A model generated the notes under the pieces. It was not told the origin of the DNA, made no database searches, and worked only from the letters and a program-made list of their open reading frames with translations. The translations under genes and the position numbers were made by a program. Shown piece after piece: positions 1-64,000 of a DNA stretch of 64,000 nt. The stretch lies in NCBI RefSeq assembly GCF_011386835.1, contig NC_088810.1:2976001-3040000 (forward strand), in the 5' to 3' direction. The first letter of the stretch is position 1, and every line of letters starts with the position of its first letter. Origin of the DNA: Chrysemys picta bellii. Lineage: Eukaryota.

Positions 1-76
1 GCTGGACATATATTGGGTTGGACTAGGTGATCTGGGGCATCTCTTCTGGCCTTAATCACTATGTCTCTATGACTCT
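1..76 (+). mobile_element. CR1 LINE 3' end fragment
   Basis: GGGTTGGACTAGGTGATCT...CTTCTGGCCTT followed by CTATG/CTATGACT tail repeats typical of CR1 3' termini. Confidence 0.65.
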
Positions 77-162
77 GACTCTATTGACGTGGGTTAGTAA
101 ATAGCTGTTGGGAGGGAAAACCCCTAACCCTGACTAGAATTTATGTTTATTTTCCCAGGGTT

Positions 163-1401
163 ATGAAAGATTCAAAAACTCACTGGGCTGATTTGTTTTC
201 AAAATGGGGCAGGAAACTGCCCGGTCTGTCTGAGGAAGAAACTGAAAAATTCCAGTCCACTGTCAAAGCTGGGAAGCTCTCAGAAGCCATTTCTGTGGTG
301 AAAAAGTCTGATGAATTGCTAAGAAATACCAAACTCAACATCGCCATCACAGGTAACGCTGGCTCTGGGAAGTCGTCTTTCATCAATGCCATAAGAAGCT
401 TGAATGATGATGACAGTGGTGCAGCTAAGATTGGGCTGACAGAAACAACAGAAAGGCCAACTGCTTATCCCCATCCTATTCACCCAAATGTGATTGTGTG
501 GGACCTTCCTGGGATCGGAACAACGAAATATCCAAGAGAAACATATGCAGAAGGTGTGAGCCTTGACCGCTATGATTTTTTCATCATCATCGCAGCCGGG
601 CGCTTCCTAGAAACTGATAGCCACCTTGCCAAAGAAATCAACAAGATGGGAAAGAAGTTTTATTTTGTCCGCACCAAGGTAGATGTGGACTTGGCTAATG
701 GAAAAAAAAGTCATGATTTTAAAGAGGAGAAAACTCTACATGTAATCAGAAGTGACTGCATGGAGCAACTACAAAAAGCAGGCATCATTTCCCCACAAGT
801 TTTCCTGGTGTCGAGATGGGACTTTGACAAGTACGATTCTCCCCAACTGCAGGAGGTTTTGGCAAATGATCTCAACACTCACAGAAGACACGTTCTCATC
901 TGTGCCCTGCCCAGCACCTCTGAAGAAATCTTGAAAGAGAAACAGAAGGCCCTGCAGGAACAGATCTGGAAACAAGCCCTGATGTCGTGTAGTATCGCTG
1001 CTGTTCCTCTCCCATTTCTCTCGGTTAAGTGTGATGTCGACATCCTGGTGGAAAACATGAGAGAGTATTGCAAGTGCTTTGGCCTGGATGAAGACTCACT
1101 CAAATCACTCGCTAAGCAGGTTGGGAAGTCTGTTAATGAGCTGAAGTCTGAGATAAAGTCCCCTCTGGCCAAAGATATAACAAGAGAAGAGGCTTTGAAG
1201 CGGCTCAGAGAGGCTACAGGGGAACGTATGATGACAGTTAAATATTTTATCAGTGTGGTACCACTGATTGGCACTGGGATAGCAGCAAAGAGATCGTACA
1301 GTGTCACATTTGAAGTGCTACATACATTTTTGGATGAAGTTGCAGAAGATGCTCAACGAGTCCTGAAAAAGGCTTTGGAGGGAGCAGAGAATAATCAATA
1401 A
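163..1401 (+). CDS. IRGC-like: G1: immunity-related GTPase (p47/IRG, interferon-inducible GTPase 5-like), 412 aa, single coding exon
   Basis: G1 GNAGSGKS, G3 WDLPG, G4 RTKVD, YDFF and C-terminal VAEDAQRVL..ALE motifs; pyrimidine tract and CCCAG acceptor (157-158) 4 nt before ATG. Orthology to IRGC not established. Confidence 0.95.
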   Translation: MKDSKTHWADLFSKWGRKLPGLSEEETEKFQSTVKAGKLSEAISVVKKSDELLRNTKLNIAITGNAGSGKSSFINAIRSLNDDDSGAAKIGLTETTERPTAYPHPIHPNVIVWDLPGIGTTKYPRETYAEGVSLDRYDFFIIIAAGRFLETDSHLAKEINKMGKKFYFVRTKVDVDLANGKKSHDFKEEKTLHVIRSDCMEQLQKAGIISPQVFLVSRWDFDKYDSPQLQEVLANDLNTHRRHVLICALPSTSEEILKEKQKALQEQIWKQALMSCSIAAVPLPFLSVKCDVDILVENMREYCKCFGLDEDSLKSLAKQVGKSVNELKSEIKSPLAKDITREEALKRLREATGERMMTVKYFISVVPLIGTGIAAKRSYSVTFEVLHTFLDEVAEDAQRVLKKALEGAENNQ

Positions 1402-1635
1402 CAGTGTCGCAAGGCAGAGCTTCTCCCCAACTTCCCAGGATAAACTGCCACAGCCCCGGTCTCCTTTCTGCAGTTTGATTGTCCCAAATATAAACAAACC
1501 AAGAGACAAAACCGTTTTTCAGCTCAACCTTCCACTGCCGACTTTCATGGCCTCCCCTCCCAGGGGTCTCCGGCAGTCCTGCTGCTCCTGCTTCCTGGCT
1601 CTCTCTCAGCCAGTCCCCCCTCAGAGGATCTCTCT

Positions 1636-2032
1636 AGGGTCTGTTCACTCTGGGAGCTAAGGCTGGCTCAGACTCAAGTTTGAGCCTCAGCCCCGCTTCC
1701 TTCCACAGCCAAATCAGCCTGACTCAGGTCAGTGAGCACTTGGGAATGGGTCCTAGAATGCTGCTGGGGGGGTGGGTCAGAACCCAAGTCCCTCTGAGTC
1801 TCAGGTCCAAGCCCTGTCATTCTGCAGTGTGGACACAGCTCATGCTGAAGACCTCAATCAGAAGCTCTGCGTAGTACAGTGTGGACACACTAGCACAGCC
1901 CTGAGACCGGGTCCAGCACTTGTAAACCCAGGTTTCTAGTGCAGTGTGGATGCTCATGCACAGGCTTCGAACACAGAGTCCACAAGCTCGCGTCCCAGAG
2001 ACCCAGGTTTACCATGCAGTGTAGACATGCCC
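1636..2032. mobile_element. PIF/Harbinger-like MITE (decayed)
   Basis: Repeated CAGTGTGGACA/CAGTGTAGACATGCCC terminal-type motifs shared with TWA-flanked MITEs elsewhere in the window; left end uncertain. Confidence 0.45.
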
Positions 2033-2654
2033 TCTCAGACCTGTATCACCCCAGGAGCAGCCCCACCACCTTAATTGGCCCAACTGGGAGCTCCTATTCT
2101 GGAACAGAAGTGGCGGGGCGGGCTGGACCTACTTCACTTACAGGGGCCAGACAAAAAAAGAGCAACATGTCTGACACCAACCCCAAGACAAGTGGGGATT
2201 GGATCTGAGTACAGAGAAGGGGGTGTTTCCTTCCTTCTCACATGTACAGGGGCACTGGAACAATTTATATAGTGGGGTGCTGAGAGCCATTGAACTGTAA
2301 ACCCTGGATATAACGGAAACCACTTCAAGCCAGGGAGTGAGGTGCCCCCCCTCCCCCCCATCTCTAGTTCCGGCACATGTGCATATAATGCAACAGACGA
2401 GAGAAAGATGGACTAAGATTTGGGGACGGGAGGGAACACCTACTTTTTTCATTTTAAATGAAGATTATTTTTAATAAGACTGGAACCAGGCAAAACTGAG
2501 GTCAAATTCCCAGCTTCTGCAATTTATTTTAACTATCCCACAGGATGGAAAAGCTTAAGGGGACACTGTCCAATGAAATACCATATTAAACACACGCTCC
2601 TCACCTGTGTCACTAATAGCACCAGACAGAAGTGTGAATTCTCAGCATCACTAC

Positions 2655-2985
2655 GGCCTGGCCTACGCTTAACAATTAGATTGACCTAGCTACATTGCAC
2701 AGGGCTGTGAAAAATGTCACACTCTGAACACTGCAATTAGGTCGACCTAACCCCGGGTAGATGCGGCTAAATCGACACAACAATTCTTCTGTCAACCTAG
2801 CTCCTGTCTGTTGGAAAAGAGGATTAACGACATCAATGGATGACGTAGGAAAGCGCTGCAGCTGCAGGACGGGACCACCCAAAGTGCAGACATGGCCTAC
2901 GGGTCGGTCTGCACTACAGAGACAATATATCAGCGCAGCTACATCACCGTAGCTATGGCGACGTAGAACCGTAGATGCAGCCCAT
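2655..2985. mobile_element. Harbinger-like MITE (decayed)
   Basis: GGCCTGGCCTACGCT...GTAGATGCAGCCC ends and internal GTCGACCTAAC/CCCCGG motifs resembling the 30443 and 33182 MITEs. Confidence 0.4.
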
Positions 2986-3375
2986 GCACAGGGAAAGGGT
3001 TTTTCCTTCGCTGTAGGTCACCACTTCCCTGAGTGATGGTTTCTTCCATCGCCATAGCTGCGTCTACACTGGGGCTCAGTCGGCAGAGCCATTTTGATCA
3101 GAGGGGTGTTAGAAACTGGCAGACTCATCCCAGATCTAACTCTGGGGCTTCTAAACCACTCCTGGGGCCAGACCTCTTGTCTGGCCATCTTCCTTGGGAG
3201 CTGGGGTGCTGCTGGCCACCTCCCCTAGACTCCGGAGCCAGTGTTGGGACCTCCAGAGCGCCCCAAGCTGCTTGTCAGCAACCTCAGAAAGACCATTTAC
3301 CCAGCCTCTCCCCAGGGGTTGGCTAAAGTTTCTGTTCTCTGGCTGCGGTGCTGAAACTCAAGGCTGTTATTAACC

Positions 3376-3910
3376 TGTAACGAAGTTGTACCCTGAGCAG
3401 GGTTTGGAAGCGTCTGGCTGCTAAACCTGTATTGGAGGCTTAATAGTTAATGAGAATCTCATCTCTGCAATTGACAACCCTGAGCTGCGGGTTGAGCTAC
3501 TGCTGGTGCGTTTAATCCCTGATTTGCTTGATTGATGCTGAGTTTAGATTTGCCTGGGAACCACCGACCCCGCTCAGACTGAGCTGAGGTGCTGGGTTTG
3601 TAATCATGGGGTGTTTGGGGTTCTCATGAGAATTAGTTTGTGTGATGCTACGTATCAACCTGTCGCTGTTGATTTGCTCAATGTTCCATACTCGGTAACC
3701 AACGTGGATTCAATCTCACCGCTCCATGTACTCATTGCTTGTGATCTGATAGTCATTCCAAACCCTGTAGATGTGCATTTATCCTTCAATAAACTGCTGT
3801 AGAATTTAATCTGACACTTTGTGCATCTGAGCTTTATTGCTCTTAGGAAAACAGGGATTAAGGGGCTTGGACTCCAGCCCTGCAGGTTGGATATTTGGAC
3901 TGGATATTTA
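3376..3910 (+). repeat. LTR-like block downstream of G1, paralogous to 18460-18950 and 28404-28971
   Basis: TGTAAC(G/T)AAGTTGTACCCTGAGCAGGGTTTGGAAGC start, AATAAA and GATCTGACACTTTGTGCATCTGA shared by all three copies; no TSD confirmed. Confidence 0.55.
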
Positions 3911-4047
3911 TATCTAGGAAGGAGGTTGGATAATTGGTTGGATTTCATGAACAGCCAGAGTTGTCGTAATGAATCATAATGAAAAATGTTGGTGGGGACA
4001 CTAAACTTCCAGCTTCAGGTTTATGCCGATCTCTAACTATTAGAGAC

Positions 4048-4903
4048 TGTGGCGGGCCTGTCACCGCAGCGCCCCCTTGGGGCAGGGGTAGGATGGGATG
4101 TCGGTGCCTCACCACTCGGCGCCTCACCACTCTATAATCCTTGTGGCCGCCCCTCTGCGAGCGGTCTGTTACAGCCTCTCTGCCTTCCTCTCCCTACTAT
4201 CGCCCCTATCTGGCGTGGTAGCATGACCTAGCAGCCAGAGTCCCTATAAACCCCCTTCCAAGTGGGGTAATGTGGCCTAGCGGCCAGAGACCCTAGAAAC
4301 CCCCTTCCAAGTGGGGTAGCGTGGCCTAGCGGCCAGAGTCCATAGAAATCCCCTTACAAGCGGGGTAGCGCGGCCTATCGGCCAGAGTCCATATAATATC
4401 CCTCATGGTTCGGGGGTCAGGGTGTAGGGGGACTTAGGCCCGCCCACTCCACCGAGCCCCGACCCAGGGCCCTGGTAGCGGCAAGCTTTCCTTGCCACTC
4501 GCTCGGCGGGGATCCACCCGCAACACGCTGAGTGTTAATACAGCTTTAATGCTGTTTATCTTTATGGTTCCCCTGGGTCACTTCCTACCATGAATACCAG
4601 CTCCTCTGCGGCAAGGGGTCCTCCAGTCTGTTCCTCCCCAGTGACGCCCTCCATCGAGGTCTCAGGTAGTGCCTCAGCTTGGCTGCCTCCCGGGTCTTGG
4701 CTCACAGGCCCTCACTCTGCAGGAGCTTGCGGCGTCCATCCTTCTCCTCCGGCGGTCAGCCCCGACTGAGCTGGTCTGCAGGCTTTTATACCTGTGCTCC
4801 AGTTGGAGCATGCCCAGCAGAGCTTCCGGGGCGTGGCTTCCTCTGCTAGGAGAGAAGGGTTAACCCCTGCTGTACCAGTGTGGGGCCACTCTGCCCCATC
4901 ACA
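4048..4903. mobile_element. Solo LTR with 5-bp TSD
   Basis: TGTGGCGGG...CCCCATCACA termini flanked by GAGAC (4043-4047 and 4904-4908). Confidence 0.8.
4215..4395. repeat. 49-bp tandem repeat (~3.5 copies) inside the solo LTR
   Basis: G(T/C)GGGGTA recurs at 4262, 4311 and 4360; unit GTGGGGTAGCGTGGCCTAGCGGCCAGAGTCCCTAGAAACCCCCTTCCAA. Confidence 0.85.
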
Positions 4904-5511
4904 GAGACCAAGGCAGGGATGGGTTGAGGGAGACAGGTTGTCCCACATCTGCTACTGTGGGGTTCTTACCCTTCCTCTCGATCATCTGGTCCTGACCATG
5001 GTCAGAGAGAGAAGACTGCACTCTATGGACTTCAGGTCTGATCCAATCTGGCAATTTCTACATTCAGTGATTAATTTGGATATATCCCTGTATTTTATAC
5101 ATTTGTTTGATTCAAAGTCACACAAGAAGCCCCCTCTCCCTGCCTCAGAGATACCAGATGAAACACAATGCAAATCTAAATACAACAGCATTACCAGCTC
5201 TGATGCTTGCATCACAAGTCTTGCAATAGTTGGTGTTTTCCTGAAAGTCCCAGCTCCAGGAGTCAGGTGATGATGTGAGAATCTCAGCTAAATTTTTTTT
5301 CCCAATGTTAATATGGTGCCAAGCTGGAAACATGACCCGTAATGGCTAAGGCACCAGAAAACAAATTTAAAAACCCCACCCACCCCCAGCCTCCCTATTC
5401 CTCCTCCCTGTGTGACCATCTGCCCTGGAGGAATCCTTGTAGGAGAGAAAAGGGAGTTCAATCTTTACTGCCTAGTCCAGTCTTGTGCCTCTTTTGATCA
5501 CATTCCCCTCC

Positions 5512-5575
5512 TGGAGCTGGGGATAGAACCCAGAGTCCTGACTCCCAACCCCCGCGCCACTCTAACCATGGAGAC
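5512..5575 (-). mobile_element. tRNA-derived SINE head (MIR/CORE-like)
   Basis: Reverse strand reads TGGTTAGAG...GGAGTCAGGACTCTGGGTTCTATCCCCAGCTC with A/B-box-like motifs. Confidence 0.55.
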
Positions 5576-6657
5576 CAGGCCCAGGACGACTCCAACCACA
5601 GAGAGACCCCCACCTAGCAGCACGGCGACCACAGAGACCCTGCCACAGAAGGACTGTAACCATGGAGACACCCACCATCCCCACCACAGCAGGACATTTC
5701 CACAGCACCCCCAACTGTCCAAGCCTGCAGCCTTTCCACGCACAGGCTGCAAACACAGGCAGCTCCCTGAGCCCCCCACTGCCTTCCCGGCACCGATCCC
5801 ACCCTCACTGGGTGCTTCCTCCCAGCCACAAAACCTTGGATCGGGGCAGCCCCATCCCCTTCCCTCCCCAGCCCACACTCCCATTATTACACTCCACTTA
5901 TACACTGGGGGCAACATCCCTGACACACTGAGGCACTGGGGACTCCACCCAGGGCTGACCCATACTGTTTTCCTGTAGTGATTCAGTTAATCTGCAGAAC
6001 CAGGGAATAAAGGCTCAGAGAAACAGGGTTTTACTACATAGTCAGGTTTTTGACCCTTTTTTTTAAACTTTCACGCTTTGCCTCCCCCTGTGGGTGTTGT
6101 TTATACTACGGAAACTGACCACCACCGACATCGGGACCTGGTCCTGCACCGCTAAGCTCAGTGAAGTCAAAGGGAGCTTTGACATTGACTTTCATAAGCA
6201 CCAGGTGTCAAACATGGAACTCCCCATCTGCTGCTGACCCTAGTTAGCAGTGAACCATGATGTCAAACGTGGCAGTTTGGACAGGACCCTAGATATGAGA
6301 TTATTGGTGTCGTCAACACTACAGTCTCGCTGTTGTTAACACTATTCAGATACTAATGAAACTGCCATTCGAGAGTAAAACAAAGCCACGTCCTTCCCTC
6401 ATGCTCAGCTCCAGGGTGTGGAGAGGGAACTGGGTATGCAGCAGGAAATGCACAAACACTCTAAGAATCCATGACCCCTTCTGGGAGAAATCTTATCCTA
6501 GCTTCTTTACTAAGGGCACAGAATGTGAACAGACGTCTAGGGCAGGATTTTCAAAGTGCCCAGCCCTAAACTTCAGTGAGAACAGAGTTAAGCCAGGGCT
6601 GACCACTTTTGCCCACTGGCTTGGAAGGGAGCCAAGCAAGGCCAATGCTGAGGAAGG

Positions 6658-7022
6658 TAGAGCTGGGACGGGTTTTTCAAATTCATCCCAACCAAACTGT
6701 TTTGCAGGAAAGGGTCAGTTTCAGTGAGTTTTGTGTTTAGAAAAAAGTTTCAAAATTGTTGAAATGTCCTGCTTTGACCTTTCCAAAATGAAGGGGGTTT
6801 TTTGATTCAAAACTATTTTTTTTTTTGTTTCTAAATGAAAGTAAATTTACATAAAACAATGTAAAAGGGGGGAAAAGGTTGAAATCGAAATAAAGATTTT
6901 TGAATAGATCAAAATAAAGCATTTCAATTCCAATCTGAATTTTTTTTCAGATTTTTATTTTTTTAAGATTTCAAGTTTTTGGCCTGATTTGGTATGGGAA
7001 AATTATTGCCCACCCAGCTCTA
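6658..7022. mobile_element. AT-rich MITE with TAGAGCTGGG TIRs
   Basis: Perfect 10-bp inverted termini TAGAGCTGGG/CCCAGCTCTA; related copies near 11163, 41529 and 58143; no TSD seen. Confidence 0.55.
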
Positions 7023-7304
7023 ATGCGCAACACGGTTAAAAACCTCACCCTTGTTACTATATACTGTTCATTTCAACCATCACCTAAACATTTGGGAGCG
7101 TTCACAAGCCCACACCACACTTGAGCCATTAAGCAACTGGCCCAGCTGCTCACACAATTCCTATAGCGCTGGAAATGACTGTACATCAGACAACCGAGTG
7201 AATGGCTAGAGCCGGTCTATTTCTATAGTAAAACAATGCTTATATATCCCTAAAACTAGGGACATGTGATTCATAGTTACATCAAAGTGTTTAGTGGTAG
7301 CTGG

Positions 7305-7973
7305 TGTGACAAAGTTCCTCCTCTATCTTGGTGGGTCCTGCACTTATTGGCGGATTTTCTTGCCTCAGAGATTCACCATGTGGGTTGGGGAACAGCCCAG
7401 AGACCTTCCCCTCTGGAAGAACCCACAGTCCAGGTCAATTGGGAGGTTTGGGGGGAACCCGGGCCCGCCCTCTACTCCGGGTTCCAGCCCAGGGCCCTGT
7501 GGACTGCAGCTGTCTATAGTGCCTCCTGTAACAGCTGCATGACAGCTACAACTCCCTGGGCTACTTCCCCATGGCCTCCTCCAAACACCTTCCTTATTCT
7601 CACCACAGGACCTTCCTCCTGGTGTCTGATAACGCTTGTGCTCCTCAGTCCTCCAGCAGCACAGCACACGCACACCCTCTCAGCTCCTTGTGCCTCTTGC
7701 TCCCAGCTCCTCACACTCCCACAAACTGAAGTGAGCTCCTTTTAAAACCCAGGTGCCCTGATTAGCCTGCCTTAATTGATTCTAGAAGCTTCTTCTTAAT
7801 TGGCTCCAGGTGTCCTAATTAGCCTGCCTGCCTTAACTGGTTCTAGCAGGTTCCTGATTACTCTAGTGCAGCCCCTGCTATGGTCAATCAGGGAACAGAA
7901 AACAACTCATCCAGTGACCAGTATATTTGCCCTCTATCAGATTCCTGTACCCCACTGGTCTGGGTCTGTCACA
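7305..7973. mobile_element. Solo LTR with 4-bp TSD
   Basis: TGTGACA...TGTCACA termini flanked by CTGG on both sides. Confidence 0.8.
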
Positions 7974-8299
7974 CTGGTAAACATGTCAAATAATTAAAAC
8001 AAAAAATGAATTGCAATTAACTAATGAACACAAACAGTGTCTGTGATTTCAAGTACATTCTAATTTAACTACCGCTAATAATCAGTAAATTCAAAAGTCA
8101 GAGCTGTACTAAAGAAACCCTCTGCCCCCGCCCAAATGCAGAAGTCAAACCCTGCCTATGCCCAGGAGCAGCGTGTGCTGATGTGTTACGTGGGCACTGG
8201 GCAAAACCAGAGGTCTAGAGGAAGGTTAGATCCTAAGCTTTGCCCCTGAAAGTGCACCAAATAAAATAATCAGATCCTCAAATTCATCACTGGAGCGTA

Positions 8300-8990
8300 G
8301 GGATTGCCAGATGGGGTCAGAGCTGACATCCATCTACATCAGTATCCTTATCTGACAGTGGCCAGCACTGGAGATTCAGAGAAAGGTGCAGCAGCAGTTG
8401 TGGGAGAACCTCCCACCATATTATGTCTCAGTCCCCCTCTCTCATTAAGATCAGTTTAAGTCCTGACCTGTTTCCCAACTGCTGTTTGGGCAGGGCTGTG
8501 TTTGGAACATGTGTTAACAGCACCATCCAGTGGAATTTTATACCTTTGCATGCAATGTTGCCACCCACATTTTACCAGGATAATAATGACCAGCAGGTTA
8601 TGAGTTCTCAAATGATACCTCACAATTCTCGCTTTATGCAAAGATAATTACGACAGTGAACGCAGGGTACATTCTGTCCCAGCATCGCATTAGCTCTGTG
8701 GGCCACAGCATCGCATTGGGACCTTGTGTTCAGCTGATTATCCACCATGACCCCCAAAACTTTGTTCCTAGCTGCACACATTGACATTGAGCCATCTTGA
8801 AACACGTAGTCTGCTTGTGCCCAGCTTGTCATGTGATCCAGATCGCTCTGTATCAGTGACCCGTCCTCTTCATTTACCACTCCCCCCATCTGTGTGTCAT
8901 CTGCAAACTTTATAGTGAGGATTTTATGCTTTCTGCATTGATAAAAATGTTAAATAGCGTAGGTCAAAGAACCGATCCTGGTGGGGAACC
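8300..8990 (-). mobile_element. CR1 LINE fragment (RT/3' region, decayed)
   Basis: Minus-strand ORF 8620-8889 has CR1 RT C-terminal motifs (IQSDLD..SWA; LGVMVDNQLN..SQCDAVA.RANAMLG). Confidence 0.75.
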
Positions 8991-9647
8991 TCGCTAGAAA
9001 CTTTTTAACCCATATAATGTTTGCCATGTTAATTTTGTATAATTCTAACACTTTTAAAACTAAATGCCATGCAGTACCAGGTCAGATGCCTTACAGAAGT
9101 TGGGGTATGTTTACACTTTAAAAGATTAGTGTTTTATGAGTAAATGTTGGTAAGTATCGATTTCACCGTACACACACACACAACCCAATGAAAAATTATT
9201 CCCATCCATGGTAATCGAAATGTACAGACAGGCAAAGTCAGAAAAATGCTCTGTGAGAACTTATTCGGGTTTGGTTTACGGCTATTTACTTCGTATATTT
9301 CAACAGGGGATGCTGATAGTGATCATCCCTGTTTTAATGGGTTATTAAGCTTTAACTTTTTGAATCTCAGCAGCTACCGTTATGAAATAATTATTGTCTG
9401 AGTCCACCCCACATAATTTCCTGATAAATGTTAACATTTTGATTAATAAAAATTGGGGGCGAAATGCTTAAAAATAAACACGAATATTATCCAGGAAAAT
9501 TATAAAAAAATAAAAATGGAATTCTGCCATTCCAAATTATATGATGTCAACACTGTTACTTTCATCAACCAAACTAGTAATCTCTCTCCATCTCTCCTGG
9601 TGAAGTTGTTCCACTTTGTATAAACCATTGACTAGATTTCAGAGCGT

Positions 9648-10349
9648 TGTGGAGGTAACACTCTGCCAGCGGGGGTGGCTCACGAGCAGCGGATCCCAGT
9701 GCGCTCGCCGGGACGAGCAGTGTACGGACTGACCTTTGGGTGAGAAACAGCCTATTAGATAGGAGAGGATCCTGTTAATCAGTTTAGGCTCTAGGTGGGG
9801 TTTTACATTCTGCTTTTATCTGTAGATCCTTAGACTTACCTCTATTGAAATCTTTATTTTTAAGCTGTATCAGATAAACGTCTATTTGTTTTACTCCAGA
9901 CATGACTAACCGCCGGGGCTGAGGAGAGGGTTGAACTGAGGGGAAGCTAGTGAACGGGGGGATGTTGATTGCACAGAGGCAGTGAATCAATGTCCAGAAG
10001 TCAAGGGACTGGGCACCCAAGTGTAACGCCCTGGGGTGCACAGACAGGTTGGAGGGACCTATCCCCCGGGGCCAGAGCTTAGCTCCGGGGGTAACTAGCT
10101 CCAAAGATTTAGCCCTAGGTTCTCTGCTCTGCCCCACAGACTCACTCTGGGAGCTAAGTGCTGGGGTGTGTGGTAGCAATTCAGCCTGTGCCCTCTGGGT
10201 AACGCGACCCCGGAGAAGGCTCCTGGCTGTGAATCCCATGGAGAGGGAGGTGCCTAACTCCCTTAGGCCACACCCCTCTCCTCGGCATTTCCACCGCTCA
10301 GCAGGCTGGCTTCTGTGGGTCCCACTCTCAGGCCTCCTCTCCCCGTGCA
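9648..10349 (-). mobile_element. LTR-like element
   Basis: TG...CA ends on the minus strand and AATAAA near 9855; no TSD confirmed. Confidence 0.45.
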
Positions 10350-10479
10350 TTGCATGGGGAGCCTGGACATGTCAAAGCTGAGCTTTGCAAGGCTGAATCT
10401 AGCCCAGAGTGTGGTTTTTCCCAAGTGGTGCAGAGAGTCAGTGGTCGAGCTGGGAGTAGATTTGAAGAATGCTGACCGT

Positions 10480-10870
10480 CTTTCCCCTCCCCCACACTAT
10501 AACCACTAGACCATAGTCCCCTCTCTGCGGAACCCAGGAGTCCTTTCTCCTGTATTAACCCACCAGACCCCACTCCCCTCCCAGAGCTGGGATAGAACTC
10601 AGGAGTCCTGGCTCCCATCCGCTCTGCTCTGACCACTAGATCCCTCACCCCTTGCTATAGAACACAGGAATCCTGATTCCCAGCTACCCCCCTACTCTAA
10701 CCACTCCATCCCACTTCCCTCCCAGGGCTGAAAACAGGACCCAGGAGTCCTGACTCCCATTCCCTACCCACAAGGCCGCTCCCTTCCCAATGCCACAGGA
10801 GGAACCCAGGAGTCCTGGCTGCCTGCTCAAAGCCAGGAATAGCACCCAGACTCCCACTCAGACTTCCTAT
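10480..10870 (-). repeat. Tandem array of ~5 tRNA-SINE-head units (~65-77 bp period)
   Basis: GGA(G/A)TCCT at 10537, 10602, 10667, 10744 and 10809, alternating with AACCACTAG-type motifs. Confidence 0.65.
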
Positions 10871-12529
10871 CGACTAGGTCACACGGCCTCTGTACCACAC
10901 TCACATCATCCATTCAGCAAATCAACACCTGGAGTTATATTTAAACGTAGGTGTAGCTATAAATAGACCTGTGCATTCTTTTGTTAGCTCGGCTGGCACT
11001 CCATGGGGCTTATCATGCCAACTTTGGGAGCTGCCCCCACTAAACAAACAGTTCTTTAGAGATAACAACAACAACTGTGCTCCGGGAAGCTTTGTCTAAG
11101 GAACCAAAAGGTGACTCAACATGTGTTCAGCTGACATCGATGGTGGCTGCATCGTTCTCGGTGAGAGCTGGTTGGGAAATGGAGAGGGGTTCTGCAGAAA
11201 AGGTTTGGTTTGCCTCAATTTTCAGTGGAAAATTCAATGTTCATCAAAAATTGAAAATGAGCCAAAAAAATGCCTCCCGGTCCCCTGAAATCCTTCAGCC
11301 TAAATCTACCAAACACTGAAAAAATTTCAGATTCCAGCCAAAAAATCAGTATTCAATTTTCCTGGGAGTGGGAGGAGAGAGGGGGAAATTTAGGAAAGAA
11401 GACACTTTCCATGAGAATGTTTGTGTTTATACTTATTATTTATTGGGGTAGCACCCAGGAAGGATCCCAGTGAGCTATGAACTGTACATGATTATTGCTA
11501 TTTATTAGGTGTATTATGGTAGCACCCAGGAGCCCCAGCCATAGACCAGGACACCCTTGCGCTAGGTGCTGTCCAAACACAGACTAAAAATTTGGTCCCT
11601 GCCCCAAAGAGCTGTGACAACCTGAGTATAAGACGAGTGATGAAAGCTGGAGACAGATGGAGGAAACAATAAGACAATATCAGACGGCGTTAGCGCTGGG
11701 TGAAATGCTTCTGCCACAATGTTGTCGACAAATACAGATTCGGTTTGACTGAAACGCTTAGCGAACGCACGTGGATTTCAGCGAATTGCTTCACTCACAC
11801 CCCAAAAAAACCCTAAAAATGCCCAAAAAAGTTTAAATGTTTCCTTTAGATCTTTTTCTGAGCCATCAGCAAACTGAGCAATTGATTATCTGCACAACAC
11901 CAGTCATCATGAGAGATGGGGAGGGATCTGAGCACCCCTGCTCCATAACCATGTCAAGCTGTTTGTAGGCATGATGGCATAGGAGAGTGTGAAGACAGAG
12001 TGAAGGGGGATAAGTGGGTAGCGTTGCAGGTGTGTACAAAGGCCAGTTTCTCTAGACACAGGAGAAACAAACAACAGCGGGCAGTTTCCTAGTTCAGAAA
12101 TCGGCCAGGCAGTCTTATGTTACATGTATGTTATGTAACTGTGTCTATACCATTTGTGGATGTATTCCAGTAATTTCCAGCATCTGGCCAGTTATTTCTG
12201 GCTGGATGCTGACATCTCAAGCACTTTCTCTTTTGGCATAATACGCAAAGCTGATAATCTGCACCACTGAACCGTTTCTGTTTTGCTGGTGATGACAAAC
12301 CAGTTTGAAGCTCTCTCTCCACAGGCAGGGATCTGTAACATTACAGACACTCAGCAGGTCTTGTGTTCCGAGCGTTAACTGCTAACACCGCACTGCCAGC
12401 TGAGGGCCACAATTTAAATTTGTGAGGGCTGCATGTTTGACTTGCCCTGTTAAAGTATAATTAAATCAAGATTGATTTTTAAACATTTCCTACAATATAC
12501 AGGCTTTTTACACCACCTCACATGACCTT

Positions 12530-13818
12530 CTCATAACTAGGGAAATACAGCCTGGAAGAATTTATTATTGTGGATGTACAACTGGTTGGAAAATGGTAGT
12601 TATCAATGGTTCACAGTCAAGCTGAAAGGGCCTATCGAGTGGGGTCCCACAGGGATCTGTTCTGGATCTGGGTCTATTTAAGATCTTCATAAATGCTTTG
12701 GATAATGGCTCAGAGAGTACACTTATAAAGCTTGCAGATGACACCAAGCTGGGAGGGGTTGCAAGCACTTTGGAGGGCAGGATTAGAATCAGGGCCGGCT
12801 CCAGCTTTTTTGCTGCCCCAAGTGGCGAAGCATGGGGGGGGAAAAAAGGCCCGGTCAGTGGCACTTCGGTGGCAGCTCAGCCGCGCCGCTTCTTCTTCGG
12901 TGGCAATTCGGCAGCAGGTCCTTCGCTCCGACAGGGACTGAGGGACCCACTGCCGAATTGCCGCCGAAGACCCGGATGTGCTGCCCCTTTCCATTTGCCG
13001 CCCCAAGCACCTGCTTCCTTCGCTGGTGCTTGGAGCCGGCCCTGATTAGAATTCAAAATTATCTGGAGAAACTGGAGAAATGGTCTGAAATAAACAGGAT
13101 GAAATGCAATGCGGACAAATGCAAAGAACTCCACTGAGGAAGGAAGAATCAATTGTCAATCACAAACGAAATACGAGTCAACAACGTCATACTATTGCAA
13201 GAAAAGCAAATATCATTCTGAGATGTATTGGTAGAAGTGTTGTAAGGAAGAGACAAGAAGTGATTCTTGAGCTCTACTCAGCACTGATAAGGCCTCAACT
13301 GGAGGACTGTATCCCGTTCTTGGCACCACACTTCAGGAAAGATGAGAACAAATTGGGGAAAATCCAGAGAAGAGCAACAAAAATGATTCAAGGTCTAGAA
13401 AACATGAGCTATGAGGGAAGATTGAAAGAACTGGATTTGTTTAGTCTGGAGAAGAGATGAATGACGGGGGACATGATACCAGGCTTGAAGAATGTAAAAG
13501 GTTGTTACAAAGATGAGGGTGATAAATTGTTCTTCATCATTGAGGAGAGGACAAGAAGCAGTGGGCTTAAATTGTAGTAAAGGAGATTTCAGTTAGACAT
13601 TAGGAAAAATTTCCTAACTGTCAGGGGTGGTTAAGCATTGAAACAAATTCCCTAGGGAGGTTGTGGAATCTCTATCATTGGAGGTATTTAAGAAGAGGTT
13701 GGACAAACACCTGTCAGGGATGGTCTAGAATGATAAAGCTTCGTCCTGCCTCAGCGCAGAGCACTGGACCAGATGACCTAGCGACCTCCCTTCCAGTCCT
13801 ACTGCTATGAGTCTATGA
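12530..13818 (+). mobile_element. 5'-truncated CR1 LINE interrupted by a hAT MITE
   Basis: RT motifs LADDTKLGG, LYSALIRPQLE, QRRATKMIQGLE; 3' CCCTTCCAGTCCT...CTATGAGTCTATG tail. Confidence 0.9.
12790..13044. mobile_element. hAT MITE (CAGGGCCGGCTCCA TIR)
   Basis: 14-bp TIRs and perfect 8-bp TSD ATTAGAAT (12782-12789 and 13045-13052). Confidence 0.92.
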
Positions 13819-14680
13819 AGCTAGATAATTATTTTAGGTTTGTCATGGTTGCCCACATTGTGTCTGGGGGAAAGGGTTTTTGAGTGATACCCAAATCAAT
13901 CCACTTACAGTGACACTGTATTATCAAAATTTCCACCAACCGGAGCACCTGGAGCTGGGGGGGGGGCAGTGATTCCCCCCCTCTCCCCCCCCCCACACAC
14001 ACTGCAGAGAGGAAACCACTGAAATTATGATTCTGTGGATGTGTATGACTCAAATGGCACCTCTCTCACCTGTCTAGCATTTGCATGTCCAATAAACTAC
14101 ACATGCCCCCAGCCCGACTACAGTGAGATCTCTGCTCCAGAGGCTCTGTCTCCTGGATCTTCTCAGGGTCGTGCTCAGATCTACTTCTGCCAGCTTTCCA
14201 CCTCCACTGCGACAGTCAACGGGCAAGCTCCACTGGGGACACACTGTGGGTAGACTGCAGAGAAAACCCATGACACAGAGTCTGAGCATGAGTCAAGGAC
14301 ATGAAAGAATCCCACCTCTGGCTGACGTAGCTCTGCTGACAAAAGCCCCAGTGCGGACGCAGCCATGCCAACGGATGAGGGTTCCCGTGGTCACAGCTAA
14401 CGCCGTTCGGGGAGGTGCTAGTTTAGGTCTGCGGGCGGCGTAGATATTGCTGAAGTGTCATTGTATGTGGTGTGTTATCACCCAAAGACTTGTGTTTTCT
14501 TGTTCAGTGGCATTCGCTCCAGTGGCCTTCGCTGCGTTCAGGGCAGTTGCACTGACTGGTGCCGGGATTCCTGGCAGCAATTGTCCCCGGCTCTCACAGC
14601 GTTGATCCAGCTTTCACCCTGAATATCGATGACAGCATTGCTTCCCCAGTAGGGCAACGGGTGCCAGACACCGGTGGGAT

Positions 14681-14922
14681 CAGGCGCGGCTCCAGGCACC
14701 AGCACTCCAAGCGCGTGCCTGGGATGGCAAGCCGTGAGGGGGTGGCTTGACGGTCGGTGTGAGGGCGGCATGCCTGCGGGAGGTCCGCCCGTCCCATGGC
14801 TTCGGCAGCAATTCGGCGGTGGGTACACTGAAGGCGCAGGACCGGTGGACCTCGCGCAGGCATGCCGCCGAAGGCTGCCTGACTGCTGTGCTTGGGGCGG
14901 CGAAATACATAGAGCCGCCCTG
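14681..14922. mobile_element. hAT MITE
   Basis: CAGG..CGGCTC/GAGCCGCCCTG termini with perfect 8-bp TSD GGTGGGAT. Confidence 0.9.
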
Positions 14923-15034
14923 GGTGGGATTGTGTACAAAGGGGAGTGGAGTTTAGTGGTTAGAGCAGGGAGGACGGGAGCCAGGGCTCCCCATCAAAGC
15001 CCAGCGCTCGCTTTCAGGCTCAACGAAGAGAGCA

Positions 15035-15440
15035 GCTAGGCCTCTTTCCTGTAGAAGAGACAGCTGCAAACAATGGAGGCCTCTGACCACAGCAGTAGGT
15101 CGTGTGGCAGGTCAGAGCCGAACCGTGTGGACTGTGAGGTGTGAACACAGGGGCTAGGAGATCGGTAGCCACCTTAACAGCCTCCCTGAAACTGGCAGGA
15201 CCCACTGGGATTTGTTGAGCAAGGGTGGTGCCGGAACCTGAAAAGAATGTTGTTGTTTGCGCTGAGTTCCAGTTTTGAATTCCAGCCCCCATCTGCACAC
15301 ACCTCGTTCGCTGGGGCAGGTGCAGCCGGGCTGAAGGAAGGACGGAGGCGCTGGAGTGGGGGGCTGAGCTGTCGCTGTGAGGTGAGGAGAGGGGTGGACG
15401 TACCATGAGATCCAGCGCTGAGCTCGGTAGCCTATGGCAG
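15035..15440 (+). promoter_or_regulatory. Candidate promoter and non-coding first exon of G2 (donor GAG|GTGAGG at 15381/15382)
   Basis: ~400-bp block highly similar to 21935-22345 while its flanks differ; conserved donor consensus; downstream ATAG acceptor at 16293-16294. Confidence 0.5.
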
Positions 15441-16074
15441 TAGCAGCACATGGAAACTTCTTGCCACGGGACCGGGAGGGGCAGGCATCGTCAGGGCTGA
15501 GGACCAGGGAGGAGGATGCAGGGACTGACATGGCGTCAGCGAGGGCATTTTTGGAAGGGGGCACAGAGATGGGGGCACATGGAGACACGGGACTTTGGAG
15601 GGGCAAAGCTGAACCCTCCTCCTGTATCTGCTACTGCGCAGCTCTGACCTGAAGCAGCCGAATCGGGGGGAATGGGCAGGAAGGGCAAGCCTGCAGGACC
15701 TGCCCTATGGCTGGGCACCATATGGGGAAGGTGGGGACTTGTGGGTCCCTGCCCCTGACCGGGGAGGCAGCAGAGGGGACACCAGCATGGGGAGGATTTG
15801 AAGGGGGAGACTCTACACATCCGTCTGCAGCAGCAGCTTGAAGCTTAATCCCAACTCTGGGCCGGCTGTGAGGGTTGACACGGGGTGTTTCAAAGGGGGA
15901 GGCCCAGCAGCTGGAGGGCGGTGCAGGGAAATAGGGCAAACAGGCTACGCTGGGGGTGGCCGGGAGCCTGGCTCGGGTCAGGAGCTGGACAAGAACTGTC
16001 GGCTCTCAGAGGCGCTGGGTAAAGGGGAGAGCATGCCACCCCAAGGGAAGTATGGGACACGTATGATAAATAAT

Positions 16075-16190
16075 CATACCTGGCTTTTCCATCATGCTTT
16101 TCCATCTGTAGATCTAAAGCGCTTTTCATTATCCCCATTTTACAGATGGGGAAACTGAGTCCCAGTCTAGTGTTCTGTCCACTACGTAAC
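16075..16190 (+). mobile_element. MIR/CORE SINE fragment
   Basis: ATTATCCCCATTTTACAGATGGGGAAACTGAG core motif. Confidence 0.75.
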
Positions 16191-16298
16191 ACTCTTTTTT
16201 ACTCACTGCATGTTACAATTCTGGGGTGACTTGTTCTGAGGGAGGAACAAGACTAAGACTGACACTTAATTTTGGGTGGGTTTTTTTTCCATAGGAGG

Positions 16299-17540
16299 AT
16301 GGAACAACTAAAAGATATCTTCGGTAAGGTATTTACAAAACACAGAAATACACTGCCTGGTCTGTCCGAGCAGGAAACTGATGAGCTCAAGGCTGCCATC
16401 GAAACAGGAGACCTCTCATTAGCAGCGTATGTGGTGCAGAAGTCTGACGAGTTACTTAAAAAAACTGAGCTCAACATTGCGATCACAGGGGAGTCAGGAG
16501 CTGGGAAATCATCCTTCCTCAATGCCCTCCGGGGCCTGGGAGATGAGGATGAAGGATCCGCTGAGACCGGGGTGGTAGAGACAACCAAAGAACCAGAGCG
16601 GTACCAGCATTCCAAGTACCCCAATGTGATCTTCTGGGACCTGCCAGGCATTGGGACCCCAGATTTTAAACCAGACACTTACCTGGAGCAGGTGACATTC
16701 AGTCGCTATGACTTCTTCATCATCCTCGCTTCGGAGCGGTTCAGGGCCAACCACGCCAAACTGGCCCAGGAGATCCGGAAGATGAGAAAGAAGTTTTACT
16801 TTGTGCGTTCCAAGGTGGACTTGGACCTCTACAATGAGAAATACAAAAAGAGCTTCAATGAGGAGAGAACCCTGGAGAAAATCAGAAATGACTGCGTCAA
16901 CAACCTGCCCAGAGAAGGGATGAGCTCCCCACAGGTTTTCCTTGTGTCGAGCAGGGAATTTCAGAAATACGATTCTCCCAAACTGCAGAAAAAGTTGCTG
17001 AAGGAACTGGAAAGTCACAAGAAACACATTTTCCTCATGGCCCTGCCCAATCTTTCCCAACCAATCTTGGAAAAGAAGAAAAAGGCTTTGCAGAGGCAGA
17101 TCTGGAAACAAGCCCTGAAGTCGTGCGCCATCGCAGCTGTTCCTCTCCCGGCTCTCTCGGTGAAGTGCGACGTTGGCATCCTGGTGGATAACATGAGACA
17201 GTATTGTGAGAGCTTCGGCCTGGATGACATTTCCCTCATTATACTCGCTAGCCAGGTTGGGAAGTCTGTCGCTGAGCTGAAGTATGTGATCAAGTCCCCA
17301 TTGTCCAAAGAGATATCTAAAGAAATGGCTGAGAAGCTGCTGGCACAAGCTACCGGGGAGGGTGTAATGGTAGTTAAACATTTTGTCAGCATGATACCAG
17401 TGGTTGGGACCATATTTGCTGCAGAGAGGTCTTTCACTGTGACTTACAAAATGCTGAATAGCTTTTTGGATGGTGTTGCTGAAGACGCACAAAGAGTCCT
17501 GATCAAGGCATTGGAGACAGAAGAGAAAACAAGTGAATAA
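16299..17540 (+). CDS. IRGC-like: G2: IRG p47 GTPase (IIGP5-like), 413 aa
   Basis: GESGAGKS, WDLPG and RSKVD motifs; true ATG at 16299 follows acceptor TTTTTTTTCCATAG|GAGG (the ORF track start at 16272 is a TTG). Confidence 0.95.
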   Translation: MEQLKDIFGKVFTKHRNTLPGLSEQETDELKAAIETGDLSLAAYVVQKSDELLKKTELNIAITGESGAGKSSFLNALRGLGDEDEGSAETGVVETTKEPERYQHSKYPNVIFWDLPGIGTPDFKPDTYLEQVTFSRYDFFIILASERFRANHAKLAQEIRKMRKKFYFVRSKVDLDLYNEKYKKSFNEERTLEKIRNDCVNNLPREGMSSPQVFLVSSREFQKYDSPKLQKKLLKELESHKKHIFLMALPNLSQPILEKKKKALQRQIWKQALKSCAIAAVPLPALSVKCDVGILVDNMRQYCESFGLDDISLIILASQVGKSVAELKYVIKSPLSKEISKEMAEKLLAQATGEGVMVVKHFVSMIPVVGTIFAAERSFTVTYKMLNSFLDGVAEDAQRVLIKALETEEKTSE

Positions 17541-18137
17541 CAGCAACAAAAGACCAATAAGGTGGATACACGCCTCTGGCAGATGGAGATTGGAGCCAAC
17601 CAGAGGACAATGGCAGATTCTTCTGTACTCAAATCTAATGCAACAAAAGAAAAAATATTGAAAAAGCTCTCCAGAGTTTGGCCTTTTAAAAACAAAGATG
17701 TATTTCCAATGCTGGGGAATAGGCAAAAATAAGTACAGTCCCCTGGCCCCACCATTTTTTTTAAGCCCCCAGCTGGGAAAGTTGAGGAACAGCATCAGGG
17801 CAAATACCAGCTCAAAAAGTCCTGATCTCTGTTAATAACATGGGTCAAGATTTTTAAAATATACTTGAACTTCCTCTGTGTAAATCAGTGGAGATTCCTG
17901 AGTCCAATGGAGCGATTGACACCAGCTGCGGATGTGGCCTATCGCATGTGGTGCAAATCGGTGCAGAGTCTGACCGTGACAAGCCAGCAGAGCTGTAATC
18001 ACAGTGCAAAACATGATCAGAAAATAGTGAACCCGGAACCAGCTCCTTCCAGCTTTTGTTCTTTCCCTGAGTCCTTTTCCCTTCGCCATTCAATGCTGGG
18101 TCAGATCAATTCCACCCAAAGCCTGTGAACACAATTC

Positions 18138-18143
18138 ATTAAA
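18138..18143 (+). other. Candidate ATTAAA polyadenylation signal of G2 (paralogous site 28083-28088 for G3)
   Basis: ATTAAA conserved in both near-identical 3' flanks. Confidence 0.35.
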
Positions 18144-18459
18144 AGGACACCATTAAAAATCGACTTCTGAGCAGTAAGACACCGACCTGAGACCTGTAAC
18201 CTGCTCGGCTCCCATGGACTCAGCTCTCAACTCAACGCTGCTCTAATGCAGGTCCCTGCGCCCCAGGGAAACAGACTTGGTTAGAAACCCCCGAGCACAG
18301 ATCCCCAGTAATACACCTAGCTCCAGTGATTCAATCCCATTGACCCGCTCTGGGGATCTGGTCTTCCAGGCACATCCGTTTAACGGGTCTCTTAGCAGAG
18401 TTTAGCTAAAGCTTCTTTTCTCCATCTGCCGCCCTTACGCTAGTGGCTCTTATTAGCCC

Positions 18460-18950
18460 TGTAACTAAGTTGTACCCTGAGCAGGGTTTGGAAGCATCTG
18501 GCTGCTAACCCCATATCAGAGGCTTAACAGTTAAATCACTGATGTGAGAGTCTTCTCATAGCCTCGATCTGCAGTTTGAGCTGCTGCTGCTGCTGTTTGA
18601 TTTGCTGATTTACTTGTTTGATGCAGATTTTATATAATCCGGAGTCTGGGAATCACCCCACACCGCTCAGCGTGACCTGGGGTTTGCAGATTGTAATCAC
18701 ATTGTGTCAGGCTCTGATGACGAGTGGTTGCATGTCTGCTCTGCGTATTCGCTGCTTGAGGTTTTGTCATCCCTGCCGATCTTAGAGAAATACTTTTGTC
18801 TTTTAATAAACTCCCAGTCCGTTGGATCTGACACTTTGTGCATCTGATTTTTGTGGCTCTTAGGAAAACACGGAGTGAGGGGCATCAGCTGGACCCCAGC
18901 TTTGACTCCATCTCCCCCTCAGCTCTGCAGATTTGGACTGGATAGTTCCC
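18460..18950 (+). repeat. LTR-like block downstream of G2 (paralog of 3376 and 28404 blocks)
   Basis: Direct sequence similarity to the other two copies. Confidence 0.55.
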
Positions 18951-19139
18951 ATAGTTGTGAGCCAGCTGGGACTGGGCAGTATCTAGTCACTGTCTCTGGC
19001 TCTGGGACTCCAGGGTGCACCACCAGCCTCAAACCTCTTCTCTTGAGCCACCCGAGACCCCAAATCAGTGTCTGAGCCTGCCTGAGTGCTCCAGTCACTT
19101 AGACACATGCCGCTGGAGCACCTAGGTTGTGGGGGCTCT

Positions 19140-19357
19140 GGGCTTTTTAACGGCGGTGAGAGTAATTAACAATCGGAACGCCTTGCCCAGGGGCGTGGTG
19201 GATGCTCCATCGCTGGCAACTTTTAACTCAAGATGGGAAGTTTTTATAGAAGATCTGCTGCAGGAATTATTTGGGGGGAATTCTCTGGCCTGTGTTATAC
19301 AGGACGTCAGACTAGAAGATCACAAAGGCCTCTTCTGGCCTAGGAATCCATGAATAT
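19140..19357 (+). mobile_element. CR1 3' end fragment
   Basis: GTGGTGGATGCTCCATC...GTCAGACTAGAAGATCAC...CTTCTGGCCT...CCATGAATATCTGTG 3' UTR and tail motifs. Confidence 0.75.
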
Positions 19358-20504
19358 CTGTGGGGATAGCATGGCTGGAAAGGTCGGAACGCAGGCTCAA
19401 CAGAGGACCCCAAGGACTTTGCTCACAAAGCTCTTGATAGTTTCAGGTCTTTGAAAATAACACAAGGCCCCCTCCCCTGGCCTGATCTCACACCACGTAG
19501 GAGTCTAAGGCACCATCTACACTCAAAAGTTCTATCAGCATAGCTGTGTTGGTCAGGGGTGCGACCAGACAGGAGAGTGATCAGGCAGATGTGGGGTTGG
19601 TGGGGCACAGAATTCATAAGAATTCAGGGGCTAGTGAAGCTGGAATCTCTGCACCACCAGGAAGCATTTTATACCAATTTTGGTAATTTGGTCTCAGCTG
19701 GGTCCCCCTAGCGATGGCCAGAAAAGTTAGCAGAGTTGGCAACACACACTCGAGGGTATTAAACAATCAGAAGACAGTCCTAAAAGCACGACACAACCTT
19801 TTCTGAATTAACTCTCGTGATTGTGGGGGTCTGGCTCATGATTTTTCAACTTGTGGGGCTGGCCATACTGAGGGTGGGCTGGACTGGCAGCAGAGTGGGG
19901 AGAATGTGGGAGGCTGGGTGCAGAGGGGAGAGGTCTCAGTGCTCACAGGGTGCAGAGGGGACCAGGGGAGGTGTGACTGGATGCAGAGATGCAGCAGGGG
20001 ACATTGGTTCATGGGGGGGACAGATCGGGTGCAGAGAGGAACGAGGAGGTGCTGCAGAAAGACGTGTCTGATGCTCAGGAGTTGACAGGTGCACAGGGTG
20101 AAGTCAGAGCTGCCAAGCGCCTCTCACCGGGCCGCCTGCCCCAGCGCAGGGCCTCAGAACCCAGACAGGCCGGGAGGGGTGACAGACCAGGCTCTGGCTC
20201 CCCACTCTGGACAGGGGGAGATGCCCAATGGGAGGTGCTTACTGACGGACGGGCGCTGCATCCTGGGCCTGCATCCGCCACCATGCCAGGCAGCGACACT
20301 GCCCCCCACCTCGAGAGTGAGGCTGCAGGTACCCTCTCTAGCACCCCCAGGTACATACTCTCTGTACCCCACAGGTACCCTTTCCCAGTACCCCCAGGTA
20401 CCTCCTTCAGCATCCCTCAAATACCCCCTCCCAGTACACACACACCCCTCCAGCCCCCCCAAAACACCCGCTCAGCATCCCCCAACTGTACCAACCTCCC
20501 CCCC

Positions 20505-20885
20505 CCCCCCCCCAGAGGTGCCAGACTCTATCAACTCACCTAAGTCACAGGTGTTACTGAGTTGCGTTAATTCTGTGACATATTGCTCTGCGGTGCCATC
20601 AGTTTTTTGCATGCATGTAAAAAATCTCTCTCTCAAAGGTCTCATTCCTTTTTGGCATGCAATGCTCATCAAATTTAGTCAGTATTTTACTAAACCTTTT
20701 GCAAACTCAAAGTTGTTATAAATATCCAATACAACCTGCAAAATATTGATGATTAAACTTTTATAGCGTTTTTCTCCTCTGCCTGTGGCTGCTAAATACA
20801 ATGCAAATGTGTGTTGGAATTTTTTTCAGTTCTCTGAAACATTGCCTGACAATTGCAGACTAGATGCACGTTGCAACACATCCAT
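20505..20885 (-). pseudogene. Ty3/gypsy retrotransposon gag remnant
   Basis: Manual translation from ATG 20885 gives MDVLQRASSLQLSGNVSEN*KKFQHTFALYLAATG...LDIYNNFEF; after a frameshift, ERFFTCMQK.DGTAEQYVTEL..LSNTCDLGEL, typical gypsy gag motifs. Confidence 0.75.
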
Positions 20886-21002
20886 TTTTAGCTTTTTCAC
20901 CTTCTTAACTAGTCTTGTACTCATAAAATACACACACAAGCCTTTGTTCTCTGTTTGCTACTCCACATCCTCCCCTTGCCTCTGCTGCTTTCAGTTTCAA
21001 AC

Positions 21003-21487
21003 ACAGGAGTTGATTCTGTGGATACGGGGAAGCGATGGACGTGATATATCTTGACTTTAGCCAAGCTTTTGATACGGTCTCCCACAGTATTCTTGCTAGC
21101 ATGTTAAAGAAGTATGGATTGGATGAATAGACTATAAGGTGGATAGAAAGCTGGATAGATTGTCAGGCTCAATGGGTTGTGATTAATGGCTTGGTGTCTA
21201 GTTGGCAGCCGGTATCAAGCAGCGTGCCCCAGGGGTTGGTCCTGGGGCCAGTTTTGTTCAACATCTTCATTAGTGATCTGGATGATGGGATGAATTGCAC
21301 TCTCAGGAAGTTCGCAGATGACACTAAGCTGTGGGGAGAGGTAGCTATGATGGACAGTAGGGATAGGGTCCAGAGTGACCTAAACAAATTGGAGGATTGG
21401 GCCAAAAGAAATCTGATGAGGTTCAACAAGGACAAGGGCAGAGTCCTGCACTTAGGAAGGAAGAATCCCATGGACTGCTACAGGCTG
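21003..21487 (+). mobile_element. CR1 LINE RT fragment
   Basis: ORF 21179-21532: INGLVSSW..V.S.VPQG.VLGPVLFNIFI.DLD..FADDTKL. Confidence 0.9.
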
Positions 21488-21489
21488 GG

Positions 21490-21800
21490 GACCCACCCCA
21501 AACCACTCCTGCACCCCAACGCCCTTCCCTGAGCCCCCTGCTGCACACCGCACCCCTCCCGCACCCTGCATTCCTTCCTGCAACCCAACCCCCTGCCCCA
21601 GTCCTACATTCATGGCCTGCATGCAATTTCCCCACCCAGATTTGGCCCTCGAGCCAAAAGGTTTGCCCATCCCTGGTCTAGATCATGGGTTCTCTAATGG
21701 GGGGGTTGTGACCCCTCAGGGGAGTCACAGGATTATTATGTGGGAGGTCACAAGCTGCCCAGCTCTGAAGGCAGCGCTGTCGCCAGCAGCAGCGCAGAAG
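21490..21800. mobile_element. hAT MITE fragments
   Basis: Right terminus TTTGCCCATCCCTG at ~21674 and adjacent GGGTTCTC..GGGGG..GACCCCTCAGGGG left-terminus-like motif. Confidence 0.5.
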
Positions 21801-21934
21801 TAAGGGTGGCAATGGAGCGCTAAGTCTGCTGTGAAAAGTGACACTGACAATGCTTCTTCGCAACCCCAGTATTAAACAGTAACTATTGGGGAAAAAAGCC
21901 CAGCATTCTCTTTCAAACTTAATAAAGACAGCAA

Positions 21935-22345
21935 TTAAGCCTCTTTCCTGTAGAAGAGACAGCTGCAAACAATGGAGGCCTCTGACCACAGCAGTAGGTC
22001 ATGTGGCAGGTTAGAGCTTAACTGTGTGGACTGTGGAGTGTGAACACAGGGGTTAGGAGGTCGGTAGTCACCTTAACAGCCTCCCTGAAACTGGCAGGAC
22101 CCACTGGGATTTGTTGAGCAAGGGTGGTGCCGGAACCTGAAAAGAATGTTGTTGTTTGCGCTGAGTTCCAGTTTTGAATTCCAGCCCCCATCTGCACACA
22201 CCTCGTTTGCTGGGGCAGGTGCAGCCGGGCTGAAGGAAGGACGGGGTTGCTGGAGCAGGGTGGCTGCACTGTCGCGAGGTGAGGAGAAGGGTGGACGTAC
22301 CCTGAGAGATCCAGCGCTGAGCTCGGTAGCCTGTGGCAGTAGCCG
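21935..22345 (+). promoter_or_regulatory. Candidate promoter and non-coding first exon of G3 (donor GAG|GTGAGG at 22278/22279)
   Basis: Paralog of 15035-15440; downstream acceptor CCAAAG at 26404-26405. Confidence 0.5.
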
Positions 22346-22584
22346 TGCACGGGGCCTTCTAGCCCTGGGGATTGCCAGTGGTCTGGTGGCGTAGGGACCG
22401 TGGTCTCCAGGGTTTACTGAGGGGTAAGTGACAGAAACATCTCAACTCCTCGGGGCAGGGCTAAAAGGGTGGGAACATTGTGTATGTCTGGGGTGAGTTG
22501 AGTGGAATAGGCTGGTATTAAAGGGCTGTTTGAAAGAGGACCGGGATCAATCGTTCCCCATGGCCACTGAAGGCAGGGCAAGAA

Positions 22585-22830
22585 GCAATGGGGTTATATG
22601 CAGCAAAGGAGATTTAGGTTTGATATTAGGAATAACTTTCTAATGGGCAGTTCAGCTCTGGAATCTGCTTCTAAAGGCGGTTGTGGGATCCTCACCACTG
22701 GAGGTTTTTAAGACCAGGTTGGACAAACCCCTCTCAGGGCTGGTCTAGATTTAGTTGGTCCTGACTCAGCGCGGGGGCTGGACTGGACGACCTCGCGAGG
22801 TCCCTTCCAGCCGGACGTTGCTGTGGTTCT
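22585..22830 (+). mobile_element. CR1 3' end fragment
   Basis: AGATTTAGGTTTGATATTAGG...GGTTGGACAAAC...GAGGTCCCTTCCAGCC motifs. Confidence 0.75.
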
Positions 22831-23923
22831 GGGCCAGTCTCAGCAGGGCGCCTGTGCCCCGCATGGAGCTGCCTGCCCCAGTGCCCAGCCCAGCCCCAGG
22901 GCGTTGTGGCCAGTCCTGTCCAGCAGCAGTTCAGGAAGCCTGTCAGCAGAGACCTGGTTCATCCTGGTTCATCATCTGATTCTGGTGCTGCCATTTTCCA
23001 TGTGGCAGCCAGTCCCCCCCAAAGCACCTTGGCCCCGTACCGCAGACATAGCACTGCCCGCCGCTCTGTGCCAGGGCAGGGCTTGGGCAGATGGCATCGG
23101 GGGTGCACTTGTGGGCTGCTGAACTTAGACGTGCACATACTGTCCCCACTGCACCTTGGACCCCCTCTGTGGTGTGCTCCAGGATGCCCTCTTAGGTCTC
23201 AGGCCTGCAGCCGACACCTCTCTCTGGGAAGGGACCAAGGTCTAAACACACCAGGAGTTTCTCACTTTCCACCTGCGGGGTCTGGTACGTCAAAGTCCTT
23301 CCAATCCTTCAGCAGAGTTTGGTTCTGCTTTGGTCAAAGGGTCATGTCCATTTGTTGGATCAAGGCCCCTCTGTTGGTTTTAAACTCTGCCTTTTATACC
23401 AAGCAAAAAGCCCTCTTGGGCCTCTCAGACCTAATCTGAACCAGTTTATGCAATTCTTCCCGGGGTTGTATTCTCTGGAGCTGTTTACCTGTCTCAAGAG
23501 TCATAGTAACCACTTCCCCATGGATTTTACCTCCTGACAGATTCCTATACAGATAACTTTTACAAGGGCGCTACAATAGGACCACAAAGATCCAGAAAAT
23601 AATCATAAAATTAAGCCATATTCCCCAGAGATATCGCCTGTGTTTGCAACAACCATCGCACCCACATCTGAAAGGAGCCCCATTGCAACCCCAGCCACCG
23701 AGCGCAAAGGAAGGTTAAACGCTCTAATGTGCACAGCACTCAAATACCCTTAGCAGAGGATTTGAATTTATTGTCCGTGGCTTCTAGGCACCGCACTTGT
23801 TCCCCTAAGCCACTGAGAATGTCTGAGGAAGTGACAACTCCCAGAGAGGCACATCGTCAGCAGAGGTGCTAAAGCTGTTGTAGTGCCATAACTTTGAAAT
23901 ATTTCTAAACTGATCCTTGGCAC

Positions 23924-24766
23924 TGTGATAAATGAGGGGGGGTAGCACCCTTGTGTAACTCCACAACTATTCAGTTAGCTGTAGAATCCTCCTTAGCAGC
24001 GATACCCGAATTGCCATACATGTAAAGGGTTAAGAGATAAGTTTAAATTGAGTTGGCACCTGACCAGGGGAACCGATAGAGAGGCTGTACCCTTTCAAAT
24101 TGGGAAAAACTGCTGGGTGTGGGGGTCTTTTGTGCTGTCGGGCAGAAGCCGACGGGGCAGCAACATGCTGTAAGGTTTGGGCCAGGTATAAGAATCATCA
24201 GCGTCATACCTAGAAACTACTCATTTGAAACCCCAGATATGTAAGTAGATCAGGAAATGTCTAGTTAGACGCGATCAGATTTAATTCTTCATTTTGGGCT
24301 TGTGGATTCCTCTCTGCTAACCCCAGGTGCTCTTGGTTTGTTTTTGTTTGCTTGTAACCTTTAAGCTGGACCCCAAGAAAGTAATTTTTGGTGCTTAATC
24401 CCTAACAGCCTGAGTTTTCAGATCTGTTTTTTTCCTTTTTTCAATAAAATTTACCCCTTTTAAGAACATGATTAGCTTTCAGTGTCTTAGGAGGTAAAGA
24501 GATTGCATATGTTAATCAGCTGATACAACAGCCGAGATTCCCTTTTCTTTTGTTTTCTTTCTCGGCTGCCCCGAGGGGGGTGGAAAAGCTGAAGGGCATC
24601 AGAAAAAATCATCCTAAGTGAGGGTTTTTCTGGATTGGCAAAAGGCAGTTTTCACTTGGGTGGTGACAGCATTACCAGCTTGGAGGTGGCAAGTGTTAAT
24701 TTTTGGAGTCCTTGCAGGCCCCACCTTCTGCACTCTATGTGCCAGCGTGGGGAACCAGCCTTGACA
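23924..24766 (+). mobile_element. Solo LTR with 5-bp TSD (same family as 51350-52282 and 30262-31330)
   Basis: TGTGATAAATG...CCTTGACA termini, internal AATAAA, flanking GGCAC direct repeat. Confidence 0.88.
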
Positions 24767-25751
24767 GGCACCATTGACTATGTGATGTTGAGCAATCCAG
24801 TGGTTTACATTTTATGAGGGTCAGAGCCCTAGTTTCTCTCTAACTCTTCACCAGAAGAAGATATAAGACTCTGAAAAGGGTAAAAGGGGTACTTTTTGAG
24901 CAGTCTTTATCTCATTGACCAAATGAGCCCAGTTTTGCACCACAAGCTTGACTCTAGTCTTTGTTGTAGCAAAGCAGATTAAAAGCAATTAGCAGATGCA
25001 CATGGATGTATAATTCACTTTGAAAATTATAAGGAGCTTATTGTGGGAAGGGTTCTATCTCTGGATCCCCTTAACCGGTGTTCCCAATTTCCACTACAAA
25101 GTCTACCTGTAACCCTAATGTGGTACCGCAGTATTATGATGGGCCAGTATCACCTCTAGTGATGGTTGCATCAGGATTTAACAGGAGTGGAAAGGTCTGC
25201 ACATGTTCCGTCTTTGGGTTAGAGTGGCATTCTAAATGTTTCCTGTACTTTGTGAACGGCCTGATTTTACTATAACTGGTTGGGGGTTGGGGCGAGGGAA
25301 TGCCATTTTGCTAATATGGTTTTAAGTAAGGCCATGTGACTAAAACTTTTCTAGTGTCAACATTTCCTTCAGACGTCTTTTCTTTGATCACACTCAATCT
25401 CATTGCTCAGGAATGGGCTGAGGAGCATGGGCCATGACTCCATTCCCATCCTGCTGCTGCTTCCTTCAGTCTTTCCTCTTCTGTCCAGTAAATTAATGCT
25501 ATTTTCCTTGACAGTCCTTCTAAAGTAAAATCAGAGTCTGCGTATGGCTCTTGGAACACACTGAGATATCAGCACTTAAACCCGAAGCTTTGCTATCAGG
25601 GCAAATCTTCAAAAAGGAGTTCCTGCAGAATGCAGGCAGAGAGCAACTAACGTATACAAGAGCCATGCTCGGAAAGTTGCCAAGTGCAGAACGTCCAAGT
25701 GCAGTAGATGGGCAGTGCTCACGTAGGCCTTTGTGACCCAGGGAAGTAGAG

Positions 25752-26086
25752 CAGGGGTCGGCAACGTTCGGCACGCGGCTTGCCAGGGTAAGCACCCTAG
25801 CGGGCCAGGCCAGTTTATTTACCTGCTGACGTGGCAGGTTCGGCCAATCGCGGCCCCCACTCGCCGCGGTTCGCCATCTTGGGCCAATGGGGGCGGCAGA
25901 AAGCAGCACGGGCCGAGGGATGTGTTGGCCGTGGCTTCCCGCCGCCCCCATTGGCCCGGGACGGCGAACCGCAGCCAGTGGGGGCCACAGTCGGCCGAAC
26001 CTGCCGTGTCAACAGGTAAATAAACTGGCCCCGCCCGCTAGGGTGCTTACCCTGGTGAGCCGCGTGCCGAGCGTCGCCGACCCCTG
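25752..26086. mobile_element. Palindromic hAT MITE
   Basis: CAGGGGTCGGC/GCCGACCCCTG TIRs, near-perfect internal palindrome, 8-bp TSD AAGTAGAG. Confidence 0.92.
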
Positions 26087-26164
26087 AAGTAGAGGATGTG
26101 CATACTTATCTTGTATGTAATTATACCTAGCTTTTGTGTAATACTTTTTCATCAGTAGCTCTAA

Positions 26165-26295
26165 AGTGCTTACCATTAGCGCCCTCATACAGATAGAGAA
26201 ACTGAGGCACATGGCGGTGACTTGCACACCATTGGCAGAGGTGGGAATAGAACACAGGTCCACTGAGTCCCCGTCCAGTGTTCTATCCACTAGCA
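26165..26295 (+). mobile_element. MIR/CORE SINE fragment
   Basis: ACAGATAGAGAAACTGAGGCAC...GTGACTTGC...GGAATAGAAC core motif. Confidence 0.7.
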
Positions 26296-26408
26296 CTAGG
26301 TAACATTTTTTTGTTTGTTTTTACTCCTTTCAGATTAAAATTCCTAGATGACTTTGTTCTGTGGGAGGAAAAAGACTATGTGTAATTTTTGTTTTTTCTC
26401 CAAAGGAA

Positions 26409-27641
26409 ATGGAAAAACTAAAATTTATCCCTGGAAACAAATTTGCAAAGGACAGAAATATACTTCCTGGTGTGTCTGAGAAGGAAACTGAAGATATCAA
26501 GGCTGCTCTCGAAGCAGGAGACCTCCCAGGAGCAGCTTATGTGGCCCACAAGTCTGACGAGTTGCTTAAAAAAACTGAGCTCAACATTGCGATCACAGGG
26601 GAGTCAGGAGCTGGGAAATCGTCCTTCCTCAATGCCCTCCGGGGCCTGGGAGATGAAGACAAAGATTCTGCTAAGACTGGAGTGGTAGAGACGACCAAAG
26701 AACCAGAGCCGTACAAGCATTTTAAGTACCCCAATGTGATCTTCTGGGACCTGCCAGGGATCGGAACCCCAGATTTTAAGCCAGACACGTACCTGGAGCA
26801 GGTGAAATTTGATCGCTATGATTTCTTCATCATCCTCGCTTCGGAGCGGTTCAGAGCAAACCACGCCAGACTGGCCCAGGAGATCCGGAGGATGGAGAAG
26901 AAGTTTTACTTTGTCCGCTCCAAGGTGGACTTTGACTTGTATAATGAGAAAAGAAAACAAAACTTTGATGAGGAGAAAACCCTGGACAAAATCAGAAATG
27001 ACTGCATCGAGCACCTGTCCAAGGAAGGGATAAGCTCCCCAAAGGTTTTCCTTGTGTCGAGCAGGGAATTTCAGAAATATGATTCTCCCAAACTGCAGAA
27101 AAAGTTGCTGAAGGAACTGGAAAGTCACAAGAAACACATTTTTCTCCTGGCCCTACCTAACCTTTCCAAACCAATCTTGGAAAAGAAAAAAAAGGCTTTG
27201 CAGAGGCACATCTGGAAACAAGCCCTGAAGTCGTGCGCCATCGCAGCGGTTCCTCTCCCGGCTCTCTCGGTGAAGTGCGACATTGGCATCCTGGTGGATA
27301 ACATGAGACAGTATTGTGAGAACTTTGGGCTGGATGACATTTCCCTCATTATACTCGCTAGCCAGGTTGGGAAGACTGTCGCTGAGCTGAAGGACGTGAT
27401 CAAGTCGCCATTGGCCAAAGATATCTCAAAAGAAACCGCTAAGGAGCAGCTGACTAAGGCTACAGGAAAGGGTCTAATTTTAGCTAAACATTTTATCAGC
27501 ATGATACCGGTGGCTGGGACCATATTTGCTGCAGAGAGGTCTTTCACAGTAACATACAGAATGCTGAACAGCTTTTTGGATGACGTCGCTGAAGACGCCC
27601 AAAGAGTCCTTATTAAGGCCTTGGAGAGAGAAAACAAATGA
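26409..27641 (+). CDS. IRGC-like: G3: IRG p47 GTPase (IIGP5-like), 410 aa, close paralog of G2
   Basis: Same GTPase motifs as G2; ATG at 26409 after acceptor TTTTTTCTCCAAAG|GAA. Confidence 0.95.
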   Translation: MEKLKFIPGNKFAKDRNILPGVSEKETEDIKAALEAGDLPGAAYVAHKSDELLKKTELNIAITGESGAGKSSFLNALRGLGDEDKDSAKTGVVETTKEPEPYKHFKYPNVIFWDLPGIGTPDFKPDTYLEQVKFDRYDFFIILASERFRANHARLAQEIRRMEKKFYFVRSKVDFDLYNEKRKQNFDEEKTLDKIRNDCIEHLSKEGISSPKVFLVSSREFQKYDSPKLQKKLLKELESHKKHIFLLALPNLSKPILEKKKKALQRHIWKQALKSCAIAAVPLPALSVKCDIGILVDNMRQYCENFGLDDISLIILASQVGKTVAELKDVIKSPLAKDISKETAKEQLTKATGKGLILAKHFISMIPVAGTIFAAERSFTVTYRMLNSFLDDVAEDAQRVLIKALERENK

Positions 27642-28403
27642 ATAACGGCAACAGTAAACTGGATACACGCCTCTGGCAGATGGAGATTGGAGCCAACTAG
27701 GGGACAATGGCAGATTCTTCTGTACTCCAATCTAATGCAACAAAAGAAAAAATACTGAAAAAGATATTCAGAGTTTGGGCTTTAAAAAACAAAGATGTAA
27801 AATATACTTGAACTTCCTCTGTGGAAATCAGTGGAGATTCCTTGAGTCCAATGGAGTGACTGACCCCAGCTGCGGATGTGGCCTATCACATGTGGTGCAA
27901 ACCGGTGCAGAGTCTGACCGTGACAAGCCAGCAGAGCTGTAATAAAAGTGCAAAACGTGATCAGAAAATAGTTGAACATGGAACCAGCTCCTTCCAGCTT
28001 TTGTTCTTTCCCTGAGTCCTTTTCCCTTCGCCATTCAACGCTGGGTCAGATCAATTCCACCCAAAGCCTGTGAACACAATTCATTAAAAGGACACCATTA
28101 AAAATCGACTTCTGAGCAGTAAGACACCGACCTGAGACCTGTAACCTGCTCAGCTCCCATGGACTCAGCTCTCAACTCAACACTGCTCTAATGCAGGTCC
28201 CTGCGCCCCAGGGAAACAGACTTGGTTAGAAACCCCCAAGCACAGATCCCCAGTAATACACCTAGCTCCAGTGATTCAATCCCATTGACCCGCTCTGGGG
28301 ATCTGGCCTTCCAGGCACATCCGTTTAACGGGTCTCATAGCAGAGTTTAGCTAAAGATTCTTTTCTCCATCTGCCGCCCTTACGCTAGAGGCTGTTATTA
28401 GCC

Positions 28404-28971
28404 CTGTAACTAAGTTGTACCCTGAGCAGGGTTTGGAAGCATCTGGCTGCTAACCCCATATCCGAGGCTTAAGAGTTAAATCGCTGATGTGAGATTTTTC
28501 TTATGGGCCCGAGCTGCAGTTTGAGTTGCTGCTGATGGTGTTTTTGGTGCTGATTTGCTTGTTTGATGTGGAGTTTAGGTTGGCCTGGAGTCTGGGAATC
28601 ACCCCACGCCGCTCAGACTCACCTGGGATTTGCAGATTGTAATCGCGTTGTGTCAGGCTCTGATGACGATGGGTTAATATGATGCCACACTCCAGCCTAT
28701 CGCGAATTATTTGCTTTATATTTCACAGTCAGTAATTCATGCACTTGCATCTCTTTGCTCTGTGTATTCACTGCTTCTGGTTTTCTCATCACTGCCGATC
28801 TTCGAGAAATACTTTTGTCTTTTAATAAACTCCCAGTCCGTTGGATCTGACACTTTGTGCATCTGATTTTTATGGCTCTTAGGAAAACACAGCGTGAGGG
28901 GCATCAGCTGGACTCCAGTTGTGACTCCATCTCCCCCTCAGCCCTGCAGACTTGCACTGGATAGTTATACA
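28404..28971 (+). repeat. LTR-like block downstream of G3
   Basis: Direct similarity to the 3376 and 18460 copies. Confidence 0.55.
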
Positions 28972-29519
28972 ATCCAGAGTTATAATGAACACTAACAAAA
29001 AACTGGGAATTCTATTAAACCTCCTGCTTCTGTGTTTAAGCCAATCTGCAGCTCCTAGAGACCAGGGTAGATTGTTACAAACTGGCCCCTGTCGCCCACT
29101 GTGCAGCCAGGGGTCTGTGTGAATAGAGTCCCACGTGTTTCTGAGCTGGAACTGGGCAGAACTTAGTCACTGCTTCTGGCTCTGGGACTCTAGGGCGCAC
29201 TACCAGACTCAGACCTCTTGTCTTGAGCCACCCTAGACCATAGGTGCTGGAACTAGAGATGCTGGGGGGGCTGCCACACACCCTGGCTTGAAGTGATTTC
29301 CATTATATACAAGGTTTAGTTTGAGTCAATGGATCTCAGCACCCCCCCCCATACAAATTCCAGCACCTCTGCCCTAGACCCCGAAATCAGTGTCTCAGTC
29401 CTCCTGAGTCAAGGGCAGGATATCGGTAGAGAGAGTCCCAAGGATGGAGCGGGATGTCCCGAGAAGGGAAGGAGCCCAGCACAGACAGAGAGAACCTGGA
29501 GAACATGGAGGGGGCAGAT

Positions 29520-29800
29520 CTCCTGACAGGGGATATTAAGGGACTGTGAAGGGGGTGGCGGGGGTTCCTGATGGGGGGATATAGAGGGACCGTGAGGGGG
29601 TGGCTGGAGCTCCTGTGGGATGATATTGAGGGGTTGTGTGGGGGGGTGACAGGGGTCCCTGAGGGCGGATATTGAGGCACCATGAGGGGGGCTGGCAGGG
29701 GCTCCTGAGGGGGGATATTGAGGGACAATGAGGGGGGCTGGCAGGGGCTCCTGAGGGGGGATATTGAAGGACCAGAGTGGACTCCTGAAGGGTATTGTGA
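29520..29800. repeat. G-rich ~46-bp minisatellite (short copy)
   Basis: GGGGCTCCTGAGGGGGGATATTGAGGGAC... recurs with a 46-bp period (29701, 29747). Confidence 0.8.
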
Positions 29801-30261
29801 CCATATTTTGGGGTTCTCCTGGACATGACCCTCTTTTTGGTCCTTCGATCTCTGTCTGGGCGGCTTTTTGAAATATGAGGAAATGTCCAGGTCTGGGATT
29901 TTTCCTTGCTGTGACAGGCCAGGCCCCAGCTCCCCACCCTGGGCAAGGGGAGAGGCCCAAAGGAAGGTGCTGACTGACGGGAGGGTGCTGCGTCCTGGGC
30001 CTGCGTCCACCACCATGACAGGAAGCGACACTGCCCCCCACCTCCAAAGTGAAGCTGCAGGTACCCTTTTCCGATACACCCCAGGTACCTCCTCCAGCAC
30101 CCCCCAAAATCCCTCCCAGTACACACACACACCCCTCCAGCACCCTCCGGGACCCCTTCCAGGATGTAACGCTACAGGTAATATGGATGCCAAGCTGGAA
30201 GAATCCTGATCTAAGCTGGCCGCAGCCTGGAGCCGGAAATACCCCTCGACCCGCGAACATG

Positions 30262-31330
30262 CTGCCACCACCCAAGAGCAGAACCCCTTGGAGAGCCCAG
30301 GAAGGGGCACTTGGGAATTCCTTCCTGTGGGGACCCTCAAGCCCTTTCACCCCCTCCCCTCTGGGGAAGAGCTGAGAAAGAAAAACAAAGGAAATGAGCT
30401 CTTGCCACCAGCTAATTAAACAATACGTGCACAAACCTCTTAGGCTACGGCTTCACTACCCACCTGGATCAACGGGTAGAAACCGATCTCTCGGGGATCG
30501 AATTATCGCGTCTCGTCGGGACGTGACAATCGATCCCCGAATCTAGGCTTGTACTCCACCAGTGCAGGTAGGAGTAAGCGCCGTCGACAGGGGAGCCGCG
30601 GAGGTCGATTTGCCGCCGTCCTCACCATGGGGTAAGTTGGCTCAGATACGTCAAATTCAGCTACGCGAATTTGCCTATCTTAAATCGACCCCCGCCCCAT
30701 AGTGAAGACGTAGACTTAGACACAAAAATCCAATTCTGTTCTTTAAAAAGGTAAATTTTATTAATTAAAAAAAAAATACATCTGGGAACTCAGGCTATTG
30801 CTAGGTTTAAAAAAAAAAAACTACAAGGATTAAGCACCAAGGATAGCTTTCTTGAGTTTCAGCTTAAAGGTTACAAGCAAAACAAAAGCACCGGGGTTAG
30901 CACAGAAGAATCCACAAGCCATTAAGAAATAAAAGGGATAAACCTAATCGCATCTTCCTAGACATTTCCTGATCTACTTACATATCTCGGGTTTCAAATG
31001 AGCAGTTTCTAGGTATGATACTGGGGATTTTTCATACCTGGCCCAAGCTTCTTACATCATCGCTCTGCCCCATCCGCCTCTCCCTGGAGAACAACAGACA
31101 GACAGACAAAAGGGGAGTCTTTTTTTTTCCCAATTTTAAAAAGTTCGAGCCTTCCCATTGGCTCTTTTGGCCAGGGGCCCACTCCCTTCCTTTTACCTAT
31201 GCAAGCAATGAGACTTTTTAACCCTTTACAGGTAGAGCAAGTAGAGAACAGCTACTAAGAGAGATTTTATAGCTACTGGCTTCCTGAGTGTCCATAAAAG
31301 GGAGCTACCCCCTCTCCCACATTTAACACA
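30262..31330 (-). mobile_element. LTR (23924 family), truncated at the left end and interrupted by a MITE
   Basis: Matches 51490-52282; ends CATTTAACACA|GGCTG. Confidence 0.8.
30443..30715. mobile_element. PIF/Harbinger MITE
   Basis: TIR GGCTACGGCTTCACTA/TAGTGAAGACGTAGAC with TTA TSD; absent from the paralogous site at ~51661. Confidence 0.88.
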
Positions 31331-32089
31331 GGCTGTTAGGAAGATGATCCTGTCCTGATAGTGCCCATCACCACCAGATAAAGAAACACATCTTAAGATG
31401 GTTAAAGAAAACGTAGGTCATGTCTTCACTAGCAACGTGGCTCGTGTAGTCGCAGCACCAGCGCTGGGAAAGAGCTCTCCAAGCACTGTAAAAAACCCAC
31501 CCCCTGTAGCTCCGAGTGCTGGGGCACTGTCTACACTGCCACGTTACAGCCGTGAAACTTGCTGCGCTCGAGGGGGGGGGGTGTTTTTTCACACCCCTGA
31601 GCGAGAAAGTTGCAACGCTGTAAAGTGGCAGTGTAGACAAGGCTTTAGTTGGATAGCATCCTGTCTGGCAAGAAATCACTTCTCAATGGTTGTGGTTGTG
31701 AAACCCTCATTTCTGTGTGTTTTATCTTAATGGACCCCACTTTTCTATTCTTCATCTGTCTGGATCTGTAATTGTTTCTGTCTGCTGTATAATTCATTTT
31801 GCTAGGTGTAAATTAATTAGGGTAATGAGATATAATTGGTTGGAGAATTATGTTAGATTGGTTAGTTAAATTTCAGTCAAATGATTGGTTAAGGTAGAGC
31901 TGAGAATATTACTATATAAACTGGGGTCAAACAGGAAGTGGGGGGAAGGGAAATTGGATTCATGCTTGCTGGACATTAACGCCAATAAACATCACATTGT
32001 CTGCACTATGGGCTGCTGGTCTTTTGCTGCTTGCAGTCTGTGTGACAAGAACCAGGGAAGTGACAGGGTGGAGGGAAAGCTCTCTAATA
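31331..32089 (+). mobile_element. ERV LTR, 3' portion (TATA ~31914, AATAAA ~31984)
   Basis: Continues the LTR that starts at 51077 in the second copy; ends GCTCTCTAATA. Confidence 0.65.
31416..31643. mobile_element. Harbinger MITE within the ERV LTR (also at ~52367-52592)
   Basis: GTCTTCACTAG...CAGTGTAGACAAGGC termini present in both duplicated copies. Confidence 0.75.
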
Positions 32090-32099
32090 TATTGCTCTA

Positions 32100-33620
32100 T
32101 AGAGTCACAGCTGGTTCTGGCCAGTGGGAGGACAATGGGCTGAGGGGAGGGGACACCAGTGACCTGACCAGCCGGTTCCAGCCAGAGGGGAACAAAGGAC
32201 GGATGAGAGGAGAGGGGATCCAGGTGACTTGTTTACCTGGACAGAAGACAAAGGACAAAGGACAGAGGTGGGGCTTGGGGCCAGTGATATCAGATGCCCA
32301 GCTGGGAAGCAGGGGGGGTTGGAGGTTGTAATTAAAGTACTGCACAGGATCTTTTCAGGGGGAATAAGGCAAAGCACCACATTTATTGGTAATACATGCA
32401 TCAATCAACACTGTATCATATGCATATGATATATATTACACTCACGCACTCACACACACAAGGACACTCCGTCTTCTTGTTGCTACCAACTAGTTGCTCC
32501 CCTTAACTTCACTGGCCAGGTGAGTTAGATGGGGGAGGGGTGGAGCCGGGCTTCTGCCAATCCGGATTGATGCGCTGATGTTGACAAGATGAGACCCGGG
32601 GTCCTCTACAAGACACCTCACATTTATAGTAGCTTCCCTCTCATGCCAATCTGTACCGGATGCAAAATCTGTGTCTGTGTCAGTTGGTCCTTTGGGCTGC
32701 TTTCTTCTGGGTGTTGTCTTAATGCTGCCACATTTATTTTCAAAGAGGGTGTTTCCAAAAGAAGGTTCTCGCTTCTAACCCCCAAGGCCGTCAATATGTC
32801 TGATCTTCTTTAGTGAGCCCACTTGACAAGTTGTATTGTTCTTGGGACCTGGCTTCCATCCCCTCTCCAATTGTTGCAGGTGTCTGGAGGTGCTTGCCTT
32901 CCACGCCTTCCTCATTCACATCTCATTCAACTGAAGAGAGGGAGCAGGCAGAGCCCACCTGGATGCAGGGGAGACTTGGATGTGCTGGGCTGAGGGAGGC
33001 TGGAGAGTTTCCTCTGCTGGGTTCACACGCTCAATAAACCCTCCTGTTTTACGCTGGCTGAGAGTCGCTCCGGTCTAGAGAACAGGGGGCATAATTCCCT
33101 CTGGGTGTGGAGGCCCCAGGGGTCCAGAGCGAGGGGACTCCCTGAGGGGGCCGACGGCAGAACCAGGCGTGCTAAGGCTCAGGCCTGGTCTACACTGGGC
33201 GGGGGGAGTGTCGATCTAAGTTATGTAATTTCAGCTACGTGAATAATGTAGCCGAAGTCGACGTACTTAGACCTACTCACTGCGGTGTCTTCACTGTGGT
33301 AAGTCGACGGCTGACACTCCCCCACCGACTCGTTCTGCACCTATCACTCCAGTGGAGTACCGGAGTCAACGGGAGAGTGCTCAGTGGTCGATTTATTGCG
33401 TCTTCACTAGACCCCCGCTGGATCAACCCCCGCCGGATTGATCGCCCTGGAGGTAAGTGTAGACATGCCCTTAGAGAGGTGTGGTTCCAGTAGGCGCTGG
33501 AGTCCAGGGCTTTACCCCCGAGAGAGAGTGTGGACCCCCGAGTAGGGCTGTCACACTGAAGGGGGGTCCTCCCAGGGACCGTTCGGAGCCTAGAGAGCAC
33601 GAGTCCTGTGTGTCTGTGAC
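32100..33620. mobile_element. Fragmented host LTR sequence(s) with nested inserts
   Basis: AATAAACCCTCCTGTTTTAC...GGGCTGTCACA...GTGAC(T)CA shared with 52741-53120; internal boundaries uncertain. Confidence 0.5.
33182..33470. mobile_element. Harbinger MITE
   Basis: GGCCTGGTCTACACT...AGTGTAGACATGCCC with TCA/TTA flanks; empty site at ~52972. Confidence 0.85.
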
Positions 33621-33894
33621 TCACAGGAATACAACTTTAATAAAACAAACTAGAGAGCTCCTAGTTTGTTTCTGAATTGCTGTGCACAGCTGTACTGGGT
33701 TCTCAACCGAGCTTCCAGGGCACATCACTAAATTCCTGCATTCATAATACACTTCATTATGTGGGAGCGTCTCTGAATTATAATCCTCAACAAACATTAT
33801 CTCTACAATCCCGACCCAGATCAGGGCCCCGTTATGCCGGGCGCTGCACGGACACAGAGGGAGACACAGTTTCTGCCCCAACAAGCTTACAGTC

Positions 33895-34045
33895 TAAGTA
33901 GACAAAGGATTATTCTCTCCATGTTATAGGCAGGGGAAACTAAGGCACAGAGATGACTAGATGTGATGAAGGTCCCACAGGCAGGCTGTGGTGGAGGCAG
34001 GTCTCCCGAGTCACACTCCAACACTCTGACTGCAACGCCATCCTC
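33895..34045 (+). mobile_element. MIR/CORE SINE just beyond the G4 stop (paralog 53398-53545)
   Basis: GGATTATT...GGGGAAACTAAGGCACAGAG core motif. Confidence 0.65.
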
Positions 34046-34055
34046 CCCGGTGCCA

Positions 34056-35399
34056 CTAAACGGACTTTTTCTCTGCCACCTCCAGAGCCTCGGTGAGCAC
34101 CCGGTGGGCATCCTCAGCAACGCCTTCCAGAAAGGAATGCAGGGCGTTGTATGTAGCTAGGAATGAGATCTGTGTGGCTACGAGGGTTCCATAGACTGGT
34201 AGGAGGCTTATGTACTTTTTAATAATTATCATGGCATTACCCTGTTCCTTGTCCCCTTGCTCCCAGGCAAGATGAGTAGGCTGAGATGATTTAGGTTTAA
34301 ATGATTCTAAAAGCCCGAAGGTGAATGACCTTATTACACTATCTAAAACTTTACTCAACAGCTCCAAAGCATCTTCCCTTGATATTTCCTTGGCCAACGG
34401 GGTCTTGATCACATCCTTCAACTGAGACACGGGTTTCCTGACCTGTTTGGAGAGTTTAATGAGGGATTCTTCATCCAAACCGAAGACTTTGCAGTACTCG
34501 GTCATGGATTCCACCAGGATGTCAATGTCACATGAGACGGAGAGGTGGGGGATGGGAACAGCTGCAATAGCACATGACTTCAGGGCTCGTTTCCAGATCT
34601 GGCTCTTCAGGGCTTCTTTTTTCTTATCCAGGATTGGCCCTGAGATGTTGGGAAGCGCCAAGAGGAAAATGTGTCTCTTGTGAGCGTCCAATTCACTGGC
34701 CAGAGTTTCCTGCAGTTGGGGAGAATCGTATTGGTTGAATTCCCACCTGGAAATGAGGAAAACCTGCGGGGAACTCACCCCTTCTCTCCTCAGCTTCTCC
34801 ACACAGTCATCTCGGATTGTCTGTAAGGTGGTCTCCTGATTGTAGTTTCTTTTTCTACTTTCGTTTCTCAAGTCCTCATCTACTTTGGAGCGCACAAAGT
34901 AGAACTTCTTCCCCATCTTCTGGATCTCCTGGGCTAGGTCTGCATTACAGGATCTGAAGCGCTTCGAAGTGACTATGATGAAGAAGTCATAGCAGGCAAA
35001 GCTGACCTGCTGAAGGTAGGTGTCAGGCTGGAAACTTGGAGTCCCAATCCCAGGCAGGTCCCACATCTTCACATTGGGGAGCGTGGGATGCAGATAAGCG
35101 ATTGGCTCCATTGTTGTTTCGGTGATGCCAACTTTTGCCGCTCCTTCGTCATCGTCGTCTAACTCCAGCATGGCGTTCACAAAGGAAGATTTCCCAGATC
35201 CCGACTCTCCCGTGATGGCGATGTTGAGCTCAGTGTTTTTTAACAGCTCCAGGGCCTCCTGTGCTTTGGAAGCTGCTTCTGAAAGATTCCCTGTTTCAAC
35301 AGCCGCCTTTAGCTCTTCAAGATCCTCCTCGGACATACCAGGGAGTTTAACATCCAGATCTTGAAATATGTTCCTTGATACCTCTTCTGTAGCAGCCAT
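34056..35399 (-). CDS. IRGC-like: G4: IRG p47 GTPase, 447 aa, with an in-frame insertion in the C-terminal helical region
   Basis: GESGSGKS, WDLPG, RSKVD; acceptor CCCCCAG|GGAG ATG. Confidence 0.93.
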   Translation of the reverse strand: MAATEEVSRNIFQDLDVKLPGMSEEDLEELKAAVETGNLSEAASKAQEALELLKNTELNIAITGESGSGKSSFVNAMLELDDDDEGAAKVGITETTMEPIAYLHPTLPNVKMWDLPGIGTPSFQPDTYLQQVSFACYDFFIIVTSKRFRSCNADLAQEIQKMGKKFYFVRSKVDEDLRNESRKRNYNQETTLQTIRDDCVEKLRREGVSSPQVFLISRWEFNQYDSPQLQETLASELDAHKRHIFLLALPNISGPILDKKKEALKSQIWKRALKSCAIAAVPIPHLSVSCDIDILVESMTEYCKVFGLDEESLIKLSKQVRKPVSQLKDVIKTPLAKEISREDALELLSKVLDSVIRSFTFGLLESFKPKSSQPTHLAWEQGDKEQGNAMIIIKKYISLLPVYGTLVATQISFLATYNALHSFLEGVAEDAHRVLTEALEVAEKKSV

Positions 35400-35760
35400 C
35401 TCCCTGGGGGTGGTGGGAAGAGAAGAGAAATATGCTAGTCATGCTCATCTTTCACCCAACCAGCTGTGGTCAAGTTAGGGCACAGAACTGGGACTGTCTA
35501 AGTTGCCCATTATTAATTATTATTATTAATTATTTAATTTAGAGAAATGAACCCACTTGAGATTAGTGCGCTGTCACTGCAGAGGTGCCCCCCAAAATCA
35601 GAGCCCCCACTATGCCAGGGGCTGCACAGAACCAGACCAAGATTGGGGCCTCCACTCTACCGCATGCTGCACAAACCCCAACTAAGATCAGCGCCTCCAT
35701 GATGGCAGGCGCCACACAGACCCTGACGAGATTGGGGCCTCATTGTGCTGGGCACTAATA

Positions 35761-35919
35761 CAGGAATTCCTCACTTAACGTTGTAGTCATGTTCCTGAAA
35801 AATGCAACTTTATGCGAATCCAATTTCCCCATAAGAATTAATGTAAATGAGGGGGTTAGGTTCCAGGGAAATTTTTTTCACCAGACAAAAGTCTATATAT
35901 ATATATATGAGGGATTCTT

Positions 35920-35972
<53 letters not shown>

Positions 35973-36687
35973 AAGTTTTAAACAAACAATTTAATACTGG
36001 TACACAGTGATGATGATTGTGAAGCTTGGTTGAGGTGGAGGAGTCAGAAGGTGGGATATTTCCTGGGGAATGCCTTACTGCTAAATGATGAACTAGCACT
36101 GAGCTGAGCCCTCAAGTGTTAACTCTCACAACACTCTACAAGGCAGCTGGAGTAGCTGACCCCAGGCTTAAGTACACTGCCTTGTCAATGAAATCAGCTT
36201 GCTGAGACCTGAGACCGCAGCTACTGCCTAGAAGCTCCCTCCCTCCATCGTGTGTCCACCCTGCTCTATGGAAGATGGGGTAAGCGGGGTGCACGAGCAG
36301 GGGGGAGGGGGAGACACCCTGACATTAGCCCACCTCTTCCACCCTCCCCCTGTACAGCAAGCAGGAGTCTCTGGGAGCAGCTCCAAGGCAGAGGGCAGGA
36401 GCAGCACATGGCAGTGGGGGGAGGGACAGCTGCTGCACAGGGAACTTAGGGGAGTGGGGAGCTGATAGGGGGAGCTTCTGGGGGGCTGCTGGTCCACCCT
36501 GGTTCCAACAACCCACCAGCTAGCTGCAATGGCCTGCTCTTCCTGCAAACAGTGGACAAAACAGGCAGCTGCCAAACGACGTTAGAAGGGAGCATTGCAC
36601 AACTTTAAACGAGCATGTTCCCTAACTGATCAGCAATTTAACATCAAAACAACGTTAACCGGGATGACTTTAAGTGAGGAGTTCCTG
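35761..36687. mobile_element. Tc1/mariner (Tigger/pogo-like) non-autonomous element
   Basis: 18-bp TIR CAGGAA(T/C)TCCTCACTTAA with TA TSD; empty site at ~55078; contains (TA)n(CA)n. Confidence 0.88.
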
Positions 36688-36689
36688 TA

Positions 36690-37085
36690 TACATAATTAA
36701 TAATTATGGTTATAAAATGGAAGGGGTTTGCAAAAAAAAAAAAAAAAAAAAAATTATGAACCAAAATATTTTGATTTGGAAATGCTTTTGTGATGCCTCA
36801 TGGGAGTTGTAGTTCAGGTGCCTCATGCCTCCATTTGCTATTATAGATCACAGTCACTGGTCGGACTACATTTCCCATGATGCACCACACTTTCCCCTCT
36901 TGGAAAGCGAGGCAGAAAATGACCAGAACCTCTCACCATAGTGCATCATGGGGAACGTAGTCCAGCCGGGGATCTTCACCCATAGAGGAGAATGGGGACA
37001 TGGGGGAAATGAACTACAACTCCCATGAAGCATTGTAGCTGCCCTTCCAAGACAAAATAGTTTGGTTTTCGGCAATTATGGATTT
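36690..37085. mobile_element. Palindromic MITE-like repeat with four ACTACAnnTCCC-type motifs (paralog 55085-55620)
   Basis: Inverted motif pairs at 36801, 36863, 36942 and 37011. Confidence 0.6.
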
Positions 37086-37216
37086 TTTCAATAAAAAATA
37101 AATCTGACTCTATTAGCGGACAATGAAAAACAGCCTTCATCACACCCATAAGCCCACAGAGCTATTGAGATGACATAGGCTGGAGCATGCTGGGATACAG
37201 GCAGTGCATATGTCCT

Positions 37217-38750
37217 GGATCTAATTTACCTTTATTTCAGTAAGGCATTTGATACGGTTCCACATGGGGAATTATTAGCTAAATTGGAAAAGATGGGGAT
37301 CAATATGAAAATTGAAAGGTGGATAAGGAACTGGTTAAAGGGGAGACTACAATGGGTCATACTGAAAGGTGAACTGTCAGGCTGGAAGGAGGTTACTAGT
37401 GGAGTTCCTCAGGGATCGGTTTTGGGACCAATCTTATTTAATCTTTTTATTACTGACCTTGGCACAAAAAGTGGGAATGGGCTAATCAAGTCTGCGGATG
37501 ACACAAAGCTGGGAGGTATTGCCAATACTGAGAAGGACCGGGATATCCTACAGGAAGATCTGGATGACCTTGTAAACTGGAGTAATAGTAATAGGATGAA
37601 ATTTAATAGTGAGAAGTCCAAGGTCATGCATTTAGGGATTAATAACAAGAATTTTGATTATAAATTGGGGAGGCATCAGTTGGAAGTAACAGAGGAGGAG
37701 AAGGACCTCAGAGTATTGGTTGATCACAGGATGACTATGAGCCGTTAATGTGATATGGCCATTAAAAAAGGTAATGCGATCTTGGGATGCATCAGGTGAG
37801 GTATTTCCAGTAAAGATAAGGAGGTGTTAGTACTGTTATACAAGGCACTGGTGAGACCTCATCTGGAATATTGTGTGCAGTTCTGGTCTCCCATGTTTAA
37901 GAAGGATGAATTCAAACTGAAACAGGTACAGAGAAGGGCTACTAGGAATGATCCGAGGAATGGAAAACCTGTCTTATGAAAGGAGACTCAAAGAGCTTGG
38001 TTTGTTTAGCCTAACCAAAAGAAGGCTGAGGGGAGATATGATTGCTCTTTATAAATATATCCGAGGGATAAATATCAGGGAGGGAGAGGAATTATTCAAG
38101 CTTAGTACCAATGTGGACACAAGAACACATGGATATAAACTGGCCATCAGGAAGTTTAGACTTGAAATGAGACGAAGATTTCTAACCATCAGAGGAGTGA
38201 AGTTCTGGAACAGCCTTCCAAAGGGAGTAGTGGGGACAAAAGACCTATTGGGCTTCAAGACTAAGCTTGATAAGTTTATGGAGAGGATGGTATGATGGGA
38301 TAGCTTAATTTTGGCAATTAATTGATCTTTGATTATTAGCAGGTAAATATGCGCAATGGCCTGTGGTGGGATGTTAGATGGGGTGGGATCTGAATTACTA
38401 CAGAGAATTCTTTCCTGGGTGTCTGGCTAGTGAGTCTTGCCCACATGCTCAGGGTTTAGCTGATCGCCATATTTGGGATCGGGAAGGAATTTTCCTTCAT
38501 GAAAGATTGGCAGAGGCCCTGGGGGGGGGGTTTACCTTCCTCTGCAGCATGGGGCATGGGTCACTTGCTGGAGGATTCTCTGCACCTTGAAGTTTTTAAA
38601 CCATAATTTGAGGACGTTAATAGCTCAGACATAGGTTAGGGGTTTATTACAGCAGTGGGTGGGTGAGATTCTGTGGCCTGCATTGTGCAGGAGGTCAGAC
38701 TAGATGATCATAATGGTCCCTCTGACCTTGAAGACTATGAGTCTATGAGT
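37217..38750 (+). mobile_element. Young 5'-truncated CR1 LINE (~1.5 kb)
   Basis: RT ORFs 37284-37748 and 37948-38295, full 3' UTR, (CTATGAGT)2 tail; empty site ATGTCCT|CATCT at ~55742. Confidence 0.95.
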
Positions 38751-39179
38751 CATCTGAAGCCTTGCTAAGTATTTGGTTTTACCATTGGCCCAGATTCACC
38801 TCTGGTGTAAAACTCCACTGATCTCATTAAGCTGGTATTTTAAAGAATAAAATAACTATTAATAATGCCTAAGATGTTTGAGAACCCCAGTGGAACCAAG
38901 GCTGATTGACCCCAGCTGGGATCTGGCCCCATTGACTCCAATGGAGCTATGGTCCATTCACACCAGATGGAGATTCTGACCCATAGATTTTCCCCACCAG
39001 CTGACTAGGGTCCTGTGAGCTCCAGGCCAGTGTATTAACCACAGGAACATTCTTCCTCTTGGCCTGTCTTGCTTTTGTACATTGTCTTACATGTCTGTAT
39101 CGTGCCTAGCACAATGGTTTACTGATATGCAACTGGTGTTCCTACATGCTATCGTAATCATAATAACTATAACAGTAAT

Positions 39180-39385
39180 AATCCCTCACTCTTCTATGGT
39201 ACTTTTCATCCACAGATCTCAAAGCGCTCTACTAAGGAGGCCAATATCATTATCTTTTTTTCACAGATGGAGAAACTGAGGCACGGAGAAGAGAAGTGAT
39301 TTCTCCAAGGTCAACTGGCCAGCCAGCAGCAGAGCTGGAAACAGACTCCACGTCTCCTGCGGTCAAGTCCAGTGCTCCATCTATT
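39180..39385 (+). mobile_element. MIR/CORE SINE
   Basis: CACAGATCTCAAAGCGC...ACAGATGGAGAAACTGAGGCAC...AAGTGATTTCTCCAAGGTC. Confidence 0.8.
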
Positions 39386-39502
39386 AATACAAATGATTAA
39401 TCATAATAACATTCTCCAGTGGGTGAGAAACTCCAGCCCCTGGTGCCCAGCTCCTTTGAGAGTCTCTGCATGGGGGCTATTGTACTTGTGGTGCTCCCAA
39501 AC

Positions 39503-41282
39503 TCACTTTTCCTCTTCTGCCGCCAATCCCTTGATCAGGACCCTTTGGGCATCTTCAGCCACCTTATCCAGAAAGTGCTGCAGGACGGTGCATGTGACCG
39601 AAAAAGCCATTTGTGCCTCCATGGGAGTGTGACGGGCATGACTCAGCATTGCGGTGCCCCCTGCTGGCTGTTCTGGGAATTAGCACTGCTCCCTCCTCTG
39701 GTGGTGTCTCACCTCTGTTCCTGGACCCGTGTCTCTCCACGGACCACAGCATCCTCTTCAGTGACGCTGCCCTTTGGCTCTGCCGCACGCTGTTTCCTCC
39801 TCTTGGGGGACCAGCAATCTCTGTCCCACCACTCCCTCCCTCCGTGGCAACTGCAGTCCACTATCCTGGGGCCACTTCCCAGGTGACTCCGGGACTCTCT
39901 TCATGCTTATCTCAGGCCTCAGCAGGCTGGCCTTAGAGGCCAGTCAGAAACGCTCTCTCACTCCCCTGTTCCTGCCCAGCACTTCTCTGTCGAGGGTGCT
40001 AGCTTCATACTGACTGCAAGGCAGCTAGTCCTCTCTCCTTGAGCTCCAGAGAGTAACTGAAGCTGCTCTGAAGCCCTTCTTATATGGGCCAGCCCGGTCC
40101 TAATTGACTGTTCCACACAGCCCCTCTCTAATTGGCTGCCTCCTGCACAGCCTCCCTTAGGGGCCAGTGTGAGCCAAACACCCCATCACACTCCACCAAA
40201 CAACTGACCAATGGTATCGCATTGAGGATATGTCTGGTTCTTGTCATGCAAGCACCTCCAGCCTGACCCAGCAGATTCAAAGTAAAATGGCTAGATATTT
40301 CTTTGCCTAACGGAGACCTTACCACAGCTCTCAAGTCCACGACAGGCTTCCCAACCTGCTGGGCAAAGTTAACCAGGGAGTCATCATCCAAGCCAAATCT
40401 CTTGCAGTAACTTGACATGCAGTCCATCAACTGGAGAAGTCACAAGCAATGGAGAGAGCCAGATTAAAAACAGCAGAGATGGTGCGGGCTTGTACCCTGA
40501 CCTGCCCCCGCAGGGCTTTCGTCTTCCTTTCGAAGATGGGTGTGAAAATGCTGGGTAGGGCAAAAGGAAAACATGTCTCTTGTGAGCATCAACTTCATCT
40601 GCCAGAGCTTCTTGCAGTCAGGGAGCATCGTACTGGTCGAATTCCCACCTGGAGATGAGGAAAGCCTGTCGGGAGCTCACCCCTTGTCTCTGTGGGGACT
40701 CGATGCAGTCACTTCGGATTCTCTGCAGGGCACCTTCCTGGCTGAAGTTCTTTTTCCTTCTCTCGTTACACAAGTCCATGTCCACCTTGAAGTGCACAAA
40801 AGAGAACTTTTTCCCCATCCTCTGGAACTCCTGGGCCAGGTCAGCATGGGTGGATCTGAACCTGTGTGAAACAAGGATGATGAAGAAATCCTAGCAGGCA
40901 AAGTTGACCTGCTGGAAGTAGGTGTCAGGCCGGAATCTCGGAATCCCAATTCCAAGTAGGTCCCATATCCTCACATTGAGGTGTTTGGGATGAGGAATCA
41001 TGATTGGCAAGCCATGGCTGCACCTTCATCATCAACTTCCATCATCACCAAGCATGGCATTGACGAAGGATGATTTCCCGGAACCCGACTTCCCCGTGAT
41101 GGTGATATCGAGCTTTGCATTTTTCAATAGCTCCAGGGATTCCTGCACTTTGGAAGCCACCTCTGAAAGGTTTTCTTTGTTGATGGCGGCCTCTAGCTCT
41201 TCAAGATCTTCCTTGGACATAGCGGGAAGCTTAAAATCTAAATCCTGTCATCTACCGGCCACAGCACCTTTGTTAACTCCAT
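39503..41282 (-). pseudogene. psi5: disabled IRG paralog
   Basis: IRG homology over the full length; 1-nt deletion near the ATG, deletion and stop after G1, WDLLG, TAG at ~40891, TGA at 40618-40620, a further frameshift, and an LTR insertion. Confidence 0.9.
39628..40190. mobile_element. Solo LTR inserted in psi5
   Basis: TGTGACGGG...CCCCATCACA termini; CTCCA duplicated; uninterrupted site in psi8 (GCCTCCACCAAAC). Confidence 0.82.
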
Positions 41283-41779
41283 CTTGCTGGGGAAAAGGCG
41301 AAATGTCCCAGCCAATATTAACAAAAAGGGAAAATGGAAGCAGGGAAAGACAGAAGGTAGAATTTTTAAGGCTGGTAGGACACCAGTAGATAGCAAACAA
41401 GACCGTGTATCAAGAATAATCTATACTCATTAGCATTTAGGATTAACAAGAGAGAGGAGAGATAGAAAAAGTAATGACTCAGAGCTCTGTGATGGAGATC
41501 TCTGCTTGTGAAGAAATAGAGCTTTGCATTAGAGCTGGGTGAAAACTTTCCAGCAAGTGTTTTTTTTGCCAGTGGCTTTTCCATCGAAACAGAAATTTCT
41601 GTTTTCAAATATTTTTCAAGCTTTTATCCAAAAAAAAAAAAAAAATCCCCACCCAAAAATAGTTAGATTTTGAAAACCTGAATATTTTTGATGCAAAATT
41701 TTGCCCCAAACCAACAGAAAACACGCACACAGAATTTCATGGAGAGAAAAGGACCTACATTCCCCAAACAGCTTTTGCA

Positions 41780-41990
41780 TTTCTTATTGTAGATTCAGGA
41801 AGGGACCATTAGAGCATCAGCCCGACCACTTGTATGAGGTCCAGAGACGTTCCAGAGACGTTCACTGATTTACTCCTGTATCGAGCCCACGGTTGAGCTA
41901 GAGTGTATCTTTTAGGAAGATGCTCCATTTTGATTTAAAGACCCCAAATGATGGAAAATCCACCAGACCCTTGAGCATCACCTTTTAAAC
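41780..41990 (-). mobile_element. CR1 3' end fragment (paralog ~58410-58610)
   Basis: GAAGGGACCATT...TTGATTTAAAGAC...TGGAAAATCCACCA is the reverse of a CR1 3' UTR. Confidence 0.6.
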
Positions 41991-43176
41991 AAAAAAAGTA
42001 AATATCTGCTCAGCAAATTCTCTCTGAGTGCTTGGAAGAGATTTTTTCCAAGTGTGTTTTTTTTCCACAGTTTAATCTGAATTATCCCAGTTTCAATCAC
42101 CAACATTCCCGCCCTTTCCTCTCCCCGATATATTGTCAGTTTTCCCAAAGGAAATTTGGAAATTAAAATGTTTGTGTTGACTTAAAATTCCAGTTTGGTT
42201 TCAAATAAATGGGGATTCAAAACAAAAATGCTCTGTGTGAATTGGTTCCAAACTTCCAACCAAAACATTTTGAACAAACATTTTGCATTCAAAATTTCTC
42301 ATGGGGAAAAAAATTAGTTTTCTAACCAGTTCTACTAATTAGATACATTTATACACTGGCAAGTAAGCATGTTCATTAGTGACGGGTCTAGTTTAGAGAG
42401 AGACACGGATTCTTGATTCCAATGTAATAAGAATTTATTCAACTCTAAAACCATTTCTACATGAAACATGATGACAGAACAAAAAAAAATACAGAGAACT
42501 GATATTTGGAAGCACTAGCTATGAGACAGAGATGTGTACTAGGCTAGCATTTGTTTATCTGAACATCCCATCCTGTTAGCAAATATTGATCCTACTGGGA
42601 AAGGAATACGAGGATTTTGCTGAGTCACTAGATGGGAGACTCATCTGGATTTAAGGGAGGTTGGAGTGGGTCTCTGAGGAGAGACGACCTAGGATGTGGG
42701 CAGAGCAAAGCTGAAGGAGGACCCTGGGAGCAGCCACTCATAAGGAGGAGGCCTGAGTTGCTCTTTGTTGTTTTACTGTTGTTCCCTTAATTAATAAAGC
42801 TGATCTCAGGGTGGGTTTGGCTTTGCATGTTATGTCAACTGTTGTTTATGCACCATAAGCCTCTTTGCGATAGTTTATATATCACAGTCCAAGTAACATG
42901 GAGAAGAGTTGGGTGAAATTTTTTAATTGAATAATACATTTGCTGAAGAACGCACTTCCAGGATAACCAAAACTCATTACAATATTCAGGAGAAATACTG
43001 TTGGCTGATTAAAACCTTTTAATTTTTTTTGTGTTTGTTTTGACATTTTCTAATGGTTTGACTTTTTGGTTTCAGATGGTGTTTCATTTTGAAATGTAGC
43101 TAAATTTACTTACCTAAAAAAAAAAAAATGGGGGGGAGGGGAACGACAGAGGGGTAAAAAAAATTCCAGAAACAAA

Positions 43177-43180
43177 ACGA

Positions 43181-43232
<52 letters not shown>

Positions 43233-43233
43233 A
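43177..43233. repeat. (GAAA)n microsatellite
   Basis: Direct tetranucleotide run. Confidence 0.95.
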
Positions 43234-43750
43234 AATCAACTAGGGGCAAACAAAATGTTTTGTTCTCCCCAAAATGATTTTTATTTATTTAGTCTTGAAA
43301 AAAACAAAACAGTTTTGGTTCTAAATGAACTGATTTTTCTAAAGATTGTTTTGGTTCAGCCACTGAACCAACAAAAATCCACTCAACCCTCCCCAGCAGA
43401 CATTTAACACACGCCAGCCGTGCCAGGGGATAGGATAAGAATTAGTGCAATACAAATCAACGCTCCAGCAGATGAGAGACCACTGACATCAACAGACAGC
43501 AATAACTCAAACGACATCTTGGAATGGGAGCGGCACGTTCATATCTGCAGCTTAGTGATCCATGGATGTAGTTCTAGAGTAGATACTGAGTGTCTCCCAA
43601 ACACAGATGGATTAATCCTCACGACAGCCCTGTGAGGCAGGGTAGTTTTAACTTTTTTTTAAATGTAATTATTGTGACTTGGCCTAGGGAATGAGGTGTC
43701 AGATTCGGCTCGATGGCGTTTCTGTTTCTCGATCTTGACACTTTCCCATC

Positions 43751-44980
43751 TTACTCCAGAGCTTTCTTGCGAACACTTCGTGCATCCTCAGCCACCTTCT
43801 CCAGGAAGTTTGACAGAATGGAGTAGGACGTGGCAAAGGACAACCCGGCTGCAGCCAGGGTGCTAATCACTGGGACGAGGTCAAAGTTTTGTTCAACCGA
43901 GCGGGTGAGGCTGCACCCAACCTGGACAATCTTCTTCATTAATACATCTTGGGTGAGAACTTCCCCTTGTGGTGAGACGATAACAGCCTTGAGCTCTGAG
44001 ACAGGCTTCCCAGCCTGCCTGGCCAGTTTAGCTAAGGAGTCATCGTCAAGGCTGAATTGTTTGTAGAAGGCGATCATGGATACCAACAGGAGGCCAACAT
44101 CACAGGCGAGAGAGAGACCTCCCATGGGAAGGACATTGATAAAAGCCGACACCAGGGATATTTTCCATATGTGCCCCCGCAGAGCAGATTTCTTCTTCTC
44201 TATGATTTCCGGAGAGAAGTTGGGCAGGCTGAGCAGGAACACAAGTCTCTGTAGATGGGGGAGGTCATTCTCCAGCGTCTCCTCCAGCAAGGGAAAATCA
44301 TACTGGTCTAAGTCCCAGTTGGAGAGAAGAAATACCTGGGGGTCGATTGCTCCTTGGTCTCTCAGGTATTTCCTGGCATTCTCCCTGATCCTCTGGAAAA
44401 CATTCTCTTCGACATAGGCTTGAGGATGAGCCCTTCTTGCGTTGGCCAAGTCTTCATCCACTTTGCAATGCACAAAATAGAACTTCTTCTCCATCCTCTG
44501 GATCTCCCGGGCCAGGTCGGCGTGGCTGGATCGGAACCGCTCAGAAGCAACAATGACAAAGAAGTCATAGCGTCTGAAATTCACCTGCTGGAGGTATCTC
44601 TCTGGTCGAAAATCCATCGCCCCGATCCCCGGCAGGTCCCACAGGATCACATTCAGGTAGCTTGGATGGGGATAAGCCTTCAGCTCTGTCGTTGTTTCTA
44701 TCACCCCTGTCTGAGCCGCGCCTTGATCTTCAGCACCCAAACCGCGGAGGGCATTGATGAAGGAGGATTTTCCAGAGCCCGTCTCCCCCGTGACAGCAAT
44801 GTTGAGCTTGGTGTTTTCCAGCGACTCCAGATCCTCCTGAGCTTTGGAGGCTGCCTCTGCCTGGCCTCCATCCTTGAAAAGCTCCACGAATTTCTCATAC
44901 ACCTGTAGTGCTGCATTGAAAAACCCCTTAGGGTCTGACTCAATGTCAATGCCCTTCGTCAGAGCTGAGAGAGCCTCCAT
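43751..44980 (-). CDS. IRGC-like: G6: IRG p47 GTPase, 409 aa (divergent subfamily)
   Basis: GETGSGKS, WDLPG, HCKVD; acceptor CTCTGCGGCAG directly abuts the ATG. Confidence 0.95.
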   Translation of the reverse strand: MEALSALTKGIDIESDPKGFFNAALQVYEKFVELFKDGGQAEAASKAQEDLESLENTKLNIAVTGETGSGKSSFINALRGLGAEDQGAAQTGVIETTTELKAYPHPSYLNVILWDLPGIGAMDFRPERYLQQVNFRRYDFFVIVASERFRSSHADLAREIQRMEKKFYFVHCKVDEDLANARRAHPQAYVEENVFQRIRENARKYLRDQGAIDPQVFLLSNWDLDQYDFPLLEETLENDLPHLQRLVFLLSLPNFSPEIIEKKKSALRGHIWKISLVSAFINVLPMGGLSLACDVGLLLVSMIAFYKQFSLDDDSLAKLARQAGKPVSELKAVIVSPQGEVLTQDVLMKKIVQVGCSLTRSVEQNFDLVPVISTLAAAGLSFATSYSILSNFLEKVAEDARSVRKKALE

Positions 44981-45447
44981 CTGCCGCAGAGAAGGAAATG
45001 GAGATCGCCATTACTCTGAGTTGGTTTATAAACAGGTGACTTAAAACGGTCACCTCAAGTAGGAACTCAAGGCTGGATTAAGGCCTAGGTATCGTAAATG
45101 TAAATTCCTGCGTCCATCAGCTGATTCCAGCAGAATCCCAACTTTCAGTTACTAAAGAAGAGAGAGTAATTTCCTAACCCTAGTGACTGGTGAGAAAAAC
45201 TCAGAAATATGATTACATTTAGGTACATATGAGCTAATGCAGGGCTGCTGCCTGAATCTGCAGAGAGCCTGAACCCATCACTTTGAGGGGGTAGCTGTTC
45301 AGTGCATCTGACTGGGGTGTTAACTCCCACCCCACCCCACCCCAGCAGGGGACTCTGTGTGGGGCAGAAGGGGAGAAGCAAAGCAGGCCTGCCTCTGCCA
45401 TCACCACCCCAGCAGAAACACCTGGGCTGATGGAGTAAGTTCTAGGG

Positions 45448-45995
45448 CAGGGGTCTCAAACATGCGGCCCGCGGGGTTATTTTCTGCAGCCTGCGAGCTC
45501 CTCGCGACCTCCCCCCACCCCCCAGCGTTTACCTAGAGCGGCTCAGGCCTGGCGCGCACCGGGGGCTGGGCAGGCTCCATGTCCGCCCTGCCCTGTCCCG
45601 CCCCTGCGCTGCACCAGGAAGCGGCCTGTACCTGGGGGAGGCGGGGCGTCGGCATCTGTGTGTTGCTGTTGCTTCAGGCACCACCCCCAGCAGCTCCCAT
45701 TGGCCGCAGTTCCCCATTCCCAGCCAATGGGAGCTGCTGGGGGCGGTCCCTGAAGCAAGAGCAACACACAGGTGCCGGTGCCCGCCCCCCCCCCCCCCCA
45801 CACACACACACGTTCCAGCCGCTTCCCGGAGTGGCGTGGGGGCAGGGGAGGCAGGGAGGGAGCCTGCCCTGCCCCCGGTGCGTGCCAGGCTGGAGTCTGC
45901 CCCCTGAATCCCTCCTGCACTCCCACCCCCTGCCCTGAGCCACCTCCCACACCCCTCCTGCACCCCGACCCCCTGCTCTGAGCCCCCTGCGCACC
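45448..45995. mobile_element. hAT element with one terminus missing, replacing host sequence present at 60650-61040
   Basis: CAGGGGTCTCAAAC left TIR; both flanks resume in the second copy. Confidence 0.6.
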
Positions 45996-46099
45996 CCACC
46001 AGGCCTCAGGAGCGCTGTGAGCTCGTAAACATACCCAGCTGTTAATGCAATCACGACCAGCGATTAGCAGCAGCTCCAGGAGCTGGGAGGGGGAGATTT

Positions 46100-46700
46100 A
46101 ACCCCCTACCTGGGCAGAAACTCTTACCAGCCACACGAGCGAGCAGGACGTTCCCCGTGAAGCACAAGACACACCCCGATGCAGGGCTCTGTCTGCTTCC
46201 CTCTGCAGTCAAATGGAAAACCAACGTTGCAGAGAAAGTATCAGAGGGGTAGCCGTGTTAGTCTGGATCTGTAAAACGCAACAGAGAGTCCTGTGGCACC
46301 TTTAAGGGTATGCGTCTGACGAAGTGGGTATTCACCCACAAAAGCTTATGCTCCAATACATCTGTTAGTCGTAAAGGTGCCACAGGATTCTCTGTTGCTT
46401 GCTACAGAGAAAAGCAGCCCTGGGGAATTTGAAGCCACACCCTTTCCTGGCAGATTAGCTGCAGCCAGCTCTGAGTTCCTGCAGATACCAGAGAGCGGGA
46501 CTGGACAGACAGACACGGGGATTGGAGGCTGGAACCCCAAAAATGTCAGGATTGCCTTAACAAAGAAGGAAAACACTGAATTTGGAACAGAGACTCATTT
46601 AATTCACTTTCAGTCAAGTAGACAAATTTAATTGTGGTGCAAAACTGCTCATTAAAGCACTACTCAGGGGCTGTCTCCCCCACCCCCCACACGCATCCAC
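46100..46700 (-). promoter_or_regulatory. Candidate promoter and first exon of G6 (paralog 61145-61560 for G9)
   Basis: Conserved donors G|GTAAGAG (46127; 61173) and CAG|GTAGGG (46109; 61155); conserved IRF-E-like TTCACTTTC (46603; 61476). Confidence 0.4.
46229..46400. mobile_element. Penelope-like element fragment
   Basis: GTAGCCGTGTTAGTCTG...GTGGCACCTT...AAGGTGCCACAGG inverted arrangement; absent in the second copy. Confidence 0.7.
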
Positions 46701-46799
46701 ACCCACTCCGAAAAGTTGTCTAGACACCTGAAATAGCAAAAGAGGGGAAATGATGGATAGAGAAATGGAGGAAAAGAGAGAGAGATGGGTGTGTATGGA

Positions 46800-46802
46800 G
46801 GC

Positions 46803-46834
<32 letters not shown>

Positions 46835-47039
46835 GGGGGTGGGTGGGGATAGCTAGATTAGATTGAGGGAGTGTGGGGGGATAGATAGATAGAGGGGGTG
46901 TCTGGGAATAGATAGATAGATAGAGGGGTTGTGTGGGGATAGATAGATAGATAGATAGATAGAGGGGGTGAGTGGGGATAGATAGATAGATAGAAAGGGT
47001 GGGTGGGGATAGATAGATTAGATTGATGGGGTGTGGGGG

Positions 47040-47073
<34 letters not shown>

Positions 47074-47203
47074 GGGGGTGAGTGGGGATAGATAGATAGA
47101 TAGATAGATAGAGGGGGTGAGTGGGGATAGATAGATAGATAGAAAGGGTGGGTGGGGATAGATAGATTAGATTGATGGGGTGTGGGGGGATAGATAGATA
47201 GAT
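46800..47203. repeat. Compound (GATA)n and G-rich spacer satellite
   Basis: GATA runs alternating with GAGGGGG(T)G(A/G)GTGGG spacers; simpler paralog at 61715-61800. Confidence 0.9.
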
Positions 47204-47319
47204 AAAGTCCCCTGGTCTGGGCACACAGTCAGTCCCTGGCGCAGCTGGGACTGGCACAGTTTAATCACCGCTTCTGGCTCTGGGGCTCTTGGGCGCACCA
47301 CCGGACTCAGACCTCGTGT

Positions 47320-48170
47320 CTTGAGGTGTGATATTGAGGGTTGGTGAGGGGGGACGGTGAGGGCTCTAGAGGGGGGATATTCAGGAATATTCAGGGACCA
47401 TGGTGATGAGGGCAAGGGCTCCTGAGTGGGGATATTGAAGAGTTGTAGGCAGGGTGGGGGCTCCTGAGGGGGGACATTGAGGGACCATGAAGGGCTTCTG
47501 AGAAGGGATATAGCAGAATTGTGGGGGGACGGCAGGGGTTCCTGAGGGGGGATATAGAGGAATTGTGGGGGGACAGCAGGGGTTCCTGAGGTGAGATATA
47601 GAGGAATTGTGGGGGGAATGGCAGGGGCTCCTGAGGGGGAGATATAGAAGGACCATGTGGATGACTGTGGGGGACTCTGAAGGGGATATTGAGGGACCGT
47701 CGGGGCAACGGGGCGGGGGCCCCTGAGGGGAGATATTGAGGGGACATAAGGGGGCGCCTAAAGGCAGATATTGACAGGCAGTGAGGCGGATGGCAGGGGG
47801 TCCTGAGGGAGGATATAGAGGGATGGTGGGGGGACAGTGGGGGCTCCTAGGGGGGATATAGAAGGACCATGGGGACGACTGCGGGGGATTCTGAAGGGGA
47901 TATTGAGGAACCATTACGGAAGTGGTGGGGGCTCCTGAGGGGGGGACCGTGAGGAGGATGGCAGGGGCTCCTGAGGGGGGATATTGAGGACCATGAAGGG
48001 GGGCAGCAGGGGCTCCTGAGGAGGGATATAGAGGAATTGTGAGGGGGACGGCAGGGGCTCCTGAGGGAGGATATAGAGGGACCATGGGGACGACTGCAGG
48101 GGATTCTGAAGGGGATATTGAGGGACCATGAAGGGGGGCAGCAGAAGCCCCTGAGGAGGGACATTGAGAG
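47320..48170. repeat. G-rich ~46-bp minisatellite (long copy, ~850 bp)
   Basis: Same unit as 29520-29800; produces spurious Pro-rich ORFs. Confidence 0.88.
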
Positions 48171-48179
48171 ACCACAAGG

Positions 48180-48420
48180 CAGGGCCGGCTTTAGGCCGAT
48201 TCCACCGATTCCCCTGAATTGGACCCTGCCCGTAAGAGGGCCCCGCGCAGCGTCCCTGCCTGAAGCAAAGCTCTGTGCCTCTCTGCTGCTGCTAGGCAAT
48301 GAGAGATGCTGGTGGGGGGGTTGAGGCAGAGGCAGGTCAGGATGGGGGGGGGAGAAGGCACATGTGCTTTGCAGCCTTCCCCTCCCCTCCCCCCAGCACT
48401 CACCTGGAGGAGATGCTGAG
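48180..48420. mobile_element. hAT-like element left terminus (extent uncertain)
   Basis: CAGGGCCGGCTTTAGG TIR-type start; right TIR and TSD not found. Confidence 0.45.
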
Positions 48421-50262
48421 GGAGGAGATGCCGAGGGGGCTTCCGGGTCGGTGGGAGACAGGAATCTCGGCAGTGGACCTCACTCACCTGAGCAGCTGCT
48501 GGGGCTCCGGTCGGTGAGAGTTTGACCCCGTGATTCCCCCTAGGTTTCTAATATTGGGTTGGTTTTGTGGTTTTCGGTGGTGTTGCTGTTTGAGGGTGAG
48601 TTTGTGCCTGCCTGCGTCTGTTTCAAAACTAAACTCGGGATCATGTAACCCAGGAAGAAAGCCCGGAGCCGGTACTTAGTGCTGTGAATTCCAGGTGAGA
48701 GAGAGGGGGGTTTGGAGGAGGAAATCAAATACATCAAGAGGGGAGAATGCGAAAGGTCTGCAACACGGCAGGCTGAGACTTTTATCTCTCCCCCTCCCCT
48801 GAGAGAGGGGAAACTGAGGCACGGAGTGATCTGATTCCCCTCCCCAAATTATTTTGCAAAGGAGGGGGATGGGGGCGTCTATCCAAACCAGTTCCCTTCC
48901 CATCAACTCTGCTTCCCCTGCTGCAAGACCACTGTAGGGGCTGAATATTTCCATTAAACTCTGGCTCCTTCATTTGCCCTGCAACAATAAAATAGACTGG
49001 CTTTGGGGGGGGGAGGAATATCCCCCCCCCCAAGCAGTGTGGACATTAAGGTTTTTTTTTGTGGGGAGGGACGATAATATTCCAGATCGATCAAACACCC
49101 AGCTCACCTTTCTAGCCATCCAGCAGCTCTAGGGCAGGGAAGGAAGGTGCTCTTGGTGTAGAGTGGTCACAAAACAGAGGTGAATTTAGCGGGGGGGGGG
49201 GGGGGGGACAGGTCCGGTTGAAATCCCACCCGATGCAGCCACACAGAATCTCTGGCGGCACTAGGAGAGGCCAGGAGTGGAAGCAGGTGGCCGGGGGTGG
49301 GGGGGACATTTGCCCTCAGTCCTGGGCTCTGGGATGGACTAGACTGGGTGGGTGGTGGGTTCAGTCTAGTCTTCCAGCCTGTTGCTCTCGCTGGGGTTTG
49401 TGGTTTTCATCTGGCTCCACCGAAAAGATCAAACAAGCCCAGTAGAAAGGGGGGTGAGAGAGGCGGGAAGGGGTTTGTAAGGGGTTAAAGTGACCCATCA
49501 AGGAAAGAGTAAAACCAGAGTTTGACTGGGTTTCCCCCCAGCCACCACTCCTGCAAACACTGGGCAAGGGGCAGCCCCATCCCCCACCGAGGCTATGGTG
49601 AGGGGCAGGAGGGGAGGAAGGAGCCACTTGTGATGGCAGTCCCCTCCCCCCCAGCACCCACCACCCCCCTCTCCAGCCCCCAAAACTCTGTCCCAGAGCC
49701 TGCACCCACCCCTCCGCACTCCCTCCCAGAGCCTGCACCCCTCCATCCATCCTGCACCCCACACAGTGCCCCAGCCCGGAGCCTGCACCCAAACTCTGTC
49801 CCACTCAGCCCTGGGCAAAGCTCTCCTTGGCTGGCTCCCAGCCCCTCTCCAAGGGTTGCAGCTGTCTGGAAGTGCCTGCCTTCCACACCTTCCTCATTCA
49901 CACCTCATTCATTCAACAGGGCAATTGATTACAAAGTGGGGGGAAGATCTTATTCTACTTCTAGCAAAAAGACATTTTTTCTTTTACCTTAATTATACTA
50001 CCTTAGGGGCCCGCTATAACATTACCAAGGTTCAATACAAAGTCATATAAAAGTTATACAAAAATGCATAATGCAGAGATTTATCTTCAACTGCACTGAT
50101 TGACTGCTGTGTGCAGTAAGATAGTGACCCCTGGGTCTTTGAATGAGGCTTTATACTTGGGGGGGGCAAGCAGCGAGCGGGGTGGGCAAGTGGCGGGTGG
50201 GCAAGCGGCGAGCAGTGAGCCAGCAGGGGTTCTAGGGGCGGGCATGAGGGTTTCTGGCAGGG

Positions 50263-50272
50263 NNNNNNNNNN
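50263..50272. other. Assembly gap (10 N)
   Basis: N run. Confidence 1.
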
Positions 50273-50273
50273 T

Positions 50274-50780
50274 ATCTACAAATGTACACAACACTTGGGG
50301 ACACAATTGCACCAGCATCGCACAGTTACACACATCTACACACTGCCATCAGGACTATGGTGCACGAATGGATCTGTGGAACCCATTGCTGTGCACAATC
50401 GAACCAGCACCTGTTACCCCATCCCATACCAAATAGTTGAACTGGTGCGGACAGCACTGAATTTCATTGTGGATATTCAATGGACACACAACATGGACCA
50501 GAGTACAGAAAGATTGCAGGAGCAACTCACCGCGACCGCCAATAGTTGGACACACTTACAATACACACGTCAGGATGGCGTTGACAGAATTTTAACCCTG
50601 TCGAAGGAGGAGAAGCAGTGGTTTTGGTGGTGGTTGGGATGTTGGACTATACTACAGTGGTCAGGACTCTCGGTGTTGCTGTTAATTATCATGGCAACTG
50701 GTGTATTGTTAAGTATACTTGTGCTTCGTTGCATATGGAACAGTCAAGAGGGGCACAACCCTCTAAAGAACGGCCACTAA
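50274..50780 (+). CDS. C-terminal remnant of a retroviral-like envelope glycoprotein (168 aa open from the gap to the stop)
   Basis: Cys residues and N-glycan sites (NGS, NRT), heptad-like segment, Trp-rich WFWWW, hydrophobic TM and short tail; followed by a polypurine tract and LTR. Confidence 0.65.
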   Translation: MYKCTQHLGTQLHQHRTVTHIYTLPSGLWCTNGSVEPIAVHNRTSTCYPIPYQIVELVRTALNFIVDIQWTHNMDQSTERLQEQLTATANSWTHLQYTRQDGVDRILTLSKEEKQWFWWWLGCWTILQWSGLSVLLLIIMATGVLLSILVLRCIWNSQEGHNPLKNGH

Positions 50781-51058
50781 TTATAACCTATAAGTAATGT
50801 AATAGGCCGTTCCCCCTAGTGTACTAGACAACTCAGACCCAACCTTCTCAGGCCCACTATAATGGGAAGTCTGGAACACTAATTGGAATAGGTGTGGTAT
50901 GCTCGTACCAGAGAAGGTGCAGGGCATTGTACCACACCAGGGGCAGTGGGACAGATGGAGCATCGACACCTTCCACCTCGATGCCTGGCCCTATCAGGAA
51001 ATGTGTCGCTGTATGTCCTATGCTTTCCCAGGGATACCCGGGCAGCAGGATCCCAAAA

Positions 51059-52740
51059 GAAAAGAAAGGGGTGGAGTGTTAGGATATAGATATTCAGGCC
51101 TGCCTGTACAGGCCTATACTTTAAGAACTTAGGTGTATTTTTAGCACTAGCTAGTGACAAGGGTATAAAACAAAGAATCAAATTCACAGTCCGTCTGTGT
51201 ATGGGCCTTCTCTCACTAGGAGAGTCTGAGGCCTGGTTCTTAGGCTCAGGCCTTTGACCAAGCAGCAGGGGCAGCTATAAGCCGGGAAGTGAACGGTCAC
51301 ATCCTCACCTCCCAAACCAGCCACACTGACATAAGGGGCTATTGGGCTGTGTCAGGGCTGATTCCCCAGTCTGGCACTTTGAGTGCAGGAAGTGGGGCCC
51401 ATAAGGATTCTAACAATACTGGCCACTCCGGGCTGGTATTCAGCTCCCAAGTTTGCAGCTCTTCTCTGACCTTGGATTGGTATTTGTGCCACCACCCAAG
51501 AGCAGAACCCTTTGAGAGCCCGAGAAGGGGCACTTGGGAATTCCTTCCTGTGGGTCCCCTCAATCCCTTTCACCTCCACTCCAGGGAAGAGCTGAGAAAG
51601 AAAAACAAAGGAAATCAGCTGTTGCCACCGGCCAAATAAACAATACGGGCACAGACCTCGTAGACACAAAAATCCAATTCTGTTCTTTAAAAAGGTAAAT
51701 TTTATTAATAAAAAAAAAGAAAGAAAATACATCTGGGAACTCAGGTTATTGCTAGGTTTAAAAAAAACAACTACAAGGATTAAGCACCGAGGATAGCTTT
51801 CTTCAGGTTCATCTTAAGGGTTACAAGCAAAACAAAAGCACCTGGGGTTAGCAAAGAGGAATCCACAAGCCATTAAGAAATAAAAGGGCTAAACCTAATC
51901 TTGTCTTCCTAGACATTCCCTGATCCACTTACATAGCTGGGGTTTCAAATGAGCAGTTTCTAGGTATGAGACTGATGACTTTTTCTTACCTGGCCCAAGC
52001 TTCTTACAGCATCGCTCTGCCCCATCCGCCTCTCCCCGGACAACAACAACAGACAGACAAAAGGGGGGTCTTTTTTCAATTTTAAAAAGTTTGAGCCTTC
52101 CCATTGGCTCTTTTGGCCAGGGGCCCACTCCCTTCCTTTTATCTATGCAAGCAGTGAGACTTTTTAACCCTTTACAGGTAGAGCAAGTAGAGAACAGCTA
52201 CTAAGAGGGATTTTATAGCTACTGGCTGGCTGGGTGTCCACAAAAGGGAGCTATCCCCTCTTCCCCCCTTTCATTTATCACAGGCTGTTAGGAAGACAAT
52301 CCTGTCCTGATAGTGCCCATCACCACCAGATAAAGAAACACATCTTAAGATGGTTAAAGAAAACAGGGCTAGTCTTCACTAGCAATGTGGCTTGTGTAGT
52401 CGCGGCACCAGCGCTGGGAGAGAGCGCTCCCAGAACTGTAAAAAACCCACCCCCTGTAGCTCCCAGCATTGGGGCACTGTCTACACTGCCACGTTACAGG
52501 GCTGTAACTTGCTGCACTCGGGGGGGGGGGTGTTTTTTCACACCCCTGAGCGAGAAAGTTGCAACGCTGTAAAGTGGCAGTGTAGACAAGGCTTTAGTTG
52601 GATAGCATCCTGTCTGGCAAGAAATCACTTCTCAATGATTGTGGTTGTGAAACCCTCGTTTCTGTCTGTTTTATCTTTATGGCCCCCACTTTTCTATTCT
52701 TAATCTGTCTGGACCTGTAATCGTTTCTGTCTGCTGTATA
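51059..52740 (+). mobile_element. Polypurine tract and ERV 3' LTR (starts 51077), split by a nested LTR and a MITE, 3'-deleted
   Basis: AAAGAAAGGGGTGGAG|TGTTAGGATATAG; the LTR resumes at 52283. Confidence 0.75.
51350..52282 (-). mobile_element. Nested solo LTR (23924 family) with 5-bp TSD
   Basis: TGTCAGGG...ATTTATCACA flanked by GGCTG; reverse complement of the 23924-24766 family. Confidence 0.88.
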
Positions 52741-53554
52741 AGGAGAGAGCAGGCAGAGCCCACCTGGAGACAGGACAGATCTAGATGTATGGTGCTGAGG
52801 GAAGCCAGGACTGTGGCCCTGAGAGTTTCCTGTGCTGAGTTCAAATGCTCAATAAACCTCCTGTTTTACACTGGCTGAGAGTCGCTCCGGGCTAGAGAAC
52901 AGGGGGGCATTATTCCCTCTGGGTGTGGAGGCCTGAGGGGACCCACGGCAGAACCAGGTTTGCTGAAGGCTCAGAGAGGTGCGGTTCCTGGAGGCGCTGG
53001 AGTCCAGGGCTTTACCCCCGAGAGAGAGTGTGGACCCCCGAGTAGGGCTGTCACACTGAAGGGGGTTACTCCCAGGAACCGTACGAAGCCGAGAGAGCAT
53101 GAGTCCTGTGCGTCTGTGACACACAGGAATACAACTTTAACAAAACAAACTAAAGAGCTTCTAGTTTGCTTTCGAACTGCTGTGCACAGCTGTACTGGGT
53201 TCTCAACCGAGCTTCCAGGGCACATCACTAAATTCCTGCATTCATAATTCACTTCATTATGTGGGAGCGTCTCTAAATTCTAATCTTCAACAAACATCTC
53301 TCTAAAACCCCAACCCAGATCAGGGCCCCATTATGCCGGGCGCTGCACAGACACAGAGGGAGACACAGTTTCTGCCCCCAATGAGCTTACAGTCTAAATA
53401 GACAAAGGATTATTCTCTCCATGTTATAGGCTGGGAAACTGAGGCACAGAGATGACTAGACGTGATGAAGGTCCCACAGGCAGGCTGTGGTGGAGGCAGG
53501 TCTCCTGAGTCACACTCCAACACTCTGACTGCAACGCCATCCTCCCCGGTGCCA

Positions 53555-54868
53555 CTAAACAGACTTTTTCTCTGCCACCTCCAGAGCCTCGGTGAGCACC
53601 CGGTGGGCATCCTCAGCAACGCCTTCCAGAAAGGAATGCAGGGCGTTGTATGTAGCTCGGAATGAGAGCTCTGCAGCTAGGAGGGTTCCATAGACTGGTA
53701 CGAGGCTTATGTACTTTTTAATATTTATAATGGAATCATCCATCAGCCCGCATCGGCTGAACAAGGAACCACCAAGAGGGAAGAGAACATCGACGAATGG
53801 ACTTATTGTACCTGTAACCTTGCTCAGCAGCTCCAAAGCATCTTCTCTTGATATTTCCTTGGCCAACGGGGTCTTGATCACATCCTTCAACTGAGACACG
53901 GGTTTCCTGACCTGTTTGGAGAGTTTAATGAGGGATTCTTCATCCAAACCGAAGACTTTGCAGTACTCGGTCATGGATTCCACCAGGATGTCAACATCAC
54001 ATGAGACGGAGAGGTGGGGGATGGGAACAGCTGCGATGGCGCATGACTTCAGGGCTCGTTTCCAGATCTGCCTCTTCAGGGCTTCTTTTTTCATAACCAG
54101 GATTGGCCTTGAGATGTTGGGAAGCGCCAGGAGGAAAACGTGTCTCTTGTGAGAGTCCAGTTCGTTTGCCAGAGTTTCCTGCAGTTGAGGAAAATCATAT
54201 TGGTCGAATTCACAACTGGCAATGAGGAAAACCTGTGGGGAATTTACCCCTTCTCTCCTCAGCCTATCCACACAGTAGTCTCGGATTGTCTGTAAGGTGG
54301 TCTCCTGATTGTAGTTTCTTTTTCTACTTTCATTTCTCAAGTCCTCATCTACTTTGGAGCGCACAAAGTAGAACTTCTTCCCCATCTTCTGGATCTCCTG
54401 GGCCAGGTCTGCATTACAGGATCTGATGCGCTTCGAAGTGACAATGATGAAGAAGTCATAGCGGGCAAAGCTGACCTGCTGAAGGTAGGTGTCAGGCCGG
54501 AAACTTGGAGTCCCAATCCCAGGCAGGTCCCACATCTTCACATTGGAGAGCATGGGATGCAGATAAGCGGTTGGCTCTGTTGTCATTTCTGTGATGCCAA
54601 CCTCGGCTGCTCCTTTGTCATCGTCGGCTAAGCCCCGCATGGCGTTGACGAAGGACGATTTCCCAGATCCCGACTCCCCCGTGATGGCGATGTTGAGCTC
54701 AGTGTTTTTTGACAGCTCCAGGGCCTCGTGTGCTTTTTGAGCTGCTTCTGAAAGGTTCCCTGTTTCAAGGGCAGCCTTTAGCTCTTCAACATCCTCCTCG
54801 GACATACCAGGGAGTTTAACATCCCGATCTTGAAATAAACCAGACGAAGTTTCTCCAGTAGCATCCAT
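53555..54868 (-). CDS. IRGC-like: G7: IRG p47 GTPase, 437 aa, duplicate of G4
   Basis: GESGSGKS, WDLPG, RSKVD; ATG at 54868 after acceptor CCCCCAG|AGAG. Confidence 0.93.
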   Translation of the reverse strand: MDATGETSSGLFQDRDVKLPGMSEEDVEELKAALETGNLSEAAQKAHEALELSKNTELNIAITGESGSGKSSFVNAMRGLADDDKGAAEVGITEMTTEPTAYLHPMLSNVKMWDLPGIGTPSFRPDTYLQQVSFARYDFFIIVTSKRIRSCNADLAQEIQKMGKKFYFVRSKVDEDLRNESRKRNYNQETTLQTIRDYCVDRLRREGVNSPQVFLIASCEFDQYDFPQLQETLANELDSHKRHVFLLALPNISRPILVMKKEALKRQIWKRALKSCAIAAVPIPHLSVSCDVDILVESMTEYCKVFGLDEESLIKLSKQVRKPVSQLKDVIKTPLAKEISREDALELLSKVTGTISPFVDVLFPLGGSLFSRCGLMDDSIINIKKYISLVPVYGTLLAAELSFRATYNALHSFLEGVAEDAHRVLTEALEVAEKKSV

Positions 54869-55404
54869 CTCTCTGGGGGAAGGGAAGAGAAGAAAAAGAT
54901 TGTAGTCATTGTCACAGTGCACCAGGCCCTCCGTGGCCCAGTGGGTCACACTGAGATTTAGAAGACGTTGGTTCTATTCCTCTTTCTACCCTTTGTCTAG
55001 TTAGGTCAAGGGCTATAACTCTTCCTCTACAGCATCTAGCGCAAGGCAACCTTAATCTATGTATGTGCCACTGTAATATACATAATTAATAACTATGGTT
55101 AGTAAATGGGAAGGGTCTGCAAAAAAAAGCATGAACCAAAATATTTTGATTTAGAAATCCTGTTGTGATGTCTCATGGGAGTTGTAGTTCAGGTGACTCA
55201 TGCCCCCATTCACCATTATAGACCAGACTCCCTGGTTGGACTACATTTCCCATGATGCACCACACTTTCCCTTCTTGGAGAGAGAGAGAGGCAGAACATC
55301 ACTGGAGCCTCTCAGCATAGTGCCTCATGGGGGATGTAGTTCAGCCGGGGATCCTCACTCATCGAGGAGAATGAGGACATGAGGGAAATGAACTACAACT
55401 TCTA

Positions 55405-55483
55405 TGTGGCACCTTTAAGACTAACAGATGTATTGAAGCATAAGCTTTCGTGGGTGAATACCCACTTTTGTCAGACGCATGCC
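55405..55483. mobile_element. Penelope-like fragment
   Basis: GTGGCACCTTTAAGACTAACAGATGTATTGAAGCATAAGCTTTCGTGGGTGAATACCCAC, reverse match to the 46229 element. Confidence 0.7.
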
Positions 55484-55761
55484 TATGAGGCAGTGCAGCT
55501 GCCCTTCCAAGACAAAATATTTTGGGTGGGTTTTTTGTAATTATGGATGTTTTTAAGAAAAGAAAATCTGACTCTTTCAAAACCAGATTGGATGACAAAT
55601 TTTCAACCAATAATAGTTAATGATAAGCTGCAGTCAGTAGCAATGAGCGAGGAGTTTCAGCCTTCATCACACCCATAAGCCCACAGAGCTGGTGAGATAA
55701 CATAGGCTGGAGCATTCTGGGATGCAGGCAGCACCCATGTCCTCATCTCAAACCCTGCTTA

Positions 55762-55950
55762 TGTAACCCACACACATCCTGGGTGCGGTGCTCTGTCCTC
55801 TCTAGTGGCACTGAGACGACTTAGAGATAGATTAATGAGTCTGCTCTACAGTCTTAGCTAAGGGACATGTGGCTTTTAGCTCATGCACTAAGCTTCAGAG
55901 ATTCTAGGTTCGATCCCACCCACCAACGACCGGGGTCTGTTGGTGTTACA
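55762..55950 (+). mobile_element. 189-bp TGTAAC...GTTACA element with an internal tRNA-like Pol III cassette
   Basis: 6-bp inverted ends, CTTA/CTAA flanks, A-box-like TAGCTCA (55877), B-box GGTTCGATCCC (55907); absent at the paralogous site ~38764. Confidence 0.7.
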
Positions 55951-56639
55951 CTAAGTTCTTCTTAGTTTTATGATTCGCCCAGATTCACCTTTGGTGTAAA
56001 ACTCTGCTGATCTCATTAAACTGATATTTTAAAGAATAAAATAATTATTAATAATGCTTACGATGTTTGAGTGCCCCATTAACTCCAATGGAGCTACAGT
56101 CCATTGACCCCAGCTGGGATCTGGCCCCATTGATTCCAATGGAGCCATGGCCCGTTCACAGCAGCTGGAGATTCTGACCCATAGATTTTCCCCGCCATCA
56201 GACTAGAATCCTCTGAGCTCCAGGCCTGTGCATTAATCACAAGACCATAGTGCCGACTTTCTAATGCGCTGGGGTGCTTGACCCCCAAGCTCTGCCCCAG
56301 CACCTCCCCCACTCCAACCCTTCCCCCAAGACCCCACCCCCGCCCTGCCTCTTCCGCCCCCGCTCCACTCCACCCCTCCCCACCTCTTCCCACCCCATTC
56401 TGCCCCCTCCCCGAAGTGCACCACACCCTCACGCCTTCCCTCTCCCCCTCAGCGCCTCCTGCATGCCACGGAGCAACTGATCGCGGCGGGCGGGAGGCAC
56501 TGGGAGGGAGGGGGGAGGCACTGATACAAGTGATTAATCCTCATAACTTTTTCCAGTGGGTGAGAGACTCTGGTCGCTGGTCTCCAGCTCCCTTGAGAGT
56601 CTCTGTCTGGGGACTATTGAACTGCTGAGACTGCTGCAC

Positions 56640-57865
56640 TCACTTTTTCTCTTCCGCCTCCAATGCCTTGATCAGGACCCTTTGGGCATCTTCAGCCGCG
56701 TTATCCAGAAAGCGCTGCAGGACGGTGCATGTGACCAAAAAAGTCATCTGTGCCTCCACCAAACCACCGACCAACGGTATCGCACTGAGGATACCCCTGG
56801 TTCTCGTCATGCAATCAGCTCTAGCCTTGGCCAGCAGATTCAAAGTAAAATGACTAGATATTTCTTTGCCTAGCGGAGACCTTACCACAGCTCTCAAGTC
56901 CATGACAGGCTTCCCAAGCTGCTGGGCAAAGTTAACCGGGGAGTCGTCATCCAAGCCAAAGCTCTTGCAGTAACTTGACATGCAGTCTATCAACTGGGGA
57001 ACGCCACAATCAATGGAGGGACCTGGATTAAAAACAGCAGAGACGGTGCGGGCTTGTACCCTGACCTGCCCCTGCAGGGCTTTCATCTTCCTTTCGAAGA
57101 TGAGTCTGAAAATGCCGGGTACGGCAAGAAGCAAAACACGTCTCTTGTGAGCATCGACTTCATCTGCCAGAGCTTCTTGCAGTCAGGGAGCATCGTACTG
57201 GTCGAATTCCCACCTGGAGATGAGGAAAGCCTGTCGGGATCTCACCCCTTGTCTCTGCGGCGACTCGATGCAGTCACTTCGGATTCTCTGCAGGGCACCC
57301 TCCTGGCTGAAGTTCTTTTTCCTTCTCTCGTTACACAAGTCCATGTCCACCTTGGAGTGCACAAAGCAGAACTTTTTCCCCATCCTCTAGATCTTCTGGG
57401 TCAGGACAGCATGGGTGTATTTGAATCGCTCTGCAGCGATGATGATGAAGCAATCATAGTGGGAAAAGTTGACCTGCTGGAGGTATGTGTCAAGCCAGAA
57501 TCTCGGTGTCCCAATTCCTGGTAGGTCACACAGCCTCACATGGGGTGTTTGGGAAGAGAATAAGCAGTTGGCGCCATTGTCATTTCAAAGACACAAACCT
57601 TAGCTGCACCTTCATCATCATCTTCCAAACCCCGGATGCCATTGATGAAGGATGACTTCCCAGTGCCCATCTCCCCCATGATGGCGATGTCAAGCTTGGC
57701 ATTTTTCAATAGCTCCAGGGATTTCTGCACTTTGGAAGCTGCTGCTGAAAGGTTTCCTCTATCGATGGCAACCTGAAACTCTTCTAGATCCTCCTTGGAC
57801 ATAGCAGGGAGCTTAAAATCCAAATCCCGTGATCTACCAGCCAGAGCACCATTTGGTAACTCCAT
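56640..57865 (-). pseudogene. psi8: disabled IRG paralog, duplicate of psi5
   Basis: GEMGTGKS intact; 1-nt deletion at ~57540, CDLPG, TAG at 57387-57389, TGA at 57183-57185; C-terminal frame open. Confidence 0.9.
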
Positions 57866-58943
57866 CTTTCTGGGGAAAAGGAGAAATACACCAGCCAATA
57901 TTGACAGAAAGGGAGAATTGGAGCAGGGGAGGACACAAATGAGAATTGTAAAGGTTCTTCAAATGTTCCTGCCTCTTTGTAAGGCTGGTAAGATAGCAGC
58001 TGGAGCTTACAGATGAAATGGATCAAGAACAACCTTTACTCAACAACACTTCAGATGAACAGGAGAGAGGAGAGGTGGAAAACGAGACGACTCAGAGCTC
58101 TGTGGTGGAGATCTCTGCTTGTGAAGAAATAGAGGTTTGCATTAGAGCTGGGAGAAAATTTTTTTTTTGCCAGTGTTCTTTTGATCAAAACAGAAATATC
58201 CATTTTCAAATATTTTTCAAGCTTTTGTCAAAACAAACAAAAAAACCACTGGAAAAAGTCAGATGTTGACGAAATCCTGAACATTTTTTATGCAGAATTT
58301 TGACCAAAACCAACACAACCCCCCCCCCCACACACACACACAGTTTCATGGAGGGAAAAAACCCTACATTCCCCAAACAGCTCTTGCTTTTCTTATTGTT
58401 GATTCCCAGACCTGAAAGCCAGAAGGAACCATTGGAACATCAGGCTGACCACCCGTATAACACCGGCCAGAGACGTTCACCAAGTTACTTCTGTACTGAG
58501 CCCACAGTTCACCTAGAGTGTATCTTTTAGGAAGATGCTTTATTTTGATTTAAAGACTCCAAATGATCGAAAATCCACCAGATCCTTGTGCATCACCTTT
58601 TAAACAAGAAAAATGAATATCTGCTCAGCAAATTCTCTCTCTTGGAAGAGATTTTTTCCAAGTGTGTTTTTTCCACAGTCTAATTTGAATGATCCCAATT
58701 TCAATCACCAACATTCCTGCCCTTTCCTCTCCCTGATATAATAATGTCAATTTCCCCACAGGAAATCTGGAAATGAAAATGTTTGTGTTGATTTAAAATT
58801 CCACTTCAGACTCAAATTAATGGTGATTCAAAACAAAAATGCTCTGTGTGAATTGGTTCCAAACTTTCAACATTTTCCAACCAAAAAATTTTGAACACTT
58901 TGCATTCAAAATCTCTGTTTCTCAATTTTGACACGTTCCCATC

Positions 58944-60173
58944 TTACTCCAGAGCTTTCTTGCGAACCCTACATGCATCCTCAGCCACCTTCTCCAGGAA
59001 GTTTGACAGAATGGAGTAGGACGTAGCAAAGGACAATCCGGCTGCAGCCAGGGTGCTAAGCACTGGGACGAGGTCAAAGCATCGTTCGACTGAGCGGATG
59101 AGGCCACACCCAACCTGGACAATCTTCTTCTTTAATACATCTTGGGTGAGAACTTCCCCTTGTGGTGAGACGATAACAGCCTTGAGCTCTGAGACAGGCT
59201 TCCCAGCCTGCCTGGCCAGTTTAGCTAAGGAGTCATCGTCAAGGTTGAATTGTTTGTAGAAAGCGATCATGGATACCAACAGGAGGCCAACATCACAGGC
59301 GAGAGAGACGCCTCCCATGGGAAGGACATTGATAAAAGCCGACACCAGGGATATTTTCCATAAGTGCCCACGCAGAGCAGATTTCTTCTTCTCTATGATT
59401 TCCGGAGAGAAGTTGGGCAGGCTGAGCAGGAACACAAGTCTCTGTAGACGGGGGAGGTCCTTCTCCAGAGTCTCCTCCAGCAAGGGAAAATCATACTGGT
59501 CTAAGTCCCAGTTGGAGAGAAGAAAGACCTGGGGGTCGATTGCTCCTTGGTCTCTCAGGCATTTCCTGGCGTTCTCCCTGATCCTCTGGAGAACATTCTC
59601 TTCGACATGGGCTTGAGGATGAGCCCTTCTTGCGTTGGCCAAGTCTTCATCCACTTTGCAGCGCACAAAATAGAACTTCTTCTCCATCCTCTGGATCTCC
59701 CGGGCCAGGTCGGCGTGGCTAGATCGGAACCGCTCCGAAGCAACAATGACAAAGAAGTCATAGTGTCTGAAATTCACCTGCTGGAGGTATCTCTCTGGTC
59801 GAAAATCCATCGCCCCGATCCCCGGCAGGTCCCACAGGATCACATTCAGGTAGCTTGGATGGGGATAAGCCATCGCCTCTGTCGTTGTTTCTATCACCCC
59901 TGTCTGAGCCGCGCCTTGATCTTCAGCACCCAAACCGCGGAGGGCATTGATGAAGGAGGATTTTCCAGAGCCCGTCTCCCCCGTGACAGCAATGTTGAGC
60001 TTGGTGTTTTCCAGCGACTCCAGATCCTCCTGAGCTTTGGAGGCTGCCTCTTCCTGGCCTCCATCCTTGAAAAGCTCCACGAATTTCTCATACACCTGTA
60101 GTGCTGCATTGAAAAACCCCTTAGGGTCTGACTCAATGTCAATGCCCTTCGTCAGAGCTGAGAGAGCCTCCAT
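58944..60173 (-). CDS. IRGC-like: G9: IRG p47 GTPase, 409 aa, duplicate of G6 (21 aa differences by manual count)
   Basis: GETGSGKS, WDLPG, RCKVD; same acceptor as G6. Confidence 0.95.
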   Translation of the reverse strand: MEALSALTKGIDIESDPKGFFNAALQVYEKFVELFKDGGQEEAASKAQEDLESLENTKLNIAVTGETGSGKSSFINALRGLGAEDQGAAQTGVIETTTEAMAYPHPSYLNVILWDLPGIGAMDFRPERYLQQVNFRHYDFFVIVASERFRSSHADLAREIQRMEKKFYFVRCKVDEDLANARRAHPQAHVEENVLQRIRENARKCLRDQGAIDPQVFLLSNWDLDQYDFPLLEETLEKDLPRLQRLVFLLSLPNFSPEIIEKKKSALRGHLWKISLVSAFINVLPMGGVSLACDVGLLLVSMIAFYKQFNLDDDSLAKLARQAGKPVSELKAVIVSPQGEVLTQDVLKKKIVQVGCGLIRSVERCFDLVPVLSTLAAAGLSFATSYSILSNFLEKVAEDACRVRKKALE

Positions 60174-61714
60174 CTGCCGCAGAGAAGGAAATGGAGATCG
60201 CCGTTACTCTGAGTTGGTTTACAAACAGGTGACTTAAAACGGTCACCTCAAGTAGAAACTCAAGGCTGGATTAAGGCCTAGGTATCGTAAATGTAAATTC
60301 CTGCGTCCATCAGCTGATAGCTGAGATTCTGCTGCAATCAGTTACTAAAGAAGAGAGAGTCATTTCCTAACCCTAGTGACTGGTGAGAAAAACTCAGAAA
60401 TATGATTACATTTAGGTACATTTGAGCTAATGCAGGGCTGCTGCCTGAATCTGCAGAGAGCCTGAACCCATCACTTTGAGGGGGTAGCTGTTCAATGCAT
60501 CTGACTGGGGTGTTAACTCCCTGCCTACCCCACCCCACCCCACCCCAGCAGGGGACTCTGTGTGGGGTAGAAGGGGAGGAGCAAAGCAGACCTGCCTCTG
60601 CCATCACCACCCCAGCACAGACACCTGGGCTGATGAGGGTAAGTTCTAGGGGATCCCACTGCTCACACCAATGCCTCTGTGCCTGGGGGGAAAGGGAATG
60701 GGGATCCCATGCCACTGCAAATCCAAGTGTGTGCGTGCGTGTGTGTGTGGGCGGGGAGGTTGGAAGGGCTACTGTCCCTAATTATCATAACTGATCAGTT
60801 CCGGATTGCCATATCCTGAGCCCCAGTCAGAACTGGGGCCCTGTCACACGCGACGCAGCCCAGACATACCCCACCCTGGTGAGCTCATGGGCTAGTCAAC
60901 CCTCTCCGCTCCTGCCCATTCCCCGTGTGGTTCAAACTTCCCCTGGGAGCAAGGCGCCCACCTGCCTTTTGCTAATCTCCCCCCGGCTAAGGAGTAGGGC
61001 CCTGGGAAAGTGCCCAGTGAAACCCAGCCCAGGGCCAGACCCCACCAGGCCTCAGGAGCGCTGTGAGCTCGTAAACATACCCAGCTGTTAATGCAACCAC
61101 GGCCAGCGATCGGCAGCAGCTCCGGGAACTGGGAGGGGGCAATTTAACCCCCTACCTGGGCAGAAACTCTTACCGGCCACCCGAGCGAGCAGCACGTTCC
61201 CCGCGAAGCACAAGAGACTCCCCGATGCAGGGCCCTGGCTGCTTCCCTCTTTGGAGTCTAATGGAAAGCAAAAGCTACAGAGAAAAGCAGCCCTGTGAAA
61301 TTTGCAACCGCACCCTTTCCTGGCAGATCAGCTGCAGCCAGCTCTGAGTTCCTGCAGATACCAGAGAGCGGGACTGGACAGACGGACACGGGGATTGGAG
61401 GCTGGAACCCCAGAAATGTCAGGATTGCCTGAACAAAGAAGGAAAACACTGAATTTGGAACAGAGACTCATTTAATTCACTTTCAGTCAAGTAGCCAAAT
61501 TTAGTTGTGGTGCAAAACTGCTCATTAAAGCACTACTCAGGGGCTGTCGTTTGATAGAAAGAAAACCAATCTCCCTCGTCCCCCCCACCCCCCCGCACGC
61601 ATCCACACCCACACCGAAAAGTTGTCCAGGCACCTGAAACAGCAAAACAGGGGAAATGATGGATAGAGAAATGGAAGAAAAGAGAGAGAGATGGGTGTGT
61701 ATGGAGGCTGGATA

Positions 61715-61737
61715 GATAGATAGAGGGGGTGTCTGGG

Positions 61738-61800
<63 letters not shown>
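61715..61800. repeat. (GATA)n microsatellite
   Basis: Direct repeat run. Confidence 0.95.
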
Positions 61801-62249
61801 GGGGTGTGTGGGGATAGACAGAGTGAGTGAGTGTGTGCATGGGTATGGACAGATGCAATGCTCTGTCTCACGTTTCTCTAAAACACGCCCAGACGTTCCC
61901 CACTTGTTAGGAGAGCTGTTATCTGGGGCTATGACCCAGCTGGCTCCTGGCAGTCCTGGGAGGGGCGTCCAAGGCTGGGCTTTCCCCAAACGGTCCGAAT
62001 GTTGGACGCCTCCATCTCTGAGAATTTAACCCATGGTTCACTGGGCTAGTTTGTGGCAGAACTGAGAAGCAGCAACTCCCACGGATCTCAGTGTGCTCCG
62101 CACACCCATAAACCAGAACCCAAGGGTCTGCAGCCGGGCATAGGCATGCAAACATCTGGGACATTTCAGGCTGAGGGGGCTCAGTCGGGGGCACTCTCCC
62201 CTTGGCAGTCAGAGCTGGCCCCAAAGCCCCAGCCTGGCGCTAGGGGGTG

Positions 62250-62760
62250 CTGTGCCGCAGGGAGTGGGATGGCTCCATCGCTGTCCAGGTCCCTCCCAGG
62301 TGCGGGCCCCGCCCGGGAGCAGATCCCCAGGGGCTGCGAGACCTGCGGCTCCCGAGGCCTTTGTGCAGCGCCTCTGTCCTGCTGGCCCAGCGCTGGCCCC
62401 AGATCCAGCTGGAGAAAGTCCCCCCGGGCTGGGTACACAGTCAGTCCCTGGCGCAGGCCCAGCTGGGGAAGGACCCGCTGCTCAGCCCGGGCTCCCAGCT
62501 CCCCCTGGAGGCTACAGAGCTCCACCCCTGTGTCTCTGTTTGTTGTTTTTCCTGTTTCTTCCTTCCTGCCAGTAGTCCCCCCTCCAGGCCCCCCGCTGCT
62601 CCCTCCGGCTCCTTCAGCACCGACCTGAGCCGGGGTTCCCGGCCGTGGCCGATGCTACCGCAGCAGCAGCGTTGGCCCCCGGGCCCTTATAAATTGCCCA
62701 GGCCCCTGGGCAATTGCCCCCTTTGCCCCTCCTCCCCCGTCAGCGGGCCTGGACAGATGG
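62250..62760. promoter_or_regulatory. GC/CpG-rich island with TATAAA (62688-62693)
   Basis: High CG density and a TATA motif; direction and target unknown. Confidence 0.35.
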
Positions 62761-62768
62761 GGGATGAA

Positions 62769-63601
62769 TGTACGGATGGTTAAGTAAGGTGGCCACATAA
62801 CAGTGTTTAGCCCACTGGTCATCTTCAGTCCATGAATTGTGCTTTTCTGGGCCGATGGGTGAACATCCTCCCTGCAAAAAGACAAAAAGTGGGGGAATGT
62901 CGTAGGAAGAGAGCCTGAGACATCAGCCCGTGTATCAGAGGCCTGGGCTAAAGTAGTGAAAACTTTGCTGATATAAAGCAAAGTTAAGCTATGAGCAAGA
63001 GGCAGGCCCTGCTCACGGGGGTAATCCTGCAGAAACACACATTCCTAAGTAGTGCCGGCGTAAGAACAGGGACGCAAGCACATTCCGGAAAGGTGATACC
63101 CGAACACCTCGATACCAAACACATCCCCCAAAGAGAACAGGAACACGCTGACCCAGCCGAAAGATAAGATCAGGATGACAGGGCAATGAATAGAGATGTT
63201 TTGATCAAACCAACATGTACAAGGTAATGGGTGGCACCCAAATACATCAGAAGGCGGCACCCAAATACGTCAGGAGTGATGCGTAACTTGTTTGTATGGG
63301 TGAATAAAGACACAGAGGGAGAGTCTTTGGCAGGCCTAGGAGATAATGGAAAGTCCCGACATTAACTTAGCTAGTTCATTGCAAGGGGCATACCTGTGTT
63401 ACCAGGGCCTTAGCACCGTGCTTCGCTGACAATAAACCTGACCGAGTGCCTTCGCTACGAACCGAGTCTGTGGATTTATTGGGCCGTTCCCTCGAGGGCT
63501 GCTGAGCCGGCCGCCTGCGCAGAGCTGGGAGATCTGAATCAAAGCAGGACGGGGACCCCACGCAGGGAGAACACACGCACGCAGCCGAACATCTGACGAC
63601 A
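62769..63601 (+). mobile_element. LTR-like element
   Basis: TGTACGG...GACGACA ends, two AATAAA; flanks ATGAA/GTGAG are only a possible decayed TSD. Confidence 0.5.
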
Positions 63602-63856
63602 GTGAGTATAGAGCATGAGGGGCAGTCTTGCTGGAGGGACCACACTGCACGTGGCCAGGAAAAATTCCCTGCTGTCGCCAATGTCCTCCTGCCGTAGCCA
63701 CGTGGCGTTGAGGTGCTTCCCCTTTGCCTCTGGGCTTTCCGACGGCCTTGGCCCCCTTCACTGGGGAAACCGGGCCCTCCCGCTACACCGGAACCTGCCC
63801 CCACCAGCCGCTCCTGCCTGTCGTTTCCTGGGCTCGTCCAACCCGGCCTCGCTCAC

Positions 63857-63976
63857 GGTTGGCTAGATGGCAAGTGTGAAAAATCAGCACGGGGTGGGGG
63901 TAATAGATGCCTATATAAGAAAAAGCCCCCAAAATCGGGACTGTCCCTATAAAATTGGGACATCTGGTCACCCTAC
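63857..63976. mobile_element. Short hAT-type MITE (TAGGGTGACCAGATGTCCC terminus)
   Basis: GGGACATCTGGTCACCCTA right end with an internal ATCGGGACTGTCCCTATAAAA motif. Confidence 0.65.
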
Positions 63977-64000
63977 GCTTGGCTCTTCTAAGCCCCTTCA

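What the first reader, a model, noticed from the sequence alone, without database searches (positions are those of the whole stretch)
34056..60173. Stop-codon-overlapping splice donors could chain IRG genes into in-frame tandem or triple polyproteins
Seen in sequence: on the minus strand G6 and G9 end CTG GA|G TAA GA (donor GTAAGA at 43754 and 58947). psi5 and psi8 end AA|G TGA GT (perfect GTGAGT at 39506 and 56643). All four donors are phase 2 and would remove the stop. Each downstream unit has a pyrimidine tract and CAG exactly 4 nt before its ATG (psi5 CAG|CAAG, psi8 CAG|AAAG, G4 CAG|GGAG, G7 CAG|AGAG), so every join is in frame. That covers G6>psi5>G4, G9>psi8>G7, and skipping the dead middle unit (G6>G4, G9>G7; about 850 aa, two GTPase domains). 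The terminal units G4 and G7 have a non-consensus sequence at the homologous position (AA|GTC(C/T)GT). G1 and G3 have no such donor, and the weak G2 site (A|GTGAAT) would be out of frame with G3. Established: mouse makes tandem IRGs (e.g. Irgb2-b1) by splicing adjacent genes, and these matter in resistance to Toxoplasma. Inference: a reptile IRG cassette that can be expressed as monomers or spliced multimers. Caveats: the two cassettes are duplicates, so there are only two independent donor observations, and the 4-nt acceptor spacing also occurs in G1 and G2, so it may simply be ancestral.
Basis: partly seen in the sequence, partly recalled or inferred. Interest (0 to 1): 0.88.

Follow-up and report, generated by a model that had tools for sequence, protein, structure and literature searches.

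The report
Decayed turtle triple-IRG GTPase gene
Here its first unit is dead and its second is lost, so a fused protein from this locus is unlikely.

Summary
The window is Chrysemys picta bellii. It holds two copies of a cassette: A (G9/G6), dead B (psi8/psi5) and D (G7/G4).

In Gopherus and Pangshura the orthologous locus is A | B-C-D. Public gene models there join B-C-D into 1231-1269 aa three-GTPase proteins.

In this genome the chain is broken:
- psi5, psi8 and Malaclemys psiB share a TGA at B codon 228, so B died before the cassette duplicated.
- C is absent. G7 is a C-head/D-body recombinant.

The G6/G9 donor GGA|GTAAGA is weak and near chance expectation. Its flank is conserved as well. 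Five of the seven A-unit records I opened (12 named in that cluster) are 409 aa and stand alone; a sixth only adds N-terminal residues. No G9>psi8, G9>G7 or psi8>G7 joint appeared in four runs of contigs of uncertain type.

Verdict: observation confirmed, interpretation right in kind, wrong for this locus. RNA evidence is thin.

The parts
58944..60173 (-). G9, A-type IRG gene, 409 aa, intact. It ends ...KKALE with stop TAA inside GGA|GTAAGA (donor G at 58947).
   Evidence: Orthologues of 409 aa in Malaclemys, Caretta and Emydura. dN/dS 0.26-0.47.
61174..61341 (-). Upstream exon of the A-type gene, ending CCG|GTAAGA at 61174. It is coding in C. picta isoform X1 of a paralogous copy.
   Evidence: The 56-aa N-terminal extension of XP_008176427.2 maps here at 87.5% identity. 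The second half of its 3' boundary sequence sits next to the 96%-identical inter-cassette block 61274-61548 vs 46401-46675.
56640..57865 (-). psi8, dead B-type unit. It has a 1-nt deletion at B nt 325 and stops at B codons 160 and 228. It keeps acceptor CAG|AAAG (57869) and donor AAAAA|GTGAGT over TGA (56643).
   Evidence: 76-78% aa identity to Gopherus B.
53555..54868 (-). G7, intact D-type unit, 437 aa. Its upstream flank and first ~40 nt are C-type and the rest is D-type, so it is a C/D recombinant. Acceptor CAG|AGAG at 54872.
   Evidence: Contig X5 record 25 stops matching at 54873 and carries 28 further unplaced letters.
43751..44980 (-). G6, A-type IRG gene, 409 aa, the paralogue of G9 (95.7% DNA identity). 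Same GGA|GTAAGA at 43754.
39503..41282 (-). psi5, dead B-type unit with many frameshifts and stops and an insertion of about 570 nt. It shares the TGA at B codon 228 with psi8. It keeps CAG|CAAG (41286) and AAAAG|TGAGT (39506).
34056..35399 (-). G4, intact D-type unit, 447 aa, with D-type upstream flank. Acceptor CAG|GGAG at 35403.
   Evidence: 83.7% aa identity to Gopherus D.
58911..58946 (-). First ~33 nt after the A stop (also 43718-43753 for G6). Nearly invariant across seven turtle sequences. Contains a GAAACAGA(A/G)A(C/T) ISRE-like core.
   Evidence: dS between Emydura and cryptodire A genes is about 0.30.
50263..50272 (.). Assembly gap between the two cassettes. Not part of any unit or proposed intron.
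   Evidence: Not filled or looked up.

Best explanation
**What is here.** The region holds two diverged copies of an old turtle IRG cassette. Each copy has three parts:
- a stand-alone A-type IRG gene (G9, G6);
- the wreck of a B unit (psi8, psi5);
- one surviving D-type unit (G7, G4).

**What it came from.** B and D are the remains of a multi-GTPase gene, B-C-D. In tortoises and geoemydid turtles that gene is still intact. There each upstream unit ends in a 5' splice site that contains its own stop codon: AAAAA|GTGAGT for B and AGT|GTAAGT for C. Each downstream unit begins with the family's ordinary 3' splice site 4 nt before the ATG. Two bases before the intron plus four after it keep the frame. 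If the site is spliced the stop is removed and the next GTPase unit is added. If it is not spliced, translation stops at the end of that unit (inference).

**What happened in the painted-turtle lineage.**
- B was killed by a nonsense mutation before the cassette duplicated.
- C was lost separately in each copy: by C/D recombination in the G7 copy and by deletion in the G4 copy.
- D kept its ATG and is now most likely made as a single 437-447 aa protein.

**What the splice signals are now.** The psi donors and the -4 acceptors are retained ancestral signals. The acceptors probably still serve as 5'UTR-to-coding-exon junctions. The GTAAGA over the G6/G9 stop is most likely not a working donor for a fusion protein.

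**Shown:** motif positions, orthology, the exon junctions of the public models, the shared lesion in B, the recombinant origin of G7.
**Inferred:** that the triple mRNA is really made, and how G4 and G7 are transcribed today.
For: **Identity of the genome.** The window is GCA_011386835.2 CM062337.1. An NCBI C. picta bellii protein sits on a contig of the same length.

**Orthologous loci.** Order A, B, C, D in Gopherus flavomarginatus (L003) and Pangshura tecta (L004). A, frameshifted B, D in Malaclemys (L005). A, B relic, D in Caretta (L006). A, C-terminal relic, D, next A in the pleurodire Emydura (L007).

**The triple models.** XP_050786288 (1260 aa), G. evgoodei XP_030399355-8 (1263), Mauremys mutica X1/X2 (1268/1231), Chelonoidis abingdonii (1269, flagged low quality) and Pangshura (1263). 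Their junction residues, KK-E-(M/L)DATGE and E(I/R)V-E-MA(A/S)TEE, fit exactly the DNA junctions AA|GTGAGT...CAG|GGAG and GT|GTAAGT...CAG|GGAG.

**Evidence independent of the gene models.**
- Gopherus C begins CTG, not ATG, yet keeps an open reading frame of about 400 codons.
- Gopherus-Pangshura dN/dS is 0.41 for B, 0.35 for C and 0.28 for D.
- In Caretta, where B is dead, the D acceptor CAG has become CAAG and the -4 spacing is lost.

**Decay in this lineage.** TGA at B codon 228 is shared by psi5, psi8 and Malaclemys psiB. No C relic is in the window. G7's upstream flank is 84-95% identical to the Gopherus C flank and 19-47% to the D flank; from about +41 it is 92-97% D-like.

**A and D stand alone.** G9, G6 and G7 are on record as 409, 409 and 437 aa genes on this assembly. 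Five of the seven A-unit records I opened (12 are named in that cluster, several partial) are 409 aa, and the 465 aa C. picta isoform only adds N-terminal residues.
Against: - The triple proteins are computed gene models. I could not see the RNA evidence behind them, and one is flagged low quality.
- My only RNA-type data were Logan contigs of uncertain library type at depth 2-5. They also cover intergenic DNA, so the absence of joints is weak evidence.
- All three units that have a same-strand downstream partner (A, B, C) carry a stop-overlapping GTRAG. None of G1, G2, G3 or D does. A is the outgroup of the family (46-47% to B/C/D), so its site arose independently.
- The ~33 nt after the A stop are far more conserved than synonymous sites.
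- Two gene models, Caretta CAM4710695.1 and Chelydra A0A8C3TFI5, do splice at the A donor.
Confidence: 0.72

Rival explanations
1. After B died, transcripts from the A promoter splice from GGA|GTAAGA (58947, 43754) straight to the D acceptor (54872, 35403). That would make an A-D two-GTPase protein of about 850 aa (...KKALE-E-MDATGE / ...KKALE-E-MAATEE), alongside monomeric A made when the site is not spliced.
For: - The join is in frame.
- The site is identical in seven sequences spanning pleurodires and cryptodires, and the next ~33 nt are nearly invariant although dS is about 0.30.
- It arose independently of the B/C donor, in the one other unit that has a downstream partner.
- Two gene models splice there.
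- No higher-identity block lies upstream of G4 or G7: the inter-cassette identity there is 84-87%, against 96% upstream of G6/G9.
Against: - The donor scores only 4.5 bits. A site that good follows a G|TAA stop 35% of the time by chance.
- No such joint was seen in four runs. Two contigs run unbroken across 58947: X2 record 14 and X3 record 22.
- The contig that ends at the G7 acceptor (X5 record 25) matches one base further, to 54873. That fits an upstream exon ending in G, whereas the A and B donor exons end in A. Its 28 loose letters were not placed inside 54400-60300, although the tool did report a joint with a 23-letter side.
- NCBI records G9, G6 and G7 as separate 409/409/437 aa genes, and only the longest product of a gene is kept.
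- A junction-centred search with the Caretta A-D model found no other A-D protein.
- The Caretta model needs a species-specific 31-nt exon with donor TGT|GTGGAC.
Confidence: 0.13
2. The dead B unit is still spliced. Transcripts enter psi8 or psi5 at the kept acceptor, leave at the kept GTGAGT donor and join G7 or G4. The pseudogene then acts as a long untranslated leader exon that damps or regulates D expression. Alternatively it is skipped from a shared upstream exon.
For: - Both psi copies and Malaclemys psiB keep a 9-bit donor and a good acceptor although the coding frame is ruined.
- No block of above-background identity lies directly upstream of G4 or G7.
- Contig X5 record 25 suggests the G7 acceptor is used with an exon that lies outside 54400-60300.
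Against: - psi8-psi5 identity is about 85%, the same as intergenic DNA. A 9-nt site survives that by chance about a quarter of the time.
- No 56644>54872 joint was seen.
- A Terrapene Ensembl model places a separate 5' exon in the spacer, at the place homologous to window 55656-55727.
- A leader of 1.2 kb full of short reading frames would be a poor mRNA (general knowledge).
Confidence: 0.12
3. Nothing is spliced anywhere. The triple proteins are annotation artefacts that merge neighbouring single-exon genes, and all stop-overlapping GT sites are coincidence.
For: - Gene predictors do merge adjacent IRG genes. Several Terrapene Ensembl models and the Caretta A-D model have implausible junctions.
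- I saw no RNA reads for the triple.
Against: - The same junctions appear in six models from five genera, built by at least two pipelines.
- The B and C donors score high and are homologous to each other.
- Gopherus C lacks an ATG but stays open under purifying selection.
- Several transcript variants and isoforms are recorded.
Confidence: 0.03

Closest known systems
Mouse tandem IRGB proteins (Irgb2-b1, Irgb5-b4 and relatives)
   Same: Adjacent head-to-tail IRG coding units are transcribed together and the spacer is removed as an intron, giving one reading frame with two full GTPase units. Downstream units lack their own 5' exons and interferon promoters (PMC1297648, PMC3810784). The turtle B-C-D models work the same way, and Gopherus C has even lost its ATG.
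   Different: The turtle gene has three units, not two. It is a separate origin in a different IRG clade. Here each upstream unit's stop sits inside the donor. Whether the mouse junction is built like that I did not test. In this window the gene is decayed. Mouse units are said to be expressed only as tandems, whereas the turtle D unit keeps its own ATG.
Zebrafish irgg-irgq1 tandem transcript
   Same: An IRG unit is joined to a downstream, modified IRG-like unit in one transcript (PMC1297648).
   Different: Both fish units are truncated and the second is a quasi-GTPase. The turtle units are full length.
NCBI models of 'uncharacterized protein' LOC127038011 (Gopherus flavomarginatus), LOC115640609 (G. 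evgoodei) and LOC123351333 (Mauremys mutica)
   Same: These are the direct orthologues of psi8/psi5 plus G7/G4.
   Different: They are intact B-C-D. The window has dead B, no C, and a lone D.
Other two-unit IRG models in C. picta bellii (LOC101948288, 851 aa, two A'-like units)
   Same: They show that multi-unit IRG models exist in this species. Earlier scan notes report double-domain IRGs about 1.47 Mb away on this chromosome (unchecked).
   Different: Different paralogues, not in the window. Their junction (...ALTEDGKKRAID-MESTS) is not at the ALE stop used by G6/G9.

Membership tests
IRG / p47 immunity-related GTPases (Pfam IIGP, PF05049) | Full-length match to the IIGP profile, with the P-loop GxxxxGKS | tested here: met
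   G4, G6, G7 and G9 score E 1e-102 to 1e-104 over nearly the whole profile. GESGSGKSS / GETGSGKSS are present.
IRG / p47 immunity-related GTPases (Pfam IIGP, PF05049) | Whole protein on one long 3' exon behind untranslated 5' exon(s) | tested here: met
   Single uninterrupted ORFs, each with a pyrimidine tract and AG 0-4 nt before the ATG. An upstream exon for the A type lies at 61174-61341.
IRG / p47 immunity-related GTPases (Pfam IIGP, PF05049) | Interferon inducibility (ISRE/GAS promoter, induced expression) | tested here: inconclusive
   No promoter-placed strict ISRE was found in the window. The only strict matches lie in G4/G7 coding sequence. An ISRE-like core follows the A stop. Expression was not measurable.
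Spliced tandem (multi-unit) IRG genes, as mouse Irgb2-b1 | Two or more intact IRG units, head to tail on one strand | tested here: not met
   Within each cassette the unit between A and D is a pseudogene with shared stop and frameshifts. Met in the orthologous Gopherus and Pangshura loci.
Spliced tandem (multi-unit) IRG genes, as mouse Irgb2-b1 | Donor that removes the upstream stop and acceptor before the downstream start, in frame | tested here: met
   Present at psi5/psi8 (strong), G6/G9 (weak) and all four acceptors. Identical sites form the model junctions in Gopherus and Pangshura.
Spliced tandem (multi-unit) IRG genes, as mouse Irgb2-b1 | Junction-spanning transcripts | tested here: inconclusive
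   No joint 58948>57869, 58948>54872 or 56644>54872 in four runs. These were low-depth contigs of unconfirmed RNA origin.
Spliced tandem (multi-unit) IRG genes, as mouse Irgb2-b1 | Downstream unit lacks its own start codon, promoter or 5' exon | tested here: inconclusive
   G4 and G7 keep an ATG. No block of above-background identity lies upstream of them. A Terrapene model has a 5' exon in the spacer. Gopherus C has CTG.
Spliced tandem (multi-unit) IRG genes, as mouse Irgb2-b1 | Protein of double or triple unit size | not testable with these tools
   Needs a western blot or proteomics.

The most novel reading that the evidence does not exclude
Turtles carry an undescribed kind of IRG gene in which each GTPase unit ends in a 'stop-or-splice' site, a 5' splice site with the stop codon inside it. 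One locus could then yield one-, two- or three-GTPase proteins according to splicing. On this reading the conserved GTAAGA plus the invariant 33 nt after the A stop is a fourth such switch, which in painted turtles would still join A to D.
Probability: 0.12. Interest if true: 0.8.

Novelty: new variant of a known kind. Interest (0 to 1): 0.5.

Why it matters
Tandem IRG proteins are the polymorphic resistance factors that let wild mice survive virulent Toxoplasma (PMC3810784, PMC6420625). So far they are described mainly from rodents.

The comparison made here points to an independent multi-unit IRG gene in turtles, and a larger one with three units. Its junctions are built so that splicing decides whether translation stops or continues.

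It also shows the gene's life history across turtles:
- intact in tortoises and geoemydids;
- B dead and C recombined away in emydids;
- reduced to relics in sea turtles and a side-necked turtle.

That gives a natural series for asking what multi-unit IRGs are for. For this window itself the practical message is cautionary: good-looking, in-frame splice signals can be fossils.

Tried and rejected
- **RNA evidence.** None showed the predicted joints. The library type is only guessed, so this is weak negative evidence. The 28 loose letters at the G7 acceptor were not printed, and none of the printed loose ends maps in the window.
- **Promoter scan.** Strict ISREs fall only inside G4/G7 coding sequence. 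No promoter could be assigned.
- **Transcript contigs by exact protein.** G9 and G7 are found only on the genome record. P0003 and P0182 are not on record.
- **Search for A-D fusions.** Using the Caretta 866-aa model's junction region as query, I found none besides that model.
- **The Caretta A-D model as support.** Rejected. Its bridge is a 31-nt exon found only in Caretta, with donor TGT|GTGGAC.
- **The Chelydra A extension as support.** Rejected. It matches sequence that in the other turtles lies several kb upstream of A, which I suspect is an interspersed repeat (the repeat status is untested).
- **Terrapene Ensembl tandem and triple models** (D>A'-type, G2>G3). They have non-homologous internal junctions and were not used as evidence.
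- **Literature.** No paper on reptile or turtle tandem IRGs is in the held library.
- **Splice scoring.** MaxEntScan and SpliceAI are not available. I used a rough weight matrix from remembered consensus frequencies, so the bit scores are approximate.

Full report
**1. The observation**

All motifs are at the stated places on the minus strand.
- G6 and G9 end CTGGA|GTAAGA, at 43754 and 58947.
- psi5 and psi8 end AAAA|GTGAGT, at 39506 and 56643.
- G4, psi5, G7 and psi8 each have a pyrimidine tract and CAG four bases before the ATG.

Six ORFs in the window match Pfam IIGP (PF05049) end to end. The psi units read only in pieces. G6 and G9 stop right after the conserved ...ALE, 3-8 residues earlier than the other units.

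The assembly gap at 50263-50272 lies between the two cassettes. It is in no unit and in no proposed intron.

**2. How unusual are the sites?**

I scored donors with a rough weight matrix built from remembered consensus frequencies, so the numbers are approximate.
- The psi donor scores 9.0 bits. A site that good occurs about once per 2900 nt in this window.
- The G6/G9 donor scores 4.5 bits, about once per 194 nt.
- Given a last sense base G and a TAA stop, a donor of 4.5 bits or more follows by chance in 35% of flanks. A 9-bit one follows a G|TGA stop in 3%.

The -4 acceptor is also in G1 and G2. G3 has -3. The A units have the AG against the ATG. It is the family's ordinary junction between 5'UTR and coding exon (PMC1297648). 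Any stop-overlapping G|TRA donor is phase 2 and is therefore automatically in frame with it. 'Every join is in frame' is thus one coincidence, not several.

**3. Source and cassette structure**

The window is GCA_011386835.2, CM062337.1, near 3.02-3.05 Mb. An NCBI Chrysemys picta bellii protein sits on a contig of the same length.

The two cassettes have diverged to these identities:

| Pair | DNA identity |
|---|---|
| G9/G6 | 95.7% |
| G7/G4 | 91-94% |
| psi8/psi5 | 85.7% |
| intergenic | 82-87% |

**4. The decisive comparison**

A full HMMER search with G9 put two- and three-stretch IRG proteins at the top. One of them, Gopherus evgoodei A0A8C4YCV2, starts with an intact version of psi8 (MELPKGAMAGG...) and continues ...ALEVEEKK-E-LDATGEASSGIF.

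Searching with that protein found three-unit models of 1231-1269 aa:
- Gopherus flavomarginatus, G. evgoodei, Mauremys mutica (two isoforms) and Chelonoidis abingdonii (flagged low quality), all from NCBI;
- Pangshura tecta, from a GenBank submission.

I fetched the G. flavomarginatus and Pangshura DNA. The order there is A | B, C, D. A is 92-93% identical in protein to G9. B corresponds to psi5/psi8 and D to G4/G7.

The model junctions are as follows:

| Join | Donor | Acceptor |
|---|---|---|
| B>C | GAGAAAAA\|GTGAGT, stop TGA inside the donor | CAG\|GGAG(A/C)TG |
| C>D | (A/G)AGT\|GTAAGT, stop TAA inside the donor | CAG\|GGAGATG |

The protein residues at the joins (KK-E-M/L and V-E-M) fit these DNA junctions exactly.

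**5. Is the triple real, or only an annotation?**

I could not see the underlying RNA. Three points do not depend on the gene models.
- In both Gopherus species unit C begins CTG (Leu) instead of ATG, yet it stays open for about 400 codons.
- Gopherus-Pangshura dN/dS is 0.41 for B, 0.35 for C and 0.28 for D.
- In Caretta, where B is a wreck, the D acceptor has changed from CAG|GGAG to CAAGGAG, so the frame-keeping -4 spacing is gone.

The B and C donors are homologous to each other. At the same place D reads AAG TC(C/T) GT.

**6. What happened in this genome**

psi8 has a 1-nt deletion at B nt 325 and stops at B codons 160 and 228. psi5 has many more lesions. Both psi units and Malaclemys psiB share the TGA at codon 228. 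B therefore died before the cassette duplicated and before Chrysemys and Malaclemys split.

No C unit or relic is in the window. G7 and Malaclemys D have C-type upstream sequence and C-type first codons: 84-95% identity to the Gopherus C flank against 19-47% to the D flank. From about +41 they are D-type, at 92-97%. This copy lost C by recombination between C and D.

G4 has a D-type flank. Its spacer still contains B-C spacer blocks, so C was deleted separately there. G4 and G7 remain open, with dN/dS 0.52 and dS 0.19.

A polyprotein through psi5 or psi8 is therefore impossible in this genome.

**7. The A donor (G6/G9)**

Points in its favour:
- CTGGAG|TAAGA is identical in seven sequences, including the pleurodire Emydura.
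- The following ~33 nt are almost invariant although dS to Emydura is about 0.30.
- The site arose independently of the B/C donor. A is the most distant unit, 46-47% identical to B, C and D.
- Two gene models splice there.

Points against:
- It is weak and close to chance expectation.
- The conserved block has other possible readings. It contains a GAAACAGAAAC ISRE-like core. An AATAAA-like signal follows at about +80. Its first codons look like former coding sequence (*DGK against EDGKK in A'-type paralogues).
- Five of the seven A-unit records I opened are 409 aa and end ...KKALE: Malaclemys, Caretta X2, Emydura, C. picta XP_008176427.1 and the window's own copy. The A cluster names 12 members, several of them partial or from other sea turtles. 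The 465-aa C. picta isoform only adds an N-terminal exon, at window 61174-61341.
- NCBI records G9, G6 and G7 on this assembly as separate 409, 409 and 437 aa genes, and the collection keeps only the longest product of a gene.
- The Caretta A-D model needs a Caretta-specific 31-nt exon with a poor donor.
- The Chelydra extension matches sequence that elsewhere lies several kb upstream of A and looks repeat-like.
- A junction-centred search found no other A-D protein.
- In G. flavomarginatus A itself has a premature stop at codon 150.

**8. Reads**

Four runs, all Logan contigs of guessed RNA type, gave no predicted joint on 54400-60300.
- Contigs run unbroken over the G9 donor: X2 record 14 (58846-58996) and X3 record 22 (58913-59117).
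- Contigs run unbroken over the psi8 acceptor: X1 record 4, X2 record 12 and X3 record 21.
- Because contigs at depth 2-5 also cover intergenic DNA, these may be DNA or pre-mRNA.
- One contig, X5 record 25, matches 54668-54873 and then carries 28 unplaced letters. It breaks at the G7 acceptor.
- That contig matches one base into the intron's AG. This fits an upstream exon ending in G, whereas the A and B donor exons end in A. The tool placed no partner inside the stretch, although it reported another joint with a 23-letter side.
- This hints that G7 is spliced to an exon outside 54400-60300. It is one contig and an inference.

**9. Conclusion**

In this window the chain is a fossil. B is dead, C is gone, and D and A most likely work as single-unit genes. 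I put an A>D fusion at roughly one in eight.

Tandem IRGs are known from mouse (PMC1297648, PMC3810784). I found no paper on a turtle or three-unit IRG in the held library. The triple exists in public annotation only as 'uncharacterized protein'.

Noticed in passing
window 58911-58946 and 43718-43753 (minus strand); L003 7148-7185: The ~33 nt right after the A-type stop (TAAGATGGGAAAGTGTCAAGATCGAGAAACAG) are nearly invariant in seven sequences from pleurodire to cryptodire turtles, though synonymous divergence is about 0.30. They hold a GAAACAGAAAC ISRE-like core, intact in G6 and Pangshura and altered in G9, Malaclemys and Gopherus. The block could be a promoter for the downstream gene, a 3'UTR element or a splice enhancer. 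It is unexplained.
   Followed up: partly
window 53555-54868 (G7) against 34056-35399 (G4), protein alignment A1 columns ~373-408: D-type units carry an extra 28-38 codon stretch in the C-terminal helical part that other IRGs lack. It differs strongly in sequence and length between G4 and G7 while its flanks are highly conserved. Mauremys isoform X2 leaves D by a donor at the start of this stretch.
   Followed up: no
window 16299-17540 (G2) and 26409-27641 (G3), plus strand: A Terrapene Ensembl model (A0A674I8.., 790 aa) joins the G2 and G3 orthologues into a tandem (...ALETEEK-HPPTVPHTSREQ-KFIPGNKF...). The junction does not match an obvious donor in this window, and the basis of the model is unknown.
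   Followed up: partly
L003 5921-7147 (Gopherus flavomarginatus A unit): The A-type gene has an in-frame stop at codon 150 in this tortoise assembly and is not among the genes called there, although the neighbouring B-C-D gene is intact.
   Followed up: partly
window 55385-55581: Contig depth of hundreds to thousands in all four runs: a high-copy interspersed repeat in the psi8-G7 spacer.
   Followed up: no
window 63890-63967 (minus strand); L001 6207-6284: A sequence (GGTGACCAGATGTCCCAATTTTATAGGGACAGTCCCGATTTTGGGGG...) that appears as a coding extension in a Chelydra Ensembl IRG model. It recurs upstream of A in several turtles and looks like an interspersed repeat.
   Followed up: no
same chromosome, outside the window: At least a third A-type copy exists in this genome. 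XP_008176427.2 differs from both G9 and G6, and its first exon matches the window at only 87.5%. Separate two-unit IRG models (668-851 aa) are annotated elsewhere on the chromosome.
   Followed up: no
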